From positions 1,124 through 65,123 of the IMG/VR virus record IMGVR_UViG_3300033064_003431: a DNA stretch of 64,000 bases; one strand, given 5' to 3'. Origin of the DNA: a virus (lineage: Duplodnaviria > Caudoviricetes). The translations under genes and the position numbers were made by a program. How positions within the stretch are numbered: position 1 is the first letter of the stretch; each line of letters starts with the position of its first letter. Positions 1-64,000 of this stretch are shown one piece after another. A model generated the notes under the pieces. The model did no database searches, was not told the origin of the DNA, and saw only the letters and a program-made list of their open reading frames with translations.

Positions 1-279
1 GAAAAATTTCAAATAATTAAGAATACAGAGATACCCAAGCTGAATAAATCTTGGAAATGTAGTAGATTGTGCCATTTTGGTAAAACAACCTTTGAGAATA
101 CAGCAATACTACCCATTGTAGAATACAGAGATAATCAGGTGTGTAAGGTAGACACCATGATGACCAAATGCGAACAACTTAAGCATGATATTGATATAAG
201 TGGGATAACAAACATAGTTGACAACTATACAGTTCCGGGATATACTATAGGCAAGTATCAGGCTCCAGGAAGTGTCTAA
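1..279 (+). CDS. 3' end of a probable Cas4/RecB-like PD-(D/E)xK exonuclease (gene starts before the window)
   Basis: Frame +1 is open from base 1 (EKFQIIKNTEIPKLNKSWKCSRLCHFGK...C...C). A WKCxxxC plus further Cys pattern is typical of the C-terminal Fe-S ligands of Cas4/AddB-like nucleases. The catalytic part is not visible. Confidence 0.45.
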   Translation, partial: EKFQIIKNTEIPKLNKSWKCSRLCHFGKTTFENTAILPIVEYRDNQVCKVDTMMTKCEQLKHDIDISGITNIVDNYTVPGYTIGKYQAPGSV

Positions 280-282
280 AAC

Positions 283-2166
283 ATGAAAAATTATACGCCC
301 TTACATTGCCATTCTATGTACTCCTTATTGGACGGACTATCTAAGCCGTCTCAAATGGTGGAAAGATGCTTGGAAATAGGGGCTTCTGCTTGTGCCATAA
401 CAGATCATGGAACAATAGCGGGTGCTGTTAAGTTTTATAACCAGATGAAAAAGTCTAACATCAAACCCATTCTGGGGTGCGAGATATATCTGTGTGATCA
501 AGCTGCGGATATTCAGGATAAAACAAACAGAGCCTTAACACACTTCTTGATACTGGCTAAAAACCTGCGTGGTTGGAATAAGCTGATCAGTTTAGTTTCT
601 GAGTCTAATAGGCCAGACTTTTTTTATCACAAGCCTAGACTCAATTTAGAGAGCCTAGCACCATTCTGTGACGGGGATTTGATCGGGATGTGTGGACACA
701 TGGGTTCTCTACTATCTGATAAGATTATGGTAGGAGATCAGATGGACCCAGATTGGAAAAACAAGGGAGTTCAATTAATAGGAACTCTTAAAGATATGTT
801 TGGTGCAGAAAATCTATTCTTGGAAGCACAACTTATGGATGCTAACAATAATCCATCACAAATATTAATCACAGACGCTGTAAGAGAGCTTGGTAAGCTC
901 ACACGAACAAAGGTGGTTTGTACCCCAGACGCCCACTATGCAAAAAAAGAAGATGCCATAGACCAAAGAATATTATTGTGTAATAATCTTAAAACAACAA
1001 TGCCTGAAATCAGTCGTAAAATTAGCAACAATGAAGATGTGCCACTATCGTGCTTTTTTACTTCAGACAATTTTCATATCTTGTCTCAGGAAGAAATGAG
1101 AGAGATACATACAGAAGAAGAGATAGATAATACCAACCTAGTAGAATCTTTATGTGAAGACTACGATATCCATAGTAGGCCAAGATTGCCTCCTTTTAAG
1201 TGCGATACCACGCCAGATGAACACCTAAGACAACTATGTAGAGATGGTTGGAAAGCTAAAATATCTGATAATATTAGCAAAGAGCATCAGGGTGTCTATC
1301 TTGATAGAATTAAGTATGAACTAGATATTTTACAAGGGGCGGGCTTATCCAGCTATTTTTTAATAGTACAAGACATTGTTGAGCACATTAGAGGTAATAA
1401 TTGGTTGCCTGGGCCCGGCAGAGGCTCTGCTGCTGGTTGTTTAGTATCCTATCTAATAGGTATTACCGGAATTGATCCAATTAAATATTCTCTGATGTTT
1501 GATAGATTTTATAATTCTGGAAGAAATACGGCTGATCGAGTATCCATGCCTGATATTGATGTGGATGTTCCTGTGGATAAAAGAGAGCATATTATTCAAT
1601 ATATCAAGGATACGTATGGTTCTGCACAAGTCTGTCAGATGGTGACATTTAATACCATAAAGGGTAGAGGGGCCATAAAAGATGTGCTAAGGGTGTATGG
1701 TAACGTGTCTTTTGAAGAGATGAATAATATAACTAAAAATATTCCAGACGAAGCGAAAATTGCCGACGATTTACAAGATATGAAAGACGAGACAGGAGAA
1801 GCATCTATTATTAGATGGGCCTTAGAGAATCAAGGAGAACGACTAAAAGAATGGTGTTATATAGGAGAAAACCAACAGTTAGAAGGGCCACTTGCCAAAA
1901 GGTTTGAACAAGCTATTAGATTAGAGGGCACAAAGGTACATCAGTCCAAACACGCAGCAGGAGTGGTAATAGCGGATTCGGAACTGTCTAGCCTATGTCC
2001 TATGGTTTATGATACAAAAACAAAGAGTAGAATTGCGGGTATGGAGATGGAAGATTTAGAATCTATTGGAATCGTTAAGTTTGATATTTTGGGTGTTGCA
2101 ATGTTAGATAAGATGATGTTTATTTCTGAGTATTTAAAACAAGGAGTCTCAAATGAAATTTCATGA
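283..2166 (+). CDS. dnaE: DNA polymerase III alpha subunit, N-terminal half (PHP domain plus palm/thumb)
   Basis: Motifs LHCHSMYSLLDG, AITDHG, KPILGCE, DAHY, GPGRGSAAGCLVSYLIGIT, FDRF, MPDIDVD, SKHAAGVVI and KFDILG. The ORF stops shortly after the third catalytic Asp. Confidence 0.97.
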   Translation: MKNYTPLHCHSMYSLLDGLSKPSQMVERCLEIGASACAITDHGTIAGAVKFYNQMKKSNIKPILGCEIYLCDQAADIQDKTNRALTHFLILAKNLRGWNKLISLVSESNRPDFFYHKPRLNLESLAPFCDGDLIGMCGHMGSLLSDKIMVGDQMDPDWKNKGVQLIGTLKDMFGAENLFLEAQLMDANNNPSQILITDAVRELGKLTRTKVVCTPDAHYAKKEDAIDQRILLCNNLKTTMPEISRKISNNEDVPLSCFFTSDNFHILSQEEMREIHTEEEIDNTNLVESLCEDYDIHSRPRLPPFKCDTTPDEHLRQLCRDGWKAKISDNISKEHQGVYLDRIKYELDILQGAGLSSYFLIVQDIVEHIRGNNWLPGPGRGSAAGCLVSYLIGITGIDPIKYSLMFDRFYNSGRNTADRVSMPDIDVDVPVDKREHIIQYIKDTYGSAQVCQMVTFNTIKGRGAIKDVLRVYGNVSFEEMNNITKNIPDEAKIADDLQDMKDETGEASIIRWALENQGERLKEWCYIGENQQLEGPLAKRFEQAIRLEGTKVHQSKHAAGVVIADSELSSLCPMVYDTKTKSRIAGMEMEDLESIGIVKFDILGVAMLDKMMFISEYLKQGVSNEIS

Positions 2167-2329
2167 ATTAGCGGTAGGAGATAGCTTTCTCTATAATAAT
2201 AACCAGTATGTTAAGGTACAAGAAGTAAAGCTAAATTGTTGTAAGGTCAAGTATAATTGCTCTGCCAACAGCGGTGGGCAAGAAGTTAGACAACCTATGG
2301 ACGAGGTAGAGAAAGTGAATCAGGGATAA
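2153..2329 (+). CDS. small hypothetical protein, 58 aa, not in the ORF track
   Basis: ATG at 2153 is preceded by AAGGAG (2141-2146). It reads MKFHELAVGDSFLYNNNQYVKVQEVKLNCCKVKYNC...VNQG then TAA at 2327-2329, and fills the gap between dnaE-N and the exonuclease. Confidence 0.7.
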   Translation: MKFHELAVGDSFLYNNNQYVKVQEVKLNCCKVKYNCSANSGGQEVRQPMDEVEKVNQG

Positions 2330-2336
2330 TATTTAA

Positions 2337-3032
2337 ATGCTAACCAAAAAAATATGTGTCTTTGATTTTGAGACAGACGGATCTGACCCACAGCAATGTA
2401 GTCCTGTTCAGATAGCCGCATTAATGATAGATCCTATAAAATTAGAAATAATTCCGGGGTCAGAATTTAATGTCTTCTGTAAGCCAGAAGTAATGGAGAA
2501 AGATGATAAATACCATTATGAGACAGATATCCTGGCTTTTCATGCCAAGGTAAGAGGATGTTCTCAAGATGATATCTATAAGCAGTGGCAACAATATCCC
2601 TCTCAAGAAATGTCTTGGAGGGCTTTTGCTATGTACTTAGAAAAGTACCATTGCGGTAATAGGTCTAAGAAAAGCCTGTTTAGTGCTCCTATTGCGGCTG
2701 GATACAATATAAATCGGTTTGATCTAAGAATAGTCAATAGACTAAGCCTGAAATATAAGTTGGTACACTCGTCTGAACAAACTTCTTCCATGTTCTACCC
2801 CAGAGATGTGTTAGATATTATGAATCTAGTTTTTTATTGGTTCGAGAATATTAATCTCAAAAGCTATACACTAGATAACATTCGGGAATATCTAGGGATC
2901 TCTAAAGATGGGGCACACGACGCACTAAAAGACGTTAAGGATTGTGCAAATATACTGATTCGCTTTTTAAGGCTACATAGAAAACTAGGAGAAAAGATCT
3001 CTTTCAAAGATTCTTTTATAAATGGCAATTGA
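2337..3032 (+). CDS. DEDDh 3'-5' exonuclease (DnaQ/epsilon-like)
   Basis: ExoI VFDFETDG, ExoII AGYNINRFD and ExoIII HDALKD. Lies between the two dnaE halves. Confidence 0.92.
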   Translation: MLTKKICVFDFETDGSDPQQCSPVQIAALMIDPIKLEIIPGSEFNVFCKPEVMEKDDKYHYETDILAFHAKVRGCSQDDIYKQWQQYPSQEMSWRAFAMYLEKYHCGNRSKKSLFSAPIAAGYNINRFDLRIVNRLSLKYKLVHSSEQTSSMFYPRDVLDIMNLVFYWFENINLKSYTLDNIREYLGISKDGAHDALKDVKDCANILIRFLRLHRKLGEKISFKDSFINGN

Positions 3033-5361
3033 TTTTATCTGTGGTTGTAGTTTCCCTACTAAAAAACTCAAAGGGCTAATGAGTGTTGAGTATAGAGTTG
3101 ATGATATTAGGTTTGATTGTTCCAAAACCTGGGAACTCATAGCAGAGGGTAATACCAAGGGGTGTTTTCAGCTAGAGAGTAGGCTGGGGCAGTCTATGTC
3201 TAAAAAACTAAAACCGTCTAATATAGAAGAATTAGCGGCTTTGATTAGTATCATGAGACCGGGATGTATTTCTGGTGATACAAAAATATTTATCAATAAA
3301 TATAAACATATAGACGGCAACACCAGATTTCAAAAGGCTAAAATAAGAGATATCGTAAATAATCCGCAAAAGTTCCCACGAATACTGTCGTATGATGAAA
3401 CCTCTGGTAAATTTATTTCCAATAAAGTAATTAATGCATTTTATAGTGGGGATAAAGAATGCTTTAAAGTTATAATTCAAAGTAACGAAAGACGTAAAAG
3501 CGATGATGGCAAAAAAGACTATAAGCTTGAATGCACAGCAGACCATCAGCTATTAACCTTAACAGGATGGAAAGAGTTAAAAGATATTAATATTGGAGAC
3601 AGAATATTAGTTAATAATAGAAAAGGTAAAAAAATAGGATTGGGAACAAAAAGCTTCAGACAAAGATGTTATAAGACATATCAACAAAAATGTATTTTTT
3701 GCGATTGGAGTGGCGGATCCTTGGATGTGAATCATATTACGGGTAATAGATTTACCAATAATGATCCAAATAATTTATGTTACATGTGCCCTAACCATCA
3801 TCGTGAATTTACAGAAGGCGCTATTTCTATAGCAAAGGTGAATAAATATAGACTAAAATATAAACTTCCAAAAACTATAGATGGTAAATGGTGCAAAGTA
3901 GTTGACAAAATTTCTGTGGGTATTAAAGATGTCTATGATATATCTATGACATCTCCTCACAATAATTTTATTGCCGGTGGAATAGTTGTACACAATTGCC
4001 TTGAGGCAGTCAGAGACGATAAAACCGTTAGTAATCATTATATTGATAAAAAGAATGGTCTAGAAAGTGTCGATTATTTTCATGAAGCCCTAGAGCCAAT
4101 CTTACAAAATACCTATGGAGAAATGGTATATCAAGAACAAGCTATGGAAATAGCTAAAGATATAGCGGGATTTAATCTTCAAGAAGCAGATATGCTCAGA
4201 AAAGCTATCGGTAAAAAAAGACCAGAAGAGATGGCAAAGATCAAGTCCAAGTTTATAGACGGTTGTGATAACAAAAAGACTGTATCTAAAGATGAGGCAG
4301 AACAAATATTTGGTTGGATTGAAAAGTCTCAGAGATATTCATTTAATAAATCTCATGCTGTGAGCTATGCTATAAACGGCTATCTATCGGCTCATGCTAA
4401 AACACACTTTCCTAAGATATTCTTTTTGTCTTATTTAAAGTTCGCTAAAGATAAGATAGACCCCCAAGAAGAAATGTTACAGTTAATCAACAATGCTAAG
4501 GATATGAATATAGATATTGTTGGGCCGTCCATACTGATGAAAAATAGCGACTTTATTATTCAGGATGATAAAATATATTTTGGTTTAACCAATATTAAGG
4601 GGTTGGGACAATCTCTGTACACAAAGCTCATAGAGATGGTGGATCAAATACCACTTAATACTATCTCTTGGCCTAAATTTTTACTAAGCGTATTACTAAA
4701 GATCAATTCTAGTGCAGCTAAAGCTCTGATCTTATCTGGGGCATTAGATCACTTTAAAATATCTAGAAATAAACTTTTATTTGAATTTAATATAGTATCC
4801 ATACTCACTACTAGAGAAATAGATAAATGTATAATTATTATAGAAGAAGATCGTAAGATCACTAAAATCGCAGATATTCTAAGGACTCTCTTATCTACAG
4901 AGAAGATTATCAAAACTCGTCAACCTAAAATTATGGGTAGTATAGAACAGATCACTCATCCCCCATATTCTTTAGAAGATAACCCCGAGTGGATATCCGA
5001 CAACGAGAGAGAACTATTATCTGTAGCCATTTCTTGTTATAAAACAGACCAGTATGACTCTTCTTATGCTAATACCAACTGCAAAGATATCAAAACTCTG
5101 CCTAATAATAAAACCTTCTTTCTTATAGCTGAAATAGCTATGATGAATATTATTGTGACCAAAAGAGGTAAAACCCCCGGTAAAGAGATGTGTTTTTTAA
5201 CCTTGTCTGATGCTTATGGTAGTGTGGACTCCCCGGTGATGTTTTCCGAAGACTATGATAATAATAAGCATCTGCTACAACAAGGAAGGGTGCTTATGTT
5301 TAGTGGTCAAAAGTCTGGGAAAAACAATAGCCCTATTATAAAAAAATGTTTTATCGTGTAG
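3022..5361 (+). CDS. dnaE: DNA polymerase III alpha subunit, C-terminal half (fingers, HhH, OB), intein-containing
   Basis: Motifs TKGCFQLES, IMRPG, TYGEMVYQEQAM, ADMLRKAIGKK, YSFNKSHAVSYA, IYFGLTNIKGLG, ALILSGALD, and an OB-like C-terminus (EMCFLTLSD). Confidence 0.95.
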   Translation: MAIDFICGCSFPTKKLKGLMSVEYRVDDIRFDCSKTWELIAEGNTKGCFQLESRLGQSMSKKLKPSNIEELAALISIMRPGCISGDTKIFINKYKHIDGNTRFQKAKIRDIVNNPQKFPRILSYDETSGKFISNKVINAFYSGDKECFKVIIQSNERRKSDDGKKDYKLECTADHQLLTLTGWKELKDINIGDRILVNNRKGKKIGLGTKSFRQRCYKTYQQKCIFCDWSGGSLDVNHITGNRFTNNDPNNLCYMCPNHHREFTEGAISIAKVNKYRLKYKLPKTIDGKWCKVVDKISVGIKDVYDISMTSPHNNFIAGGIVVHNCLEAVRDDKTVSNHYIDKKNGLESVDYFHEALEPILQNTYGEMVYQEQAMEIAKDIAGFNLQEADMLRKAIGKKRPEEMAKIKSKFIDGCDNKKTVSKDEAEQIFGWIEKSQRYSFNKSHAVSYAINGYLSAHAKTHFPKIFFLSYLKFAKDKIDPQEEMLQLINNAKDMNIDIVGPSILMKNSDFIIQDDKIYFGLTNIKGLGQSLYTKLIEMVDQIPLNTISWPKFLLSVLLKINSSAAKALILSGALDHFKISRNKLLFEFNIVSILTTREIDKCIIIIEEDRKITKIADILRTLLSTEKIIKTRQPKIMGSIEQITHPPYSLEDNPEWISDNERELLSVAISCYKTDQYDSSYANTNCKDIKTLPNNKTFFLIAEIAMMNIIVTKRGKTPGKEMCFLTLSDAYGSVDSPVMFSEDYDNNKHLLQQGRVLMFSGQKSGKNNSPIIKKCFIV
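3265..3996 (+). mobile_element. 244-aa intein with an HNH homing endonuclease domain, inserted in dnaE-C at RPG/C
   Basis: Starts CISGDTKI (block A), has ECTADHQLLT (block B) and VYDISM...NNFIAGGIVVHN/C (blocks F/G). Internal CIFC...LDVNHITGNRFTNNDPNNLCYMCPNHH is an HNH/Zn motif. Confidence 0.93.
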
Positions 5362-5363
5362 AC

Positions 5364-5396
5364 TTGACAAAATACCGCCAGGTCCGATAATATACT
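5364..5396 (+). promoter_or_regulatory. putative sigma70-type promoter upstream of ssb
   Basis: Perfect TTGACA at 5364-5369 followed 16-18 nt later by GATAAT/TAATAT, in an intergenic gap. AAGGAG RBS before the ssb ATG. Confidence 0.6.
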
Positions 5397-5436
5397 AGCG
5401 TTTGATATTTTTGTTACCTCTTAAGGAGAGTTTTGA

Positions 5437-5814
5437 ATGAATATTATGTTGTTGAAGGGAAATTTGACCAGAGATCCAGAGCTGAGAAGTGTCACGACAG
5501 GAGAAAAGCAAACATCTGTGGTGTCTTTTACGGTTGCTGTATCCAAGGAATTTACGAGAGCGAATGGGAACCAAGATAAGATCGTTTCTTATATTCAGTG
5601 TGAAGCATGGGATAGTGGAGCAGAAGCTATCTCTGCGTCTTTTCGCAAGGGGGATCTCGTAATCATAGAAGGAAGTCTCAGAAACGATAGCTGGGAAAAG
5701 GATGGGGTTAAGCACTCTACTCTTAAGGTTCGGGTGAATAATTTTGCTAAGATCACCAGAACAAACAAGAAGAAGGTAGCAGAAGACGTAAGCGAAGAAG
5801 CTGTAGCCTTCTAG
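5437..5814 (+). CDS. ssb: single-stranded DNA-binding protein
   Basis: MNIMLLKGNLTRDPELR, CEAW, KGDLVIIEGSLRNDSWEKDG, and an acidic tail ending EEAVAF. Confidence 0.95.
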   Translation: MNIMLLKGNLTRDPELRSVTTGEKQTSVVSFTVAVSKEFTRANGNQDKIVSYIQCEAWDSGAEAISASFRKGDLVIIEGSLRNDSWEKDGVKHSTLKVRVNNFAKITRTNKKKVAEDVSEEAVAF

Positions 5815-5834
5815 GATTAGTCATATTATGATCG

Positions 5835-5866
5835 GGTGGGGGCGGATTTACGCCCCCACCATTTTC
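5835..5866 (+). terminator. intrinsic terminator after ssb
   Basis: Perfect 10-bp stem GGTGGGGGCG / CGCCCCCACC with a 6-nt loop, followed by ATTTTC. Confidence 0.75.
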
Positions 5867-5887
5867 TACTACAGGACATGGAGCGTT

Positions 5888-7513
5888 ATGAGTGATCGCA
5901 AAAAAAGAATCCTAATGATAGCGGAGTCCCATAACCTCAGTTCGGGTTTTGGTAGATACACCATAGAAATACTACAAAGACTATACGATAGTAACAAATA
6001 CGAAATTGCAGAATTATCCTGCTATTCTAATTCTGGCGTAATCTCCTCTCACCCAGTTCCTTGGAAAGTTTATCCTAACGCTCCTGATGCCGACGAATCA
6101 GAAGAGGGAAAAAAGGTATATAATGAGAACCCCATCAATCAATTTGGCCAATGGAGATTTGAAAGAGTTGTTCTACACTTTAAGCCAGACATTGTTTGCG
6201 ATATCAGAGATTATTGGATGTTCGCATATCAAGAGCTCTCCCCATTAAGAAAATATTTTCATTGGATTATTGCTCCCACCATAGATTCCATACCACAAAG
6301 ACAAGAATGGCTACATACCTTTGAAAATGCAGATGTGTTATTGACACACACAGACTGGGCATATGACTATATCAAGTCTTTGAATAGGCCAATCAACCTA
6401 TTAGGAGTAGTATCGGACTCTGTGGACACCAAACAATTCTGTCCGATAACACACACGAAAGCATACCACAAGGCAAAATACGGCATTCCCACAGACTCTA
6501 TAGTCCTTGGTTCTGTGATGAGAAACCAAAAAAGAAAACTAATTCCAGCCTTATTCTCTATGCTCAGCAAATTAATAGAAAAAACGAATAATAGAAAAAT
6601 TTATCTACACCTACATACTTCATATCCGGAAAACGGTGGCTGGAATATACCAGAACTATTACAAGAGTACGGCGTGTACAATAATGTGTTATTTACATAC
6701 TATGTTCCTGATAACGGCACGGTCTTTGTCTCCCCCTATAAAGGCGCATTAATTCCGTGTCCAAACGATACTAGTAAAACAGCTTGTTTTCCCGGTGTGG
6801 TAAAAGGTTTATCTAATGAGAAATTGGTAGAGATATATAACCTATTTGATGTTTATATACAGTATGCAATCTGTGAAGGTCTTGGTATACCACAACTAGA
6901 AGCTGCGTCTTGTGGCATACCCATTATGGCTGTTAATTATAGTGGTATGGAAGAAATAACCACCAAGGTTGAAGGAGCAAAGATATCTCATACCCTATCT
7001 AAAGAACTAGAAACAGGTTCTGATAGGGCTGTTCCAGACGACGATTGCCTAATTAATGAAATTATATCATGGATGAATTTATCATTATCGCAGAAAAAGG
7101 AAAAGTCTAAACGCACCAGAGCATTGCTCATAGATCATTATGGGTGGGACAAGACAGCGAACGAGTGGATGAGAATCTTTGATACCCTAGAACCAAAAAA
7201 CATATGGGATCAGCCTATGGTAACACAGCACGAAACGAAAGTTCCGGATAATTTAACAGCAAGACAATTTATTACGTATATCGTTCAAGAGCTAATGAAA
7301 GAGCCACTACTATTAAAAACTTATTTTATACAATCCTTAATTAGATCTGTTGATGAAAAATTTAGCAATGTTGGTGGCCACATAAATGAGGTAGCAATCC
7401 AACAGATTGTAAAAACACTAGAAGTATCTCTGAATAATAAAATGATATGTGAGCAGTTACGATCCGGAGCAATACCCCTATCAGAATCATATCTGGTTTG
7501 TGATAACAAATAA
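5888..7513 (+). CDS. GT-B (GT4-like) glycosyltransferase
   Basis: RILMIAE...SGFGRY, VMRNQKRKLIP and EGLGIPQLEAASCGIP (EX7E motif). The ORF track starts at 5828, but that start overlaps the terminator; ATG 5888 follows a GGAG. Confidence 0.9.
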   Translation: MSDRKKRILMIAESHNLSSGFGRYTIEILQRLYDSNKYEIAELSCYSNSGVISSHPVPWKVYPNAPDADESEEGKKVYNENPINQFGQWRFERVVLHFKPDIVCDIRDYWMFAYQELSPLRKYFHWIIAPTIDSIPQRQEWLHTFENADVLLTHTDWAYDYIKSLNRPINLLGVVSDSVDTKQFCPITHTKAYHKAKYGIPTDSIVLGSVMRNQKRKLIPALFSMLSKLIEKTNNRKIYLHLHTSYPENGGWNIPELLQEYGVYNNVLFTYYVPDNGTVFVSPYKGALIPCPNDTSKTACFPGVVKGLSNEKLVEIYNLFDVYIQYAICEGLGIPQLEAASCGIPIMAVNYSGMEEITTKVEGAKISHTLSKELETGSDRAVPDDDCLINEIISWMNLSLSQKKEKSKRTRALLIDHYGWDKTANEWMRIFDTLEPKNIWDQPMVTQHETKVPDNLTARQFITYIVQELMKEPLLLKTYFIQSLIRSVDEKFSNVGGHINEVAIQQIVKTLEVSLNNKMICEQLRSGAIPLSESYLVCDNK

Positions 7514-7518
7514 TATAT

Positions 7519-8625
7519 ATGGATAATATTTTATATATTGGCCCTTATAGAGAGTTTAGTGGTATGGGCAATGCCTCTAGACAATATATCAAGGCTCTGA
7601 TAGTTGCTGGCCACAATGTATCTGTGTGTCCCATCTATAATATCTATAGGGCATATCCAGAGGTAGATATAGATCCAGATATTTTACACAGAGAATCTAA
7701 TCTCAGCACTAGCTATGACAAGGTTATTCAACACACATACCCTCACCAGTATTCTTATGACTATAGATTTGCTAAAAATATTGGTATCCTACACCTAGAA
7801 TCACACAATTATTACCATAATCTAACCCAATATATTAATTTGATGGATGAGATAATAGTAGGCTCTCAGTATGTAGCACATAGCGTTCGTACCTCTGGGG
7901 TTTGTACTGCTCCAATACGAGTGGTTCCTGAACCCATAGATCTAGAGATGGTAAAAACCTTTAGGGAATCTAACCCACCCGTTAAAAAAAAATCACAATA
8001 TAAGTTTTATACAATAGGGAGTTATATCTCTCGAAAGAATTTGGATATGGTTATAACAGCCTTCTTGAGCTTGTTTACCACACACGACCAAGTAGAACTA
8101 ATCATCAAAACAAAAGAATATGGTCAACCAGAAGAATCTCTTCAACAGACCCTAGAGTATGATCTACATAATCTATACGAGTCTGTTAAAAATCTTGGGG
8201 TAAATAAACCCAAAGTAATGATTGGAGAAACTAGTTATAAGAATATTTTACATATACATAATAATGGTGATTGTTTTATTAATGCCTCATCAGGAGAGAG
8301 TTTTGGTTATTCCACCCTAGAAGCTATGGCATTTAACAACAATATTATCGCTACGAATAACACGGGTGGTTCGGAAATTATTGACGCTACATGTGGTAGG
8401 TATGTACATTCTGAACCAGTAGGATGTGTGGATAATCATAGTCATTTTTTATACAATTCTATGTATCAACAATGGAATAAGCCCACAGTGAATAGTTTAA
8501 TGAAACAAATGATTGGATGTATGGAAGAATCAGAGTCGGAGAAAAAAGAACGTATAATATCTCAAAATAATAGAATAAAGAACTTCTCTTTAGAAACAGT
8601 TTCTAACCTATTGGCCACCCTATGA
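7519..8625 (+). CDS. GT-B (GT4-like) glycosyltransferase
   Basis: SGMGNASRQY, SRKNLD and GESFGYSTLEAMAF (EX7E motif). Confidence 0.9.
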   Translation: MDNILYIGPYREFSGMGNASRQYIKALIVAGHNVSVCPIYNIYRAYPEVDIDPDILHRESNLSTSYDKVIQHTYPHQYSYDYRFAKNIGILHLESHNYYHNLTQYINLMDEIIVGSQYVAHSVRTSGVCTAPIRVVPEPIDLEMVKTFRESNPPVKKKSQYKFYTIGSYISRKNLDMVITAFLSLFTTHDQVELIIKTKEYGQPEESLQQTLEYDLHNLYESVKNLGVNKPKVMIGETSYKNILHIHNNGDCFINASSGESFGYSTLEAMAFNNNIIATNNTGGSEIIDATCGRYVHSEPVGCVDNHSHFLYNSMYQQWNKPTVNSLMKQMIGCMEESESEKKERIISQNNRIKNFSLETVSNLLATL

Positions 8626-9122
8626 TAGCATCACTAATAAATAAGCGATTAAATCACCCATACTATCCACAAATAGTCTGGACGCCGTGTGAAGATCCAG
8701 ACTTTAAAGCATTTATAAAAAGGGCGTGTGATGCCACTATGATAGATTTACATAGTACATACTTTGGTTTTAATAATATTTCATTAATTATCTGTAATAA
8801 TAGAATAACACACCTAGACAAAAGCGTGGCACTCTCTAGATTTTTATCTTGTCCACTATTAGTGATAGACCACTACCCAGCACCCTCAATGCTGAATAAC
8901 GATCATAATAATGATTTTAGTATTGGACCAGTTTACCAAGTTGCAATATCTAACAGAGTATATCTGTCTTGGAATAAAATACAGGATATTGTTCTGGGCT
9001 ATAATCCACAAGACCACAAAAATGGGGAAGAGTGGAAAGACCTAGTTGTTCAGCTATCTCAAACAAACTCACGAATTACAGAAAAAGAGGAACTACAGTA
9101 TGAAAACGCTAGGACCACCTAA
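8622..9122 (+). CDS. hypothetical protein, possibly a degenerate single-domain glycosyltransferase-like protein
   Basis: ATGA overlap with the upstream GT, with a Rossmann-like pattern (LIICNNR...PLLVIDH). No clear catalytic motif. Confidence 0.45.
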   Translation: MIASLINKRLNHPYYPQIVWTPCEDPDFKAFIKRACDATMIDLHSTYFGFNNISLIICNNRITHLDKSVALSRFLSCPLLVIDHYPAPSMLNNDHNNDFSIGPVYQVAISNRVYLSWNKIQDIVLGYNPQDHKNGEEWKDLVVQLSQTNSRITEKEELQYENARTT

Positions 9123-9564
9123 AACAAAGACCTTGTATCACAAGCTCTTTTTGTATCATACAGAGCCAGACGCACCCATAGATCCATTCGTCTATTATGA
9201 TATTCAAAAATTAAATAAACTCAAAAATAATAGCGTAGAGGAAATTTTTATACAAGATCTTCTAGATTATTCCAATGGAGAAAAAGAATGCTTGGTACTC
9301 ATTAATACTATTATGGACAAACTAAAGGGGGGCGGCTCTTTGCACATTCAGTCTACTGAACCATACCATCTTTGTGCTTCTCTATTGTCTAAGCAAATAG
9401 ATGTTTTAACTTTTAGAGCAATGGTTTTTGCTGTGGGTAAAAAGACCATTTTTGCTCTTGGTCAAATCAAGTCTATGATATTGGATACAAATAAAGCAAG
9501 TATATCTCAAGCCAAATTTATAAATGGTTTTCAATACTATTTACTATGTGTGAAAAATGAATGA
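9100..9564 (+). CDS. hypothetical protein with degenerate SAM-methyltransferase-like fold
   Basis: NNSVEEIFIQDLLDY...MDKLKGGGSLHI resembles class I MTase motifs that follow motif I, but motif I is absent. ATG 9100 follows AGAGGA (ORF track start 9046). Confidence 0.5.
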   Translation: MKTLGPPKTKTLYHKLFLYHTEPDAPIDPFVYYDIQKLNKLKNNSVEEIFIQDLLDYSNGEKECLVLINTIMDKLKGGGSLHIQSTEPYHLCASLLSKQIDVLTFRAMVFAVGKKTIFALGQIKSMILDTNKASISQAKFINGFQYYLLCVKNE

Positions 9565-10237
9565 TATCTCATATGTTATCATAGCCTGCTACCCAGACAG
9601 AGGCATGAAGTATAGGGGATCAAAAAGCTTGATGGAATTTAATGGTAGCAAACTACTACAACACCAGATAGACCTAATAATATCTGCTCAAAAATATTTA
9701 AAAAATAAATACGAGATCATACTCGTTTGTGATTTTGATAAGCTAAAAATACACAAGGCATTTGGAAACCAGATTAAGATAGTTTCTACAGAAGACAGAA
9801 CCAACCCCATCTTTACGGGTTGTGCAGAAGCTAAGTATGATTATTTGGTCTTTATGGATTATGGGTGTTTGTGTAACACTAAATTATTAAAGAGTATTCA
9901 GAAGGTGGGTCCTAGTGTGGTATGCACAAAAGATTCGGGGTTGTCTCACCTAGACGTTGGCTGTATAACAAGTGAGAGAGGACTAGAACACATGTTTCTG
10001 GGGTTGGATCATAAATTTACAAATATGTTTGTATTATCCAGCACGGAAAAACAGTCCATACTACAAAACAATCGGTGTCATAGGCATAATCTGTTGTATT
10101 TTGAAATTTTAAATATCTTGATAGAAAATAATTGTATAATATCCACGATCAATGCTCCTAATAATAGTTTTTATTACTTTAATCATATGAGACAAAAAAA
10201 TGGAATCTCCAAATTTATCAAAAAAAACCCCCATTAA
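9557..10237 (+). CDS. sugar/choline-phosphate nucleotidyltransferase-like protein (GT-A fold, degenerate)
   Basis: YVIIACYPDRGMKYRGSKSLMEFNGSKLLQHQI aligns with the IILAAGxGxRM...PKxLL...G..IL..QI N-terminus of NTP-transferases. Confidence 0.6.
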   Translation: MNDISYVIIACYPDRGMKYRGSKSLMEFNGSKLLQHQIDLIISAQKYLKNKYEIILVCDFDKLKIHKAFGNQIKIVSTEDRTNPIFTGCAEAKYDYLVFMDYGCLCNTKLLKSIQKVGPSVVCTKDSGLSHLDVGCITSERGLEHMFLGLDHKFTNMFVLSSTEKQSILQNNRCHRHNLLYFEILNILIENNCIISTINAPNNSFYYFNHMRQKNGISKFIKKNPH

Positions 10238-10580
10238 TATATCCCTGTTTTATCCAGTCATTACCAACGATATCTTTAATGATCATAGGTTTAACAGCTT
10301 ATTGAATGTGTTGATTAAGCTAGAGGACACAGCTAGTCCCTATACATACGCATTATATTCGGATACTTCTATGTTGACTAGTAATATATACATACCAATA
10401 TTTCATACTATGTACCTAGGATGCACAACGAACAATGTTGTTATCTCCAATGATAAGGATTTATGGCTATTAAACACATACTCTCATAACCATTATTATA
10501 TTTTTGAGGACGAAAAAGACACATTCGATTATTCGCCATATAAAATTACTAAAATTAATCATCTCACAAAAATCAAATAA
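10200..10580 (+). CDS. hypothetical protein
   Basis: 126-aa ORF packed in the operon, overlapping the upstream gene. Confidence 0.6.
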   Translation: MESPNLSKKTPINISLFYPVITNDIFNDHRFNSLLNVLIKLEDTASPYTYALYSDTSMLTSNIYIPIFHTMYLGCTTNNVVISNDKDLWLLNTYSHNHYYIFEDEKDTFDYSPYKITKINHLTKIK

Positions 10581-10591
10581 GGATAAAACTA

Positions 10592-11383
10592 ATGGATTAT
10601 AGCACTATGCCAGACTCTAAAAAGAAGCAGATGATAGAACAACAATATTGTGTGGAAAAAAAGTCTTTTCAGCAAATTGCGGTTCTTATGAACACCTATA
10701 CTAATAGGATTAGAAGAGATGCTCAAAAGTTTCAGATTCTGATTAGGACCAAAAGCGAAGCACAAAAGAATGCTTTAAGCACAGGGGTTCATAAACACCC
10801 AACCAAAGGCACAGTAAGATCTGAAGATACTAAAAATAAGATCGGTCAAGCTGTATTAAAAAATTGGGAAGATATGAGCCCAGAAGAACTAGAGCGTAGA
10901 CAAAACCAAGCTAAGGCACAATGGGAATCATTATCAGAAGATCAAAAATCCAATCTAATAAATATGGCTAATAAAGCTGTTAGAAGTAGTAGTAAAACAG
11001 GCTCAAAGCTAGAAAAATTTATTTTTAACAAACTCATACAAGAGGGATATGAAGCCACTTTTCATCAAGAACAAACCCTGCTCTACACAAAGCTACAGAT
11101 CGATATCTTTTTACCCAAATTAAACACAGCCATAGAAATAGATGGACCATCACATTTTTTACCAGTTTGGGGAGAAGAGGCTCTACAAAGAAATATAAAA
11201 TATGACAATAAAAAAACAGGCTTGCTATTAGGCAAGGGCTGCTTATTAATAAGGGTCAAACAATTTAAAGACTATTCTCCCACCAGAGCAGCTTTGGTGT
11301 GTGATCAGCTTTTGGTTCATTTAAAAGAGATTAAGAATAATTTAAAAAACATTACTAATAAATTAATAGAAATAGGAGATTAA
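10592..11383 (+). CDS. DUF559/Vsr-like endonuclease with N-terminal HTH and NUMOD3-like DNA-binding region
   Basis: C-terminal SKLEKFI...QIDIFLPKLNTAIEIDGPSHF...DNKK, and central KGTVRSEDTKNKIG (NUMOD3-like). Confidence 0.75.
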   Translation: MDYSTMPDSKKKQMIEQQYCVEKKSFQQIAVLMNTYTNRIRRDAQKFQILIRTKSEAQKNALSTGVHKHPTKGTVRSEDTKNKIGQAVLKNWEDMSPEELERRQNQAKAQWESLSEDQKSNLINMANKAVRSSSKTGSKLEKFIFNKLIQEGYEATFHQEQTLLYTKLQIDIFLPKLNTAIEIDGPSHFLPVWGEEALQRNIKYDNKKTGLLLGKGCLLIRVKQFKDYSPTRAALVCDQLLVHLKEIKNNLKNITNKLIEIGD

Positions 11384-11385
11384 TA

Positions 11386-12144
11386 GTGGGTCGCCATAAA
11401 AAGATAATTATGAATAGTTCTACAGTACCAGCTCAAGTAGTACCAGAGGTTAATGAGCAGTCCACAGAGGGTCCAAAAGTAGTCGTATGTCCAAATGATT
11501 TGGCTTGGACAGACCATGTTTTAAACCTATTATCCGATGATGAAAAAATAGCAGGTAATCCCACCACAGATGGATTACGTAGAATATTCGAGATAGCCCT
11601 AAATTGTGTGGTTATTGATGCTGAAACAGTGGTGGTTCAATCTCCAAGTCCAGAAAACGAGAAAAGGGCCACTGTAACGCATTCTCTGACCTATGTTATG
11701 AATGATGTGTCGGAAGCCTCTGGTTCTAAATATAGAACAGTGAGCGGCGCTGCTGACGTTTACTGGGGTAACTGTGACAAGGTTTACAGAAATCACCCCG
11801 TGGCTGTGGCAGAAACCAGGGCAGAAGGCAGAGCATTAAGACGAGCTCTTAAGCTACGAAAGGTAGTAGCAGCAGAAGAAATAGCAAAAGATATAGAAGA
11901 CAGTCCCGATGGTAGCACAGTATCTAAGATTAGCACTAATCAACTAAATTTTCTGGATATTTTAACACAAAGGCTCAATATCAACACCAAACAGTTGCTT
12001 AAAAAGTTGGGACACTCTGATGAAAATGTGTATAATATAGATCATGATAGTGCTGTACAAATCATTAAACTGGTCTCTTCGTACCAGCAAGATACTTCGA
12101 CTATCTCAGATGATATTAAGGGATACGAAACCAACTGGAAATGA
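11386..12144 (+). CDS. putative single-strand annealing/recombination protein (Rad52/Sak-like)
   Basis: RATV...SGAADV...HPVAVAETRAEGRALRRALKL...AAEE motif followed by a small helical C-terminal domain (ISTNQLNFL). GTG start with AGGAG RBS. Confidence 0.55.
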   Translation: MGRHKKIIMNSSTVPAQVVPEVNEQSTEGPKVVVCPNDLAWTDHVLNLLSDDEKIAGNPTTDGLRRIFEIALNCVVIDAETVVVQSPSPENEKRATVTHSLTYVMNDVSEASGSKYRTVSGAADVYWGNCDKVYRNHPVAVAETRAEGRALRRALKLRKVVAAEEIAKDIEDSPDGSTVSKISTNQLNFLDILTQRLNINTKQLLKKLGHSDENVYNIDHDSAVQIIKLVSSYQQDTSTISDDIKGYETNWK

Positions 12145-12156
12145 TAGGAACATTCT

Positions 12157-12471
12157 ATGAAAGCCAAATACAGAGCTAGCGATAAGCTAGAATTTGAGGT
12201 CGAAGGAGCTGGTCAAAAAGAGATATTTAAGGAATTAGCTCTTATACAAGAGATATTTGGAGAAGAAAAATGTGGACTATGTTCGGGCTCTAATATAAAG
12301 TTTATAGTGCGAAACGTAGAAGGTAATGATTACTATGAACTGCGTTGTAGTGATTGTGGAGCAATATTAGCGTTTGGCCAGCACAAAAAGGGAGCCACTC
12401 TTTTTCCCAAACGCAAGGATGACAACGGAAACCATTTGCCAACCAAAGGGTGGCATAAATGGCTAAAATAG
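12157..12471 (+). CDS. zinc-ribbon hypothetical protein
   Basis: CGLC...CSDCGA pairs. Confidence 0.7.
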   Translation: MKAKYRASDKLEFEVEGAGQKEIFKELALIQEIFGEEKCGLCSGSNIKFIVRNVEGNDYYELRCSDCGAILAFGQHKKGATLFPKRKDDNGNHLPTKGWHKWLK

Positions 12472-15400
12472 TATTAACCCTACTAGATGGCAAAGTTCTT
12501 ACCAGAGACACCAAGGTTATAGGCTCAGAATCCGGTTGTTGTTGTTGTTTTTGTAGTGAGACCTGTGAAAGATGTATTCTCGTAGATGTTGAGTTTGGTA
12601 GTTTCCCCCCTTTTATTGGGCCTCCAATATACCAAATGTTGGACAAGACTGCCTATGCTCCAGACCCCCCGTATTGTGCTGAGATTCGCATCGTTGTTAG
12701 TCATACAACAGCTGAGTGGTATAATGGTACAGACCAGTATGGCAATTTATTTTCCAGCTATTTTCTTGGTACAGTAGGAAACTATGCAGAAGAAGTAGAA
12801 GAGAATGGTAACAAAAAATATAAAACATACCAAAAACACCCTACAACCAACAACGTCACTCCCCAATCAAATTGGGCTAATAATAGTTATACCACTCTTC
12901 CTGACAATAATTTATATGTAGCATATGTGGCTCCATCAGGAGACTATGAAACCACTCGTAAGCAGTTGTATCTTTTTTGTCTCAAGGGAAATGGTACAGA
13001 TGGACCTTTTGCTAAGATAGGAACCACTTTCAAACTAGACGGTGTTATAACTGGAACAGGGCCTATTACTCCTAAAAAAATATTTAATATTGATATCGAT
13101 CTACACGAATGTGGGTGGGTATTGGTGGTACAAAAAAGCACTTGTGGTACAACAGTAGATGCTGATAGTAGTTGTAGTATGAATTTTGCTAGAATACCTT
13201 CTGATGATACTGGGTGTCCCACTCTTGGAGACTATCGTACTGTCTCAACCTTTTTAAGCCCCACTGAAATTGCGGCCAAAGATCCTCCTATAGAGTGTCC
13301 AGATGACCACGAGGACAAACTCAAAGACAACATTGTATGCGAAAATGACACCCAGAAAGACCCTGGTGTGTATGAGATAGCAGACTGTGATAGTAGACAA
13401 GCTGCTGTTTCGGAGCTGTACAACAACAATAACGGCACTAAGTTTTGGCCTCGCACAGAAGGAGTAGGAACCAATCAAGGAAAGTGGGGCGGAGCGACTG
13501 AATATGGTATCAAGGTTAGAAAAACCCTTAGAAAAACAGAAAATAAATCCGGTACCGTAGGAACCACACTGTGTTGTGTTCCAGATGCCCCTGAATCTTA
13601 TTATTATTTTGTCGAAACTGGGTTATGGGCAACCTTAGCAAACTGGAGAGTAAATAGCGGAGACGAAGGCATCTTGCTTGGAGGCTTAGATCCCGATATT
13701 CCAACATACATGAGAAGCACATGGATATCAGGAGGACAGATACCACTCTCACTACCCTCTAAACTAGATAGGGTTGTTATTCAAAAGACTGTAACAGCAA
13801 TCCCAGCTGACACAAAGGTGTTAAGTATGGATGTTATCAATCCTACCCCTAATACCAAAGTCTCAATAAATGGTATAATCACAACCACAGAATTCTCTCT
13901 TTTTAACGAAAACACAGAACTACTTGTTGGCCAACTACTAGGCACGGGCCAGATTATATTCAGAAATAATAGCGAAGTTAGTACGAATGGCGTGATTGGT
14001 CATGCTACAAAAACTAATGATTTTACACTAATAAAGTTCAAGAATAGCTCTATTAATAAGGGGAAAATATACTATAGATTTTGTACTATTACTGGACAAA
14101 CTAATGTAGCCGAATCTATAAAAAGATTTGTGAATTTTTATGATACCAGTATTAATGACGATGGAGCATTTGTGTACTATACTCCCGCAATGTTTTTTGA
14201 TGCCTCAACAAACAAGGGTACCATTTGTAAAGATTTTGGCAAAAACGCTGGAATACTCATGAATACTCTAGTAGCAGGCGAAGGATATCCAAGATCATTT
14301 TTTCTCGGTGAGAGTAAAAATGCAGCCACCGGAAAAGTTGTTGGTACCGCTACTTTTTCTGAAAAATCCCTAAACCTGGGAGAAATAGACAATTCTATTG
14401 ATCCGTATGTTGACAAATCCACCAACTCAGTAAAATTTTATGGAGTATGGAACACAGCACTAGCCCGGACAAACGTGGCATTTAGTACTACTAGAAATGG
14501 ACCCACGGGAAATATTCTAGGATATTCCGAGTTTTATGATGATTCTGTAAATTTTGGAGATGTGGGAGAAGATCTTACTCTATACAATAACTCTAGCTGT
14601 GGCTATGAAGCTCTTAATGATGGGGATGCTATTAATATTGGTGGTAGCCTAATCATGAAAGATCATTCCACACTGGGTATAGTTATCACATCTCTTGAGC
14701 CCACCCACACCCTCACCATCAAAATAGCTGATACTTTCACAACAGGAGATAGTGGTAATCTGAGTGATGCACAAATCACCATAAAAAACTGTATTATAGA
14801 AGTAGCAAACAACACCGATTTGTACTGCCACACAACTGTGACAGATTCTAATATTTTGTGTACAACAAATAATAAAACCATGAGTATAAATCATACTAGT
14901 GTTACTATGGACCAAGAAGATCTGAGTCTAAAAAGAACCATTGAATATACTACTGTCAATTTTAATAATAGTTCTATTAATGGAGCTAAGATCCATCCAA
15001 AATCTAGTAATATAACAACATTTAATAATACATCTACTAATAAAAGCGAAGATATCGCTGGTACTTTAATTTTTAATAATACTAGTATAAATAATGTGAC
15101 TAGAACCACGGCTAATACTTTTATAAGTATAACATTTAATGGTGGCTCAGCTAATCTAGGCTATATAACTACCACAAACACTAATAAAGATCATATCACC
15201 TTTAATAACTCTAGCTATAATGATGCTAATGCTCTTATTCGTGGAAACGTTATTTTTAATGATACCAGTGAAAATAAGGGGGAGGAGGGAGTAGTAGATA
15301 TTACCATATCCATAGACCCCAGTAGTGCCACGCTATATGATACCATACTAGTTGTAACCTATCCAAAGCCAACGACGCAGAATAACCCTTGTACTTTTAG

Positions 15401-16124
15401 CCCTCTAAACCCCTCCCCCATAACCATCAGCGGTAATACGATATCACATAATCAAGCATTCACCAGCTATATACAAGCCAATTCAAGTAAGTGTCGGAGA
15501 GTAGCGCTCCTTGAGACGACCGTCAATGGAGTAGTATCTAATGACTACGCTTATTCTAACCCGGCCAACGAAGAGACAGAAGGAAACTGGCATTACTTCG
15601 TCGATGATAATAAACGACTAACTCGGTATGACGATTGGTATTTCTACGCAAGCTACATCTGGGACATTCCTTCTGAGGTAATTATTACCACAACCCACAA
15701 CACCACAGGAGAATCTTTTAACACAACCCTAAATATCACATTCACCCCCCCTGCAGAAGTGCCAGATCCTGAAACACACCCCTCCACTAGTTTTCAGGTA
15801 GATCCAAGCAACACTGTCACTGGGAATACAATAGCCTATATTAGTGCATCCACGAGCATTGTCAATGATCGAACAGCAGATAATCTGACCGTGGCCGTTC
15901 TTGTGACCACACCAATGGTCCCCGGTGGATATACGTATTCTATTAATAGTATTCATTACGAGATAGATGGCGATTATCTATCTCGGAAACAATACTGGTT
16001 TTTGGCAATAGAGACTTCTTTGATCCAGGATATTCCTACGTCCTTGACTGTTACCACAACCAATACAGCCACCAGCGAAACATTTGAGACAATTCTAACC
16101 ATAACATACGCCCCTCCGGAGTAG
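12459..16124 (+). CDS. large virion-associated/adhesin-like protein (Cys-rich N-terminus, beta-solenoid repeats, two C-terminal beta-sandwich repeats)
   Basis: N-terminal GCCCCFC, many F-x-N/D-x-S-x-N repeats, and duplicated C-terminal units (DIPSEVIITTTHNTTGESFNTTLNITFTPP / DIPTSLTVTTTNTATSETFETILTITYAPP). Confidence 0.6.
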   Translation: MAKIVLTLLDGKVLTRDTKVIGSESGCCCCFCSETCERCILVDVEFGSFPPFIGPPIYQMLDKTAYAPDPPYCAEIRIVVSHTTAEWYNGTDQYGNLFSSYFLGTVGNYAEEVEENGNKKYKTYQKHPTTNNVTPQSNWANNSYTTLPDNNLYVAYVAPSGDYETTRKQLYLFCLKGNGTDGPFAKIGTTFKLDGVITGTGPITPKKIFNIDIDLHECGWVLVVQKSTCGTTVDADSSCSMNFARIPSDDTGCPTLGDYRTVSTFLSPTEIAAKDPPIECPDDHEDKLKDNIVCENDTQKDPGVYEIADCDSRQAAVSELYNNNNGTKFWPRTEGVGTNQGKWGGATEYGIKVRKTLRKTENKSGTVGTTLCCVPDAPESYYYFVETGLWATLANWRVNSGDEGILLGGLDPDIPTYMRSTWISGGQIPLSLPSKLDRVVIQKTVTAIPADTKVLSMDVINPTPNTKVSINGIITTTEFSLFNENTELLVGQLLGTGQIIFRNNSEVSTNGVIGHATKTNDFTLIKFKNSSINKGKIYYRFCTITGQTNVAESIKRFVNFYDTSINDDGAFVYYTPAMFFDASTNKGTICKDFGKNAGILMNTLVAGEGYPRSFFLGESKNAATGKVVGTATFSEKSLNLGEIDNSIDPYVDKSTNSVKFYGVWNTALARTNVAFSTTRNGPTGNILGYSEFYDDSVNFGDVGEDLTLYNNSSCGYEALNDGDAINIGGSLIMKDHSTLGIVITSLEPTHTLTIKIADTFTTGDSGNLSDAQITIKNCIIEVANNTDLYCHTTVTDSNILCTTNNKTMSINHTSVTMDQEDLSLKRTIEYTTVNFNNSSINGAKIHPKSSNITTFNNTSTNKSEDIAGTLIFNNTSINNVTRTTANTFISITFNGGSANLGYITTTNTNKDHITFNNSSYNDANALIRGNVIFNDTSENKGEEGVVDITISIDPSSATLYDTILVVTYPKPTTQNNPCTFSPLNPSPITISGNTISHNQAFTSYIQANSSKCRRVALLETTVNGVVSNDYAYSNPANEETEGNWHYFVDDNKRLTRYDDWYFYASYIWDIPSEVIITTTHNTTGESFNTTLNITFTPPAEVPDPETHPSTSFQVDPSNTVTGNTIAYISASTSIVNDRTADNLTVAVLVTTPMVPGGYTYSINSIHYEIDGDYLSRKQYWFLAIETSLIQDIPTSLTVTTTNTATSETFETILTITYAPPE

Positions 16125-16129
16125 TACTC

Positions 16130-16501
16130 ATGACCAGAATTACCCCACAACCCATAGAACTATCCACAATCAGCTCTGCTGATAACAATGGGCACTTTAA
16201 TATCGTGGGAAATGCTGCTTTTTCTGGCTCTAGCATGAATTATGGTGGTATAGACGGAACGATCTCTTGTTATGCCTCTGGGCGCCCTTGCAATTCTGGT
16301 ACCTCTCTCAGTTGCACATATAGCCTCAGTGGAGCTGACGCAGCCTCCTTTGAGATAGATGATAATAAACTGCGACTAATAACGGGTACAATACTAGACT
16401 ATAACGCGCAAGATACATATCTCGTAACTATTAATAATGCCTGTGATACTATTAATCATCCAACATTTACGCTAAACATCCTTCCTGGAGTTGAACCATG
16501 A
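16130..16501 (+). CDS. cadherin-like domain protein
   Basis: YSLSGADAASFEID...LDYNAQDTYLVTI matches the bacterial cadherin-like repeat pattern. Confidence 0.7.
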   Translation: MTRITPQPIELSTISSADNNGHFNIVGNAAFSGSSMNYGGIDGTISCYASGRPCNSGTSLSCTYSLSGADAASFEIDDNKLRLITGTILDYNAQDTYLVTINNACDTINHPTFTLNILPGVEP

Positions 16502-17391
16502 TAAGCCTCTTTACTGCCACACACAACAGACCAGATGTTATTAACCTATGGTGTAAAGCTATAAATAAAACACTACTAGATAATTATCATACTACAATAG
16601 GTAGAACACAAATAGATATGAAATTAGACTGTGATTGTGATAATGTGATAATTCCTGATTTAGGATTTAGTACCCCTATTCATATGAGTCAAAAGTTTTT
16701 TAGTACAACTAGAACAAACGTATTTTTAGAAGAGGATATGATTCCTATTAGAAGATGGAGTGTGGATGATTATCCCGGGGATTTTATTCTATTAGAAGCT
16801 TATCCAAATTGTTTATGGGCTAGTTTAATTATTCATAGAAAGTCTGTAGACTATGCTACCTCTATTCCACAAACAAAACACAAGGATACCTCCTCTTTAC
16901 CCTCTTGGATACCAGAACATTTAAAAGAACAATTTATAAAAGCAAAATCAAAAACTATAGGAAATCACTTTATTCATTTGGATAAAATGAGCATGAGTCC
17001 TGCTGTGTCTGATGAATTAATGGCCCATAAAAATAAATTAAGAGATATGATTCATGAATATTTAGACACACTACCAGATATTGTTAGAGAAGACCTTGGG
17101 GGTGTTTATTCTAAACCATTAGGGTCACTTGGTCCCGGATCACAATTAGAACTCATTCTTTATAACTTGGGCATAACATCTCCAGAATATTGTGAGTGTC
17201 ATAAAAAAATAGCCCTAATGAACGAATGGGGATGTGATGAGTGTGAAAATAAAGCGGATAGTATCTGCTCATGGTTAAAGGATGAATGCTCTAGTAGAAA
17301 ATTAGTATTTGTAGAGAAAATTGCTAGACTATTAATAAAAATAGCTATTAAAAGATCTAGAAAAACAACTAATGTATACAACTCTCTTTAA
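16498..17391 (+). CDS. GT-A-like N-terminal domain fused to a Cys-rich C-terminal domain
   Basis: ISLFTATHNRPD...FLEEDMIP resembles GT2 (DxD-like). The C-terminus reads GPGSQLELIL...CECH...MNEWGCDEC. Confidence 0.55.
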   Translation: MISLFTATHNRPDVINLWCKAINKTLLDNYHTTIGRTQIDMKLDCDCDNVIIPDLGFSTPIHMSQKFFSTTRTNVFLEEDMIPIRRWSVDDYPGDFILLEAYPNCLWASLIIHRKSVDYATSIPQTKHKDTSSLPSWIPEHLKEQFIKAKSKTIGNHFIHLDKMSMSPAVSDELMAHKNKLRDMIHEYLDTLPDIVREDLGGVYSKPLGSLGPGSQLELILYNLGITSPEYCECHKKIALMNEWGCDECENKADSICSWLKDECSSRKLVFVEKIARLLIKIAIKRSRKTTNVYNSL

Positions 17392-17398
17392 AAACCCA

Positions 17399-20300
17399 TT
17401 ATACCTCCTGTGAATCGCCGTCGAACGTTATTATAAATGTACCATTTGTATTAACAGTAATACCGTCAGAGGGACTGCCCGTGGTAGCAGTGGTTGCACC
17501 GCCACCACTAGTAGGAGGTTCAGGGGTAGCAGCAGGTTCAGGGTCATTAGGGGGAGTAGAGACAGTTGCTGTACCCCCAGCCCCAGGACTACCACCGGGA
17601 GGGTTGGTATCGATAGTGGTGGTAACTGGCGGAGCAACAATACCACAACTAGTTAATGGATATATTTTCAAACACCCTTCACTATCTATACCCAATACCC
17701 CAGAAGCAAAACTACTATATGCGGGTAATTTAGAGCTTCTACCAAAAGGCCCCTCGGTCGCACTGGTTCCACCCCAAGGAATTGTTACATCAGCATCCTT
17801 AAATGGTGGTTCTAATGCTGTTTCCCCCGCTTTTGATATCACAGGCTTCAAAGTACGACCATAAATATCTTTTACACAATCACTAATGCCACAAGCATCT
17901 GTGGGACAAAATTCTTCCTCTTTCGGCTTACACTCATCACACTGCTGATCTCCTAACTGTGTTATAACATAGTTACCCTTGTTGGGGCCCGTCTCCGTAG
18001 AGAGAGACTGTTTACTAGAGGGGGGTGCGATAAAATTTAGACCCGCTTGACTACTTCCTAATATAATATACCTTTGGTCGTTACGCATAGCATACACTAT
18101 TGTTCCAGATTTGGTTTCCACACCCAGATAATCATCAATTGTGATAATACTGTTTGTGGACCCCTTTTTCATATCTGGCACAAGATTCTCCCCAGCGTTG
18201 CCGTCCACAACATAATCATTTAAAAAATCTGTTGTCGACCCACTACCAGTAGTAGTAATGTCTGGGTTTAATAATTGTGCCTTTGCTGACTTATTTGGGG
18301 ATAGAGTTTCAGATAATCTTGCTACTACAATTCTATCTGGGGGTGGACTAACCCAAACGCCCCGATCTCTATCATATCTCAAGTCTATCGGAGCCACGGG
18401 CCACGTTCTCGGATTGCCCAACCAGTTTTTCATAAATTTATTTGTTAATCTAGTTTGAGCAAACTTGCCTGCACACACATCTGTTTCCACATCCACCTCA
18501 TTAGGTATGGGTTTACCCTGAGTATCATACCCCCAAGATTGTAATACTAGTGGTCCTTTCAGGGCAAAAAATCCAAAATCAGTAGCTTCATCATATCGAC
18601 CATCCAAAGCACTGAATATCAGAGTAAGGTCTGTGCCAAAAGAAATACGACTAATAGATACGCCAATATCAGTGTCGTTCTTTCTATCATCCCACGCTTC
18701 CAGTTGTGCTATGTTTAAGATAGGATTTAAATATTTTTGATAAATGCCAGGACAAGGATGTTGATCTGTTGGCGGCATAGGTGGTCTGGATTTACAAAGT
18801 ATCTTAGAGCTAAGCCCCGTAGTATATCTTGGTAGCCTATCTCCTCTGCCGAGTATTGACACAGGAGCGAATAAAGCATCCAAAGATAGTGCCGCATAAT
18901 TCTGTATATCATTAGTGTCTTCCCCATACGAGAAAGATGACCAATCATTAGCGTCGAATATATAGCAACCATGACTATTTCTGACCTTTGATCCCTCTGT
19001 TGCCGGATCAGTTGGATCATCGGACTCTTTACACCTTTGCTTGCAAATCTCCTCTGGAGTAGAAGATTTTGAGGTGGCGGTAGAGGGGGCTGAGGAAGAG
19101 GTAGACTTTGAGGCAGGGGTCTTGGTGCTGAGATCCTTCTGTATGGGATGATTATATATACCCATCAAACAAAAACCGGGACTAGCTTCCTGTTCAGGAT
19201 GTCTCAGTAGGTCTATTGTGTTCGCTATCTTAGCTATCCCCATACGTCTATCGTTTCTTTGCTTCCTCAAGCGTGATAAAATACTGTTTCTCTCGCGAGT
19301 ATTCGTTCTGATCATATTAGAGATGGTTTGTTGATATGATCCAAATTTTTGAGCGTGTTGTTTAAAAGAGTATGCTGTTGTTGCTCCTACAGATCCATAG
19401 CTTAACACAATGCTATCAATCAATACCTGCTGATCTAGAAAATAATTAATACTATATCCCGGAAGCTCTGCTAGGGTTATACTCCCACTCTCTTCTACAT
19501 TAGAGTATCTAACCCCTTGATCAGCAATAGATTGTCCAATAGCCTGCATCTCATTCAGTCCTCCACTAGTCCATGGATTTAAACTAGAGTCTTCAACCAC
19601 AACAGTAGAACCAACCACGGGATTACTACTAGTCCAGGGTCCATATACATAAACATTGCTTTTCATAGGAATAACAACACTTTCGAATCCCGCAGCCGCA
19701 TTTCTGCATTTATATACATTGATGGATTTCGTGTCGAGCATCTTGTTCGACTCTCCTGTTACAACGGAACCAAATAGAAAATCTACAGCTCTTAGGAAAT
19801 TGGTGAGCCTGTCTCCAGCATTTGCTAACACAGGTGCCAAGGCGATAAACTCGGTTGTTATCAATATTTCCGCTGTTCCAAGATCAAGGTTACTATAAAC
19901 TGCTCCGTCTGTTTGTATCTTCTGATACAGAGTAATTATTTCGTCGACAGGAGCTGGTTCGGCAGGAGCTGGTTCGGCAGAATCTGATTGGGCAGGAGCT
20001 GGTTCGGCAGCGGGTCTCTTCTTAGCAGCCTTTCTAAACACCGTAAACATACAGTCTGCTGCACTGAGCTTTCCCTTAAATATTTCGTGCTCAAAATCTT
20101 GTCCATTTATCTTTCTTGTGCTTCGATAGTTTCCTCTAAGTTTGCCAAACCCAGTTATTTTTCCATCCCCATTTTCAAATAGACTGGTATTAACTCCTGG
20201 CATCAATCCAAGCATACCAAAAGCTTGATTAACACTAGGATATCCAGCGTCGATAGGCTCATCAGTAAGAGTATATCTGTCTCCCTCCTGGACCTTAATC

Positions 20301-21850
20301 GGAATGAACTGATCCTTCGGGGTTATGCAGACATTGTTTACTGGAATGAGCCAGTGTTTGCCATAGTACTCATCAATGAAGCGATTAAACCACCCATATA
20401 TAGCATCTTCTGTGGCCTTGAGTTCTGCGAATCTTTTTGCACTTATTCCTAGCTTCTTCTTGGGATCGTCCACATCCTTCAGCATGAATTGAACTTGACC
20501 TTGTACCGATACCCAATGGGCTGAAAGATTAAAGGGGTCCTTACCGTTCGCTTCAAATTGTGGTATAGCTGCCCTAGCTCCTTGCAGAGCGTCTATTGAT
20601 TTGATAACCCCCTCCTTGAATCTCGGGTCGTCCCTACCCCCAAACCCTAGTTTGTTGTGAACCTCAGCGCACAAACTGTTTTCTTTACCCTTCAGCAGAC
20701 CGTAGGTTCTCCATGCTATAAGACTCGCAGAACACAATATCTCCTCTTCTGTGATCTCAAACATAGGAGGTAAATTATTGGGCAAGCCAGCGGCGCCCAG
20801 CATGTCTATTATCGGAGTAATATCAATCTTTGCGGTAAAATTAGGCCCATAGACTCTTACTGGTCGCCCTTCTGTATCATGTCCTAGCATCATAGCAAAT
20901 GTATCTGTCAGGTGTGCTTCTGCTAGATACTGAACACTATCCCCAATTACTATTCTGTTACTGGGTTCATAAATTTCTATATTTCCTATGCTACCAGAAA
21001 CTAGTCTACCAGTATTTTGTGCGTCAATAAACAGTGTTTTTATAAAATTCATAGGGGGTGCTTTGGTCCTATCTATAAGATATACGGTAGCTACCAATCC
21101 TTCTAATAAAATAGTATAATCACAACACAATAATTCGCAAGCCATGTCAATTAGTTCTGTAAGAGACATATGTAATGAGGTGGTTCTTGCGTATGGGGCT
21201 CTAGATATTAACAATGCTACGAGTGTGCTCATATTAACATATATTCTTCTAGCGCTAGTTGTATAAAATGCATCACCGAATGCCCCTAAACCACCGCTAT
21301 ATTTTTGTTGTACTTTTTGTAAAACTTTCCATAAAAATGGCCCTTGACTACCTCCTGCTTCACCAAAATTAGTACAATCATTTATTCTGGGCCAGTTCTC
21401 ACTATCCTCCCCTGGCGGACATATGGCCACATTCTCCTCTAATAACTTATTCATATTAATAAAATTAGCTATAATTGCACCAGGTATAGGATCACAATAG
21501 TAGGTTTTTAACAGAATCTGCACTCCCCCTAAAACCTTTTTAGGATCTATAATATCCATCCTATATTCAAAACTACTGCTATTTTCTGTATAGGTCACAG
21601 AATTGATGATGCCACCAAAAACTAACTTATCACAAATAAATTTAACTGGTGTTCCCATAGGGGGTAAATCTATGGTACCATCCACACAATTATCAACGAC
21701 GAGATCAAGACTCATGGTAGAACTACCTTGACCAATGCCCATGCTCACGCTACACCCCTTAAGTCTAACGGCGGAGCCCATAACCGGTAGATTAGTTTCA
21801 GCATCTAACAGACTAAATAAACTTTGAACGATTTGGCACTGGGTTGACAT
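17399..21850 (-). CDS. large tail-tip/baseplate hub-like structural protein
   Basis: 1483 aa, downstream of the tape measure gene. The N-terminal beta-rich region (SSTMSLDLV...FGGIINSV...IIDPKKVL) resembles hub proteins; the C-terminus is Pro/Thr/Gly-rich. Confidence 0.55.
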   Translation of the reverse strand: MSTQCQIVQSLFSLLDAETNLPVMGSAVRLKGCSVSMGIGQGSSTMSLDLVVDNCVDGTIDLPPMGTPVKFICDKLVFGGIINSVTYTENSSSFEYRMDIIDPKKVLGGVQILLKTYYCDPIPGAIIANFINMNKLLEENVAICPPGEDSENWPRINDCTNFGEAGGSQGPFLWKVLQKVQQKYSGGLGAFGDAFYTTSARRIYVNMSTLVALLISRAPYARTTSLHMSLTELIDMACELLCCDYTILLEGLVATVYLIDRTKAPPMNFIKTLFIDAQNTGRLVSGSIGNIEIYEPSNRIVIGDSVQYLAEAHLTDTFAMMLGHDTEGRPVRVYGPNFTAKIDITPIIDMLGAAGLPNNLPPMFEITEEEILCSASLIAWRTYGLLKGKENSLCAEVHNKLGFGGRDDPRFKEGVIKSIDALQGARAAIPQFEANGKDPFNLSAHWVSVQGQVQFMLKDVDDPKKKLGISAKRFAELKATEDAIYGWFNRFIDEYYGKHWLIPVNNVCITPKDQFIPIKVQEGDRYTLTDEPIDAGYPSVNQAFGMLGLMPGVNTSLFENGDGKITGFGKLRGNYRSTRKINGQDFEHEIFKGKLSAADCMFTVFRKAAKKRPAAEPAPAQSDSAEPAPAEPAPVDEIITLYQKIQTDGAVYSNLDLGTAEILITTEFIALAPVLANAGDRLTNFLRAVDFLFGSVVTGESNKMLDTKSINVYKCRNAAAGFESVVIPMKSNVYVYGPWTSSNPVVGSTVVVEDSSLNPWTSGGLNEMQAIGQSIADQGVRYSNVEESGSITLAELPGYSINYFLDQQVLIDSIVLSYGSVGATTAYSFKQHAQKFGSYQQTISNMIRTNTRERNSILSRLRKQRNDRRMGIAKIANTIDLLRHPEQEASPGFCLMGIYNHPIQKDLSTKTPASKSTSSSAPSTATSKSSTPEEICKQRCKESDDPTDPATEGSKVRNSHGCYIFDANDWSSFSYGEDTNDIQNYAALSLDALFAPVSILGRGDRLPRYTTGLSSKILCKSRPPMPPTDQHPCPGIYQKYLNPILNIAQLEAWDDRKNDTDIGVSISRISFGTDLTLIFSALDGRYDEATDFGFFALKGPLVLQSWGYDTQGKPIPNEVDVETDVCAGKFAQTRLTNKFMKNWLGNPRTWPVAPIDLRYDRDRGVWVSPPPDRIVVARLSETLSPNKSAKAQLLNPDITTTGSGSTTDFLNDYVVDGNAGENLVPDMKKGSTNSIITIDDYLGVETKSGTIVYAMRNDQRYIILGSSQAGLNFIAPPSSKQSLSTETGPNKGNYVITQLGDQQCDECKPKEEEFCPTDACGISDCVKDIYGRTLKPVISKAGETALEPPFKDADVTIPWGGTSATEGPFGRSSKLPAYSSFASGVLGIDSEGCLKIYPLTSCGIVAPPVTTTIDTNPPGGSPGAGGTATVSTPPNDPEPAATPEPPTSGGGATTATTGSPSDGITVNTNGTFIITFDGDSQEV
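19948..20010. repeat. 15-bp in-frame tandem repeat (AEPAP linker)
   Basis: GAGCTGGTTCGGCAG occurs three times, with one degenerate unit (AATCTGATTGGGCAG) between copies 2 and 3. Confidence 0.85.
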
Positions 21851-21868
21851 TATATTTCTGTTCCTGTT

Positions 21869-24800
21869 TTAGGGGGTGATTGTGTATGGAATATCTTTGG
21901 TGGGACATTTATTAAAAACTAGATTGATGGACTCCTTACTATTTTGTGTTACTGAAACGGTATGTGTATCGTTTAGTAGCCCGTGTATTTTTAAATAATT
22001 CTCATCACCCTGTATTGTATAGACTCCTGGAAGTAATTCTAAAGACACACTATAAAAGTATGTTTGACTTCCCCCTGTTTTCTCTGTGATTGTATAAGTA
22101 CTTCTTGCAGGGGTAACAACTATACTCAGTGTGCCCGTCTGCTTGGGCGCAGAGGATGGGGGTTTGGGTGCTGGTGGTATATAAGTCTCTGGGTCGCTGG
22201 GCCATCCACTGAATCCATGGTCTACCGGAACTCGCGTAGGGGAGGGATTTCTGGAGATAATACCGTCTACAGGAGGAGTATTGGGAATGCCGGGGGAGAT
22301 AAGTTCTGGTGGTGGGGCTAGTATGATGATAATTTTAGCCTTGGGTATTGTTGCTACTGCATCCTTAGAAATATCTATAATTTTATTTAACATATCTATT
22401 CTAACTATTCTAGTATCAGTGGCTAATCCTTTTGCAATGAGTATCTCTCCTTTTTTAAGTAGACCAATATTGCCACCCACAACTTTAATTGTGCTGGTCA
22501 TGTTGGTTATGTCTGCCAAAATATCTCCATGTAGACGATCTCTACTTATTATAGTCAGTCTAGTATTTTCGCAAGTATCATTAGCTGCTTTTGATAGAGT
22601 TAGAGAATTATCTCTGATACTAGTAATAACAGTATTCGGATCAATACAATCTCCCAATACCACCATTTTGGTTTTCACTATTGTTATTTCGCCTTCTGTC
22701 ATATTATGAGAGACTTCACTACTCTCCTTGGTTGTGGAACACCCTATGAGGTTCACGGGCTCATATATGCTAAATATTTTCTCCGGAATATCTACCAATA
22801 TACTGTTAGAATCTATAACATTATTTAACACTAGATATGAAGATACCTCAGGAAACATTTTTATTTGTTGGCCATACTCTTTCATCGTAACATCTGTTAA
22901 ATTAACATTTTTAAATTCTGCAGATATCAAAGAAGGACTATTATCGAATATGTCTTTAATAATAACTTCTAAATAACAAGATGGTAAATTAGAAATTTTA
23001 TTAATATTTTCTACGAGCTTACCATCTATAAAAACAGGGTCTAGTCTTGCTTCTGTATTGGTTTTAGGTAAAGCTGGCTGTAAACCAAGCTTATATTCTA
23101 TTTTATATTTGTTCTCTACGGTTTTTTTCTTATAATCATAGTATTCTATTCCTGTTGTAAAATATGAATAGTTATCCATGTCTATGTCTATACTAAAGGG
23201 AATAAACTCTTCGAATATCTGATACTGCTTTGGTCCATCTATAGTAACCTCAAAACTTCCATTGGGCATATTAGGTAATATTAAGCAGCTTTCGCTATGG
23301 TCTACCTTGGTAATAGTTGTTGAACCACTAGTGTCTTCTTTGGTAACAATCTTGACTTTTATGGGATTAGCGGAAGGCATATTCATATACCTCTGTAGGG
23401 TCGTTTTTAAGACAGGAAACTTCTCATCAGGATTAGCGGAGATCGTTATCTCATATGACCCGGGAGACAACCCAGATACCTTATAGTAGTATACCAGTTT
23501 GTCTGGATCTGAGGTAGATGTTATGCTTTTATAGTTAGAGACAAATATAGATGGATAGGCTATGGCTGGTCTAGTATTATCTACTGTTTTTGTTGTGATA
23601 TCTAATACAGGAGTAAATAATAGGGTTGGATCCGCAATAGATTCCACCGAGCAAAAACAGGTGCCATAAAAATTTGGGTTATCAACATTTAGATCCCCAG
23701 AAGGGAACCTTCTATTATTTGGATCGTAGCTTCTGGGAGCAAAAATATCTTGCATATTAAACTCGATTTTCCCATCTTTTATGTGAACAGGATCACTTTG
23801 AAAGTAGGAGATAACACCATCTGTATTTTGCGCACCAATATAATATGTTCCTGGCTTCACGTCTGTTATTATATAATTAAGCTTATCGTTGTTAACACTC
23901 TCTTTGGTAGACACAGATATATTCTTGCTCGGAGTTGTTTCTCCAAAACTGTCTTCTACTATTGCAAATAAGCCCACAACCAGAGGACCTAAAGATGGAT
24001 AGGTGTTCAAATCTCCCACATCTGGAGAAAAAGCGCTGTTTGTGGCTACCTTAACGTTTATAGTCCCCTTATATGAACGAGTCTCTTCGTCGTAAGGGGC
24101 TACAGCACCATTAGTATCAATCGTCTCTATTCTTGTTGGGGCAGGCTCTATGACAACAAAGAAGGTTGGGGCAGTAGCCCACACCTGAGAAGGAACTTCT
24201 GCTGGAGCATCAATGAACGAGTATGGCACATATTCCTTCTCCCAATTTGTGGGTGGATCATTACCCAAGTTGTTACCATATGCTGTGCGACTGATAATTT
24301 GTACACAATATAGTCCAGCGGATAACCCACCAATCGAATATTGGTGAGAACTATGGTTCGTTGTCACAACTATATCTTTCAGATTAGGATCTTCTGGGAA
24401 ACGCTCCACAAGTCTCTCCGTGAGATCAGTCTTTGTATCCCTAAACTGTAGTAGGCTACTATCCCACACCTCTGCTGTTCCCTTTGCTACTTCGTTTAGC
24501 TTTATATAAGAGTGTGAGAGGGAGGGGGGGTCGTCGTTGTTTGGCTCGAGACGTTGCCATGAAACAGCAAAAATACTATTAGTAATGTTTATGTCTGTTA
24601 AGAAAATCTTTCTTGCCCAAGGCTTTATCTTCGAATCTACACCCCATGTTACGTTAGATATCTTAACCTTTGTTTTCTTTGACACACCGGTACTTATGTC
24701 TCCTGTCGGAATTCGTGTGCTTATCCCGATGCGATTACTAATCCAGGTATCCCTATCCTGGTCTTTGGTTTTTTGCGGACTCCAGAAGGCGGGCCCACAC

Positions 24801-25069
24801 GGATAAGTACTCACCGTTTCCGGGTTCAAGAACTCAGAAACACAGAGTCCCGTAGGATATGGATAGTTCTGAGATGCTACAGACGACCAAGAGTGAGCAC
24901 AATTATTATAGGTGGTCTTAATACTATTCCCTGTGGTATTACTATAAGGAATATTAATAGGTCGATTATTCTCTGGTTGCAAGCCCGAGCAGAATATCTG
25001 TACTAAGTTATTAGTATTAATTTTTAATGATACCCCAGAATAATCAGGGTATGAGTATAGAAAACTCAT
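21869..25069 (-). CDS. virion structural protein with Ig/FnIII-like beta domains
   Basis: Repeated (V/I)xGLxPGxY motifs (GGLSAGLY, DVKPGTY, SGLSPGSY, ELLPGVY), within the tail module. Confidence 0.55.
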   Translation of the reverse strand: MSFLYSYPDYSGVSLKINTNNLVQIFCSGLQPENNRPINIPYSNTTGNSIKTTYNNCAHSWSSVASQNYPYPTGLCVSEFLNPETVSTYPCGPAFWSPQKTKDQDRDTWISNRIGISTRIPTGDISTGVSKKTKVKISNVTWGVDSKIKPWARKIFLTDINITNSIFAVSWQRLEPNNDDPPSLSHSYIKLNEVAKGTAEVWDSSLLQFRDTKTDLTERLVERFPEDPNLKDIVVTTNHSSHQYSIGGLSAGLYCVQIISRTAYGNNLGNDPPTNWEKEYVPYSFIDAPAEVPSQVWATAPTFFVVIEPAPTRIETIDTNGAVAPYDEETRSYKGTINVKVATNSAFSPDVGDLNTYPSLGPLVVGLFAIVEDSFGETTPSKNISVSTKESVNNDKLNYIITDVKPGTYYIGAQNTDGVISYFQSDPVHIKDGKIEFNMQDIFAPRSYDPNNRRFPSGDLNVDNPNFYGTCFCSVESIADPTLLFTPVLDITTKTVDNTRPAIAYPSIFVSNYKSITSTSDPDKLVYYYKVSGLSPGSYEITISANPDEKFPVLKTTLQRYMNMPSANPIKVKIVTKEDTSGSTTITKVDHSESCLILPNMPNGSFEVTIDGPKQYQIFEEFIPFSIDIDMDNYSYFTTGIEYYDYKKKTVENKYKIEYKLGLQPALPKTNTEARLDPVFIDGKLVENINKISNLPSCYLEVIIKDIFDNSPSLISAEFKNVNLTDVTMKEYGQQIKMFPEVSSYLVLNNVIDSNSILVDIPEKIFSIYEPVNLIGCSTTKESSEVSHNMTEGEITIVKTKMVVLGDCIDPNTVITSIRDNSLTLSKAANDTCENTRLTIISRDRLHGDILADITNMTSTIKVVGGNIGLLKKGEILIAKGLATDTRIVRIDMLNKIIDISKDAVATIPKAKIIIILAPPPELISPGIPNTPPVDGIISRNPSPTRVPVDHGFSGWPSDPETYIPPAPKPPSSAPKQTGTLSIVVTPARSTYTITEKTGGSQTYFYSVSLELLPGVYTIQGDENYLKIHGLLNDTHTVSVTQNSKESINLVFNKCPTKDIPYTITP

Positions 25070-26577
25070 TATTTACACTCCATAAATTCTATTGTACGAT
25101 TATAAGACTTAGCATTAGTAGTATCAGATTGACTTATGATTATCCAACCGGGATTTCCAATGTAATTCTTTGTCTTTTCTGCAAATGTCGCATTCACACA
25201 TTTGGTTGTTTCAGCTATTTTGGTAGTATCACAACCAGACAAGTTCCCATTCACAGTAACTCTTACTGTATGAGGACTCATGCCGACATCTTGTAGTACA
25301 GAATTCTCTCCAGGAATAATGATCTCAACAACTATCGGTGTTGGGAGTTTCTCGTCTACGGTAAAGGTCAGAGCTGTGGCCCCACCCGGCTTACAAGAGT
25401 CTATGTCAGCAAATTCCGCATTAAAAGTTATACGCCCTGACACACCAGAAATAGTGGTACTACTAGATACTCTTTGATAACAAGATGGTGCTGGTTTTGG
25501 CTCACAATCGGCATCGGGGCGTTTGACACCGGCTGGTGGCTCTGGGATATCTCCCGCAGGCGCGGGTGTACCTGGCCAAGTTCCAGCCTGTATTCCGGCT
25601 TTAATAGCGTTCCAAACAGCTTTAGCATTGTCTAGTCTTTCTTTTTTGCATACTCCGTTCTTTAAGAATGAAGTATCTTCAGATTGCGATAAGCCATCAA
25701 TTGTTCCTTGTATAGACTTGTTTATTCTCTTGGTGTTTGCATCAGTCGTGTCTGTGGTATTAATATCTACAAATGCTGTGGGGTTACACGCTCCGTTGGT
25801 CATAATCAAAGAAAATGACCACGTTACAGATCCATCTGCCGTATTTATGTCTATATTTTTTGTATCCAACCACTTTTTCCACGAGCTATAATCCGCTAGC
25901 TTTTTATACAGCTTAGATTCACCAAAACTAGCCATCATCAAACTCTTATATCTTTTTTTGATCAACTTAATACAAGCAGCAGATCCCGTTGTATTCTCTC
26001 CACAAATTTGACCACTAGACATTGAGGAGACTGATATGGTACCATCAAGTTTCACATAGGACTTAATAACATTTAGCACAGGGTCTACCAAAGTTAGATT
26101 AGACTCTTCTCCTTGTACGGTAACGCGTTCTTCATACTTGCCAACACCCTTCAAATCCTCTTCGGTAAAACTATCATATCTCTTTAAAAATTCTGGATCT
26201 GGAGCAACTATAGGCTTTGTACCATCTGCTTTTGTTTCGATAGCTATTACTATGTTATAACTAGCAATACACGGCTGATCTCCGCTTGTGGCGGTAGCAG
26301 ATCTAATTTTACCCAGACCCTCTAAAAATGTTGGATCTCCAGAACAGCCTATAATTAAACGACGACACTTTTTACGATCAAGACTTCTTATTTCATTCAT
26401 TTGATCAATAATATCGGAACAATCATCTTTTTTAGCAAGCAATGTTCCACTCAGAGTAACAAGTAGTACCCCTCCAATGGTGTAATTTCCGCTCTTAGCA
26501 TATTCATAAGACGTACTCACAAATGGAGAAGGTCTGTAAAATTTACCATCTAAACTAACGCTATCATATTCACTCAT
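25069..26577 (-). CDS. tail-tip/distal-tail-like structural protein, paralogue B
   Basis: Located in the tail module and clearly similar to 26592-28088 (IGG..V.LSG, WKKWL..K.IDI...DG.V, AFVDIN, I.GTI.GLS). Confidence 0.55.
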   Translation of the reverse strand: MSEYDSVSLDGKFYRPSPFVSTSYEYAKSGNYTIGGVLLVTLSGTLLAKKDDCSDIIDQMNEIRSLDRKKCRRLIIGCSGDPTFLEGLGKIRSATATSGDQPCIASYNIVIAIETKADGTKPIVAPDPEFLKRYDSFTEEDLKGVGKYEERVTVQGEESNLTLVDPVLNVIKSYVKLDGTISVSSMSSGQICGENTTGSAACIKLIKKRYKSLMMASFGESKLYKKLADYSSWKKWLDTKNIDINTADGSVTWSFSLIMTNGACNPTAFVDINTTDTTDANTKRINKSIQGTIDGLSQSEDTSFLKNGVCKKERLDNAKAVWNAIKAGIQAGTWPGTPAPAGDIPEPPAGVKRPDADCEPKPAPSCYQRVSSSTTISGVSGRITFNAEFADIDSCKPGGATALTFTVDEKLPTPIVVEIIIPGENSVLQDVGMSPHTVRVTVNGNLSGCDTTKIAETTKCVNATFAEKTKNYIGNPGWIIISQSDTTNAKSYNRTIEFMECK

Positions 26578-26591
26578 ATGTATACCAATTG

Positions 26592-28088
26592 TTAAGGACA
26601 GGTTTGTATATACTCTTGATCTTCTGTGTAAGATGTATTGGTAAATGTTTTAGACCATGCTATACGTAAATAAGTTTTATTCTTCCAATTCTCTTCTAAC
26701 CACTCAAGGATCCCAGTATTGAAAGAGGTACCAGCATCGGTGCACTTGGCCGGAAGAGCAGGAGGATCACATAAACCAAATGCCGCATCCCCCTCTTTGG
26801 TATATGTTAAACGAACTCTCTCGTTTTTAAACGAGCCCAATCTTTGCATCATGGTGCCATATCTAGGAATACTGTGTGAAGAGAATTGTTCTGTGGCTGG
26901 GGTGATGACGATAGATAAGTTTTCTGTTGCTCCATCACTACCCACACACGCATCCGCCCCATTGGCTGTGGCCCATGATATAGAGAAATTTAGGTCTCCC
27001 GTTATTCTATTGACCGACACAGAAGAAGTCGTGGGTTTCAAGAGCCCTGGAATATCGGCCGCATTAGTATTGGTACACGCAGTAGCTATTGATGATGGTT
27101 TTGGGCAACCGGGTTTTAACACGAGTTTCAAAGGTAAATAATTTAACAAAAAAGTGTCGTCATGTTTTTGTATTATCGCAGCCATCTGATTAAATACCGC
27201 TATAGCATTACCCACTTTATTATTAGAACAAACACTTGATAGTGTTACTAGATCGGTCCAAGATATAGTAGACAATCCCTGTATATTTCCTGAAATAGTG
27301 TGTGTCTCTGATTGGGGATCAGCGTACGTATCAGAAGTAGTAAAATTAATATCTACAAAAGCAAACAGAGGAGCACAGTCCTTATCCACCAGCATAATAC
27401 TAGCGCTAAAAGATACGACCCCATCACTACTAATATCTAGACTTCTACTACCCAAATATTTAGTCCAATTTTTATAATCTTTAAAACTATCAGAGGTAGG
27501 ACCCCCATAAACCAAAGTTTCCAATATGTCCATAGCAGCTCTATCACCATTACTACTACAAAATGGTTCACACTTAATACTCATTTTTGTGCTCCATTTA
27601 ACAAATGTCTTACTTAACTCAAGATCGGCCGCTCCCCCCCTCTCTTTTAAAGTAAATGCATACCCATGAGATTCATCCCCCAAAGATAATGATTCAGACT
27701 GAGAGAACTCTCTAACGTTATCTGAAGCAACAAAATTAAACCTATTACCTGGAATCGTTGTCATTGGAGCAGTCAATTCTATGCTAAACTCTCCCTGATT
27801 AATCCATGCTGGGTCTGGCCCCTGGGGGATTGTTACGTTATCTATTCTGGCTCGACCAGTATATGCCGTTGTTATTATGTCTATACAATCCGCTCTGGCC
27901 CCTAACTCCCTGATGGCTTTTAATTTACCCATTATTTCCACCCCAGAGTTACCCACTATGGATCCACTAATAGATATTTTACGAACCCCTCCTATAATTT
28001 CTCCGTCTGCGGTACGGAAAAATTCCTCTTCCACAGTTGATATAGGACTGACTCCTAGATTTGCTCCACCTACGATAGTATCTGCCAT
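26592..28088 (-). CDS. tail-tip/distal-tail-like structural protein, paralogue A
   Basis: Same shared motifs (IIGGVRKISISGSI, WTKYLGSRSLDISSDGVV, FAFVDINF, ISGNIQGLS). Confidence 0.55.
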   Translation of the reverse strand: MADTIVGGANLGVSPISTVEEEFFRTADGEIIGGVRKISISGSIVGNSGVEIMGKLKAIRELGARADCIDIITTAYTGRARIDNVTIPQGPDPAWINQGEFSIELTAPMTTIPGNRFNFVASDNVREFSQSESLSLGDESHGYAFTLKERGGAADLELSKTFVKWSTKMSIKCEPFCSSNGDRAAMDILETLVYGGPTSDSFKDYKNWTKYLGSRSLDISSDGVVSFSASIMLVDKDCAPLFAFVDINFTTSDTYADPQSETHTISGNIQGLSTISWTDLVTLSSVCSNNKVGNAIAVFNQMAAIIQKHDDTFLLNYLPLKLVLKPGCPKPSSIATACTNTNAADIPGLLKPTTSSVSVNRITGDLNFSISWATANGADACVGSDGATENLSIVITPATEQFSSHSIPRYGTMMQRLGSFKNERVRLTYTKEGDAAFGLCDPPALPAKCTDAGTSFNTGILEWLEENWKNKTYLRIAWSKTFTNTSYTEDQEYIQTCP

Positions 28089-28114
28089 AAGTATTTCCTT
28101 GTCCTATATTATAA

Positions 28115-31100
28115 TCAGGTCCTATTTTTTAACAACAGTATCTCCTGATGTAATTCTTTAATAGAATTTACTAATAAAGATATCATACCCATATAGTTAA
28201 TATCTTTAACCATATTATTCTCGTCTCTGATAACAAATTCTTCTAATCCCTGATCAGCAATATCTTCTGCTATAAAACCAGCCAATTGTTTATCCTGATT
28301 AAGAAAATTATAATAAACAGGTTTTAGCTGTACTAGATCTGAAATCCCCTTGTCATAGTCAGTAATACGATCTTTAAATCTACGAGAACTACTGGTTTCT
28401 CTAAGAATATTACTAGTATCCACAACCAACGAGCTACCCACACCTATGGGCCTATTAAGATACTGAATACCACTTTGACAATTAATGGTTAATAAATTCC
28501 CAGAAACTGAAATAGGATGACCCAGACCACTACTTAGAACATTGATACCACTAGTGGAGATATTAATACTATGTAAATTATTTGTTGATAAACCCACTAG
28601 ACTACTACCAGTCATAGATATTGTATTACCATACATAGCAACCACTCCGGTACTACTTATATTGGCTCCTAATCCCCCAGAGATATATACTGATCCTGTG
28701 TGTAAGATATTAATACCAGTAGTAATAAGAGAAATCATATCAGTATTATTTTTATGTAGATCTATATTGGCCCCAGAAGCAAAAATATCAGCAGTTGCTA
28801 AAAATTGGATATTAGTATGAGAAGTAAGATAGGTGTCACTACCTGCCCAATTTAGATTTTTACCCATTAAGAAATTATTATTACCCGTTGTTGTTGAGCA
28901 ATTAAATCCTACTATAAAATTATCTATGCCCGTAGCAGCACAAGATCTACCAATAACCACCCCTCCTTTACCCTTAACACTATTTTGATATCCAATAGCA
29001 ACACCAGTACCACTAACAACAATATTATTGCCTAGTCCAACAGCAAAACCTATAGCGTCTACTCCGCTAGTGGTAACAGTATTAGACTGTCCAACCGCCA
29101 CAGAACCACCAGCAACAGTACCTTGTACAGTATTACCATAGCCCAAGGCCACAGAATAATCATTATAAGCACCATTATAAGATCCACATGACACAGAGTA
29201 TAGACCACTATTATGATTATTGTTACCAATAGCCACACCAAATGCTTCTGATGCAGAATTACTGTTGCCTAAAATAACTACACCTAAATCTCCACTAGGT
29301 AAACACTCGTTAGCTCTACCAAAGATTGTGCTGTTGGTACCAGAACAAATAATATCTCTACCTATTAATACATTGGTATTTCCGCTAGATACAATATTTT
29401 GTCCATATATGATAGTACCAGTACCACCAGCAGAACTATTGTTTAAGCCATAGCCAACATTAATACCACTTAATCCTGCGTCTCCTATTAGAACCTGATT
29501 GTCTTGAATTTGTATTACGGGCTTTACCACCCCTCCCACCATGATATTAGCAGAAAATTTAGAATATTCATTACCAGCAGTTGTTTGATGAATATTGCTG
29601 GTTAGTGCTAACCCTGTTTTAATAACACCGCTAGTGTTCAAAAACTCCAAAGACACAGACTGTGCTATGCCACTGGTGGGTGTGGGGGTTTTATTAAGGA
29701 TAGATAGTTTAGTATTGGCATTTAATTTTGAAGATAAAGATACTACTCCTGTGGTACTAATACTAATGTAGTGATCTGCGTCTGCAACCAAATAGGTATT
29801 ATCTTTATATATAGCTCCACTTAAAGCAATGCCAGTGCCACCTATTATAAATATGCCTGTACCACCCACAGTATGACCTTGTCCCACCACCCCACAACTT
29901 AAACTACCACTATGGATAGTATGATTATTACCAATCATTGTGCTATTCGTAACACCAGTAGAGGTATTGGTATTGCCCAACAAAACATTGTTTCCACTAT
30001 TTGCACAATCTTTACCCACAATAACACCACTAGTATTAGTATTATTAATTCCTATGGTGGTGGAAGTTGGTCTCAAAGACAATGCCGTTTGAGATATTCC
30101 ATTATTAATAATCTCTATATATGCTGAAGCTTGTTCTATTCCTGTGAGCTGAGAATCCGCAGAGGCATATAATTTAGCATAAGATAGACCAGAGGCATTA
30201 AAGAACACAGAGCCCAACCTATCGTTTGTTAAACTACCACTCAGAGCGGTGTTGCTTAATACTACTGTAGGACCTAAACCACTAGAATGGATTGTCACAC
30301 CCGTATTACCTACCGTGCCTGTGTGAACGATATGTAATTTATCTAATGGGCTTGAAGTATTAATACCAATATTACCAAGTCCAGCATCAACAAACAATAA
30401 ATGAGAAATACCACTTCCTTCTATTCTAAAGTCTTTATCTTTAGATTGTTCATTAAATACAACTGTTTGTGTACCAGTGGGTAATATAATATCTGCACTA
30501 GCGAGAATTCCTGTGCCCCCCACCAACAAAGAGGAGCTACTCAAATCCCACTTTAACCCATTGACTCCACTAAAAGCACCACTGTTAGAGAATTGAATCA
30601 AACCATCATTTCCGTATGCATTCATAGAGTCCTGAATAGAGTCTAACACTAGCCATCCCGTAGCAGATGGCACAGACACAATCTGCACATAGTCATTTCT
30701 AATAGATAAACTATATGTGGATTGTCCAGATATGGTTTGTGCTCCGGATGGATCAAGTACCACAGCATCTGTTTGATTCTGATCATCATTTGTTGTGTCA
30801 TTTAATAAAAATCCCATAATAATAGGATCTATTTGACCATCTACTGTGGGTAATGATACAGTAATATTAGCAGCTGTAGCATCTAAAATATATGTGGCTG
30901 GCATATACGGGGGACTAAAACTCACTCCTGTGTGTTCAACATTAAGAAAACCATTATTAATAATATCTTCTGTAATTGCTGTTGTTAGGGTTTTTGTACC
31001 AGCACTAAAAATAACCTTAGCATTACTATTACTAGATTTAATCACCCTATCTCTAACAAAAGTTGTGATACCACCACTATTAGTAATATGGCCAACCCCA

Positions 31101-31276
31101 TTTTCCCACTCAAAAGGATCACCACTATTTAAAAGCTCATATGTGAAAGAGTTGTTGGCGCCAATAGATGATAAAACAGTATTATAGGTAGATACTGCTC
31201 CATTGAGGATCATGCTACCATTACCCGTGGTACTTGTTGTTTCTTTCACTCTGTTAGCAAAATATTTGATCGACAT
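28115..31276 (-). CDS. tail fibre/spike with YadA-head-like repeats and C-terminal intramolecular chaperone (peptidase S74)
   Basis: N-terminal ANRVKETTSTTGNG, G-x-x-N beta-roll repeats (AIGNNN, ALGYGN, AVGQSN), and C-terminal SSRRFKDRI...LKPVYY...GFIAEDI...LVNSIKEL. Confidence 0.88.
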   Translation of the reverse strand: MSIKYFANRVKETTSTTGNGSMILNGAVSTYNTVLSSIGANNSFTYELLNSGDPFEWENGVGHITNSGGITTFVRDRVIKSSNSNAKVIFSAGTKTLTTAITEDIINNGFLNVEHTGVSFSPPYMPATYILDATAANITVSLPTVDGQIDPIIMGFLLNDTTNDDQNQTDAVVLDPSGAQTISGQSTYSLSIRNDYVQIVSVPSATGWLVLDSIQDSMNAYGNDGLIQFSNSGAFSGVNGLKWDLSSSSLLVGGTGILASADIILPTGTQTVVFNEQSKDKDFRIEGSGISHLLFVDAGLGNIGINTSSPLDKLHIVHTGTVGNTGVTIHSSGLGPTVVLSNTALSGSLTNDRLGSVFFNASGLSYAKLYASADSQLTGIEQASAYIEIINNGISQTALSLRPTSTTIGINNTNTSGVIVGKDCANSGNNVLLGNTNTSTGVTNSTMIGNNHTIHSGSLSCGVVGQGHTVGGTGIFIIGGTGIALSGAIYKDNTYLVADADHYISISTTGVVSLSSKLNANTKLSILNKTPTPTSGIAQSVSLEFLNTSGVIKTGLALTSNIHQTTAGNEYSKFSANIMVGGVVKPVIQIQDNQVLIGDAGLSGINVGYGLNNSSAGGTGTIIYGQNIVSSGNTNVLIGRDIICSGTNSTIFGRANECLPSGDLGVVILGNSNSASEAFGVAIGNNNHNSGLYSVSCGSYNGAYNDYSVALGYGNTVQGTVAGGSVAVGQSNTVTTSGVDAIGFAVGLGNNIVVSGTGVAIGYQNSVKGKGGVVIGRSCAATGIDNFIVGFNCSTTTGNNNFLMGKNLNWAGSDTYLTSHTNIQFLATADIFASGANIDLHKNNTDMISLITTGINILHTGSVYISGGLGANISSTGVVAMYGNTISMTGSSLVGLSTNNLHSINISTSGINVLSSGLGHPISVSGNLLTINCQSGIQYLNRPIGVGSSLVVDTSNILRETSSSRRFKDRITDYDKGISDLVQLKPVYYNFLNQDKQLAGFIAEDIADQGLEEFVIRDENNMVKDINYMGMISLLVNSIKELHQEILLLKNRT

Positions 31277-31303
31277 TTTATCTCTCCATATTAAAATTAT
31301 TTA

Positions 31304-34300
31304 TTAGTCTGTCACTATTGTTTTATCAAATGTTATACCTGATAATGGAAAAGCGTTCTTCAATCCTACTTCTATCGCTTGGAATATTTGTTCAGAGAAA
31401 GGTTTCAGCTTTGCTTCTAATCCATCTCCTCCATTTACATCTACTGTTATATTTATCGGAATACTTCCTGACACCTTAAAATCTATGCTTTTTGGTATAT
31501 CGGCTAAGACCGTAGCAATATTCGTCAACGAGGTACTGAGTGATCCCATATTAGTTTGTAGGAGGGTTGCTGCTGTTGTTAAGCCTGCTGTGACCCCACC
31601 TAGTCCGCTAAAAGAATCTTTAATGTTGCCTAATGATCCCAAAGCACTCGTAATAGAGGTGGCCCCATCTTTGAATGCCAGTTTAATGTCACTAAGAAAT
31701 GTTTGTGTACTCGCAGAAAAATCTCCAATATCTAACTTAACACTATTGTATACACCACTAGGGCCATCAGGACCACCACCATCGTGTAAATACTTTACCG
31801 CTCCTCCCCGGTTATAATAAGATCCCCTATTATTAATAGCTCTTAATAATGGTAGATTTTTAGCTGTTGAAGCCCTATTGACCACAAATTCCCCCGGGGT
31901 GAGCATCGCGGGTACCGTATCAGTTCCCCTAGGCTGGAAATTAATATGACTACCCTGACTAGCGTAAACGGTTCCTCCTGATGACATTTGTGTAGGTCCA
32001 AATCTGGTTGTATCAGTCTTGGCCTGGGCTAATCTACCAGTAATTTCATCTTCATCAACCTCAGCTCCCATGTCCCTAAGGTCTTTCTTTTGAGTGTTGA
32101 TCGTGTTAATAATGTTAGTATGAGCTATAGAGCCAACCTCAAGTGTCATTCTTTGAGCCATTAGCTTCTCTAGATTTATTCTCATGTTTTGTCTGAGCTT
32201 GATGTCTCTCTTGATTTGTACCAGCTGATCATCGAGCTTCTTTTGTCTTTTTGCATTCTCTCCCCACAGAGTCCATACCTGGTAGCCAACCTTAGTAGTC
32301 TCGCTTGCTGCCCCTACTGCCGCACCAGCTATTGCTCCTGGAGGACCGGCAATAATTGCTCCAACCATAGCTCCACGAGCAGTTGCTTCGTAATGAGCCA
32401 GTTGCTCATCTTCGTTTTCTGTTAGTGGTCTTCCTCTCACAAAACTTACTGCTGCGCCAGTGTCAGCTCCTCCAGAACTAGCACTCCCACTTGCGAGCCC
32501 CAAGAAAGTTCTGGTCACGGGATCCATGCCCTGAGCTTGGGCTTTTGAGTCATTATATCCATCATAAGCCCCTTGAAGCAGTGTGAGCCAAGCTCCTCCC
32601 TTACTCGCTAGACCCCCTATGAATTGAGCTCCAACCGCATTTCCTGCTATTGCTTTACCAGCAGCAATAGTCGCACCTAGACTAGTTGTTATCTCTGCCG
32701 CCCGCAGTCCTCCCTTAATCGCTGCTGTTTCTCCTGTCTCTTGTGAGTCTGATTCAATCGCGGCACCAGCTAGTTTGTATACTAACCCCGCCGCAGCATT
32801 AAATAAAGTAAGTTGTGGTATTCTGGTTTCTAGCATGCTCAATAAAGACGAGGGCAACAGGCTAGGTAATTGTAAAAGAGCTTTTGCTCCGGACTCGCCC
32901 AAATTAAGTGCAGCCATCAAAGATTGCAGGATATCGTCAGCTTTCAAAGCCTTATTTGCATTTTTACCAATTTTAGTCACAGCGTTAAATTGTTTTAAAA
33001 TACCCTCCCCACCCCCCTTCAAATAGGCCACTCCCCCATTCTCGTACCCCCGGGCCCCACCATTGATACTCTTTAACAAGGGGAGATTTTTCTGGGTGGC
33101 CTCTCGATTAACAACAAATTCCCCCGCAGTAAGCATCGCGGGCACCGTATCCGTGCCTTTGGGTGCGAAATTCACCCCATCAGAACTACTCCCACCACGA
33201 CTTCTATAAATGGGTCCACCATTCTGAGCATATTGTGGATCATATTGTGGCCACCCATATTGACTTCGTCGTGCTTCTATATTAGCATCATCTTGTTTTT
33301 TTCTCCGCTCTTTTCCATTAGGACTAGAATTAATATAAGCCTGACCATTAGCTCTTAACATAGCATCATAGTTGTATTCTCCCAAGGTTCTTCTGTATAG
33401 GACATAAGAAGATTCAAACTGAGAGCCTGAGCCCTTGTATGCTCTTAGTTGGTCATTGCCAATGTCTCCTTGGAGATCCTTGGGTCTTTTTTTACGATCT
33501 TGAGGTCTAACAGGTGGGGGTGGTCTTAAGGTCGTTTCTTTCTCCTGTGGACTTAATTGACTCTCTATGGGTGCTGCTACAATATTTTCACTACCATCCA
33601 CAAGGGGTCTACGCTGAAAGGGTATTTTCTCTTTTGCTAGAGCTCGGGTTTGTCTGATCTTCCATTCCATTTGTAGAGCTTGAGAGGTTAGTATTGCGGC
33701 TATTATAGGGTCTATTTCGGCTTTATGATTTGGGTCTTCAGCCATTTGAAGAAGTGGCAAATTTAATTGTGCTAAGGGAAAATCTATCATTTCTTGCAGA
33801 GAATCTCCGTTCATCTCGCTTAATGTCATTAGTCTTTGTGGTTTTAGACTATCTAATATAGTTCTCGTCTTTGCATTTGATCCTACTAGAGATGGTATAA
33901 AAGCATCTACGCCAGCTTTTAATTCATCTGTAAATGTGGGAGGACTAGTCGGATCTATGTCTCCCAAAAGTTTCATAACATTATCTAGACCATCTTCTTT
34001 AAACTTTATCATCTCCTGTACATAAGCTTGGAAGCCCGCTGGGTCACCGAGCATGCCAATTCCCGGCAAAGGTTTACCCTTCTCGTCCACACCGGCCGAA
34101 GCAGCTGCTCCACCCGTGACCCTAGTATCTATTCCTGTGACTCTTGTTGTGGGATTATATCTCAAATCGTTTAGCAGATCCAGTAGTGTTGGATCAAGAT
34201 CTGGATTGTTTCCGATGATCTTTTTATAATCTGCATCAACATCCCAGCCGCCCAAGCTCTCTCTACTCATCGGAAAGTAGACGTACTGTCCAAAACTGAG

Positions 34301-37300
34301 ATCATCTCCTTGTCCATTTTGTTGTCGGAATCGGTCTACAACTAGTTTATACCTTTCATAGTACTTTGCTTTTAACTCAGCTACAAATACTTCAGCCCTT
34401 GCGATAATAGCCCCATCTACCTGTTCTACATCATCATCTGGATCATCCTCCTTGCCCGTATAACCTGTCCGCATCTTTTCTTTCAATTTAGGGTCGTTCA
34501 CCTGATCTCCCCCAACATACTTAGCTCCTGTTTTAAACAAGTTTCTATCTGGAGCAAAGGGCCTTTGACGATACTTTAATCCTTTGTATATAGCTTCTTT
34601 GTAGGTGAGTTCATCATAGTATGGTATGGGGGGTGGGGCTGCTACCACTGGGGCGGGTGCTGCCACTGGCGCGGGTGCTGCCATTACCCCTGCTGCTGGC
34701 GCCACTGCTACCCCTGCTGCTGGCGCCACTGCTGCCACTGGCGCTGCTGCGGGTGCTGGCCCTGCTGCGGGTGGTACTGCTGCCCCTACTTTTGCCGCAT
34801 CGTCCCGTGCAGCCATATTCTCATAACCTTTAAGATCATCTATTGATGAGATAAGATTGGGTATATTTACCTGCCCACCCCTTATTTGAGCTATCCACTC
34901 CCTGTTAGTTAACCCCTTTCTTCCTCCATAAAGACGGTCTCCTCCGAGAGTCGGAGAGACAATCTTTTGCACACCCAACTTTTCAAACTCTCTTGGTTGG
35001 AGTGAATCTATTGCCTGGCTTATATTCTGTTTTAAGCTTGCCCACTCAACATCATCATATTGTCCAGAGGTATTCCACCCTTGCATTTTCTGCTCAAAAG
35101 CATCGCTGGTTGTTTTTTCCCAGAGAGTATGTAGGTAGCTTTCACGAGGATTATCGTTGATCGGCCAATCTTCAGGAACTAACCAATTTTCCGCCTTAGA
35201 TCCTCCTATGCGCATCGGCTCCCCACGGGACATCCAGCCAGCCGACGGGGGGGTCCAGCTAACCGTCGGGGGGGCTGCTACCTCTGGCTCGGACTTCGGA
35301 TTCAAAGCTCCTAGTCCTGTGAACATCTGCTGCATCGAGGTCCCAAGCCCTGCCGGTGTTGCTACAGATGTCATATTTGGTGGTAGAGCTGTTCCTGCGG
35401 GAGCTGTTACTGCTGGAGTTGTTACTATTGGGGTGGGTTTCGGGTTCTTAATTTTCCAATCAGTATATTCCTCTTTCGTCTGAAAACCCCCATAGTTGTC
35501 TGTTGAGAACCAAAGATTTTTTAACGGGCTTATACCAGCTTCAACAGCTGCCCCCTCAAACCTTTTTTTCCTCATGGCGATCGCCGGGTTTTGACCAAAC
35601 ACTGGAGGAATGAGTAGTCTTAGTGTTCTCCACTGCGAATCATCATAATTACCAGGAGATGATGATCCGGGAGATCTTAAAGATGGTCCGAAAGATCCCG
35701 ATCTTATTCCCACAAGATCCTGCTTTTCGAATGCTGTTGTGGTATCCTTATCCCATATATCACTATCTTTCCAAACGGAGGTATTTAACCACTGCTCTGC
35801 TGTCTCACCTCCTATTTTCAAATAAGCTACCCCACCCTTCTGATACCCCTTGGTCCCAGCTCCACTATTGATACTCTTTAGCAAGGGGAGATTTTTCTGG
35901 GTGGCCGCTCGATTGACCACAAACTCGCCCGGAGTAAGCATCGCGGGCACCGTATCAGTACCCTTGGGCTGGAAATTAATGTGACTGCCCTTGCTAAGAT
36001 ATTTTACAGCCTTCTTCGGATCCGATAATCTTTTGCGAGTTGCATCTAAGTGTCCAAACACATCGGGGATTATCTCCTCTGTGCTAGATGAGCCTTCATA
36101 ACCAGTAACGCCCTTTCCGGAATCTAGCAGACCCCCAGAAATGTCTGGCACCAGGCTAATCACAACATTTTTATACCCCATACCCATTGCGTGACTTATG
36201 ATCTTGACAAAGTCCGATATGTTATTATCAGCATTCTGTCTTGTCATGGGCTGACTAGGAAAAAGTCGTTGGATCGTGGGAATCTTTGGTTTCAACTCTC
36301 TACCGCTTTTCATCAAGTAACTATTGAGGTTTATAGACTGGTTATCGGCCTCAATCATACTCTTTGAGAATGGCCTCTGAATATCATTAAGTATACGAAT
36401 ATCATCATCTGATAAAAAAGCATCATATCCTGATGCAGACTCTTTTGGTTGTTTGGCAGCTTCTTTTCGAGCTTTGTCATTCTCCATATTCTGTGCACTA
36501 ATAGCTTTGTTCTCTTCTGTTGTTGTCTCATAAGAGTTGTCTAATTGTGCAAGTACCTTGTTCCTAGGAGACCTACTCTCCCTTTGCGTTGCTAATTGTT
36601 GTATTAAGCTTTCTGCCCCAGCCGTGTCCATCATATATGTGCGATCCAAATCTTCTGAGTCTGGCTCGATCTTGTGCCACTTAGACATCTTTGCCCTATA
36701 AATATAGCTGCTCAGAGCCTGGTTGTAGTCCATCACCTCTTTATCTTCCCTACCTGTATCAGTATAGAAACCATTATAGAGAGATAAAGCTGCGTTAATT
36801 ACGTCTTCCACAGACTGCTCCCGGTCGTCCATCTCGTACCCCCACCGTCCGAGAGGTGCAACGTCGCTTTTCAGTGGCCCATTCTTTAGTCCATACTCAA
36901 GAGGCTCAATAGAATTCACATCATGTTCTTTTTGGGAAACGAGCGTCGAGATTATATCTGGACTGCGAACATTTTGGTATTCCTTGTTTTTCGGAATGCC
37001 AGCAAAAGCATTGGGGTTAGCGTAGACATAACGACTGGGCGTTCTTTCTAAGCCAAATATTTCCTCGAGATAAAGATTTTTTGCATATATCTCTCGTTCT
37101 GCTATACCCAGTTGAATCTCTGGAGACCTCATACCTGACATATCTATTGGCTTATAAATATCCTCATATGTCTCTGGAATGATTGGTTTAGGCTTAGGTG
37201 TATATATTTCTCTCTCTTTTTTAGCAAGCTCCCTAGCGTCTTTCTCTATATCAGCGTCAGTCTCTTGTCTTTCGAGTTCGGCCAATTTACGACGAAACAG

Positions 37301-40300
37301 AGGTTCTGTCGAACCAGAGGGGTCGCTAGGTCCCAAGCGGACAGGGACAGTGCTCCCGACGGGTCGGGCAAGCAGTTGATTTCGTTTTCTTTCCCACTCT
37401 TTCCTTTCAGCAGGCGTAAGCCCTGAGCCTTGAGCACCCTCATAACCCAACCCTTGTTTAACAAGATTCGTTATATCTCCCCTGCTCTCTTTGTATACCT
37501 CTCCTTTACGACCTTGCTCTTGTAATTGACGCTGGCCATCCGATTTGGCATCGCTACTCTCGTTCAATACATTTGTCATTCCAGGGGTTTGTAATATCCC
37601 CTGTTTTCTAACTCCTATTAAACTTTGTAAGATATTTTGTCTATGAAGAACATCCTTAACCTCTGTAGTATTTACAGCTTGTTCTGTTATATCTGCGTCT
37701 CTTTGTGATCTAGTCTCAAAGAGAGCTCTCTGTGTTGGTGAGAGATTTGCTTGAGCAATTAGAGACATTTGCTCTATCATATTGCCCGGTATGTTAATTA
37801 TCCCCGGTGTTTTTTCCCATGTATTTATCTTAGCAAAGTCATCGGCTATTGTGGTAGCTTCACCCGGAGTCCTAATCCACTTAAGAAATCCATCAACATC
37901 TTTGGTCTTTTTATTACTATAAAGATCTCTGACAATTTGATCTGTTCGTACTTCGTTAGCAGACTGCTGTTCACGCAAACCCTTGTTCTCCAGAGTACCA
38001 TCTTTATATTCTCTCGGACTCTCTCTCTTATCTAAGGCTAATTGTTCTCTAGCTCGTTTTTCACTAGGTTGAGCTTGTTTTTTAACCCATCTTCTAACAG
38101 TATTAGTAATGGGTACCCGTAAATTCTCATTTGAACGACCGTTGCGTGTTGAACCCTCTTCTTGTCCGAATAGACTCCGTTCTTGAGTTTTATTCATATC
38201 TCGAATCTTAACTAATTCTAGAATATTGTCTATATCTGGGGTTAAGTTCTTAATAATATTAGTAGCATTGCCTTGTGCCTGTATTTTTCTCTTAGGATCT
38301 TTAAACCGGTACTGAGTATCTCCAAAGGCTTCTAAACCCAGATGAGAATCTATAGCAGCAAAAATCTGTGGGGTTTGAGATAACATTGTGGTAAAATCTA
38401 AGCCTTCCAAATTCTTGTTGTTTGTTTTGTCTCTATAATTAAATTCACCTATATATGGTCTTAAGAAGTGGGTCATCAGATCTTCGGAGCGCTTATAGGG
38501 CAGACTTGTCTCTCTCTGGTTTTTTATGATTGAATGAATATTACGAAACATCTGGGCAAATTTGACACTAAAGAAGGAGCCTAATCCGCCCCCATTAGCT
38601 AGTTCATTTAAATATTTCATATCCTGATTTTTGGGCTGACCGGTGATAGACGAGAGATCATTCCAAAGATTTGCTGCTATTCCCCACTTCATCTCCTGGG
38701 GAAATTCTTCACCCATAATATCTAAGGTTGTGTAATCTGGCCCCAGATCCCGCACAAAGCGTCCGGACTTATCAAATTCTTTGCGATTTTTCCGCTGAGG
38801 TACTCCTCCACTTTTCAAATAAACTACCCCACCATTCTCGTATCCTTGGGCCCCACCGTTGATACTCTTTAGCAAAGGAAGGTTTTTCTGGGTGGCCGCT
38901 CGATTGACCACAAATTCCCCCGGAGTAAGCATCGCTGGCACAGTATCAGTGCCTCTTGGTTGAAAATTAATTAGTGCTCCATTGCTAGCATAAACAACTC
39001 CACCTGAGCTATATTGTTCTGGCCCAAATATAGTTGACATAGACATATTTATAGCGCTATCCTTAGTCTTATCCTTACCATATTCTATTATTGTTTGTCT
39101 GGCTCTTTTTATAATTCCGGGAACGGCAGAAGAAGACGATGCGGCCACAACATTATCCATTTTAGTTATAATTGCAGTCATTGCTTCCCCTAGTTGTGAT
39201 CCAGCCGTAGCTCCTGATCGACTAAGGGTGGAGCTTGCCATATTTTTTGTTAATGTGGCGGTACCCGTTTTTATTAATTGCTCTATGGTTTTTCCTCCAA
39301 CCTTACCTACTCCCGCAGTCGCAACACTAGCTATTCCTCCTACAACATCACCAACCAGCGCCGATCTAGGATTTTCATTCATAGCTTTTTGAAAATCTTG
39401 AATAAGTGCTGTGTTTTCAAAAGAGTCATAAATAACAGAGTTTAGATATTCTCCTAGCTTCACTCCGGACATTCCTCCTCCAATCGCCCCAACAACTGTT
39501 CCGAAAGGAGGAACGGCTAAACTACCTATAGTTCCGCCGACTATGGACCCAACCGTGCCAAGAACAGCTGGTAACAGACTTTGAGCAAAGCCTCCTAATG
39601 TAGCCTGAAATTGTTCGAGCATATTTCCTTGATCTGGAGATTTCGACCAGCCTATCCAATCCGACAACCACGCAGTTACTTTATTAAAAGCCCCAGGTGA
39701 TTGTTGATCATTTTTGGTTCTTGCGTTTGGTAGTTTGGGAATTTTCATACCACCTTCAGCATAAACTATTCCTCCATTAGAAAATTCTTGTGTTCCTGAG
39801 TTTATGTTTTTTAATAGTGGCAAATTCTTTTGAGTAGCAGCACGATTTACTACAAACTCTCCCGGAGTAAGCATCGCGGGCACAGTATCCGTACCCTTGG
39901 GTTGAAAATTAATATAACTACCCTTACTAGCATATATCGGGCCCCCATTAGCATAGCCCATTCCAAAACTCCATTGTCTAGGAGGTGCTGCTGCCGCTGC
40001 TGCTGCTGCCTGTTTTTGAGCTTCTGCTGCTTGTGCTTGCGCTGCTGCTGCCCGCACCTGTTCTGCCGCTGCCTTTGATTGAGCCTCTGCTGCCGCAGCC
40101 ATTTTCTCTGCATCAGGAGGTGTGGTATTCTGTGCATCTCTTGCATCATCTCGTCCCTGTTTAGCCGCTTTGTCTGCTTGATTAACATCAGCTATAAGCT
40201 GTGCTGCCTCTTGTACTTTGTTATAAAAGTCTAGTCCAGCACTAACTACCCCAGCTTTAAATGCAATGCCAGCAGCATCGAATCGACCAGCAGTAATATC

Positions 40301-43300
40301 GTTGGCCTTGGCTTGGCGCTCTGTGGCCTCAATGAACTTGGCTGTAGCTTCTTCCATCCTAGTATCACCCTCATTATTATATCTAAAGATTTTTAGAATA
40401 GCTTCTGGGGTGATCTGCCCATTGGTTTCTTTGCTCAGACCTTCTGCGCCCCTTGTAGCAAATTCTAATCTACTCGCTTTAGCCTCTTCTGAAGTCATGC
40501 TCAGTTCTCTATATTTCTGACCCTCAACAGCATCCTTAAAATCTGATCTTGAAGCAGTTCCCCTCATGACTCTATCAAGACTATTCGCTTGATTAATAAC
40601 ATTATTCTGATACTCTGGATTATCTATATTAGTCATAAGCTCTAGCATTTTGTCTTGTGGACCTTTATAAGACATTTCTAGATCTTGTATTCTACTCAAA
40701 GCACTACTAGCTCTGGTAGTATCTGTGGCTAGTTTGCCTAGTGCCTTGGCTAAATTATCGCTTTCTTTTTTTAATCCAACAAACCTATCAGTAGCTTTAT
40801 CTCCAGCTCCACCTTTTCCAGGCTCTATGCCTGCTTTAGCATCTGCTGCTACAGCATCCCTCATCTGTGTTTGAGCCTTTGGTAGATCGTCGTCTAACCT
40901 GTCTAACCTTCTACCAATCTCTGCTGCGTCTGTGGTTGATCCACCACCTAATGTTGGAGTATTGGTTAATGAGGCTATAATATCATTAAGAGGTTTACTT
41001 TGTTGATCTAATGATACATTTTTACCCTGGGCTTTTGCTAAACTATTTGCCCCTTCTGTTCTAATGTTTTGAGCCGTATTCCTATATTCTTGAGCTTTAC
41101 CAAATGCACCTGAGGCTTTTATCGCTTCTCCTGTCATAGCTTCTAGAGCATCATTAAGGGCTCTTGCTTGTTCTTGTAATACCTTGAGACCAGCTGCGCT
41201 CTCAGTGGTGGCCGCTACCATCTCCGCCATCTTGTTTATGCCCGCTATGCTTGTGTCTGCTGCTCCACTACCTCTAGCTTGCTTAATGGTGTCCATTACA
41301 CTAGCAACTCTTTCAGACGCCTTTGTTGGATCTGATAGATTCGCCGCTTTAAAAGCCTCTGTTAGTTTTTGCTCAATCTCGTCATCAGGATCCGAGAGAC
41401 CAGGATTTGCTGCTGCATCAGCCATAATCTTCGGTAGTTGATGAACTAATATTTGGTTAGCCACAGCACTATCTGCTAAGGCATTTGATACCTCAGGAGG
41501 CATACCAGCTTGGTTGCCGGTCTGTGTGGCTGCTGCTCTCACTTCCGTTGCCGAGTATGCTCCAACATTGCCCAACACAGCTTCGTTGGTTCTATCTACT
41601 GTGAAAGTACCCTCCTCTCCAGCTTTAGTACCCACTCTATTTCTGGTCATAGCAATAGAAATACCCATTTCTTTCGAGGCTCTACTGATAGAATTTGACA
41701 GAGCAGTCATCTGTGCTACAAAACGATCTGTTTCGTTATTTAATTCTTTGAGTTTTCTGTTTGCATTCGTTGTAGCAAGTATCGCGGCATTTCTTTCTGC
41801 CTTCTCAACCCGTACTGACTCCACTACTCTCTCTGTGGTCTGTATTAGTTCATTTTCTGCGTCTGTTAGCGTGGATGTACCATTTGTAGTATCTTGTTGT
41901 TGTTTAGCCTGGGCTTTCTGATACTTCTCATCAGCCCCCTCTCCAAAGACCATGTTTGTTTCTTTAGCCATTCTTTCTGTTTTTTGTATATCCGTTTCAT
42001 CTATACGATTTGGTTGAGCTGTTTCAGCGGTGATATATGCCTCTTGATCAAGCCTACTTTTTGCATCCTTCTCTAACTTTCCTGCCCTATCCCTCTTTGG
42101 TTGGGTTGGATTCGCTGTATTATATTCAGCATCTTCTTTTCTAGCTTTTTCTAAAACTTTTTTAAGATTATCTTCTTCTTTAATGTCTATTTCATATTTA
42201 TTTTTACCTTCTTTTGTTAGCATACGACTTTGGGTTCTAATAGCTCCTTCTTCCAGAGGCATCCCTTGACCTGAATAATATATCTCTCTCGCTCTTCCCG
42301 TCAGCTTTTCACCAGCCTTCACGGTGCTTCTAATATCATTCGTATCTCCATATATCTCAGTGCGAATACCAGCCATTTTGGTTTCACGATCTAATAGTTG
42401 TGGAGAATTTCTTATGTTTTGTTGTTGTGTCTCACTTAGCGAAGAACTGCCCCTCCAACTAGAAACTGCTGCTAGGGTACCAGCGACACCTCCTAAGGCA
42501 AATTTGAGAGTGAGCAAACTCCCTACGCTGGCTAAGATTCTTGCTGTCCAAGAAGTAGTTGCCGCAGCAGCAGTAGTACTTGCGGCAGCAGAGGCTTCGG
42601 CAGCAACGGTTGTTGCTCCCGCACCAGCAGCAGCGGTTTCCGCAGCAACAGCGCCACCTCCCACAACGGCAGTTGGTATAGCGGCTACAGCAACAGCAAC
42701 AGAGCCAGCCACTACAGCCGTTACGGCAGCTACCCTAGAAACTGTTTGTAACGCCTTATCTACACCATCTTGTTTTTCTGTAACCACATCCCCCCACGTT
42801 GTGGGATTCCAAGTTTTGTTCAATTGTGAGAAAAACGTAGCAAACATTCCTATGTTAGAATTACCACCTTTATCAATGGCAGTAGTCATACCTTTCGCTG
42901 CATACACCACACCACCAGTTTTATATTTTCCAGAATTAATACTACTCAATAGTGAGGAGTGTTTACTAGAAGCCTGTTTATTAATAACAAACTCCCCCGG
43001 AGTAAGCATCGCGGGTACAGTGTCGGTGCCTTTTGGTGCGAAATTCACACCATCAGAACTACTACCACCCCGACTTCTATAAACAACACCACCAGAGCTT
43101 TGACCTGATGCTGATTTCATCGCTCCTAAGGCTGTTAATAGGGCAATTACAAATGATCCCGCAGCATCAGCAGCATTTTTAAATTGAGTGCTCAAAAGAA
43201 GGGTACTATTTTCCAGAGGTGTTCCGATCTCACTAGCCATTGCCCCCAAATTGTCACGCATCTTATTCATCACATCATTAACGCTCTCTCCTGGAGCTAG

Positions 43301-46300
43301 TTTCAGTTCTGGTCCTGAGACCTTAGCAGCTTCTTTATCAAATGATTCTCCGCTCTTAGCCATCCTTGCTGCGGAATTTTTAGCAGCTTGGGTGTCTGCC
43401 CCAGAAACATAAGAACTAACCCCCTGAGTAATCGCAGTAGTAGCCATTGCTACCCCTTGTCCAGTCTTTCCCAACCCAGCCTGTGCAGCCAGCTTTTGGG
43501 TTCCTAACATAGCGGGTCCAACATCTTTCATCGCCTGAATCATACCTGCCATAGCTGGTTGTGCCGCTGTTACTTCGTCTATCATGCTTGCTATTGCGTT
43601 GCCTGCGGCTGTGGTGATAAGACCGAACACCACCATAGGGCCCCCCAACCCTTCTACTACTTCCCCTATTTTTGTTTTTAAAGTATCAAGACCCTTTTGT
43701 AAAAAGGAGGTCTCTAGGGGTTTTGCTGGTTTATCAAAAGCCCCGCTAGCTTGTTTCTCTACCAACCTATCTTTTAGCTCTGCCTTCGTAGTTTCGAGTT
43801 GATCAGCATCTCGAACATCGGGTCTGACTGATGGATCAAACGTGTCTCTCGTCCTACTCTTGGGACCCGTTAAACCCTCACTCTCTGCAGCGTGTTGTTT
43901 TGCCGCCCCTACTCTGTTATCGTATGTTGTGGCGGAAGTTACAGCAACAGCGGACAGAGCCTTAATACGACTCTGTTCGGCCGTATTTCCAGCGCTAATA
44001 CTTCTGGCCATAGACTTTAGAGCTGCTACTACATCTGTGGTGCCCTTGCCCGCATCATAAAGTTGCATTGAGAGAGCATCAAAAGCATCCGAGTTCTTTT
44101 TCATGGCCGCTCTTACTATTGCCGCATCCTTTTTACTCATGCTGGTCACTGCCGTATTTACCCTGATCTGATTCTGAGCAATAGCCTCTCCACCAATAGC
44201 AAAGTGTTGAACTCCACCCACAACTCCACCCCGAGCAAATCCCTGAATCTTATCAGCATGATTCATTCGTGCTAGTTTACTATATCCAATACTCTGAGCG
44301 GCCTTTTTATTAATAACAAATTCACCCGGAGTTAACATAGCGGGCACAGTATCTGATGCTGCCCCACCCTTAGCAAATTTTTGTCTTGAGATACCAGCAG
44401 ACCCCAAAAGATCTGTTAAAGTGGATTCTAAAATTAAATTTAAATTATTGTCAAGATTGGGAATATTCTGTACTAATGTTGTTAAAAATTCTTCCTTACC
44501 ACTATCTTCCATCCTGTTAATCCTTGTTTGATCTACTTTACTATTTAGAAGAGCTTTATTAATTTCTGGATTAAATGGTTTAAAAGTTCTAGCCTGTTTT
44601 AAATCCTCTCCCTGTTGTCTAACCTTAGACATAGCCTCAAAACTCTCTTTTTCTTTAGCATCTAAGCTGCCTCTTAGCGGTACCATAGAGCGGAATAATG
44701 AATTTATTTTATATTGTCTTCCATATGCCATATCTGCACTATTATAATTAAGTCCAGGTAAAGCATCCACAGCATTAGCAACATCATCATTGTCCCCTTC
44801 AAACAAACCGGACACTTTAGTTTTATATTTATCAAAAGATTCTGGAACTTTAGTTCTTAAAGAATTAAATACTTGATGGGTTAATTCGTGATATAAGACA
44901 GAGTTAGGGAGTGCGGGACTAGTCTCCGATGTGCTAAAAGATAAGGCTCCCCTACCAGTTTCTTTTACCTTTGATTGTTTAACTTTTCTAGCTGCTTGTG
45001 CCGCTTCGATTCGTAAATCTCGTATTTCTCCTAATTTTAATCCTAAGGCCGCTTCTTTGTCCCACAGTTCAGCAGCCACTTTAGGATCGTGACTTGAAGA
45101 GGATATAGTCTGCATTAACTTATCACTATTCTCTTTTACTAAAGCCCTGTATCCATATAAGTCTTGCTCATTTTGTGCAGTCCAACCAAAATTAGCTAAT
45201 TCTGTTGCACCCACACCAAAACTTCCCATAGCCTCTCTATCAAAAAAAGCGTTAGGTTCTGCTTCTGAAGGGGCCTCAAAATCAATTAATTGTGGTAGAA
45301 TAGATGTTAATGATTCTCCAGGAATTCCTATCGCTTTAGCAAAGTTTGCCATATCAGAAAATAAAGAATCTCTACTAATTTGTTTGGTAAAACTAGATAT
45401 AAAAGCAGATTTATCTAGTGGTTTTTGATTGAACTGATCTTGAACAGCCTTATCGTCAACAATAACCCTTTCATTTTGCATAGTGTTTGGGTCTGTGAGC
45501 GCTCTTTGTATTGTTTTCATCTGCTCTGATGTATACTTTTCTTTTACAGATGCTGGGAAACTCATTTCTCCGGTTCCAAAAACTGATTCTGGCACGAGAC
45601 CACCAAGAGCAAGCCTTTGAACCATGTTTGGATTATTAATATCTGATGGACTCTTAGTATATCCAGTTTGTAATATCCAAGAATCATCTGTTGTTGGTGG
45701 CCATGTTTTAGGATCTGGACTAGCAAATTTGCTTTGATCAAACCATTCTGGTCCATCATACCAGCTTGGTGGAGATAGTGGTGTTTTATTAACATCTCCA
45801 CGATTTTTAAAATAATATTTCCATACATTAAATGCCGAGGCACTAACTCTATGTCTATCAGAGACTAATTGATTTCCACTTTGTGTGACCCCCTCCATTA
45901 CAGCATCATATAATTTAGGGCCGTATCCACTAGTAGCAGAAGAGCTTTGCACAGAGAACAAAGGAGCAGACCCTAGCTCTTGCAACCTATCTGCTACGAC
46001 CTCTCCACTAGCATTAGCATCGGGTAAATATTTAGCACTAACTCTTCCTGGTTTAATTGTTAATCCTATTTTTGCAGCTTGTTTGATCTTGTTCTCTTCT
46101 GTGACTCCTCCTACTGCATATCCCCTGATCGCTCTCTTAATCGCTAGCATATTTTCAGCTGGTGATAGCGTTGGAGTATAAGCAGCGTCTGAAGGCCCCT
46201 TTAGTTTTGCTGCTAAAGCTAATTGAGCAGGCGTAGAAGTCTTAAATGATGGTTCTTTCAAGAGTTCTGCTAGTGCCTTGGGATCAGTTTTAATTCCAGC

Positions 46301-49300
46301 CTTAGAGTTTTTCTGTGCAACTCTTTTAGCTAAATATGTTTTAAATTCTTCTAGACCATATCCAGCGCTATTAGCAAATTGTACAATACTACTGGTCTCA
46401 TTCTTTAGACCATTCTGTTCTATAAGACCATATACTTCTTGTCCTAGTTTTTCTACCTTGCTGCCATTAGCAAACTTTTGTATCATGCCGCCACCGCTCT
46501 TATTCATACTCTGCAAGTTATTAACGCCAAGAGTTTCCACAGCCTTTTTACGAATAACAAACTCTCCCGGCTCTAACATTGCTGGCACGGTATCCCCACT
46601 ACCGCTGCCCGGTACAAATCCACCACTAGCAAACTTGTGTATCCTGCCCCCAAGATTCTTACCTACTGGAACCGGCTCTGGCTCTGCAACCGGCTCTGGC
46701 TCTGGAAATAAATATCTGGTAAATTCGCCTATTGCTTTGGCCCTGCTTTTAGAATCAATAGTTCTTTTAACTTCTGTGGGCATACTACTAGTAATACCTG
46801 GGAAAAAACTCGTAGCACGACCGCCTAACCCATTTGGATAATCTATGGCTCTAGTAGCTGTAGCATCCTCTACTATTGGGGCCCCAAACACAGCCATTGC
46901 TTGTTCTATAACAGCCCCTTCGATATTAGCTTGGCCAGTGGCCATACTCGTATTCTGAGATAATTCCGACAGACTCGGGGAGTATTGTACACCTTTCATG
47001 CCAGCTTTTCTGACTCTCTCAATAGTTTGAATATTATCGTCTACCAGAGTTTCATCGGGTTTTAAATTCTTAGACTTGTCCGCTCCATTCATTCCGGTAA
47101 TTTTATCAGCTGGAATATTTAATCCTAGCTCTGCTAATCTTTGAGCTATTAGAGCCTCATTATTTGGTGGCCTAGCTGTTGATATTCTAAGATTCTGTAA
47201 TAGTTCTGGATATTTTGTTAATTTATCTTTTAAATCAATTCCAAGAGGAGTAAGCTCTCCCTTCTTTAATGCTTCTCCTACTCTCTTGGTATCAGAATAT
47301 CCTAAAACATCAATATTACCCTTAGCGTCATAAAGATCTGCTCCTGTAACTAAAGTTTGGTCAAAATCATATACCATCTGCTGACCAGAGCTCAGGCCAC
47401 CCGTAGTGATTTCGCTCTGTAAATCAGTAGCAAGCTGCCTAACAGTGTCTGTTGAGCTAGCTTGCATTTTTTCTACCATTGGCTTAAATCTTGTTGGCAA
47501 TCCTCTTTCATGTATTACAACATCCCTACCCTGAATATCAAAGGGGCCCAAGTCCTCATCATGATCATAGGGTAATAGTCCTACCAAACCCACCTGAGTT
47601 GCCGCTGCGGTTCTCCTAGCTAATCGAGCTGCTTGAATCTCTTTATTAGAATTAAATTTTTCTAGGAAATAATCTCTAACAGCACCATACGAGGCAGCTT
47701 TGTCAGCGCTCATCGATCCATCATAATTAGCTCTCCATGTTTGTCGGACCATACCGGCCGTAATATCCACACCACTAAACTGACCGAACTTAAGATCCTC
47801 TGGCATGTTTGAACCTTGGAGCATAGAGGATATTTCTGCAGCCGTGGCTCCTAATGCAGACTTTGGTTTCCCTCCCGCTATAAACTTTGGATTCTCTGCT
47901 CCACCAGGATTTTTTGGCTTGCTTTTAGCAGCAACTATTCCTTGATCTCGCACAGACTCTCTAACAGCTCGGCTTAGGGTACCATCTGGTTGCAAACCAT
48001 AAGTCTCGGGATATCTTGCTGCCAGATTACGAAGAATACCAAATGGTTCAAAACTAGCTCTAGAATTGATCTTATCTCGACGATTACGCAACTCTTTTAC
48101 TTGATCCGCCATTGCTGCATACTCTGGGTCTGATGCTACTTTTTTGCTCTCTATTCTTTGTGGGAGAGCAGCTAACTCTTTTGTTATATCTGCTAATGAA
48201 TAGGCTTGTCTCTTCTTGGAGTGCTCTACTATTCTTGGTAGTATAGAAGACCTATTCTGTAATTGAGGAAGATATTGGCTCACAAGAGAAAACACATCTG
48301 GAGATAGTATTTTTTTCATTTCTTCCAGATCTCCACCCAGTATTGATTCTCTGGCCATGGTACCACTAACACCGCCCGTTCTGGGTATCTGTACTGGCTG
48401 ATAGCCTTTGTCTAAATATTTCTTTAAATTCTTGCCTTCGTCTGCTACCATCATGGCCAAGCTACCCTTTTCTGGGCGCACAAAACGTCTTTTTCCAGAA
48501 GGCCCCTGAGATATCTCCATAACATCTGGGAGCACAAATCCCCTATTGGTTTGTTTACTTACCATAGATCCTTTAAATGCAGCCTGAGCCGCTAACACCC
48601 TAAAATCCTGATCAAATACCGCCGTTCTCAAAGAGTGGGAATCTGCGGATGTGATACCCTCATCATTGCTAATCAACACCAAAAAGTCTTCTAGTGGTAT
48701 GCCCATTGCTATGGCTGCTGCTCTCAATGATTCATGACCAATGGTTGATGGAGATAAACTTCCATGCAATAGTGCTATTTTTTTCTTTTCTACTTCAATA
48801 TTTTCTTTACGTCTTAATTTATAGTCGCTGCTAATGCCCAGAGTCCTTAATTTGCTACCATCAATATCAGAACCAAGCATAGCTTCAAGTGGACCACTAT
48901 CTCTCTCGGCTCCAGATGTAGCACCAGGTTTTCTACCAAATAAATTCACCCCAGTAGTATCTCTTGACTCTCTTCTTCTTTTAAGCTCTGTTTGCTCTTC
49001 TTTGGTAGAAGTAGACAGTATATATATCTTATCTGACATTTTTAAATAGTCATCAAGTTTTTCTGGCGTAACGGTTGAAGTAGTATCTATAACCTCTGAG
49101 GCTAATTTAATATCTTCTGGTCTTAATATGGGGAATCTCGTGGTGCGTCTAAGTTTGGCATTATCTGAGGCTGTGCTTTGTGAACCCCCCAACATCAAAG
49201 AGCTTTTGCCCGAGCCTGCCATGCCCGCAATAGTTCTGAGTTTAGCTAAAGATCCCTCTTTTCTTGATGACGCAGCAAGCTTGGATAGATACGCTTTATA

Positions 49301-52093
49301 TGCACTTACGTCTGTGAGGTTAACGCCCTGCATAGCCGGGCCCACTACCTCTTGATTCACTGGGTCTCTGAGCACATCAGTATCTATATATCCCACTTTG
49401 CGCTCTGCTATTCCTCCTGCCATGAACTTTTGAACTTTACCACCCATATTTTTTAGGCTGGCATAAAATTCTTGCTTGTGTGAAGTTCTTGTTTTTCGGG
49501 TCCCAGACCCTATTCCAGAATAATATTCTAAATTTCCTAAATTAGGATTATCTGTACTATCACTATCAAGCAATGATTCCTCAAAATATGTACCAACTTT
49601 GTCTTCGTCAATTCTTTTTGCTAATAGTTTACCAACTAATACATGGTTCGGCACCTTGTCTGATCTAAACTTTATTTCTCCCCAGTTTCCATCGGTGACG
49701 TTTGACGAGGATTGGGAAGCAGGATTGTAAGTATCAACAGGATGTGTTGGATCTGTTGACGGTGATTTTAGAGCATATCTAGCTTTTATAACTTGTTCAT
49801 ATCCTTCTCCCCACACCTTTTCGATATTTCCATACTCTTTTCCCAAATCTTTCATTCGTGGGGTGGCCTGAGATGTGGGCCGCTGGGCTAAAAATAATTG
49901 CGTCCTACCCGGTCCTGTTTTCATGATCTGCCTAAGATCTGAAGAAATCTCCGTAGCCCTATTTTTTATGACATCTATCTCTCCACTGCTTAGTGGTGCT
50001 GGAGCAGTCTCCTTATCAATATCTATAATATCGGCCGAGGCTGTATCATCATTCTCCAAGAGGGGCAGTCCGTTATTACCTAATTTCTTTTTTCCTAGTG
50101 CTACTGCTGGTTTCTGATTTTCTGCTAGCTTATCTATTCTAAACGGCCCACCTTGTGCAAGCTTTTGAACCGCCCCACCACCTGAGTATCCCCCAACCCT
50201 AATATTCCCCCCATTACTCTTATTCATCTTATGCAAGTTACTAGCACCCAGAGTATCCACAGCCTTTTTACGAATAACAAACTCGCCCGGCTGTAACATC
50301 GCTGGCACAGTATCCCCACTACCACTGCCCGGTACAAATCCACCCCTAGCAAACGCCCGCACCCTTCCCCCACCAGATAAACCGGTACCACTAGATCTAC
50401 TACTTAAAACAGCAGTTTCTAATGACTTTAGGGCCGTGGTAACACTTAATAATGCAGAAGTATTTTCTCCTAATGCCACTTGTAATCTGCTACTAGTATC
50501 TGCTGTTGCTTTTTCTTTTGCAGCAGCGGCGACCTCCTTGGTTTCTCCACCAGCAGCACCTGCGGGGTTTTTACCTAACCCACCCATAAAACCACTACCA
50601 AATTCCATCAGGGCCTTACCACCTTTGATAGCACCCAGTATAGCTAGGTATGGTAATATTGGTTTAAAAGCACCAACAATACCAATAAGTGTACTAGTAA
50701 GAGTTAGCCCCATACTAATTACATTTTGAAATGTTTTACTCTCTCCCAAAGCTCTTACCAAACCCAAGAATTCTTCTTTGGTCTTTGTAAACTGTACTGC
50801 TAGTGCAGATTGTGCTTTGGCTGCGTCGTTACCCAAACTACCAGAGCCCTTCTGTGCTACTGCTAGGGCAGCTTGTGCTGTGGCGAATTCTTGAATAAGG
50901 GGGATGACCTTACCAATTTGGCGAAATCCACCTAGCTGTTCTACTATATTACCAAATCTTAAATCTCTGGTATCTAAACCAGCTAATCCTTCACTAAGCC
51001 TTCGCACTGCCTCATATGGTCCAACGAACTTCCCCTCTAGATCTGTGAGTTCTATACCATATTCTCTCAGGGCTGCTATAGTACTTCCTCTTTGAATTCT
51101 GGTAAAAATAGTTCTAAGACCAGTAGCAATAGTTTCTGCGCTTTCACGAGTTGTGGCTCTAACGCTAGTAAAAACAGCCATAAATTCGTTTAGGGCTTGA
51201 GTACCAGAGCTAACTCCTTTACTGGCGCTAGCAAATACTCCTCCGGTACGTTGAATAGCGGTAATTATATCTGCGGATTCCACAGCAAAAGCTGCTGCTA
51301 CCGCATTAATAGATCCTAGCGCCCCCTCCAAATCTTTAGTGGCTATACCGAACTGTCTCATCGCAGCAATCGCACCTTCTGTTGTTTCTGCCATAGTATC
51401 AAAAGACGGTGCCAAAGCAGACTTGGCCAAAGCTTCAAGGGCTATTCTAGTTTCATCAGCCGATAAACCAGCTTGGGCTAATGTGGCACTCACAGTAATC
51501 AATTCAGACGAACTCACACCAAAAGTAGTAGCTAATCTTGTTACCTCATCTCCCAAACCTTTAACAGAGGCTGCTGATCCTCCTGTTACCTGCTGCAATC
51601 TTACCATTTCTCTATCAAAATTTACAAATTCCGCAAAAGCACTAGACAGAGCTCTTGAGAAACCATAGATAACTCCTGTGACAAGGCTAAAAGCAGCGAA
51701 TCTTCTAACAGCTAATGCGCTTTGTTTACCAAACTCCGCCATTTCAGAAGACGCTTTACTAACTGCTGCTGCCGTAGACGCTGACTCTGTTTTTATCTTA
51801 GATATACTTTGGGCCGCTTGGTCGGAGGATGCCGAGACCCTGGATGAGACAGAACTAATACTGGACATTGTGCTAGATAGTTTTACGGCGTTGGAGCTGG
51901 CCTCTGTGAGCGCCACACTTAGCGCCTGAACGCTCGCTGTGACTCCTCGAATATTATTAGCAGCGTTATTAGAAATAGATATTTTAAGATCTGTTTTAAT
52001 AGCAGATAACTCTCTGCGTATATCTGCAACCACGGTTTTTAGATTCGCCGGGCCCTGTATGTTTATTTGTGCTGTTAAATTAAAAGCTGCCAT
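31304..52093 (-). CDS. giant (6929 aa) tail tape measure protein carrying multiple enzymatic cargo domains
   Basis: The N-terminal ~500 aa is a TP901-type tape measure core (FDREMVRLQQVTG...LATTFGVSS.E...LAQAG...SAETIATGLRTIFTRI). It lies after tail tube and chaperone genes, has nine DTVPAMLxxGEFV modules, and has an AGGAG RBS. Confidence 0.93.
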   Translation of the reverse strand: MAAFNLTAQINIQGPANLKTVVADIRRELSAIKTDLKISISNNAANNIRGVTASVQALSVALTEASSNAVKLSSTMSSISSVSSRVSASSDQAAQSISKIKTESASTAAAVSKASSEMAEFGKQSALAVRRFAAFSLVTGVIYGFSRALSSAFAEFVNFDREMVRLQQVTGGSAASVKGLGDEVTRLATTFGVSSSELITVSATLAQAGLSADETRIALEALAKSALAPSFDTMAETTEGAIAAMRQFGIATKDLEGALGSINAVAAAFAVESADIITAIQRTGGVFASASKGVSSGTQALNEFMAVFTSVRATTRESAETIATGLRTIFTRIQRGSTIAALREYGIELTDLEGKFVGPYEAVRRLSEGLAGLDTRDLRFGNIVEQLGGFRQIGKVIPLIQEFATAQAALAVAQKGSGSLGNDAAKAQSALAVQFTKTKEEFLGLVRALGESKTFQNVISMGLTLTSTLIGIVGAFKPILPYLAILGAIKGGKALMEFGSGFMGGLGKNPAGAAGGETKEVAAAAKEKATADTSSRLQVALGENTSALLSVTTALKSLETAVLSSRSSGTGLSGGGRVRAFARGGFVPGSGSGDTVPAMLQPGEFVIRKKAVDTLGASNLHKMNKSNGGNIRVGGYSGGGAVQKLAQGGPFRIDKLAENQKPAVALGKKKLGNNGLPLLENDDTASADIIDIDKETAPAPLSSGEIDVIKNRATEISSDLRQIMKTGPGRTQLFLAQRPTSQATPRMKDLGKEYGNIEKVWGEGYEQVIKARYALKSPSTDPTHPVDTYNPASQSSSNVTDGNWGEIKFRSDKVPNHVLVGKLLAKRIDEDKVGTYFEESLLDSDSTDNPNLGNLEYYSGIGSGTRKTRTSHKQEFYASLKNMGGKVQKFMAGGIAERKVGYIDTDVLRDPVNQEVVGPAMQGVNLTDVSAYKAYLSKLAASSRKEGSLAKLRTIAGMAGSGKSSLMLGGSQSTASDNAKLRRTTRFPILRPEDIKLASEVIDTTSTVTPEKLDDYLKMSDKIYILSTSTKEEQTELKRRRESRDTTGVNLFGRKPGATSGAERDSGPLEAMLGSDIDGSKLRTLGISSDYKLRRKENIEVEKKKIALLHGSLSPSTIGHESLRAAAIAMGIPLEDFLVLISNDEGITSADSHSLRTAVFDQDFRVLAAQAAFKGSMVSKQTNRGFVLPDVMEISQGPSGKRRFVRPEKGSLAMMVADEGKNLKKYLDKGYQPVQIPRTGGVSGTMARESILGGDLEEMKKILSPDVFSLVSQYLPQLQNRSSILPRIVEHSKKRQAYSLADITKELAALPQRIESKKVASDPEYAAMADQVKELRNRRDKINSRASFEPFGILRNLAARYPETYGLQPDGTLSRAVRESVRDQGIVAAKSKPKNPGGAENPKFIAGGKPKSALGATAAEISSMLQGSNMPEDLKFGQFSGVDITAGMVRQTWRANYDGSMSADKAASYGAVRDYFLEKFNSNKEIQAARLARRTAAATQVGLVGLLPYDHDEDLGPFDIQGRDVVIHERGLPTRFKPMVEKMQASSTDTVRQLATDLQSEITTGGLSSGQQMVYDFDQTLVTGADLYDAKGNIDVLGYSDTKRVGEALKKGELTPLGIDLKDKLTKYPELLQNLRISTARPPNNEALIAQRLAELGLNIPADKITGMNGADKSKNLKPDETLVDDNIQTIERVRKAGMKGVQYSPSLSELSQNTSMATGQANIEGAVIEQAMAVFGAPIVEDATATRAIDYPNGLGGRATSFFPGITSSMPTEVKRTIDSKSRAKAIGEFTRYLFPEPEPVAEPEPVPVGKNLGGRIHKFASGGFVPGSGSGDTVPAMLEPGEFVIRKKAVETLGVNNLQSMNKSGGGMIQKFANGSKVEKLGQEVYGLIEQNGLKNETSSIVQFANSAGYGLEEFKTYLAKRVAQKNSKAGIKTDPKALAELLKEPSFKTSTPAQLALAAKLKGPSDAAYTPTLSPAENMLAIKRAIRGYAVGGVTEENKIKQAAKIGLTIKPGRVSAKYLPDANASGEVVADRLQELGSAPLFSVQSSSATSGYGPKLYDAVMEGVTQSGNQLVSDRHRVSASAFNVWKYYFKNRGDVNKTPLSPPSWYDGPEWFDQSKFASPDPKTWPPTTDDSWILQTGYTKSPSDINNPNMVQRLALGGLVPESVFGTGEMSFPASVKEKYTSEQMKTIQRALTDPNTMQNERVIVDDKAVQDQFNQKPLDKSAFISSFTKQISRDSLFSDMANFAKAIGIPGESLTSILPQLIDFEAPSEAEPNAFFDREAMGSFGVGATELANFGWTAQNEQDLYGYRALVKENSDKLMQTISSSSHDPKVAAELWDKEAALGLKLGEIRDLRIEAAQAARKVKQSKVKETGRGALSFSTSETSPALPNSVLYHELTHQVFNSLRTKVPESFDKYKTKVSGLFEGDNDDVANAVDALPGLNYNSADMAYGRQYKINSLFRSMVPLRGSLDAKEKESFEAMSKVRQQGEDLKQARTFKPFNPEINKALLNSKVDQTRINRMEDSGKEEFLTTLVQNIPNLDNNLNLILESTLTDLLGSAGISRQKFAKGGAASDTVPAMLTPGEFVINKKAAQSIGYSKLARMNHADKIQGFARGGVVGGVQHFAIGGEAIAQNQIRVNTAVTSMSKKDAAIVRAAMKKNSDAFDALSMQLYDAGKGTTDVVAALKSMARSISAGNTAEQSRIKALSAVAVTSATTYDNRVGAAKQHAAESEGLTGPKSRTRDTFDPSVRPDVRDADQLETTKAELKDRLVEKQASGAFDKPAKPLETSFLQKGLDTLKTKIGEVVEGLGGPMVVFGLITTAAGNAIASMIDEVTAAQPAMAGMIQAMKDVGPAMLGTQKLAAQAGLGKTGQGVAMATTAITQGVSSYVSGADTQAAKNSAARMAKSGESFDKEAAKVSGPELKLAPGESVNDVMNKMRDNLGAMASEIGTPLENSTLLLSTQFKNAADAAGSFVIALLTALGAMKSASGQSSGGVVYRSRGGSSSDGVNFAPKGTDTVPAMLTPGEFVINKQASSKHSSLLSSINSGKYKTGGVVYAAKGMTTAIDKGGNSNIGMFATFFSQLNKTWNPTTWGDVVTEKQDGVDKALQTVSRVAAVTAVVAGSVAVAVAAIPTAVVGGGAVAAETAAAGAGATTVAAEASAAASTTAAAATTSWTARILASVGSLLTLKFALGGVAGTLAAVSSWRGSSSLSETQQQNIRNSPQLLDRETKMAGIRTEIYGDTNDIRSTVKAGEKLTGRAREIYYSGQGMPLEEGAIRTQSRMLTKEGKNKYEIDIKEEDNLKKVLEKARKEDAEYNTANPTQPKRDRAGKLEKDAKSRLDQEAYITAETAQPNRIDETDIQKTERMAKETNMVFGEGADEKYQKAQAKQQQDTTNGTSTLTDAENELIQTTERVVESVRVEKAERNAAILATTNANRKLKELNNETDRFVAQMTALSNSISRASKEMGISIAMTRNRVGTKAGEEGTFTVDRTNEAVLGNVGAYSATEVRAAATQTGNQAGMPPEVSNALADSAVANQILVHQLPKIMADAAANPGLSDPDDEIEQKLTEAFKAANLSDPTKASERVASVMDTIKQARGSGAADTSIAGINKMAEMVAATTESAAGLKVLQEQARALNDALEAMTGEAIKASGAFGKAQEYRNTAQNIRTEGANSLAKAQGKNVSLDQQSKPLNDIIASLTNTPTLGGGSTTDAAEIGRRLDRLDDDLPKAQTQMRDAVAADAKAGIEPGKGGAGDKATDRFVGLKKESDNLAKALGKLATDTTRASSALSRIQDLEMSYKGPQDKMLELMTNIDNPEYQNNVINQANSLDRVMRGTASRSDFKDAVEGQKYRELSMTSEEAKASRLEFATRGAEGLSKETNGQITPEAILKIFRYNNEGDTRMEEATAKFIEATERQAKANDITAGRFDAAGIAFKAGVVSAGLDFYNKVQEAAQLIADVNQADKAAKQGRDDARDAQNTTPPDAEKMAAAAEAQSKAAAEQVRAAAAQAQAAEAQKQAAAAAAAAPPRQWSFGMGYANGGPIYASKGSYINFQPKGTDTVPAMLTPGEFVVNRAATQKNLPLLKNINSGTQEFSNGGIVYAEGGMKIPKLPNARTKNDQQSPGAFNKVTAWLSDWIGWSKSPDQGNMLEQFQATLGGFAQSLLPAVLGTVGSIVGGTIGSLAVPPFGTVVGAIGGGMSGVKLGEYLNSVIYDSFENTALIQDFQKAMNENPRSALVGDVVGGIASVATAGVGKVGGKTIEQLIKTGTATLTKNMASSTLSRSGATAGSQLGEAMTAIITKMDNVVAASSSSAVPGIIKRARQTIIEYGKDKTKDSAINMSMSTIFGPEQYSSGGVVYASNGALINFQPRGTDTVPAMLTPGEFVVNRAATQKNLPLLKSINGGAQGYENGGVVYLKSGGVPQRKNRKEFDKSGRFVRDLGPDYTTLDIMGEEFPQEMKWGIAANLWNDLSSITGQPKNQDMKYLNELANGGGLGSFFSVKFAQMFRNIHSIIKNQRETSLPYKRSEDLMTHFLRPYIGEFNYRDKTNNKNLEGLDFTTMLSQTPQIFAAIDSHLGLEAFGDTQYRFKDPKRKIQAQGNATNIIKNLTPDIDNILELVKIRDMNKTQERSLFGQEEGSTRNGRSNENLRVPITNTVRRWVKKQAQPSEKRAREQLALDKRESPREYKDGTLENKGLREQQSANEVRTDQIVRDLYSNKKTKDVDGFLKWIRTPGEATTIADDFAKINTWEKTPGIINIPGNMIEQMSLIAQANLSPTQRALFETRSQRDADITEQAVNTTEVKDVLHRQNILQSLIGVRKQGILQTPGMTNVLNESSDAKSDGQRQLQEQGRKGEVYKESRGDITNLVKQGLGYEGAQGSGLTPAERKEWERKRNQLLARPVGSTVPVRLGPSDPSGSTEPLFRRKLAELERQETDADIEKDARELAKKEREIYTPKPKPIIPETYEDIYKPIDMSGMRSPEIQLGIAEREIYAKNLYLEEIFGLERTPSRYVYANPNAFAGIPKNKEYQNVRSPDIISTLVSQKEHDVNSIEPLEYGLKNGPLKSDVAPLGRWGYEMDDREQSVEDVINAALSLYNGFYTDTGREDKEVMDYNQALSSYIYRAKMSKWHKIEPDSEDLDRTYMMDTAGAESLIQQLATQRESRSPRNKVLAQLDNSYETTTEENKAISAQNMENDKARKEAAKQPKESASGYDAFLSDDDIRILNDIQRPFSKSMIEADNQSINLNSYLMKSGRELKPKIPTIQRLFPSQPMTRQNADNNISDFVKIISHAMGMGYKNVVISLVPDISGGLLDSGKGVTGYEGSSSTEEIIPDVFGHLDATRKRLSDPKKAVKYLSKGSHINFQPKGTDTVPAMLTPGEFVVNRAATQKNLPLLKSINSGAGTKGYQKGGVAYLKIGGETAEQWLNTSVWKDSDIWDKDTTTAFEKQDLVGIRSGSFGPSLRSPGSSSPGNYDDSQWRTLRLLIPPVFGQNPAIAMRKKRFEGAAVEAGISPLKNLWFSTDNYGGFQTKEEYTDWKIKNPKPTPIVTTPAVTAPAGTALPPNMTSVATPAGLGTSMQQMFTGLGALNPKSEPEVAAPPTVSWTPPSAGWMSRGEPMRIGGSKAENWLVPEDWPINDNPRESYLHTLWEKTTSDAFEQKMQGWNTSGQYDDVEWASLKQNISQAIDSLQPREFEKLGVQKIVSPTLGGDRLYGGRKGLTNREWIAQIRGGQVNIPNLISSIDDLKGYENMAARDDAAKVGAAVPPAAGPAPAAAPVAAVAPAAGVAVAPAAGVMAAPAPVAAPAPVVAAPPPIPYYDELTYKEAIYKGLKYRQRPFAPDRNLFKTGAKYVGGDQVNDPKLKEKMRTGYTGKEDDPDDDVEQVDGAIIARAEVFVAELKAKYYERYKLVVDRFRQQNGQGDDLSFGQYVYFPMSRESLGGWDVDADYKKIIGNNPDLDPTLLDLLNDLRYNPTTRVTGIDTRVTGGAAASAGVDEKGKPLPGIGMLGDPAGFQAYVQEMIKFKEDGLDNVMKLLGDIDPTSPPTFTDELKAGVDAFIPSLVGSNAKTRTILDSLKPQRLMTLSEMNGDSLQEMIDFPLAQLNLPLLQMAEDPNHKAEIDPIIAAILTSQALQMEWKIRQTRALAKEKIPFQRRPLVDGSENIVAAPIESQLSPQEKETTLRPPPPVRPQDRKKRPKDLQGDIGNDQLRAYKGSGSQFESSYVLYRRTLGEYNYDAMLRANGQAYINSSPNGKERRKKQDDANIEARRSQYGWPQYDPQYAQNGGPIYRSRGGSSSDGVNFAPKGTDTVPAMLTAGEFVVNREATQKNLPLLKSINGGARGYENGGVAYLKGGGEGILKQFNAVTKIGKNANKALKADDILQSLMAALNLGESGAKALLQLPSLLPSSLLSMLETRIPQLTLFNAAAGLVYKLAGAAIESDSQETGETAAIKGGLRAAEITTSLGATIAAGKAIAGNAVGAQFIGGLASKGGAWLTLLQGAYDGYNDSKAQAQGMDPVTRTFLGLASGSASSGGADTGAAVSFVRGRPLTENEDEQLAHYEATARGAMVGAIIAGPPGAIAGAAVGAASETTKVGYQVWTLWGENAKRQKKLDDQLVQIKRDIKLRQNMRINLEKLMAQRMTLEVGSIAHTNIINTINTQKKDLRDMGAEVDEDEITGRLAQAKTDTTRFGPTQMSSGGTVYASQGSHINFQPRGTDTVPAMLTPGEFVVNRASTAKNLPLLRAINNRGSYYNRGGAVKYLHDGGGPDGPSGVYNSVKLDIGDFSASTQTFLSDIKLAFKDGATSITSALGSLGNIKDSFSGLGGVTAGLTTAATLLQTNMGSLSTSLTNIATVLADIPKSIDFKVSGSIPINITVDVNGGDGLEAKLKPFSEQIFQAIEVGLKNAFPLSGITFDKTIVTD
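31772..31988 (-). repeat. TMP linker module copy 9 (aa 6725)
   Basis: MSSGGTVYASQGSHINFQPRGTDTVPAMLTPGEFVVNRASTAKNLPLLRAINN...YNRGGAVKYLHDGG. Confidence 0.95.
33005..33235 (-). repeat. TMP linker module copy 8 (aa 6315)
   Basis: YAQNGGPIYRSRGGSSSDGVNFAPKGTDTVPAMLTAGEFVVNREATQKNLPLLKSINGGARGYENGGVAYLKGGG. Confidence 0.95.
34626..34800 (-). repeat. GC-rich low-complexity Ala/Pro/Val repeat within TMP
   Basis: Encodes AAVPPAAGPAPAAAPVAAVAPAAGVAVAPAAGVMAAPAPVAAPAPVVAAPPP from degenerate 18-21 bp units. Confidence 0.8.
35808..36005 (-). repeat. TMP linker module copy 7 (aa 5380)
   Basis: YLSKGSHINFQPKGTDTVPAMLTPGEFVVNRAATQKNLPLLKSINSG...YQKGGVAYLKIGG. Confidence 0.95.
38805..39015 (-). repeat. 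TMP linker module copy 6 (aa 4383)
   Basis: YSSGGVVYASNGALINFQPRGTDTVPAMLTPGEFVVNRAATQKNLPLLKSINGGAQGYENGGVVYLKSGG. Confidence 0.95.
39750..39960 (-). repeat. TMP linker module copy 5 (aa 4069)
   Basis: YANGGPIYASKGSYINFQPKGTDTVPAMLTPGEFVVNRAATQKNLPLLKNINSG...FSNGGIVYAEGG. Confidence 0.95.
42890..43100 (-). repeat. TMP linker module copy 4 (aa 3024)
   Basis: GGVVYRSRGGSSSDGVNFAPKGTDTVPAMLTPGEFVINKQAS...INSGKYKTGGVVYA. Confidence 0.93.
44190..44385 (-). repeat. TMP linker module copy 3 (aa 2581)
   Basis: QKFAKGGAASDTVPAMLTPGEFVINKKAAQSIGYSKLARMN...FARGG...FAIGG. Confidence 0.93.
46495..46660 (-). repeat. TMP linker module copy 2 (aa 1834)
   Basis: HKFASGGFVPGSGSGDTVPAMLEPGEFVIRKKAVETLGVNNLQSMN. 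The DNA is very similar to copy 1, 3720 bp away. Confidence 0.95.
50215..50385 (-). repeat. TMP linker module copy 1 (D at aa 594)
   Basis: RAFARGGFVPGSGSGDTVPAMLQPGEFVIRKKAVDTLGASNLHKMN. Confidence 0.95.
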
Positions 52094-52113
52094 TTAATTT
52101 ACTCCTAAACAGC

Positions 52114-52147
52114 AAAAGCACCAACGCTCGTGTTGCGTGATGCCTTT
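52114..52147 (-). terminator. terminator/attenuator-like hairpin between the chaperone gene and the tape measure gene
   Basis: The minus strand reads AAAGGCAUCACGC-AACACGA-GCGUUGGUGCUUUU: a stem with G-U pairs and one bulge ending in a U-run, about 20 nt before the TMP start codon. Confidence 0.55.
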
Positions 52148-52177
52148 GTGTCTTGTCTTATAAAAAACAAAATAATA

Positions 52178-53098
52178 TTAAACGGAAACAGGAGTGGATT
52201 CTGTAACAACCTTTTCAACAACCGATTCTGTTGTAACAACTTCTGAAATAACAGTGTTACTAACTGGTGGTGTTTTTGGTAGTTCAACATCCTTGGATTC
52301 TTCCTTCTCTGCTATTGGGTTACCATCATCGTCAGTAAAGGGCTTAAAGTCTGCTACATAGTCTCCATCTTTATCAACAAGATTACCATCTTTATCAACA
52401 TACTCTCCCTTATCATTAATATATCTATTAAACTCGTCAACTAGTCTACCCTCACTATCAACCAGACGATTTTCTTTGTTAATCAGTCGTAGCTTATCGT
52501 CCACAAACTTATACTTAACTAAAAACTTATTCTCTGGGAGCTTTTTCTCATAATCATTATCTAAGCCATAAAGCATATTAGCTAGAATCTGTGCTGCCTT
52601 AATAGCAATAGGCTCAGAGGCTCTAGTCAAATATTCTTCATAGCTCTTAAAATACTTCTCCTTAGTTACTAAATACACCAAAGAAGCAGCTATTAAATAG
52701 TTAAATCTAGCATTATCTGCTTGACCTTCTGCTGTATGGTTATCCAGATTACTTCTCACAGAAATCAGATCCCTCAAGCTTTCTCTGGTCTTTTTCATAT
52801 CTAGAGCTATAGATTTAGCCATTTTAAGATTAATACCACCGCGAGATAAAGACTTTTCATGGTCTAAAAGCTGTTGCTGGAGCGTAGAAAATCTCATCTG
52901 CTTAGAATCATCCCACAACCCCTGCTCCTTTAACAGGTCATCCAATCTCGCTCGTACAATACAGCCAGATTTTACAGCATCAGAAAATGCCTGATTGTAA
53001 ACCTTCTGCGCTTCTCGTTGATCGGCCAATGATGGCGACTTGATCAAAAACTCGTGCTCTACATCCTTAATCTCAATCTTGAAAGTATCAGTATTCAT
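52178..53098 (-). CDS. putative tail assembly chaperone
   Basis: Immediately upstream of the TMP, helical, with C-terminal 7-residue (L/Y)VDxxG repeats. Assigned mainly by synteny. Confidence 0.55.
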   Translation of the reverse strand: MNTDTFKIEIKDVEHEFLIKSPSLADQREAQKVYNQAFSDAVKSGCIVRARLDDLLKEQGLWDDSKQMRFSTLQQQLLDHEKSLSRGGINLKMAKSIALDMKKTRESLRDLISVRSNLDNHTAEGQADNARFNYLIAASLVYLVTKEKYFKSYEEYLTRASEPIAIKAAQILANMLYGLDNDYEKKLPENKFLVKYKFVDDKLRLINKENRLVDSEGRLVDEFNRYINDKGEYVDKDGNLVDKDGDYVADFKPFTDDDGNPIAEKEESKDVELPKTPPVSNTVISEVVTTESVVEKVVTESTPVSV

Positions 53099-53406
53099 AT
53101 CGTCTCCTTAGTTTCTTCTGCTGGTGGTTGAATCAAAAAATTATACCTATTAATATTCATCTCTTCGTCCATATGCGCTATCATATCATCTACACACTCC
53201 CTCATTTGTTTACTTCCGTGATTTAATATGGATGTTCTAACATAGTTCCACATCTCTAGAAATTCCTCTTGTCTTTCTGTTAGTTGTTCATTCCCGTTGT
53301 GTCCCCATAAATATCCAAAAGTATCTTCAAATCTCGCTAAAGAACCTATCATGGTTGTTTGAAAACGAGAGTGTATCTGTTTTAAAATTCTTTTTTTATC
53401 ATTCAT
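53095..53406 (-). CDS. hypothetical protein (tail module)
   Basis: 103-aa ORF with an ATGA overlap to the next gene. Confidence 0.65.
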   Translation of the reverse strand: MNDKKRILKQIHSRFQTTMIGSLARFEDTFGYLWGHNGNEQLTERQEEFLEMWNYVRTSILNHGSKQMRECVDDMIAHMDEEMNINRYNFLIQPPAEETKETI

Positions 53407-53408
53407 GA

Positions 53409-54440
53409 TTATTTCTTTCGTTTAATATCGGCCATATCAGCTCTAAGATTTTCTTGTACATATGGTACGTCGCACCAATCTACAGGATCTTTTGAGTCGG
53501 ATACCAGCTTACCTAATCCTCTTATGTGTCTCTTGGTTCTTTCGTCGTTGAGTCCGATAATCTCTTTAGTCTCTTCTGCGTCGTCTGTTATAACAAAGAC
53601 TTCTCCAGCCTTATCATTACCCCGAACCTTGCTCAGAATGCTAGTTTTTTTCTTTTCCTGCATAACTTTTCTATTCTGATAGATAAACCAGCCATCCAAA
53701 GCATCATCATCTGCTATAATATTATCATCTGGACTCTCAGGATGTTGCCTAACATTCTCATACATTTTAGATAAATTAATTAGATGTCTCAGATCATCAG
53801 TAGTATCAAACCCATGCTGATTTATATCAGAGCTATTACTATAAGATTTCCATAATTCTGACTTAGCCAAATCTCTTAAGTTTTTTGCTACAACATTATG
53901 CTCTAATATTTCTTTAATAAATACTTGTAATTTTTTATACTCATGATTATCCGCATCTGGATTATTAAATACTAGAGTATTTTGTGCATTATATATACTA
54001 TTCATTATAATAAATTCATTCTTAATACCCAAACAATAGTCCTCTATTGTCAGGTGTCTAAAAGTATTTTTTAGTGTGTTTGCTTCTATAATCGCTTTGG
54101 TCACAGCAGAAATCATACCACGAGCTTGTTTAGCTGAGTCTGTATTAAAAAAATTTTGAAATAATAATACTTTACTATTTTCTAGATCTGTGTCTGCCTT
54201 TTTTAAATCCTTCTCTTTGTTCTCATCCCAAATCTTCTCCTTTTTTAGAAGAGCATCCATTTCAGATATGGTTAGTAAGTTTTTATCAAATCTATTATCT
54301 TCTTTTATACTATCATATAGAATTTCAGCTTCATACTTAATATTTATACTTGGGTAGACTATTTTAAATTTTTCGTTATCTATATAAATATAATAATATC
54401 CAAGAATAATCCTATATAGTAGTTTTTCTAGATTGATCAT
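53409..54440 (-). CDS. hypothetical protein, possible second tail assembly chaperone
   Basis: Between the tail tube paralogues and the TMP; helical; MYENVRQHPESPDDNIIADDDALDGW motif. Confidence 0.5.
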   Translation of the reverse strand: MINLEKLLYRIILGYYYIYIDNEKFKIVYPSINIKYEAEILYDSIKEDNRFDKNLLTISEMDALLKKEKIWDENKEKDLKKADTDLENSKVLLFQNFFNTDSAKQARGMISAVTKAIIEANTLKNTFRHLTIEDYCLGIKNEFIIMNSIYNAQNTLVFNNPDADNHEYKKLQVFIKEILEHNVVAKNLRDLAKSELWKSYSNSSDINQHGFDTTDDLRHLINLSKMYENVRQHPESPDDNIIADDDALDGWFIYQNRKVMQEKKKTSILSKVRGNDKAGEVFVITDDAEETKEIIGLNDERTKRHIRGLGKLVSDSKDPVDWCDVPYVQENLRADMADIKRKK

Positions 54441-54449
54441 ATGTTTTTG

Positions 54450-55400
54450 CTAACACTCACACTCACCCTTTTGATGATCATTATCTGTTGCTATCCATAC
54501 TGTCTTAAGGTCTGTCGCATCTTGCAACCCCTCAAAAGAAGCAGATACTGTCATATTTCCACCCGATGCATCTCCTCCAGAATATCCTAATGAAACTAAG
54601 CTCGCATTACCCAAGTTATAAGTGCTGGCTACACCTCCACATGTGACTATCTTAAAGTTTTTTTTGTCGTCTACAAAGTTATTACAAGCAGTAGATATAT
54701 CTTGCAATGTATATCCATCTAAAGAAGATGATGCTAATCCTTCTAGTGATACAGACGATTTAATAGGTAGGGTTATGTATGCAGCATAATTAGCTCTACT
54801 AGCAAATTCTAACACATACTGTCTACTAATCGAGTCTTCGATGGAAATACTTGTTAAAGCGCTAGAAGGAAATCCACCAATATCAGCAGGAATACCAATA
54901 CTATAGTTTCGTCTGTTTGGTACGGTACCCGTTAGTGAAGCTGAGAAATTGTTAGAATTCGTACAATTACTAATTATCCATCCGCCATATTTAAGGGTAG
55001 TAGTAAAAGCTCCGTCTACAGCAAACTTATAAGATATATTATTTAAAAACATATTCTTACACCTAAGTGTCGTAGCTGTGCTCCCCTTAAGAAAAATCAG
55101 ATCATTAGCATCTAATTCTGTCTCATCACCAAGCATAACATCCATACTAATTGGCGTTATCACACCTGCCGCAGTCTTAAAATTTATAAATCCACCATAG
55201 TACTTGGTCACAGTTAGTTCCACACTAGGGGCGCTAGGATAGCTGATCGTAGGAGATTTACTACCAGCAGACATGATGTTATTAATGCTTCTAGAAATAG
55301 ATAGAGCAGCAGAGATTACTCCGCCCATTGGGGTTTCATTACAGGGGGCCACCCCCAAACAAGCATGGAAAATTCTATTGGGTGTCGTTAGTCCGGGCAT
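54450..55400 (-). CDS. tail tube-like protein (paralogue of 55474-56373)
   Basis: Shares NRIF.A, AP.VE.T..K, RRN and YSGGD..GGN.T with the upstream gene. Confidence 0.65.
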   Translation of the reverse strand: MPGLTTPNRIFHACLGVAPCNETPMGGVISAALSISRSINNIMSAGSKSPTISYPSAPSVELTVTKYYGGFINFKTAAGVITPISMDVMLGDETELDANDLIFLKGSTATTLRCKNMFLNNISYKFAVDGAFTTTLKYGGWIISNCTNSNNFSASLTGTVPNRRNYSIGIPADIGGFPSSALTSISIEDSISRQYVLEFASRANYAAYITLPIKSSVSLEGLASSSLDGYTLQDISTACNNFVDDKKNFKIVTCGGVASTYNLGNASLVSLGYSGGDASGGNMTVSASFEGLQDATDLKTVWIATDNDHQKGECEC

Positions 55401-55473
55401 AGATTTGTCCTATAACAAACTTGTCCTATGTTTGTTGTATTATAATAATACTATAAAAATCAGAGAGCTCGAA

Positions 55474-56373
55474 TCAACCAGTAATAGTAAGAGTATTCGC
55501 GGTAGTATAAGAATACGTGATTGTTACGTTACCACCACCAGTATCTCCACCACTATAGTTTACGCTCTGCAATGTATTCTTGTCTCCAAGATCAAACGTA
55601 TAATATACCCCAGTACCACTTGCTGAACACAGTTGAATAACGATAGACTGTTGGGTTGGCACACCAGTCGCTACGCATCCTTCCACAACACTGGCATCTA
55701 TCAGCACACCATCGCTTTCGGTTGCCATCACAGCAATTTCACAAGTAATTTCTAAAGGAAACTGAACAGATCTAAAAAATGGAGTGAACTGACCTAATTT
55801 ATACATAGCTTCTCTGCCAAGATCAGCACTAATGCTAACGCTCTGTAAATTCTTACCCGTGACTTCGCTAGGTAAAGTAGATCCAACGAGCTTAAAGTTA
55901 CGACGGGTTAATACCTTGGCGCCAGAAGCTGCTGGAGCTGCACCAGCTGTCGATGCGGTCTTACTATTTCCCACAAACGAACACTCTTCGGTAAAACCAC
56001 CCTCGACCTGCATGTCATATTTAACGCTCTTCAAAAAACAACCCGTCATGACCACGGTAGGAGCGTTAGTAACCTGTTGATCTGTATCGGTGCCAATAGC
56101 TAATACCAGGGTGGAAACATCTGCGGAGTTTGCTACCAAGCTTCCACCACCAGTCGCCAGATTGTAAATGGTAGCATTACCATCTAAAGCTTTGGCTATA
56201 GTAACTTCTACCTCTGGAGCATTCACTATCTGATCGTATACGCTAATGTGTCCGAGTTGATACATCTTATCTAGGCTAAAATTGGTTGCCAAGCTTACGC
56301 TCGTTGCACCCTGAACAACCGTACCACCGACCGACACAGATTGACTAGCATAAAAAATACGATTATTTGGCAT
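55474..56373 (-). CDS. major tail tube protein (putative)
   Basis: Beta-rich, rich in small residues, strong AGGAG RBS and its own upstream gap. Position between terminator-like gene and chaperones/TMP. Confidence 0.7.
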   Translation of the reverse strand: MPNNRIFYASQSVSVGGTVVQGATSVSLATNFSLDKMYQLGHISVYDQIVNAPEVEVTIAKALDGNATIYNLATGGGSLVANSADVSTLVLAIGTDTDQQVTNAPTVVMTGCFLKSVKYDMQVEGGFTEECSFVGNSKTASTAGAAPAASGAKVLTRRNFKLVGSTLPSEVTGKNLQSVSISADLGREAMYKLGQFTPFFRSVQFPLEITCEIAVMATESDGVLIDASVVEGCVATGVPTQQSIVIQLCSASGTGVYYTFDLGDKNTLQSVNYSGGDTGGGNVTITYSYTTANTLTITG

Positions 56374-56440
56374 AATAAGTCTCCTGATGATTTAAGGCAT
56401 TATTGAAATCTTGAGCGATATGATATATTACACCAAAAAC

Positions 56441-57415
56441 TTATGAGCTCATATATATTATTACTTGATTGGAAACCCTAACTATGCTACCATACATACT
56501 AATATTAGAGAATCCTATATCAGATACACCAACATTTGACATTGTGCAGATTAACCATCTATAGTTTGTGTTATTTGTGATAATATCATAGTTTTGACCA
56601 GTTAGATTTTTAGTACCATCATAATTTAATGGGTAAACACCGCTATTTACAACAGTGGAGGTATTATACAACCAAATATCTCTGTCTTCTTGAATTTTTA
56701 TAATGTCTACAATATTATTTTTATCTATGACCTTATCTGATAACACATGTAATAGAATATCTTGTTCTATGAGTAAAGATTTATCGCCTAATCTATATGG
56801 TTTACTTTCTGATCTTGAGGTTCCTTCTATGATAATAGCCGGTAATTGTACTCGGTATTCGCTACCCATAGAAAAATCTCCCTTATCCGATAATACAAAC
56901 CCTGTTGAGTTTTCTAGAGAGCGATGTTGTATTTCTCTCCAGTATGGGAATTGATCCATTTTATATACTTGTACAGATCTATAGGAGTAATTTGCTTCTA
57001 CCACAGCATTAGGAGCTAGGGCCTTATTAAAAATGATCTTACTTTCTGGATAATTAATCTTATATCCAACAGATGAGTCTCCTGTGGGAGCAGGATAAAA
57101 GGCATTATTTACATAAATACCACTCATATTTATGGGAGAAGTACCACTAAAACTAATACCTGATTCATAAACCCAGTCTTTTCTTGGGGCCTGCCACACC
57201 GTATTACTTGCTCTATTAGGATCTTTGGTGGGTTTTAAAATATGTAGATTAAATCCACTAATATTCTGTGTGGGTCTAGTAACATTAACAAAACCACCTA
57301 TGTTTAAAAATCCCCAATCTAAAAAAGACTTATAGTTGTTATCAAGCTCATTCATGATGAGGGGATCACCTATGTTATTAATTCCAGCAAATGTAGGATT
57401 GTAAGCAGGAGACAT
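56441..57415 (-). CDS. tail terminator/neck-like structural protein
   Basis: Synteny, plus a VQLPAIIIE...EQDILLHVLSD pattern typical of terminator-like proteins. Confidence 0.5.
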   Translation of the reverse strand: MSPAYNPTFAGINNIGDPLIMNELDNNYKSFLDWGFLNIGGFVNVTRPTQNISGFNLHILKPTKDPNRASNTVWQAPRKDWVYESGISFSGTSPINMSGIYVNNAFYPAPTGDSSVGYKINYPESKIIFNKALAPNAVVEANYSYRSVQVYKMDQFPYWREIQHRSLENSTGFVLSDKGDFSMGSEYRVQLPAIIIEGTSRSESKPYRLGDKSLLIEQDILLHVLSDKVIDKNNIVDIIKIQEDRDIWLYNTSTVVNSGVYPLNYDGTKNLTGQNYDIITNNTNYRWLICTMSNVGVSDIGFSNISMYGSIVRVSNQVIIYMSS

Positions 57416-57424
57416 AAGTAATTC

Positions 57425-58075
57425 CTATCTAAAAAAAGAAGCTATCTCGGACTCTATAGCAGTTTGGGATTGATCAATAGCCCTAGTAATCCAATTATTT
57501 GTTATACTACCCGCATATGCTGGGGGTACTCGCCAAGAAAATCCTGAACCACCAATCATCAAACCCATTCCGGTTCTGGAATACGGGCTAGGCCCTAAAG
57601 CAAACCTATATTCCCCCACAATAGCAGTATCCCCCTGAATCAATAACCAGTCTAACCAGTTAAGCTCTGTTCCTTTTTCTGTGACTAACACAGACGCTTC
57701 TAATGAGAGCAAGTCTGAGAAACCACTAGGAATCATTTCTACTACTACCCCACAAGATATTTGACCATTACTGATCCTACTTGGAATAGTCCTAGTATTG
57801 ACCCCCTTTCTGATTGTATCTAGTATATCTGATACTCTGCGTTCTGGATCTGGTAAACCAAACTGGTATTGTAATGTCCCACCAATTAAAGAGAAATATT
57901 CTATTTGATTCGTTATGCTACTAATAACTATTTCTGCTATTTTAGTTTCTAATCCCGACACATGATTTTGGAGATAGGTTTCTACCTGTGGCAATAGAGC
58001 AGCAAGAGCCCTAGAAAGTATTGTTTGATTAGTTTCTAAAACCTTCAATGTAATGCGTGTCATATCTTTTTCCAC
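57425..58075 (-). CDS. neck/tail completion-like protein
   Basis: Synteny; WLDWLL, WRVPP and NNWITRAID motifs. Confidence 0.45.
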   Translation of the reverse strand: MEKDMTRITLKVLETNQTILSRALAALLPQVETYLQNHVSGLETKIAEIVISSITNQIEYFSLIGGTLQYQFGLPDPERRVSDILDTIRKGVNTRTIPSRISNGQISCGVVVEMIPSGFSDLLSLEASVLVTEKGTELNWLDWLLIQGDTAIVGEYRFALGPSPYSRTGMGLMIGGSGFSWRVPPAYAGSITNNWITRAIDQSQTAIESEIASFFR

Positions 58076-58569
58076 ATGGTAAAAATATAAGAACTCTCTC
58101 CGAAACCAGCGGGTTGTGGTTCAGAATTTCTAGTGTAATAACTCTCTGTGTAGTTTTGTATGGTGGTATCTATAATAATTTGATTACAAGAATTAATTTT
58201 TGTATAATCTGAGAAGGGGCTTATACTTTGTACCTGTCCTTCTGGGCTGTGTATTTTACTATTAAAATTAGTCCAATATTTATAATCAAAGACTACTAAC
58301 ATATTTAATAGATCGTATGATTCTCCGTATGTACCACCCAAACCTCTACAGTTGGGACAGATTTGACCCGCAGCAAAAACGAAAGCTCCTCCCGCTTTAT
58401 ACCTATTGCTAGATGAACCAGAAATAGGATCAATATAACAGTTGGAACACTCTGTAAATAATGAGCCACTATACAAAACCTTACAGGGTAGAGATAAGGA
58501 GTTAACCCTTAAGAGTTCGTCTATAAAAGACTTATAAGTATTTTTTAAATCACTATTAATAATAGTCAT
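58060..58569 (-). CDS. head closure/adaptor-like protein with Zn-binding insert
   Basis: CSNC...CPNCRGLG, with a C-terminal beta-barrel-like segment; synteny. Confidence 0.5.
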   Translation of the reverse strand: MTIINSDLKNTYKSFIDELLRVNSLSLPCKVLYSGSLFTECSNCYIDPISGSSSNRYKAGGAFVFAAGQICPNCRGLGGTYGESYDLLNMLVVFDYKYWTNFNSKIHSPEGQVQSISPFSDYTKINSCNQIIIDTTIQNYTESYYTRNSEPQPAGFGESSYIFTMWKKI

Positions 58570-58967
58570 CGTGTCACTTCTGGTATAAATATCATAGTAC
58601 CAGTAATAATTCTAGACGATTCTGCCAAAGTATTGAGTAGTTCTATATCATAAACCACAGAAGTTTGAGATACTCGTCTAGTGAATTTTTCTGGCAATAT
58701 CATTGTGACTGTACTATTTCCTAAATTTAATAATAGATTAGCAGAAGACATGTCCAACAAAACAGTAGAGGAAGCAACAGATGGTCTAATCTGCCCCCTT
58801 AAACTATTGCCGGTTAAGTCTACAGTTAATCCATTCTTTAAAAGTTTAAAGACAATTTTATAAAAACTCCCCTTGTTTAGGGTAAGATTTTGTGTTGATG
58901 TGGCGAAACAAGAATCTCCCACATCTACATTGGTTATACTAGTTAGAGATACGCAATAAGAGGCCAT
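58566..58967 (-). CDS. small virion structural protein (BppU-N-like beta-sandwich)
   Basis: LTLNKGS...VDLTG...RGQIR...VYDIEL...RIITG...PEVTR pattern common in phage tail accessory proteins. Confidence 0.6.
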   Translation of the reverse strand: MASYCVSLTSITNVDVGDSCFATSTQNLTLNKGSFYKIVFKLLKNGLTVDLTGNSLRGQIRPSVASSTVLLDMSSANLLLNLGNSTVTMILPEKFTRRVSQTSVVYDIELLNTLAESSRIITGTMIFIPEVTR

Positions 58968-58985
58968 GATTATACCCCATTTAAA

Positions 58986-59171
58986 TTAGTTTGAATAGTA
59001 TGTGGGATCATCAAATCTTGCGTCATATTTTGAGGCTATTGTGCCACTAGCTGGCGTATTAACAACATATAAGTCTGATTTAGAGTATTGTCCAGTAACA
59101 GAAGCCATAGTCAAAAGAGTTCCATTTTTAATGCTCTGTCCAGTTTTTGCAATACTTATATCTACTGCCAT
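58986..59171 (-). CDS. small hypothetical protein (61 aa)
   Basis: Strong AAGGAG RBS; fills a gap in the operon. Confidence 0.7.
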   Translation of the reverse strand: MAVDISIAKTGQSIKNGTLLTMASVTGQYSKSDLYVVNTPASGTIASKYDARFDDPTYYSN

Positions 59172-59255
59172 ATTTTTCTCCTTAATGAGAATTGAAAAGA
59201 TTTGATATTCTTATATACACCAATTATAATGATCCTTTAATTCTAATATTGTGGC

Positions 59256-59528
59256 TTAATTTTCTATATTATCAGGCGGGGGAAGCTCTGGGGTTGGTGG
59301 AACCTCTGGGGTTGGTGGAATTTCTGGGATTGGTGGAACCTCTGGTCTTGGTGGAATCACCACTGGTCTAGCTCTCTCGGCCAACTCCAATTCTATCGAG
59401 ACATTCACCTCTTCTTGGGTTGGAAAATGGACAAAACTTAAAAAAACAGTTTCTGTATCACTAATAATAACCCTAGTACGATACTTATTACCCATATCTA
59501 AAAAACTTTCAGTAATAATATAATTCAT
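59256..59528 (-). CDS. hypothetical protein with Pro-rich repeat tail
   Basis: AAGGAG RBS; PPxPE(V/I/L) repeats. Confidence 0.7.
   Translation of the reverse strand: MNYIITESFLDMGNKYRTRVIISDTETVFLSFVHFPTQEEVNVSIELELAERARPVVIPPRPEVPPIPEIPPTPEVPPTPELPPPDNIEN
59286..59357. repeat. 18-bp in-frame tandem repeat x4
   Basis: CTCTGGGGTTGGTGGAAC-like unit repeated four times. Confidence 0.85.
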
Positions 59529-59560
59529 AGATTTCTCCTTTTTTTATGCTACATCGAAGT

Positions 59561-62557
59561 CTAAGCGATTGTAAGTGTGGCAGTGATGCTATCGGTGCCA
59601 TCACTGACATCTTCGTCTTTGAAATATCTGAGTACGAGATAGTGTCCTTGTGTCACGGATACAGTGCCCGTAGAAGTCCCTGTACCAGTTACTCCAGCCG
59701 ACACATCTGTCAGGCCGGAAATTGAAGAAGTATTGTAGCCGGCAAATGATATAGTGTGAGATGTTGGTGAGGACGCGGTTCTGTATAGTCTCCCGCCGTC
59801 ATAGCCGTTCTCGCTGCTGGCCGTGACTGTATAAGTGAGAGTTCCGGTCTGGTTAATTAGTAGCCACAATCGCCCGTCATAGGCGCCGGTTATACTGGCT
59901 GTGACGGTGCTAGTGCCGGTGACAGAGTATGAAGCGGGAAACCCTAGCGATCCCGTTATGTGGTATGCTGCTGCATACGTCACAGGAGTACTACCTAGCG
60001 ATGTAGCCGTGACTGTTGCTGAGCCACCAGAGTACCCAGATCTCGATGTCGTGATCGTCGCAGTTGAACTCGTATTACCAGCCACCCCAGTTACCGTGAC
60101 CAGCCCACTTCCACTGATTGCTACCGAGCCCGATGCCGTTGCTGTACCAGCAAATGTATAGGCGGAGTCGTAGTTACTGATCTGTACCGTGAAACCATCT
60201 GCCGTTGATGTGGTCGCCCCAAATGTTGGAGTCAATGCGGCAGCTAGGGCTAGGGCTTGTGTTATTGTTAAATCATCTACGTATCCAGTATAGGTACTTC
60301 CACCATAGCAGTATGTTTGAATCTTAACTACCCCATTAACGGTAGGAGTGAACGTTAGAGTAACCTCTTCCCATGTATCTGCTATTGCTGTCATTGGAGA
60401 AAGAACATCAGATGATACACCAGCTATCTGATCCGCTAATATTCTTAATCCTAATGTTAATCCGGTGTTGGTTCTCCTGAGCCACGCTTTAACGGTAACA
60501 AGAGTATTGGCGGCAACAGCCACGGTGGCTATGTTTAGCGTGAGAGGATAATCACTCGTTCTAGCTGTGGAGCTTGTGGGAGCTAATGCCCAAGCTATTC
60601 CACTAGAAGTATGTCTCACGCTTGTTGTGGATACAACAGAACCAGAACTCATTAGAATAGTAGTATTTCCAGATACTCCATTATGATCCATAGAATATAG
60701 GCCATCGTCGGCACCAGGCGAGCCGGGATTAATCAAAAATTGATTAGTATTTCCCGATGCTGTGCAATTGGTGAGATAATTATATCCAACCTCTTGCCAT
60801 CCCGTAATATTTCCACTAGCAAAACAATTTATAAAAGTATTGTTGGAACTGCCTCCTCCCATTACAAATCCATAGCTAGTATTAGCATGTGAATTTATGT
60901 TTTTAAAAGTATTTAGACTAGCACCATAGATATTGATTCCGTCAGCACCATTGTTAAACATATTTCCAGAAGACACAATATTATTGTATGCATTTACTTG
61001 TGGTATTAGACCATAGAATGTGTTTCCTAATGATTTAATATTAGACACCCTGTTGCTGCTGGCACTATTATATATCCAAAAACCATAAGTGCTAAATCCA
61101 GCCAAGCAGTTAGACACAGCATTCTGATTAAAGTTACTCAATAGCCAAAAACTAGCCTGAGAACAAGCAACGCACTGAGCATTAGAGATGGTCTGGAACG
61201 TGCCCGAAGAATTGTACCCAGCATAATATCTACAGCAGCTAATCTTATCCATGGTTACATAACTCTTACTAGAAAGATCGATGCCATTGCCTTGTGAGTT
61301 CTGTCCATCAAAAAAAGTTTCCAGAGTTTGAGTACTCATGTCCGTTCTGTCCCATCCTCCTGAAAACGTTATTAGACTACCTGCTGTACCGCTGTCTGTG
61401 ATAGTCTGAACTGCGGCGGTAGTACTTGATGCTATCGTTGTTTTTATAGTTTTTCTAAAATATGTTGTTACTGTTTCTGTGGTTCCATAATATCCTCTGA
61501 GAGTAGTAGATATTGGAGTTGAGTTGGTGTCTCCATCTATCATAATTCTGGTACCATTAATACTTTGTATGGGACACCACGGTTCTGCGTTCATACCAGT
61601 TCCGGTGTTTTTGCCTATTAAAGAAGAAAGATCCATATCAAAACTGCTACCTGTTCCAACGATATTACATATCAAAAAAGTTTGTGCTCCTTTGTCTGCA
61701 TCCACATACAAGGCTACGCTCTGTATATTTCCTGTTAAACCAGAGGTGTCCACACTGACCACTGTCCAACGATTCAGTGTTAGTAGACCTGGTACTGGTA
61801 CCGTTTTGATAGAAGTTGCTCCAGCAACATCGCTACATAATCTAATACTAACATCATTTGCTACTGCCACAGTACCGCTAGTTTGCTTTATCCAAAAACT
61901 AGTAGTAGCACAACTAGATGCCAGTGTTGATGTTGTTGCTTTGTATGCCGCCAAGCCCGTGGTAAAACTAGTTCCTATAGCAATAGAATCCGAACTGTCG
62001 CCTTCTTTAAAGTCTGTGGTATTAAGAGAGGTTGTGACATTTGTGCTCGCAGTCCATACTGTTCTACCGGAACCAGCGTTTCCGTGGGACGCAAGATTTT
62101 TTACCCCTATATCACTAGCGAGTACTACTCTTGAGTTATTTCTTAATCTTACGGTACCTGATGCTCCTCCTATTCCATTGCCTGTGGATCCCGTTAAACT
62201 AAATGTACCGCTAGTAACACTAATAATTTCCCATGTTCCATTAGCATTGGTATTTGTGGTATGCCCAGTGATAACAACGGTGTTTCCAGTAGCATAGCCA
62301 TGACTTGCTAGTGTTATTACTATAGGGCTGGCGTTGGTACTGATGGCTATGCTCTTGGTTGCTGCTAAACTAGAACTTGTCCAAGTCCCGTTGATACCTA
62401 AACTTTGAGCAGCAGGGGAGCCCATTATTTTTATAGTATCTCCGGGGACTATTCTTGCTGCTGTGGCTCCACTAGTAAGTGTTTTCCATCTCGTAGCAAA
62501 GCTAGTTCCAACCCCAGCATCACTGCCACCTTCATAATCTAAGTAATACTCTGGCAT
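59561..62557 (-). CDS. tail spike/fibre-like protein with right-handed beta-helix and carbohydrate-binding-like domains
   Basis: SPIVITLASHGYATGNTVVITG small beta domain, N-x-x-x-G-(F/I) parallel beta-helix repeats (aa ~420-620), WEEVTLTFTP...YVDDL jelly-roll, and Thr/Ser-rich C-terminal domains. Confidence 0.7.
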   Translation of the reverse strand: MPEYYLDYEGGSDAGVGTSFATRWKTLTSGATAARIVPGDTIKIMGSPAAQSLGINGTWTSSSLAATKSIAISTNASPIVITLASHGYATGNTVVITGHTTNTNANGTWEIISVTSGTFSLTGSTGNGIGGASGTVRLRNNSRVVLASDIGVKNLASHGNAGSGRTVWTASTNVTTSLNTTDFKEGDSSDSIAIGTSFTTGLAAYKATTSTLASSCATTSFWIKQTSGTVAVANDVSIRLCSDVAGATSIKTVPVPGLLTLNRWTVVSVDTSGLTGNIQSVALYVDADKGAQTFLICNIVGTGSSFDMDLSSLIGKNTGTGMNAEPWCPIQSINGTRIMIDGDTNSTPISTTLRGYYGTTETVTTYFRKTIKTTIASSTTAAVQTITDSGTAGSLITFSGGWDRTDMSTQTLETFFDGQNSQGNGIDLSSKSYVTMDKISCCRYYAGYNSSGTFQTISNAQCVACSQASFWLLSNFNQNAVSNCLAGFSTYGFWIYNSASSNRVSNIKSLGNTFYGLIPQVNAYNNIVSSGNMFNNGADGINIYGASLNTFKNINSHANTSYGFVMGGGSSNNTFINCFASGNITGWQEVGYNYLTNCTASGNTNQFLINPGSPGADDGLYSMDHNGVSGNTTILMSSGSVVSTTSVRHTSSGIAWALAPTSSTARTSDYPLTLNIATVAVAANTLVTVKAWLRRTNTGLTLGLRILADQIAGVSSDVLSPMTAIADTWEEVTLTFTPTVNGVVKIQTYCYGGSTYTGYVDDLTITQALALAAALTPTFGATTSTADGFTVQISNYDSAYTFAGTATASGSVAISGSGLVTVTGVAGNTSSTATITTSRSGYSGGSATVTATSLGSTPVTYAAAYHITGSLGFPASYSVTGTSTVTASITGAYDGRLWLLINQTGTLTYTVTASSENGYDGGRLYRTASSPTSHTISFAGYNTSSISGLTDVSAGVTGTGTSTGTVSVTQGHYLVLRYFKDEDVSDGTDSITATLTIA

Positions 62558-62558
62558 A

Positions 62559-62732
62559 TTATTTTCCTATAAAAGGTACTGCTAAATAAACATAGTCTGG
62601 AATAGACAAGTTTTGGTCTTTGGATATTACTTCCACAAATGGTTGAGCTAAGTATACATAGTCCATGGTGGATAGGTCATTCTTTTTTGGTAGCTTGTTT
62701 GTTGGTAACTGGGTTATTTTTATACCGAGCAT
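62559..62732 (-). CDS. small hypothetical protein, 57 aa, not in the ORF track
   Basis: AGGAG RBS. Reads MLGIKITQLPTNKLPKKNDLSTMDYVYLAQPFVEVISKDQNLSIPDYVYLAVPFIGK*, fills the gap exactly, and has a duplicated DYVYLAxPF. Confidence 0.75.
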   Translation of the reverse strand: MLGIKITQLPTNKLPKKNDLSTMDYVYLAQPFVEVISKDQNLSIPDYVYLAVPFIGK

Positions 62733-62741
62733 AGATTTCTC

Positions 62742-64000
62742 CTAACTATAATTTTGAACATATGATCCAAACCAGGATGTTCCATCACTAATAAAAGATA
62801 GTAGATCTGTTCTACTGGCTGTTGTTGAGATTGTGGGGGCTGATCCTCCTGGAAATTTTACACTAGTAAATGAGGCAGTGAACGATCCAGCTCCGGTATA
62901 CAAGAATAATAAGAAGCTCTTGCCCGCCACTGCTGTGGGCATAGTAAATACACAATTCCCTGTTAGAGTACAGGTTTGTACGTTTCCATTTGTTAACGAG
63001 ATCGTTTTAGTTGTTGATGAGTTGCCTATTGGTACTACTTTTTCTGTGTAGTTTTCTAGGGAAGCTGTGAGATTTGCCACGGTGGTTTTGCCGTATACGT
63101 TCAAATCTTGCTGCACATCCAAAGCCGCAGCAGAGGTTGGACCAGTGAGTTGGATATCAATGCTTGGTACCGTGTACTGGTATACACTGTCGGTGGCATT
63201 GCCTATGATATACATCTTAGTACCGTCTGGTTTGATGTAAATCCCGTTTGTCCCACCGTCTTGACCCAAAACACTAAACAAGCCAACATACACTGCTGTG
63301 CTGATGTCCCAAGGAGTAGACAGGTTGTATTCGTTCACGTTGTCACTATTAGATCCAACGACGAACATTCGTGAGCCGTCCCCAACAAAAGACAATCCCC
63401 TTGAGATCTCTTCTTGATCGAAAATTGAAAATGATTGTAGGTGCGCAGCTGATGATACGTCCCAAGCGTTTGACAGAGTATATTGTTGAACTGCGTCAGC
63501 GGCGGTACCAAGCACATACATGGATAGTCCGTTAGGTTTAAAGAAAACGCTCTGAGGGCTCTGCTCTTCTGTTGTAACAGAAAAGGAAATACTCTCATAA
63601 GAAGCTGTTGTAATAGACCACGGAGTGCTTAGAGTATACTGATACACGGTGTCGTTGCTTAGGCCAACAACATACATTTTTAAACCGTCTGCTCGGAAAA
63701 ACATCGCAGTTGGAACAGAGGCTGGTGCGGATATGAGAAGAGAGGCTGAGTGCTCAGCAGATGATACATTCCAAGCGGTTGACAGATCGTATTCGTGTGC
63801 ATTACTACTGCTAGTTCCTATGACGTACATCTTTAGTCCATCAGGTCTAAAAAATACATCAGTGGCATTACTCTCTTGTCCTGAGACAGAGAAAGACACG
63901 CTATCATAGGTTGCGCCAAGCACATTAACGTTGCTCAAAATAGTGTGACCAGCCACAGTAACAAGACCTGAAGATATGCCGGTACTAGCAGTTAGCATAC
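62742..64000 (-). CDS. beta-propeller repeat virion protein (probably 5' truncated by window edge)
   Basis: Five ~50-aa repeats F(R/K)PDGxKMYVxG...DxVxQYxLSTxWxxSxA, plus a C-terminal TLTGN...FPGGSAPT...DLLSF..DG..WFG phage fibre domain. Confidence 0.75.
   Translation of the reverse strand, partial: MLTASTGISSGLVTVAGHTILSNVNVLGATYDSVSFSVSGQESNATDVFFRPDGLKMYVIGTSSSNAHEYDLSTAWNVSSAEHSASLLISAPASVPTAMFFRADGLKMYVVGLSNDTVYQYTLSTPWSITTASYESISFSVTTEEQSPQSVFFKPNGLSMYVLGTAADAVQQYTLSNAWDVSSAAHLQSFSIFDQEEISRGLSFVGDGSRMFVVGSNSDNVNEYNLSTPWDISTAVYVGLFSVLGQDGGTNGIYIKPDGTKMYIIGNATDSVYQYTVPSIDIQLTGPTSAAALDVQQDLNVYGKTTVANLTASLENYTEKVVPIGNSSTTKTISLTNGNVQTCTLTGNCVFTMPTAVAGKSFLLFLYTGAGSFTASFTSVKFPGGSAPTISTTASRTDLLSFISDGTSWFGSYVQNYS

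Follow-up and report, generated by a model that had tools for sequence, protein, structure and literature searches.

One published precedent for an injected enzyme fused to a tape measure protein is gp96 of Thermus phage P23-45, a chain of 5,002 amino acids (aa) with an active virion RNA polymerase as its N-terminal part and, in addition, metallopeptidase and transmembrane parts; in the available text of that report, neither a repeated module nor the swapping of cassettes is described (PMC10770324). In phage lambda, the tape measure protein gpH is cut in its glycine-rich C-terminal region after tail assembly, giving gpH* (approximately residues 1-710) and gpHC (approximately residues 690-853), and the available account treats the site as approximate and the catalyst as unidentified in the literature (PMC12617516). 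The same account, in its available part, lists lambda and T5 as the only phages for which a post-assembly proteolytic cut of the tape measure is known, and pb2C of T5 is proposed there to be ejected and to degrade the cell wall (PMC12617516). Polyvalent proteins are giant, multi-domain proteins that, as far as the available text goes, are proposed to be delivered together with the DNA and to be released from one another by metallopeptidases of their own (Iyer et al., 2017, PMC5512222), and ADP-ribosyltransferase and GNAT domains are reported among them (PMC7824862, available part). Sle1 of a contractile injection system is described in the available text as a tape-measure-like scaffold that is packaged within a tail-like tube and bears a functional domain that varies and can be swapped (PMC13277306).

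We analyzed a window of 64,000 nucleotides from a 65-kb contig that represents 43% of a genome according to CheckV. Its minus strand carries a genuine gene for the tape measure protein of an uncultured freshwater siphophage, a single frame, as the preliminary description of this DNA had claimed, with an ATG start and zero internal stops. The TP901-type N-terminus that it had also proposed was recovered with PF10145 (residues 182-376, E 2.7e-23, 83.3 bits, cut-off 33.2), with TIGR01760 tape_meas_TP901 (residues 143-483, E 4.1e-25, 88.5 bits, cut-off 28.8) and with four PHROG tape-measure families. The gene lies in the tail block between tube and tip genes, with a major-tail-like gene upstream (59561-62557) and tail-fibre-like genes downstream on the same strand (28115-31276); most of the neighboring genes had no match in the PHROG search. 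The TP901-type N-terminal core, which includes a hydrophobic stretch at residues 457-490, and the C-terminal end are both canonical and enclose two kinds of material, namely sequence of the ordinary ruler type (about 2,500 aa, either rich in Ala and Gly, or hydrophobic, or charged-helical) and foreign globular-type cassettes that total about 3,560 aa. From the N- to the C-terminus, the features are as follows.

31304..52093, minus strand: ORF of the giant tape measure protein, 6,929 aa, cysteine-free
50414..52093, minus strand: N-terminal tape-measure core, aa 1-560; PF10145 at aa 182-376; in 118/120 homologues
50147..50404, minus strand: module M1 (D594); motif and DNA pattern
49424..50146, minus strand: cassette A, aa 650-890, possible PD-(D/E)xK; weak leads; in 23/120 homologues
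47879..49411, minus strand: cassette B, aa 895-1405; AF2 model, fold searches, conserved motifs
46664..47866, minus strand: cassette C, aa 1410-1810, HAD-type motifs; conserved motifs, PDB profile E 0.28
46427..46684, minus strand: module M2 (D1834); motif and DNA pattern
46118..46456, minus strand: cassette D1, aa 1880-1992, no assigned fold; in 37/120 homologues
45611..46105, minus strand: cassette D2, aa 1997-2161, possible acetyltransferase; Atlas lead
44414..45598, minus strand: cassette D3, aa 2166-2560, HExxH (2402-2406) and distal ED..KEEF; conserved motif
44186..44443, minus strand: module M3 (D2581); motif and DNA pattern
43124..44146, minus strand: segment E, aa 2650-2990, Ala/Gly-rich, two hydrophobic stretches; composition
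42857..43114, minus strand: module M4 (D3024); motif and DNA pattern
40004..42796, minus strand: segment F, aa 3100-4030; a pair of hydrophobic stretches is followed by a charged part, Ala-rich and ruler-like
39722..39979, minus strand: module M5 (D4069); motif and DNA pattern
39044..39706, minus strand: segment G, aa 4130-4350, hydrophobic, glycine-zipper-like
38780..39037, minus strand: module M6 (D4383); motif and DNA pattern
36044..38746, minus strand: cassette H, aa 4450-5350, globular-type composition; in 0/120 homologues
35789..36046, minus strand: module M7 (D5380); motif and DNA pattern
33254..35746, minus strand: cassette I, aa 5450-6280; in 0/120 homologues
32984..33241, minus strand: module M8 (D6315); motif and DNA pattern
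32024..32956, minus strand: segment J, aa 6380-6690, hydrophobic, Ala/Gly-rich
31754..32011, minus strand: module M9 (D6725); motif and DNA pattern
31307..31726, minus strand: C-terminal end K, aa 6790-6929; in 39/120 homologues, always C-terminal there

The nine modules are located exactly where the preliminary description had placed them, with DTVPAML starting at residues 594, 1834, 2581, 3024, 4069, 4383, 5380, 6315 and 6725 and followed each time by xPGEFV/I. A degenerate DNA pattern of the module core gave nine matches on the coding strand, none on the other strand and none in the reversed control. Each module comprises about 85 aa, with a 53-nt core that is 74-85% identical among the nine copies, and shorter phi-x-x-G-G mini-motifs also join the cassettes. 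The modules and one 24-nt tandem array (34630-34815, an Ala/Pro/Val-rich part of cassette I) are the only long DNA repeats in the ORF, in agreement with the earlier claim that the segments which the modules separate bear no relation to one another.

A profile search with the module retrieved 26,869 cluster representatives at E ≤ 1e-3 and 1,479 at E ≤ 1e-30, the latter being the level reached by the listed multi-copy proteins; the best 150 matches carry 3-10 copies each in proteins of 1,360-7,872 aa. Judged by sequence homology, the module is an ancient tape-measure element that is shared with lambda gpH and with gp16 of mycobacteriophage Douge. Residues 748-785 of gpH match module profile A8 with E 0.0013, a match that covers the C-terminal half of the module only and lies 40-60 residues beyond the estimated cut, an estimate that is itself imprecise. 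Douge gp16 matches the same profile in two copies with E 1.1e-8, and the nine-copy profile A1 missed both proteins. The likeness to gpH (PDB 8IYK) is that the matching half of the module falls within gpHC, beyond the glycine-rich cut region as placed in the available text. However, gpH has one module copy rather than nine, is only 853 aa long, lacks enzyme cassettes and belongs to another N-terminal family than the TP901-type protein studied here, and its cut is not placed within the module. In Douge gp16 (PDB 8ZDO, 1,699 aa) the modules occupy residues 973-1031 and 1413-1462, and in the tape measure of Nodularia phage vB_NpeS-2AV2 (3,404 aa, no cysteine) they lie at about residues 1008 and 1078. 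In both proteins the modules are internal, in the luminal part that is structurally unresolved, only residues 1658-1699 of Douge gp16 being modelled. These two proteins differ from the 6,929-aa protein in having two copies only and have nothing else in common with it, and a Pfam search of the 2AV2 tape measure found no enzyme domain.

A homologue search with residues 640-2570 as the query returned 140 proteins of 3,810-12,126 aa, and PF10145 is present in 112 of the 120 homologues listed. Among these 120, the number of modules per protein is zero in 1, one in 3, two in 22, three in 5, four in 29, five in 39, six in 6, seven in 7, eight in 7 and nine in 1. The first module begins at residues 430-740 in 116 of 119 homologues, and the last begins less than 400 aa from the C-terminal end in 90 of 116. 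The N-terminal core is covered in 118 of the 120 proteins, cassette C in 91, B in 86, D2 in 56, D3 in 50 and A in 23, the frequencies of B and C being inflated because the homologues were collected with this very region; residues 3450-3850 of segment F are common to 50. Cassettes H and I are covered in none of the 120, and searches of PDB, PHROG and Pfam with H were without a match. When the family was cut into tiles of 120 aa, 1,106 of 5,476 tiles had no homologue in any other member. Cassette order is shuffled as well, with C preceding B in one relative (L079), D3 preceding B in two others (L080, L081) and the order D3-D1-D2 in a fourth (L085). Another 23 complete relatives of 2,134-3,829 aa share the core alone with this protein, and relatives with the same N-terminal core range continuously in length from 2,134 to more than 7,700 aa. 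The ends of BLAST HSPs fall at phi-xx-GG sites in 35.7% of cases, against 10.3 +/- 3.3% in 500 random placements. No cultured close relative of the family was found. The sequences thus support a conserved N-terminal core and conserved modules, with most of the other content being mosaic and reshuffled between relatives. The homologues collected with residues 640-2570 are neither colinear nor invariant in content, and the variable cargo on a constant scaffold that had been proposed for this protein is upheld by the coverage counts, the tiles and the shuffled order.

The enzymes named in the preliminary description fared unequally when they were followed segment by segment. Cassette B models well (AF2, pLDDT 81.1, pTM 0.75) and is predicted to fold as a two-enzyme unit, with a P-loop kinase at about residues 898-1098, a HIGH-superfamily nucleotidyltransferase of the NMNAT/PPAT/TmcAL-like type at about residues 1104-1285, and a helical tail. 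The proposed nucleotidyltransferase is well founded. In VIA-align, residues 210-385 of the model match NaMNAT 4rpi (Z 13.8, rmsd 2.4, 147 residues aligned), followed by 1f9a (Z 13.1), 4nah (Z 13.1) and TmcAL (Z 10.2), and Foldseek retrieves NadM and PPAT at E 2.7e-5 and weaker, with a probability of 1.00. The (H/T)xGH motif is kept in nearly all of the 87 sequences (T1117 in 83, G1119 in 86, H1120 in all 87), S1243, T1245 and R1248 of the ISxTxxR-type second motif are each present in 87/87, and this second motif aligns with that of 3gmi (E 4.5e-4). The substrate may be NMN, phosphopantetheine, RNA or another molecule. For the kinase, the Walker A motif GxxGxGK[ST] stands (G957 84/87, G962 83/87, K963 84/87), as do the AF2 model and the Foldseek match to T4 Pnkp (E 5.4e-4, probability 0.87); the VIA-align scores, to zeta toxin 6epg (Z 8.7, model residues 4-204), adenylate kinase (Z 6.6) and AvrRxo1 (Z 6.2), are only middling for a query of 511 residues.

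The other named folds are represented by motifs or leads. The HAD claim for cassette C stands on a motif set that is conserved family-wide, DFDxT (1576-1580), TAR (1639-1641) and DD (1685-1686), with D1576 in 67, D1578 in 72, T1580 in 66, T1639 in 61, D1685 in 68 and D1686 in 70 of 74 sequences; it is not seconded by Pfam (0/10 members), and PDB profile 3cnh matches only at E 0.28. The claimed zincin, in cassette D3, retains its HExxH motif (H2402, E2403 and H2406 invariant in 51/51 sequences) and distal acidic residues (E2529 and D2530 in 50/51), with no match among PDB profiles and an all-helical, uninterpretable AF2 model (pLDDT 48.8). What was described as GNAT reduces to an Atlas lead for cassette D2, which has no match in Pfam or PDB: viral clusters without a family at 0.95, and one cluster at 0.93 in which 13% of members carry Acetyltransf_1. 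A first PD-(D/E)xK nuclease is hinted at in cassette A by three weak leads, YqaJ (E 0.031, below cut-off) and the PDDEXK_14 and Hjc clusters of the Atlas (0.77, a range often due to chance according to the tool), and the second such nuclease could not be located in the protein. None of the cassettes matched a PHROG family, and A, D1, D2, H and I are left with no assigned fold. One relative (P0039) bears an ADP-ribosyltransferase domain (PF03496, 31.6 bits, cut-off 23.4). Motifs and models together support the view that some of the cassettes are enzymes with conserved catalytic residues, which are kept at a median overall identity of 38-42% among homologues.

The chain contains no cysteine in 6,929 aa, compared with 243 in 13,958 aa (1.74%) of the 33 other, neighboring ORFs (binomial P ~1e-53). 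In the family there are 48 cysteines in 657,237 aa and none in 99 of 121 proteins, and the cultured tape measures of Nodularia phage 2AV2 and Brevundimonas phage Kikimora have none either. The whole chain, enzyme cassettes included, avoids cysteine as other tape measures do, which we read as a lumen-type constraint over its entire length and count in favor of the explanation preferred below. The arrangement is also polar. Nearly all copies of the enzyme cassettes are found in the N-terminal half of their protein (A 22/22, B 85/86, C 66/69, D2 53/56, D3 49/50), and hydrophobic stretches, that of the N-terminal core excepted, lie mostly in the second half.

In the cultured phages 2AV2 and P23-45, tape measures of 3,404 and 5,002 aa go with tails of 795 nm (0.23 nm per residue) and 800 nm, and the longest phage tail reported is that of P74-26, at nearly 1 micrometre, the values for P23-45 and P74-26 being those of the available text. 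The whole protein seems to set tail length in these two phages with giant tape measures, and by scaling from them the tail in question would be 1.0-1.6 micrometres long. Given such whole-protein measuring, a tail of 1 micrometre is not absurd and a cargo in place of a ruler is not required; the enzyme part may count mainly as length, since 2AV2 reaches 795 nm with 3,404 aa. The explanation that we favor, with a confidence somewhat above even, is that the 6,929-aa protein would be both the ruler of a tail of about 1 micrometre or more and an injected carrier of several enzymes, so that enzymes made beforehand probably enter the host through the tail, earlier than the DNA. The chain would be threaded, largely unfolded and with its C-terminal end at the tip, into the lumen of the tail tube at assembly and would set the length of this very long tail; it may undergo cleavage at the modules, in the manner of gpH, and would be expelled ahead of the DNA at infection. 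The C-proximal hydrophobic segments would form a channel through the envelope, while the N-proximal enzyme block, adjoining the DNA end, would exit last, refold in the cell and act before any phage gene expression in host takeover or counter-defence, for example in nucleotide/NAD or RNA-end metabolism. Cassettes would be swapped between phages by recombination at the conserved module DNA. Against this carrier model, folded enzymes are too large for a tail lumen of 3-4 nm, so that the chain would have to unfold and then refold unaided, and no more than three to six tape measure chains per virion would be delivered.

An origin of the ORF by assembly, as a chimera or mis-ordered join of the tape-measure genes of several phages via the repeated module, is favored by the similarity of the nine module cores, by the presence of related strains in the same habitat type (run X7) and by the Logan contigs, which break at modules in all three near-identical runs examined of the six found. 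Contigs from runs of two studies nevertheless cover the ORF without a single difference, and the depth is even for every block within each run (X1 ~15.7-17.6, X4 10-12.5 and X5 ~7.5-9.9, away from bins inflated by relatives); the studies date from different years, and either is possibly the source of the record. Single contigs bridge M9, M8, M5, M4, M3 and M2, and none among those listed bridges M7, M6, ~45.8 kb or M1, where the contigs break and the block order consequently rests on the original assembly. Homologues from other samples have at least one module in 119 of 120 cases, at least two in 116 and up to nine, with up to ten in other cluster representatives. We hold an artefact to be very improbable. 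The chain might also do nothing except measure a tail of 1-1.6 micrometres, the captured gene fragments being cheap length filler whose enzyme activity is irrelevant to infection or confined to the producing cell. The agreement between tail length and total tape-measure length in 2AV2 and P23-45, the continuous range of lengths among relatives with the same N-terminal core, and the orphan cassettes H and I, which belong to no detectable family, would all suit this. Filler would not, however, require catalytic residues to be kept in 84-87/87, 67-72/74 and 51/51 sequences at ~40% overall identity, and the predicted fold of cassette B as a complete two-domain enzyme, the ADP-ribosyltransferase domain of P0039 and the fused enzyme of P23-45, which the available text describes as active and used at infection, likewise speak against it. 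We consider measuring alone unlikely, and it is in any case compatible with the preferred explanation, as one chain can both measure and deliver.

Less probable still is that the product is a late-gene polyprotein which the producing cell cleaves at the modules before tails are assembled; the tape-measure-like pieces alone would then enter the tail, and the enzymes would act late in the cytoplasm. Modules and phi-xx-GG motifs do stand at every cassette boundary, the module family adjoins the known cleavage region of gpH, and the HExxH cassette could be a protease. Yet D3, present in only 50 of 120 homologues, is excluded as the general protease, a search at 281-895 aa gave no stand-alone homologues of cassette B, and the enzyme cassettes share the total cysteine avoidance that sets the chain apart from the cytoplasmic proteins of the same phage (1.74%). 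In lambda, moreover, the cut comes after tail assembly and both products are in the particle, according to the available text (PMC12617516). Going beyond the preferred ruler-and-carrier explanation, it can be speculated, and we do so only tentatively, that the tail lumen is a programmable magazine and the module a processing and register element derived from a gpH-type cut site. After assembly the chain would become about ten separate proteins stacked in a fixed order and fired as channel-forming hydrophobic pieces, then orphan effectors, and last, from beside the DNA end, the kinase/nucleotidyltransferase/phosphatase set, which would restore a nucleotide cofactor (e.g., NAD) or heal cleaved RNA. 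Abortive-infection defences would in this way be disarmed before the first phage gene is transcribed, and phages would trade cartridges via recombination at module DNA.

Among the known systems, P23-45 gp96, with its counterparts in P74-26, G20c and TSP4, is close to this protein. Both are giant tape measures, gp96 setting an extremely long tail and the present protein being predicted to do so, and in both the enzyme part is N-proximal, the one in gp96 being active and used at the start of infection according to the available text. They differ in that gp96 has one fused enzyme, an RNA polymerase, rather than a string of exchangeable cassettes of predicted kinase, nucleotidyltransferase, HAD and HExxH types. 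Mycobacteriophage TM4 has a tape measure with an embedded cell-wall hydrolase. In Kikimora, a Phage_lysozyme domain (residues 1206-1295) occurs with one module (about residues 2019-2062), and with such hydrolase-bearing tape measures, T5 pb2C included, the protein would have in common that a tape measure ejected at infection contains an enzyme. The hydrolases have as their target the envelope in the path of the tail, whereas the ones predicted here from motifs and models appear nucleotide- or phosphate-handling, with cytoplasmic-looking substrates, and are many and exchangeable. Polyvalent proteins are also giant and multi-domain, and several predicted enzyme cassettes with a candidate HExxH peptidase are present in the one giant protein here; however, "tape measure" has 0 occurrences in the polyvalent-protein study (PMC5512222), in whose available text no repeated joint module is described, and Pfam found none of their hallmark domains in the 6,929-aa protein. 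Sle1 differs in belonging to a bacterial nanomachine rather than a phage and, in its available description, in having one functional domain per protein and no module array. The likeness to MARTX toxins put forward in the preliminary description was rejected, as their defining cysteine protease is impossible in a chain with no cysteines at all, and Pfam found no RTX or CPD family.

The family bears on how tape measures are cut, including the catalyst for lambda gpH, and on how long tails can get. Being large (at least 1,479 cluster representatives at E ≤ 1e-30), with no cultured close relative and no PHROG match for its cassettes, it is a big reservoir of candidate early-acting phage proteins. 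Should the cassettes be delivered, the tails of siphophages would serve as devices that inject proteins and whose payload can be exchanged, and this would provide a pre-expression route of counter-defence distinct from head-packaged internal proteins. The joints between the cassettes, finally, point to a design, already present in nature, by which foreign proteins could be loaded into phage tails.

The parent IMG/VR record is a linear sequence of 65,123 bases, estimated to be 43% complete, and the window covers nearly the whole of it. The features discussed below are the following:

31304-52093, minus strand: giant tape measure ORF, single, 6,929 codons, 0 internal stops
aa 1-560 of this ORF: N-terminal core
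aa 650-890, 895-1405 and 1410-1810: cassettes A, B and C
aa 1880-1992, 1997-2161 and 2166-2560: cassettes D1, D2 and D3
aa 4450-5350 and 5450-6280: cassettes H and I
aa 6790-6929: C-terminal end, K
59561-62557: 998-aa ORF, upstream of the giant ORF
17399-31276, minus strand: five large ORFs of 1,053, 498, 502, 1,066 and 1,483 aa, downstream of the giant ORF
283-5361: DnaE-like DNA polymerase III alpha, spread over two ORFs of 627 and 779 aa

The giant ORF starts with a TP901-type N-terminus, recognized by PF10145 (aa 182-376, E 2.7e-23), by TIGR01760 (aa 143-483, E 4.1e-25) and also by four PHROG tape-measure families. It lies in a tail neighbourhood, with a major-tail-like gene upstream and tail-fibre-like genes downstream, and most of the neighbouring genes gave no PHROG match. 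In the 998-aa ORF, similarity to a PHROG of major tail proteins (E 3.1e-5) is confined to residues 61-123, and this ORF is a candidate for an unusually large tube protein, perhaps with decoration domains. Four of the five large downstream ORFs were unmatched in the PHROG search; presumably they encode tip and fibre proteins of a type not described so far. The far end of the contig carries a glycosyltransferase and the split DnaE-like gene, for which the preliminary description had also noted a split and an intein; an HNH endonuclease-like match lies inside the second of its two ORFs.

A 10-kb piece of the window is present at 0.97-1.00 in six runs from two studies (2020 and 2024), either of which may be the source of the record itself, and at 0.23-0.33 in three runs of a third study. 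Logan contigs from three near-identical runs tile the ORF over 31700-51699 with 0 differences and even depth. The second to fifth, eighth and ninth of the nine repeated modules described below (M2, M3, M4, M5, M8 and M9, numbered from the N-terminus) are each bridged by single contigs; among the contigs listed, ends fall at M7, M6, about 45.8 kb and M1, with no contig across these four points. Since depth is even across the blocks in every run, the data argue for an origin of the blocks from one genome, and block order is less secure at M7, M6, about 45.8 kb and M1.

All nine modules were recovered at the residues assigned to them in the preliminary description, with DTVPAML at aa 594, 1834, 2581, 3024, 4069, 4383, 5380, 6315 and 6725, followed in each copy by xPGEFV/I. 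A degenerate DNA pattern of the module core gave nine matches on the coding strand and none in a reversed control. Once aligned, the copies span about 85 aa and have 14 invariant positions; at the DNA level a 53-nt core is 74-85% identical between copies and longer stretches 61-85%. The module occurs in 124 records of GenBank phages (including Gordonia, 51; Mycobacterium, 35; Nodularia, 9; Brevundimonas, 8), at one place per record, and the annotated proteins among those listed are all tape measures. In PHROG tape-measure profiles it stands about 70-120 positions ahead of the end, and the 3,404-aa tape measure of a Nodularia phage carries it twice in succession, near aa 1008 and 1078.

A deep module profile built from 54 sequences was searched against 1.84 billion cluster representatives and matched 26,869 of them at E<=1e-3, 8,350 at 1e-10 and 1,479 at 1e-30; the best 150 of the 26,869 all contain 3-10 copies in proteins of 1,360-7,872 aa. 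This profile matches two solved entries, Douge gp16, where the module occurs twice (973-1031 and 1413-1462, E 1.1e-8), and lambda gpH (residues 748-785, E 0.0013). A link of the module to T5 pb2 was not seen: the deep profile matched no T5 chain at E<=10, and tblastn gave no match in any Escherichia phage. Ribosomal uL24 (E 0.004), the sole PDB match of the profile of the nine window copies, is discounted in view of the lambda gpH and Douge gp16 matches of the deeper profile, and is taken as chance or at most as pointing to a small beta fold. A predicted module trimer scored 0.01, with an uncertain fold of the partner itself, and speaks neither for nor against trimerization. The module core was also seen in a 'hypothetical protein' of the 197-kb Prochlorococcus cyanophage P-TIM68 (KM359505, 7774-7908; 60% identity over 45 aa). 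If this phage is a T4-like myovirus, as we assume, the module would not be limited to siphophage tape measures.

A homologue search with aa 640-2570 as query, among proteins of 3,810-12,126 aa, returned 140 matches, of which the best 120 were used. PF10145 is present in 112 of these, and a few also contain ADP-ribosyltransferase, staphylococcal-nuclease, EF-hand or SHD1 families. When scanned with an HMM built from the nine modules, each showed between zero and nine copies (mode 5), and 116 showed at least two; the first module begins between aa 430 and 740 in 116 of 119 homologues and the last less than 400 aa from the C-terminus in 90 of 116. In IMG/VR, 70 loci share the N-terminal core at 43-63% identity, with complete tape-measure ORFs of 2,134-3,829 aa and many others exceeding the DNA fetched. 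Megablast of the giant ORF against GenBank phages gave no match, and the best core identity to these phages is 20-26%.

The preliminary description had proposed to ask whether cargo varies across relatives while core and modules are conserved; a conserved core and modules with variable content are borne out by the coverage of the parts, by tile counts and by shuffled order. Among the 120 homologues the core is covered in 118, C in 91, B in 86, D2 in 56, D3 and aa 3450-3850 in 50 each, K in 39, D1 in 37, A in 23, segments E, G and J (Ala/Gly-rich or hydrophobic) in 5-7, F1 in three, and H and I in none, the counts within aa 640-2570 being inflated as the homologues were picked with that very region. 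When the family was cut into 120-aa tiles, 1,106 of 5,476 had no homologue in other members and 1,159 had one in at least 60, ruler-type parts being undercounted under the low-complexity filter used. The core is the sole part that 23 complete shorter relatives have in common with the giant ORF (23/23). Cassette order also varies, with C ahead of B in one homologue (L079), D3 ahead of B in two (L080 and L081) and D3-D1-D2 in another (L085). A locus search with a three-sequence alignment of cassette B as query found 14 loci; cassette B alone found none.

BLAST alignment ends accumulate at a short motif, [FYLM]xxGG, which flanks every module core and also stands alone at aa 894, 1996 and 2165. 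Of 2,188 BLAST HSP ends, 35.7% lie within 12 aa of such a site, against 10.3 +/- 3.3% (maximum 22.8%) for 500 random placements, a test that is partly circular as many of the sites are inside modules. HSP ends also accumulate at the stand-alone sites 894, 1996 and 2165, with no accumulation at 1408.

In one run of the third study (X7), contigs from related strains, 90-95% alike, join modules and skip whole cassettes within 33600-50200. These joints (35996>40068, 39832>44306, 44378>45615 and 49445>50189, the last corresponding to absence of cassette A) hint at gain or loss of cassettes in related strains, on contigs of 90-95% likeness of which some have short sides. Within cassette I, a 24-nt tandem array of six copies (34630-34815) encodes an Ala/Pro/Val/Gly-rich tract; at this array related contigs have 9 and 18 extra nt that keep the reading frame, which suggests length polymorphism.

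Regarding the enzymes, cassette B is the best characterized. Its AF2 model, built with 10 homologues from IMG/VR loci (pLDDT 81.1, pTM 0.75), resembles NaMN/NMN adenylyltransferases and PPAT over model residues 210-385 (4rpi, Z 13.8, rmsd 2.4, 147 aligned; 1f9a, 13.1; 4nah, 13.1); together with a helical tail this part matches TmcAL (Z 10.2). Residues 4-204 show a middling likeness to P-loop kinases (zeta toxin 6epg, Z 8.7; adenylate kinase, 6.6; AvrRxo1, 6.2). Foldseek returned NadM (E 2.7e-5), many PPAT entries and T4 Pnkp (5.4e-4), and this fold is shared by phage proteins in BFVD that stand alone and are called 'cytidylyltransferase-like'. The closest solved relative by sequence is 3gmi (E 4.5e-4), which we take to be a TmcAL family member, and Pfam places the associated C-terminal region on the cassette at E 1e-4, below the cut-off. 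Among homologues at 38-42% median identity, the B P-loop (G957, G962 and K963) is kept in 83-84 of 87, the first transferase motif in T1117 (83/87), G1119 (86/87) and H1120 (87/87), and the second in S1243, T1245 and R1248 (each 87/87). In the same comparison, the HAD motifs of cassette C are kept at D1576 (67/74), D1578 (72/74) and T1580 (66/74), and the HExxH of D3 (H2402, E2403 and H2406) in 51/51.

Among the folds named in the preliminary description, the nucleotidyltransferase is supported in cassette B by model, fold search and motifs, and the kinase by its P-loop and by fold matches of middling score. The HAD and zincin assignments have their motifs and no fold match: profiles of C, D2 and D3 gave no usable match in PDB, Pfam gave none on 10 members of the C alignment, and the AF2 model of D3 reached a pLDDT of 48.8. 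GNAT (D2) and the first PD-(D/E)xK (A) are no more than leads, and the second PD-(D/E)xK could not be placed in the giant ORF. A PHROG search of nine cassettes returned nothing. Cassettes H and I, which total 1,732 aa, have no relative among the 120 homologues and no Pfam or PHROG match, and phmmer against PDB gave nothing below E 0.3. A word-based search, which may miss distant relatives, found no stand-alone B relatives at 281-895 aa, and for D2 three matches on contigs of 1-1.7 kb that are probably fragments of tape-measure genes. In one relative (P0039), the stretch between the two modules includes an ADP-ribosyltransferase exoenzyme domain (aa 1538-1653).

The giant ORF contains no cysteine among its 6,929 residues. 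Elsewhere in the window, 33 ORFs totalling 13,958 residues contain 243 (1.74%), a rate at which the chance of zero is about 1e-53, and out-of-frame readings of the same DNA hold 123 and 363 Cys codons. Across 121 family proteins there are 48 Cys in 657,237 residues, with 99 proteins free of it, and it is likewise absent from the tape measures of two cultured phages, Nodularia 2AV2 and Brevundimonas Kikimora. Cysteine being almost absent from the family and wholly absent from this protein, the enzyme cassettes are under the same constraint as the ruler sequence. We infer that this avoidance reflects life in a crowded lumen and transit, in unfolded form, along a narrow channel and across an oxidising periplasm.

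The chain is also polarized. The enzyme cassettes are placed within the N-terminal half (A 22/22, B 85/86, C 66/69, D2 53/56, D3 49/50), a shared helical part at about 0.64 of protein length in the family, and K at the end; of 221 hydrophobic stretches none falls in the third decile and seven in the fourth, and they are common beyond. Residues 1658-1699 of Douge gp16 are in the tail tip of the solved structure, as are lambda gpH 818-849 (PMC12617516). Because the tape-measure C-terminus sits in the tip of solved tails, the enzyme block of the giant ORF would be on the head side of the tail, adjoining the DNA, and would be the last part to leave. In P23-45, too, the virion RNA polymerase occupies an N-terminal portion of the tape measure (PMC10770324).

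As to proteolysis, PMC12617516 reports that gpH is cut after tail assembly in a glycine-rich C-terminal region, giving gpH* (about residues 1-710) and gpHC (about 690-853, with about 690-817 not resolved in the structure). Judged from the profile match, the lambda copy of the module is placed within gpHC, just past the estimated cut, and by our own arithmetic its glycine-rich N-flank would fall at roughly gpH 715-747. As this copy lies just past the estimated cut, cutting at the modules of the giant ORF is a reasonable hypothesis.

Whether such a protein is a ruler or a carrier depends on how much of it measures. Nodularia phage 2AV2 has a 795 nm tail (PMC6293099, Table 1) and a 3,404-aa tape measure, or 0.23 nm per residue; for P23-45 a preprint gives 800 nm and 5,002 aa, or 0.16 nm per residue. 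These ratios argue that the whole chain would set tail length in cultured giants. Scaled in this way, the giant ORF would correspond to a tail of 1.0-1.6 micrometres, longer than the 'nearly 1 um' given for the longest known phage tail. Judged by composition, ruler-like sequence makes up about 2,505 aa and globular-like sequence about 3,558 aa; a tail of about 375 nm would result if the former alone measured. One chain can fill both roles, since an enzyme segment that runs unfolded along the lumen also contributes to length, and we lean towards the giant tape measure being a combined ruler and enzyme carrier. Taken as a whole, what the preliminary description observed stands, some fold names excepted, and its interpretation is supported in part.

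Wall hydrolases embedded in tape measures have long been known, and the lysozyme embedded in the Kikimora tape measure (Pfam) is an example. The P23-45 tape measure is published to carry one injected enzyme (PMC10770324), whereas the giant ORF has several enzyme cassettes, delimited by modules. A literature search found no account of module-punctuated multi-enzyme tape measures, and 'tape measure' has 0 occurrences in the text of the polyvalent-protein paper (PMC5512222). Carriage of a single enzyme is already known; what is apparently new in print is the module-delimited, combinatorial, multi-enzyme tape-measure architecture, together with its scale.

Follow-up and report, generated by a model that had tools for sequence, protein, structure and literature searches.

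Glycine-rich motifs in a giant phage tape measure protein mark the edges of a conserved joint module

One open reading frame dominates the 64,000-nucleotide stretch of tailed-phage DNA analyzed here (the window). It occupies 31304..52093 on the reverse strand and encodes 6,929 aa without a single cysteine. Short glycine-rich motifs recur along its translation, and a preliminary description, made from the letters of the DNA, read them as a [FYL]-x-x-G-G protease code that releases a cargo protein at every domain boundary. This locus therefore raises the question of what such a long chain is, what its motifs are, and whether it is cut at them. All coordinates below are window positions on the reverse strand.

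The chain is a tape measure protein. Its N-terminal tape measure domain (aa 143–483, 50645..51667) matches TIGR01760 with an E value of 4.2e-25 and 88.5 bits against a cut-off of 28.8, and aa 182–376 match PF10145 with an E value of 2.8e-23 and 83.3 bits against a cut-off of 33.2. The same region matches PHROG tape measure families, so the 6,929-aa frame carries the tape measure signature domain above the family cut-offs. A hydrophobic stretch (aa 456–505, 50579..50728) follows and precedes the first of the repeated modules described below, the same order as in lambda gpH. At the other end lies a C-terminal tail (aa 6776–6929, 31307..31768). Of 150 relatives, the bin means here are 124 (aa 6751–6800), 78 (aa 6801–6850), 60 (aa 6851–6900), and 18 (aa 6901–6929). 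This tail may be the positional counterpart of the hub-binding end of lambda gpHC. The 1,053-aa frame downstream of the gene matches tail fibre PHROGs, and family searches of the window's frames assigned no family to those upstream. With the N-terminal 650 aa as query for cultured relatives, only 2 weak phage records were returned. All module cores lie in one reading frame at 63 of 64 related loci, so the chain is one polypeptide at synthesis. A ruler domain at the N terminus and a conserved tail at the C terminus enclose nine joints and four stand-alone units. Apart from the N-terminal domain, neither the modules nor the segments between them (A–G) matched Pfam, NCBIfam, or PHROGs above cut-off.

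The motifs themselves are real. All 16 that had been named (ten short motifs and six of the YxxGG type) occur in the translation of 31304..52093, and their reported positions were right to within about 15 nt: L645 of QKLAQGG lies at 50161, F890 of QKFMAGG at 49426, Y1992 of RGYAVGG at 46120, and L2161 of QRLALGG at 45613, while QKFANGS ends at 46460. The enrichment against shuffled sequence that the preliminary description proposed to measure is strong. The whole protein holds 29 [FYL]..GG matches against 7.56 ± 2.71 expected, a count that 0 of 2000 shuffles reached, and the range originally considered (aa 570–2635) holds 13 against 2.48 (0 of 2000 residue shuffles). Twenty-two of the 29 fall inside the nine module zones (909 aa, 2.8 expected, 0 of 2000 shuffles). 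The 6,020 aa outside these zones hold 7 where 5.18 are expected, and 501 of 2000 shuffles reach 7, so the loose motif alone is not enriched there. Within aa 570–2635, removal of the modules leaves 5 matches against 1.52 expected (33 of 2000 shuffles).

The five-residue motif did not hold up as a code in its own right, being the edge of a module of about 70 aa whose 34-residue core is far more constrained. Nine copies of about 70 aa each share an invariant DTVPAML-x-[PA]-GEFV core, which in full reads G-[TS]-D-T-V-P-A-M-L-T-P-G-E-F-V-[VI]-N and runs into a short helix. Each copy has the core of a lambda-gpH-type joint module, [DE]-x-x-P-A ... G-E-[FY]-V with a short helix behind it. Units of the form [FY]-A-x-G-G flank the cores on both sides in the window, in the family, and in lambda (FATGG and YATGG). 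The true unit, which borders the joint module or its reduced copies, is GG-x-[VI]-x-x-[FYL]-A-x-GG. The motifs are glycine-bracketed edge strands, of this form or GG-x-[IV]-Y-A-S-x-G, of a tape measure joint module of about 65–75 aa. Among 652 cores in 151 family proteins, GG occurs upstream of 639 and downstream of 638, and [FYL]..GG occurs near 370 upstream and 567 downstream, against 93 and 102 of 755 random positions.

Module 1 (aa 572–649, 50147..50380) reads GGGRVRAFARGG ... DTVPAMLQPGEFV ... QKLAQGG. Module 2 (aa 1813–1878, 46460..46657) runs from NLGGRIHKFASGG through the core to QKFANGS, in which the second Gly is lost, and module 3 (aa 2570–2635, 44189..44386) from QKFAKGG through the core to QGFARGGVVGGVQHFAIGG. 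Module 4 (aa 2999–3068) lies at 42890..43099. Module 5 (aa 4046–4115, 39749..39958) extends from GYANGG to EFSNGGIVYAEGG, and module 6 (aa 4360–4430, 38804..39016) from QYSSGG to GYENGGVVYLKSGG. Module 7 (aa 5360–5429, 35807..36016) ends in GYQKGGVAYLKIGG, module 8 (aa 6289–6362, 33008..33229) has AGEFV in its core, and module 9 (aa 6703–6774, 31772..31987) ends in YYNRGGAVKYLHDGGG. Modules 5 and 6 share 32 of 34 residues, and 21 of those 32 codons differ synonymously. Copies within the gene reach 94% identity in protein against about 73% in DNA. Together, these values indicate selection on the protein with eroded DNA repeats, and comparison of the copies points to strong protein-level selection on the joint module.

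Four units stand alone, with the logo GG-K-V-Q-K-F-A-x-GG-x-V. They are GGKVQKFMAGG at the start of segment B (aa 884–894, 49412..49444), GGAENPKFIAGG (aa 1397–1408, 47870..47905), IRGYAVGG ahead of segment E (aa 1989–1996, 46106..46129), and VQRLALGG (aa 2158–2165, 45599..45622). VQRLALGG with the following LVPESVFGTGEMSF aligns to FAKGGSAQDTVPALLTPGEFV of relatives, which marks this unit as a decayed module. Some of the motifs are thus parts of reduced or decayed module copies.

Where the units lie relative to exchanged segments was read from the ends of BLAST blocks against the 150 relatives. Break-points pile up at aa 880–890, 1990, and 2150–2160, the sites of three stand-alone motifs, and at every one of the three modules within aa 570–2635. 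The fourth stand-alone motif (aa 1404) showed no such pile-up, its unit not coinciding exactly with one. Further break-points, near aa 1360, 1490, 1555, and 1715, lack a motif. The wording "every domain boundary" was accordingly too broad; that the motifs mark junctions of exchangeable segments is borne out by these break-points and by segment sharing among the relatives. Bins of 50 aa that hold a core are common to 98–148 of the 150 relatives, and bins between modules, outside the module flanks, to 0–45. One cassette keeps its preceding unit in relatives with a different upstream context, and in P0027 it lies directly after a full module. The segments between joints are exchangeable cassettes, and the motifs are very probably module edges at cassette junctions.

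The cassettes include GNAT-like, zincin-like, and P-loop plus HIGH-nucleotidyltransferase-like segments, the HIGH-nucleotidyltransferase match in one cassette being sub-threshold. Segment E was modeled with AlphaFold2 over aa 1962–2198 (pTM 0.63). Its folded core (aa ~2006–2161, 45611..46078, model residues 45–200, pLDDT 61–91) has a predicted GNAT-like fold. Among the 50 VIA structure matches listed, those with informative titles were GNAT-fold acyltransferases or related acyl-homoserine-lactone synthases, and a few were titled only hypothetical or regulator; their alignments span model residues 43–189, with Z scores of 5.1–6.7 that lie under the tool's level of 8. RGYAVGG lies in a low-confidence linker (pLDDT <50), QRLALGG at the C-terminal edge of the folded core, so that in the model both flanking motifs appear to sit just outside the GNAT-like fold. 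Motifs buried inside folded domains had been named as evidence against cleavage; in this one modeled segment they lie outside the folded core, which leaves the cleavage idea standing on that count. Segment F carries HELTH, a zincin-like HExxH (aa 2402–2406, 44876..44890), and gave no Pfam, PHROG, or PDB sequence match. A PDB sequence search with segment B gave nothing usable. Across the relatives, HExxH is strongly over-represented: 47 of 150 proteins contain it, at 58 sites where 0.8 would be expected.

A profile of the module matched 13,555 cluster representatives at E ≤ 1e-3, of which 780 reached E ≤ 1e-30. Against the whole PDB sequence set, the sole match of a profile built from the nine copies was lambda gpH 727–785 (E 0.008), and it matched a Gordonia tape measure three times. 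With the window's module as query, 174 phage records were matched, and 997 with that of lambda; the module is kept from lambda to actinophages. Among cultured carriers, Gordonia phage ThankyouJordi has four modules, placed on both sides of its lytic domains, and Klebsiella phages carry it too. No Pfam model covers the joint module, and in a literature search with few subscription journals in its scope, no earlier description of motif or module was found.

Lambda gpH links this module to a known cut. By profile match, gpH holds one copy of the same module at residues 727–785 (FHFATGG ... GEFV ... GYATGG), with FATGG at 733–737, GEFV at 754, YATGG at 778–782, and a hydrophobic stretch from 683. 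That copy lies right after the hydrophobic stretch and ahead of the C-terminal hub-binding end, as do the window's first and last modules, respectively. Lambda has one module and no cassettes; the window's protein has nine modules, and its inserts total about 6,000 residues. According to the accessible text of the 2025 Ur-lambda paper (PMC12617516), tail assembly is followed by cleavage of gpH in this glycine-rich region to give gpH* and gpHC, a cleavage described in 1983 by Tsui and Hendrix. From computed masses, a gpH* of about 78 kDa corresponds to a cut at 691–730, a range that depends on gel masses. Because the same text gives the cut site and the protease as unknown (PMC12617516), the link is one of position only, a coincidence within about 25 residues derived from gel masses. 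Four supplementary files of PMC10721106 contain no gpH peptides.

Cleavage at the joints is plausible on this analysis, slightly short of an even call. The joints would then be where the tape measure is matured or processed. Synthesized as a single polypeptide and assembled into the tail in that form, the chain would be cut within or next to the joints, as lambda gpH is cut into gpH* and gpHC, and its pieces would exit the tail separately at infection. The module as a whole would be recognized, and the scissile bond could lie elsewhere than after GG. Tail proteins offer precedents for cuts at junctions before enzyme domains. Partial text of PMC10038345 describes T5 pb2 as cut after R1127 into pb2* and pb2C. 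This cut lies between a hydrophobic stretch and an embedded enzyme domain, at NSFVPR|AEGGMMY, where GG stands two residues past the cut, and the site resembles F-x-P-[RK]-G-T-D of the module. The T5 precedent (FVPR|AEGG) would point to a cut at the conserved F-x-P-[RK]|G-T-D just before the core instead. pb2, alone among tape measures in having a mapped site, was considered as a module carrier and rejected, giving no profile match; it is cut after Arg and not after Gly-Gly. The accessible text of PMC11409707 reports that Tal of TP901-1 and Tuc2009 is cut at a glycine-rich NGGGNSGGGD ahead of its catalytic domain and that a Gly>Arg change stops the cut. Tal is a hub or fibre protein with another motif and without the DTVPAML-GEFV module.

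The preliminary description held that a Gly-Gly-specific protease reads [FYL]xxGG and cuts after GG at each boundary, and it offered as enzymes an in-cis zincin, the prohead protease, or an enzyme like adenain, pS273R, or PLpro. The enrichment of [FYL]xxGG and the excess of HExxH agree with such a protease, and for polyvalent phage proteins, processing by the zincins that they themselves carry has been proposed (accessible text of PMC5512222). Several observations nevertheless make this version improbable. The loose motif is at chance outside the modules, one downstream unit has GS instead of GG, and four break-points lack a motif. Adenain, ASFV pS273R, and coronavirus PLpro sites have Gly-Gly at P2–P1 with an upstream hydrophobic residue, which in LxGG sites is at P4. 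In the window's [FYL]-x-x-G-G it would be P5 if the cut followed the second Gly, and a search of the other 33 frames found no such protease (E ≤ 0.1), so the analogy is not supported. Those cysteine proteases belong to other viruses, and the protein here is a bacteriophage tail protein without cysteine, in a window whose other 33 frames showed no cysteine protease family at E ≤ 0.1. Modules also occur without an in-cis HExxH in 103 of 150 relatives, in lambda gpH, and in the Gordonia tape measure; because only 47 of 150 relatives carry HExxH and lambda gpH lacks it, an in-cis zincin cannot be the general protease. Among the other 33 frames of the window (E ≤ 0.1; the contig is 43% complete), no peptidase able to reach nine sites inside the tail lumen and no cognate clan CE or CA protease was identified. 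One sub-threshold Peptidase_S74 match lies in a fibre-like protein. Lambda gpK was considered as a candidate Gly-Gly-directed protease, and the JAB idea was dropped for the window, whose contig, at 43% completeness, shows no JAB domain; gpK itself has NlpC/P60 plus part of a Prok-JAB domain, whose 23.3 bits fall short of the cut-off of 25, a lead for lambda only.

It is unlikely, in our estimate, that the joint module itself is the cleavage device. Three or six tape measure chains in register within the finished tail would form a self-cutting site from the invariant Asp and Glu of neighboring modules, and gpH would become gpH* without a separate protease. The giant tape measure would then be a true polyprotein yielding a dozen cysteine-free proteins fired into the host before the DNA. 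Tailspike chaperone domains show a similar self-cleavage that depends on the trimer. Leaving the joints uncut is a tentative but real possibility: the module and its GG edges would be flexible connectors, a hinge that lets cassettes thread through the tail, or copies that each bind the same partner, such as the tail assembly chaperone, the tube lumen, or other tape measure chains for register. A specific repeated contact is suggested by the 34-residue core, which is near-invariant although synonymous change is saturated; GG units in tandem do not resemble single protease sites, and the single-frame architecture is retained at 63 of 64 loci. In Nodularia phage 2AV2, a tape measure of 3,404 aa with two modules accompanies a tail of 795 nm, so such long chains act as rulers along their length, whatever follows. 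Against uncut joints, two lambda cryo-EM studies, in their accessible parts (PMC12617516, PMC10721106), model only gpH 818–849, which leaves the module region 727–785 without ordered symmetric contact in the virion. An AlphaFold2 monomer of the module alone (57-row alignment) shows one helix and no confident fold (mean pLDDT 62.7, pTM 0.27), and lambda's single copy at the cut region is left unexplained. A purely DNA-level role, with junctions serving cassette exchange as recombination scars, would fit relatives that swap cassettes exactly at joints. The synonymous divergence among copies and the conservation from lambda to actinophages speak against it, and this reading, already disfavored, is highly improbable. 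Tandem units (e.g., QGFARGGVVGGVQHFAIGG) and the near-invariant 34-residue core exceed the needs of a protease site and would suit a binding or structural element just as well.

A conserved and uncatalogued module sits beside the place where lambda gpH is cut, occurs in thousands of tape measures, and is repeated at each cassette junction of giant ones. Its location makes lambda's cut-site question open to simple experiments. If the joints are cut, giant tape measures would deliver ready-made enzymes in sets and would hold a large stock of early-acting phage proteins not yet recognized, represented here by GNAT-like, nucleotidyltransferase-like, and zincin-like segments. If they are uncut, the module is a widespread unrecognized tail-assembly element worth a family model. 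Related delivery is known: gp96 of Thermus phage P23-45 is a giant tape measure that brings a working enzyme into the host (accessible text of PMC10770324), a 5,002-aa chain with a fused virion RNA polymerase. It was rejected as a module carrier, having no module, and its 5 [FYL]..GG matches were judged to be about chance level by comparison with the shuffles of the window's protein. A term search of the accessible text (PMC10770324) found no discussion of processing. Polyvalent proteins are large multidomain injected proteins, about 36% of which have zincin-like peptidases proposed to free their domains (Iyer et al. 2017, PMC5512222, in its accessible text). The HExxH in 47 of 150 relatives and the GNAT-like cassette recall them; the carrier here is a tape measure with a dedicated conserved junction module, and the word "tape" is absent from that accessible text. 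In the ESM Atlas, the module matches unnamed clusters only, the nearest named one scoring 0.85 (18% of its members are Tape_meas_lam_C), which is a lead only. Cultured carriers of the module include Gordonia phage ThankyouJordi, Nodularia phage 2AV2, and T1-like and Webervirus phages.

All of the short motifs that the preliminary description listed as a candidate protease cleavage code (RAFARGG, QKLAQGG and similar, in 44190..50385) were found where it had placed them or at most about 15 nt away. This range falls within a single 6,929-aa ORF (31304..52093, minus strand). Tape measure domains were detected at its aa 143-483 (TIGR01760, E 4.2e-25) and aa 182-376 (PF10145, E 2.8e-23), and several PHROG tape measure families match its N-terminus. 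The motif [FYL]-x-x-G-G occurred 29 times in the whole protein against 7.56 ± 2.71 in shuffled sequence (0/2000 shuffles) and 13 times against 2.48 in aa 570-2635 (0/2000). The motif is real and non-random, mainly because it belongs to a larger module of about 70 aa whose core, DTVPAML-x-[PA]-GEFV, is invariant. Nine copies are present, with their cores at aa 594, 1834, 2581, 3024, 4069, 4383, 5380, 6315 and 6725. The nine module zones (909 aa) hold 22 of the 29 hits, where 2.8 were expected (0/2000 shuffles). The other 6,020 aa hold 7 against 5.18 expected, a count reached by 501 of 2000 shuffles; inside the described range but outside modules, 5 were observed against 1.52 expected (33/2000).

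Glycine pairs flank each module on both sides. Modules 1-3, counted from the N-terminus, have a short upstream form, GG-x-V-[RQH]-x-F-A-x-GG, followed by 3-8 residues and the core. Modules 4-9 have a long form beginning GG-x-[IV]-Y-A-S-x-G-x-[LI]-N-F-x-P-[KR]-G-T-D. The downstream edge, after the module's helix, reads [YF]-x-x-GG-[VI]-x-Y-x-x-x-GG. For 652 cores in 151 family proteins, GG was found at most 32 residues upstream in 639 and at +25 to +72 in 638. The full [FYL]-x-x-G-G motif lay upstream of 370 cores, downstream of 567, on both sides of 324 and on neither side of 39, while random positions gave it in 93 (upstream) and 102 (downstream) of 755. Family-wide, 2,392 hits were counted against 690 expected, and the 1,061 away from cores gave the logo GG-K-V-Q-K-F-A-x-GG-x-V, the same unit as the module edge. 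Among the copies standing away from full modules in the window, QRLALGG-LVPESVFGTGEMSF (motif within VQRLALGG, aa 2158-2165) aligns to FAKGGSAQDTVPALLTPGEFV of relatives, so this unit is a decayed module. The cassette, or exchangeable stretch, that follows QKFMAGG (within GGKVQKFMAGG, aa 884-894) stands directly after a complete module in the relative P0027. In this giant tape measure, the motifs very probably form the edges of a conserved joint module that sits where cassettes meet.

A profile built from the nine copies matched 13,555 cluster representatives at E<=1e-3; of these, 3,999 also passed E<=1e-10 and 780 passed E<=1e-30. The best-scoring 150 range in length from 935 to 7,872 aa, each with 3-11 matching stretches. 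A Pfam scan of 12 relatives gave the same N-terminal tape measure domain in 8, EF-hands only in 1 and nothing in 3; no Pfam model corresponds to the module. With tblastn, the window's module matched 174 phage records (Gordonia 84, Mycobacterium 50, Nodularia 9, Brevundimonas 8, plus others), and the examined matches all lay under tape measure annotations. The tape measure of Gordonia phage ThankyouJordi carries four module copies with the same h-A-x-GG edges around its peptidase and transglycosylase domains. In contrast, the 5,002-aa P23-45 gp96, a tape measure lacking the module, has 5 motif hits only, a raw count that serves as a rough negative control.

In 64 related IMG/VR loci with 183 cores, a single reading frame holds all cores in 63. 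In 46 of 59 ORFs, 73-216 aa separate the last core from the stop (204 aa in the window); in 31 of 41 ORFs, the distance between the upstream stop and the first core is 386-706 aa. From these positions, the family plan is an N-terminal ruler domain, a hydrophobic stretch, a first joint, joint-separated cassettes, a last joint and a conserved C-terminal tail. The sole locus with cores in two frames (L030:1-11245) has a 2,385-aa open frame ending at nt 7160 and, starting at nt 9515, a 576-aa ORF that carries the terminal module; the 2.3-kb gap could be an insertion, an intron or a split gene. The 3,404-aa tape measure of Nodularia phage vB_NpeS-2AV2 (L005:10983-21197) has two modules (aa 997-1115) that precede its coiled-coil part. 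The reported 795 nm tail of this phage corresponds to about 2.3 Å per residue, above the usual tape measure figure of 1.5 Å. At 1.5-2.3 Å per residue, the window's tape measure would span 1.0-1.6 μm.

The preliminary description had placed motifs at every domain boundary, which held in part. When the 6,929-aa protein was compared by BLAST with the 150 relatives in 50-aa bins, core-holding bins were common to 98-148 relatives and between-module bins, away from module flanks, to 0-45; two long stretches, aa 4751-5150 and 5501-6200, were common to 0-2. Within the described range, alignment ends clustered at the three modules there and also at three of the four stand-alone units (aa 880-890, 1990 and 2150-2160). 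No such pile-up was seen at 1404 (unit at aa 1397-1408), and break-points at about 1360, 1490, 1555 and 1715 carry no motif. The AlphaFold2 prediction for aa 1962-2198, made from a 12-row alignment (mean pLDDT 68.1, pTM 0.63), contains a folded core spanning model residues 45-200. RGYAVGG (model 29-35; within IRGYAVGG, aa 1989-1996) is modelled as a linker with pLDDT <50 and QRLALGG (model 198-204) at the C-edge of the core, where confidence falls, so neither motif is predicted to lie inside the folded domain of this segment, the placement that the preliminary description had named as refuting its idea. The module alone, modelled as a monomer, gave no confident fold (pLDDT 62.7).

The core of this segment, cassette E (45611-46078, minus strand, aa ~2006-2161), resembles GNAT acyltransferases in its predicted fold. 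Foldseek returned GNAT acyltransferases at E 0.02-0.15. All 50 matches listed by VIA were GNAT-fold or related, save a few titled hypothetical or regulator, with Z 5.1-6.7 over model residues 43-189, where VIA's own note regards Z <8 as not decisive. Cassette E had no Pfam match. Cassette B (47894-49411, minus strand, aa 895-1400) may be a kinase plus nucleotidyltransferase, judging from a Walker-A-like GMAGSGKSS (aa 957), a G-x-x-x-P-x-T-x-G-H (aa 1110-1120), a sub-threshold HIGH_NTase1_ass match (E 2.4e-4, 21.6 bits; cut-off 26.7) and a weak match to PDB entry 3gmi. VYDFDQTLV (aa 1574-1582; 47348-47374, minus strand) resembles the DxDxT motif of HAD phosphatases; the segment around it had no family match. 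A zincin-like segment (44384-45598, minus strand) carries the HExxH motif HELTH at 44876-44890 and had no relatives by Pfam, PHROG or PDB sequence search.

In modules 5 and 6, 32 of 34 core residues are identical, yet 21 of those 32 codons differ synonymously and DNA identity is 74/102. The module's protein sequence was kept constant while the DNA repeat eroded, which argues against reading the joints as mere recombination scars. This shows a constraint on the core far exceeding the need of a five-residue site. A Gly-Gly-specific protease reading a five-residue code, as originally proposed, is improbable. That the joints are processing sites is plausible, if tentative, by the position of the module in lambda and by analogy. 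Lambda gpH (853 aa; 8iyk_H, E 0.008) was the sole profile match in the whole PDB sequence set, at 727-785 (17.1 bits). It shows FHFATGG at 731-737, GEFV at 754-757 and GYATGG at 777-782, with a hydrophobic stretch from 683 directly before; Pfam Tape_meas_lam_C spans 627-701, not the module region. Computed masses of gpH*, the form to which gpH is cut, are 77.7-79.3 kDa for a cut at 710-730 and 79.9 kDa at 735, so lambda's only module copy starts no more than about 25 residues from the cut, itself placed by gel mass (~78 kDa). In both lambda cryo-EM studies, residues 818-849 are the sole part of gpH that was modelled (PMC12617516, PMC10721106).

Among other precedents, the cut in T5 pb2 falls after R1127, between a hydrophobic stretch and a peptidase motif (PMC10038345), within NSFVPR|AEGGMMY. 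Unlike gpH, pb2 (P0154) is not a module-profile match, but its F-V-P-R (within residues 1122-1140) is similar to F-x-P-[RK], which is conserved in the module three residues before the invariant Asp. Module positions -8 to 0 read [IV]-N-F-Q-P-[RK]-G-T-D, with GGFVPG in modules 1 and 2. By this analogy, the scissile bond, if joints are cut, may lie at F-x-P-[RK] rather than after GG. TP901-1 Tal is processed at a glycine-rich junction before its catalytic domain, with Gly>Arg blocking the cut (PMC11409707); processing of tape measures is called common in the TM4 paper (PMC1796659), and P23-45 demonstrates that active enzyme can ride on a tape measure (PMC10770324).

If instead the joints stay uncut, they would serve as a hinge or contact element, a possibility nearly as likely as processing. 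HExxH was enriched 70-fold in the family (58 sites vs 0.8 expected), yet in 47 of 150 proteins only, and the window's own zincin-like block was common to 13 relatives. The other 33 window ORFs gave no peptidase family at E<=0.1, save a sub-threshold match (E 0.0023, 18.6 bits; cut-off 22) to Peptidase_S74, a self-cleaving chaperone domain, at the C-terminus of a 1,053-aa ORF downstream of the tape measure (28115-31276, minus strand) that matches tail fibre PHROGs. No candidate protease for the joints was found, nor a JAB domain on the window's contig, whose estimated completeness is 43%. JAB enzymes cut after Gly-Gly, and in lambda gpK carries NlpC/P60 together with a partial JAB match below threshold, a lead for lambda alone.

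The window covers nearly the whole 65,123-nt IMG/VR virus contig, and its left part encodes an intein-split DNA polymerase III alpha, SSB and glycosyltransferases. The polymerase (283-5361, plus strand) lies in two ORFs, the second with an intein splicing domain and an HNH match within the finger region. The 6,929-aa protein contains 0 cysteines, against 1.66% (179/10,810 residues) in 16 other window ORFs; across the 151 family proteins there are 35 in 622,633 residues, and 131 of these proteins lack cysteine altogether. The 6,929-aa protein is also poor in His (0.51%) and Trp (0.66%).
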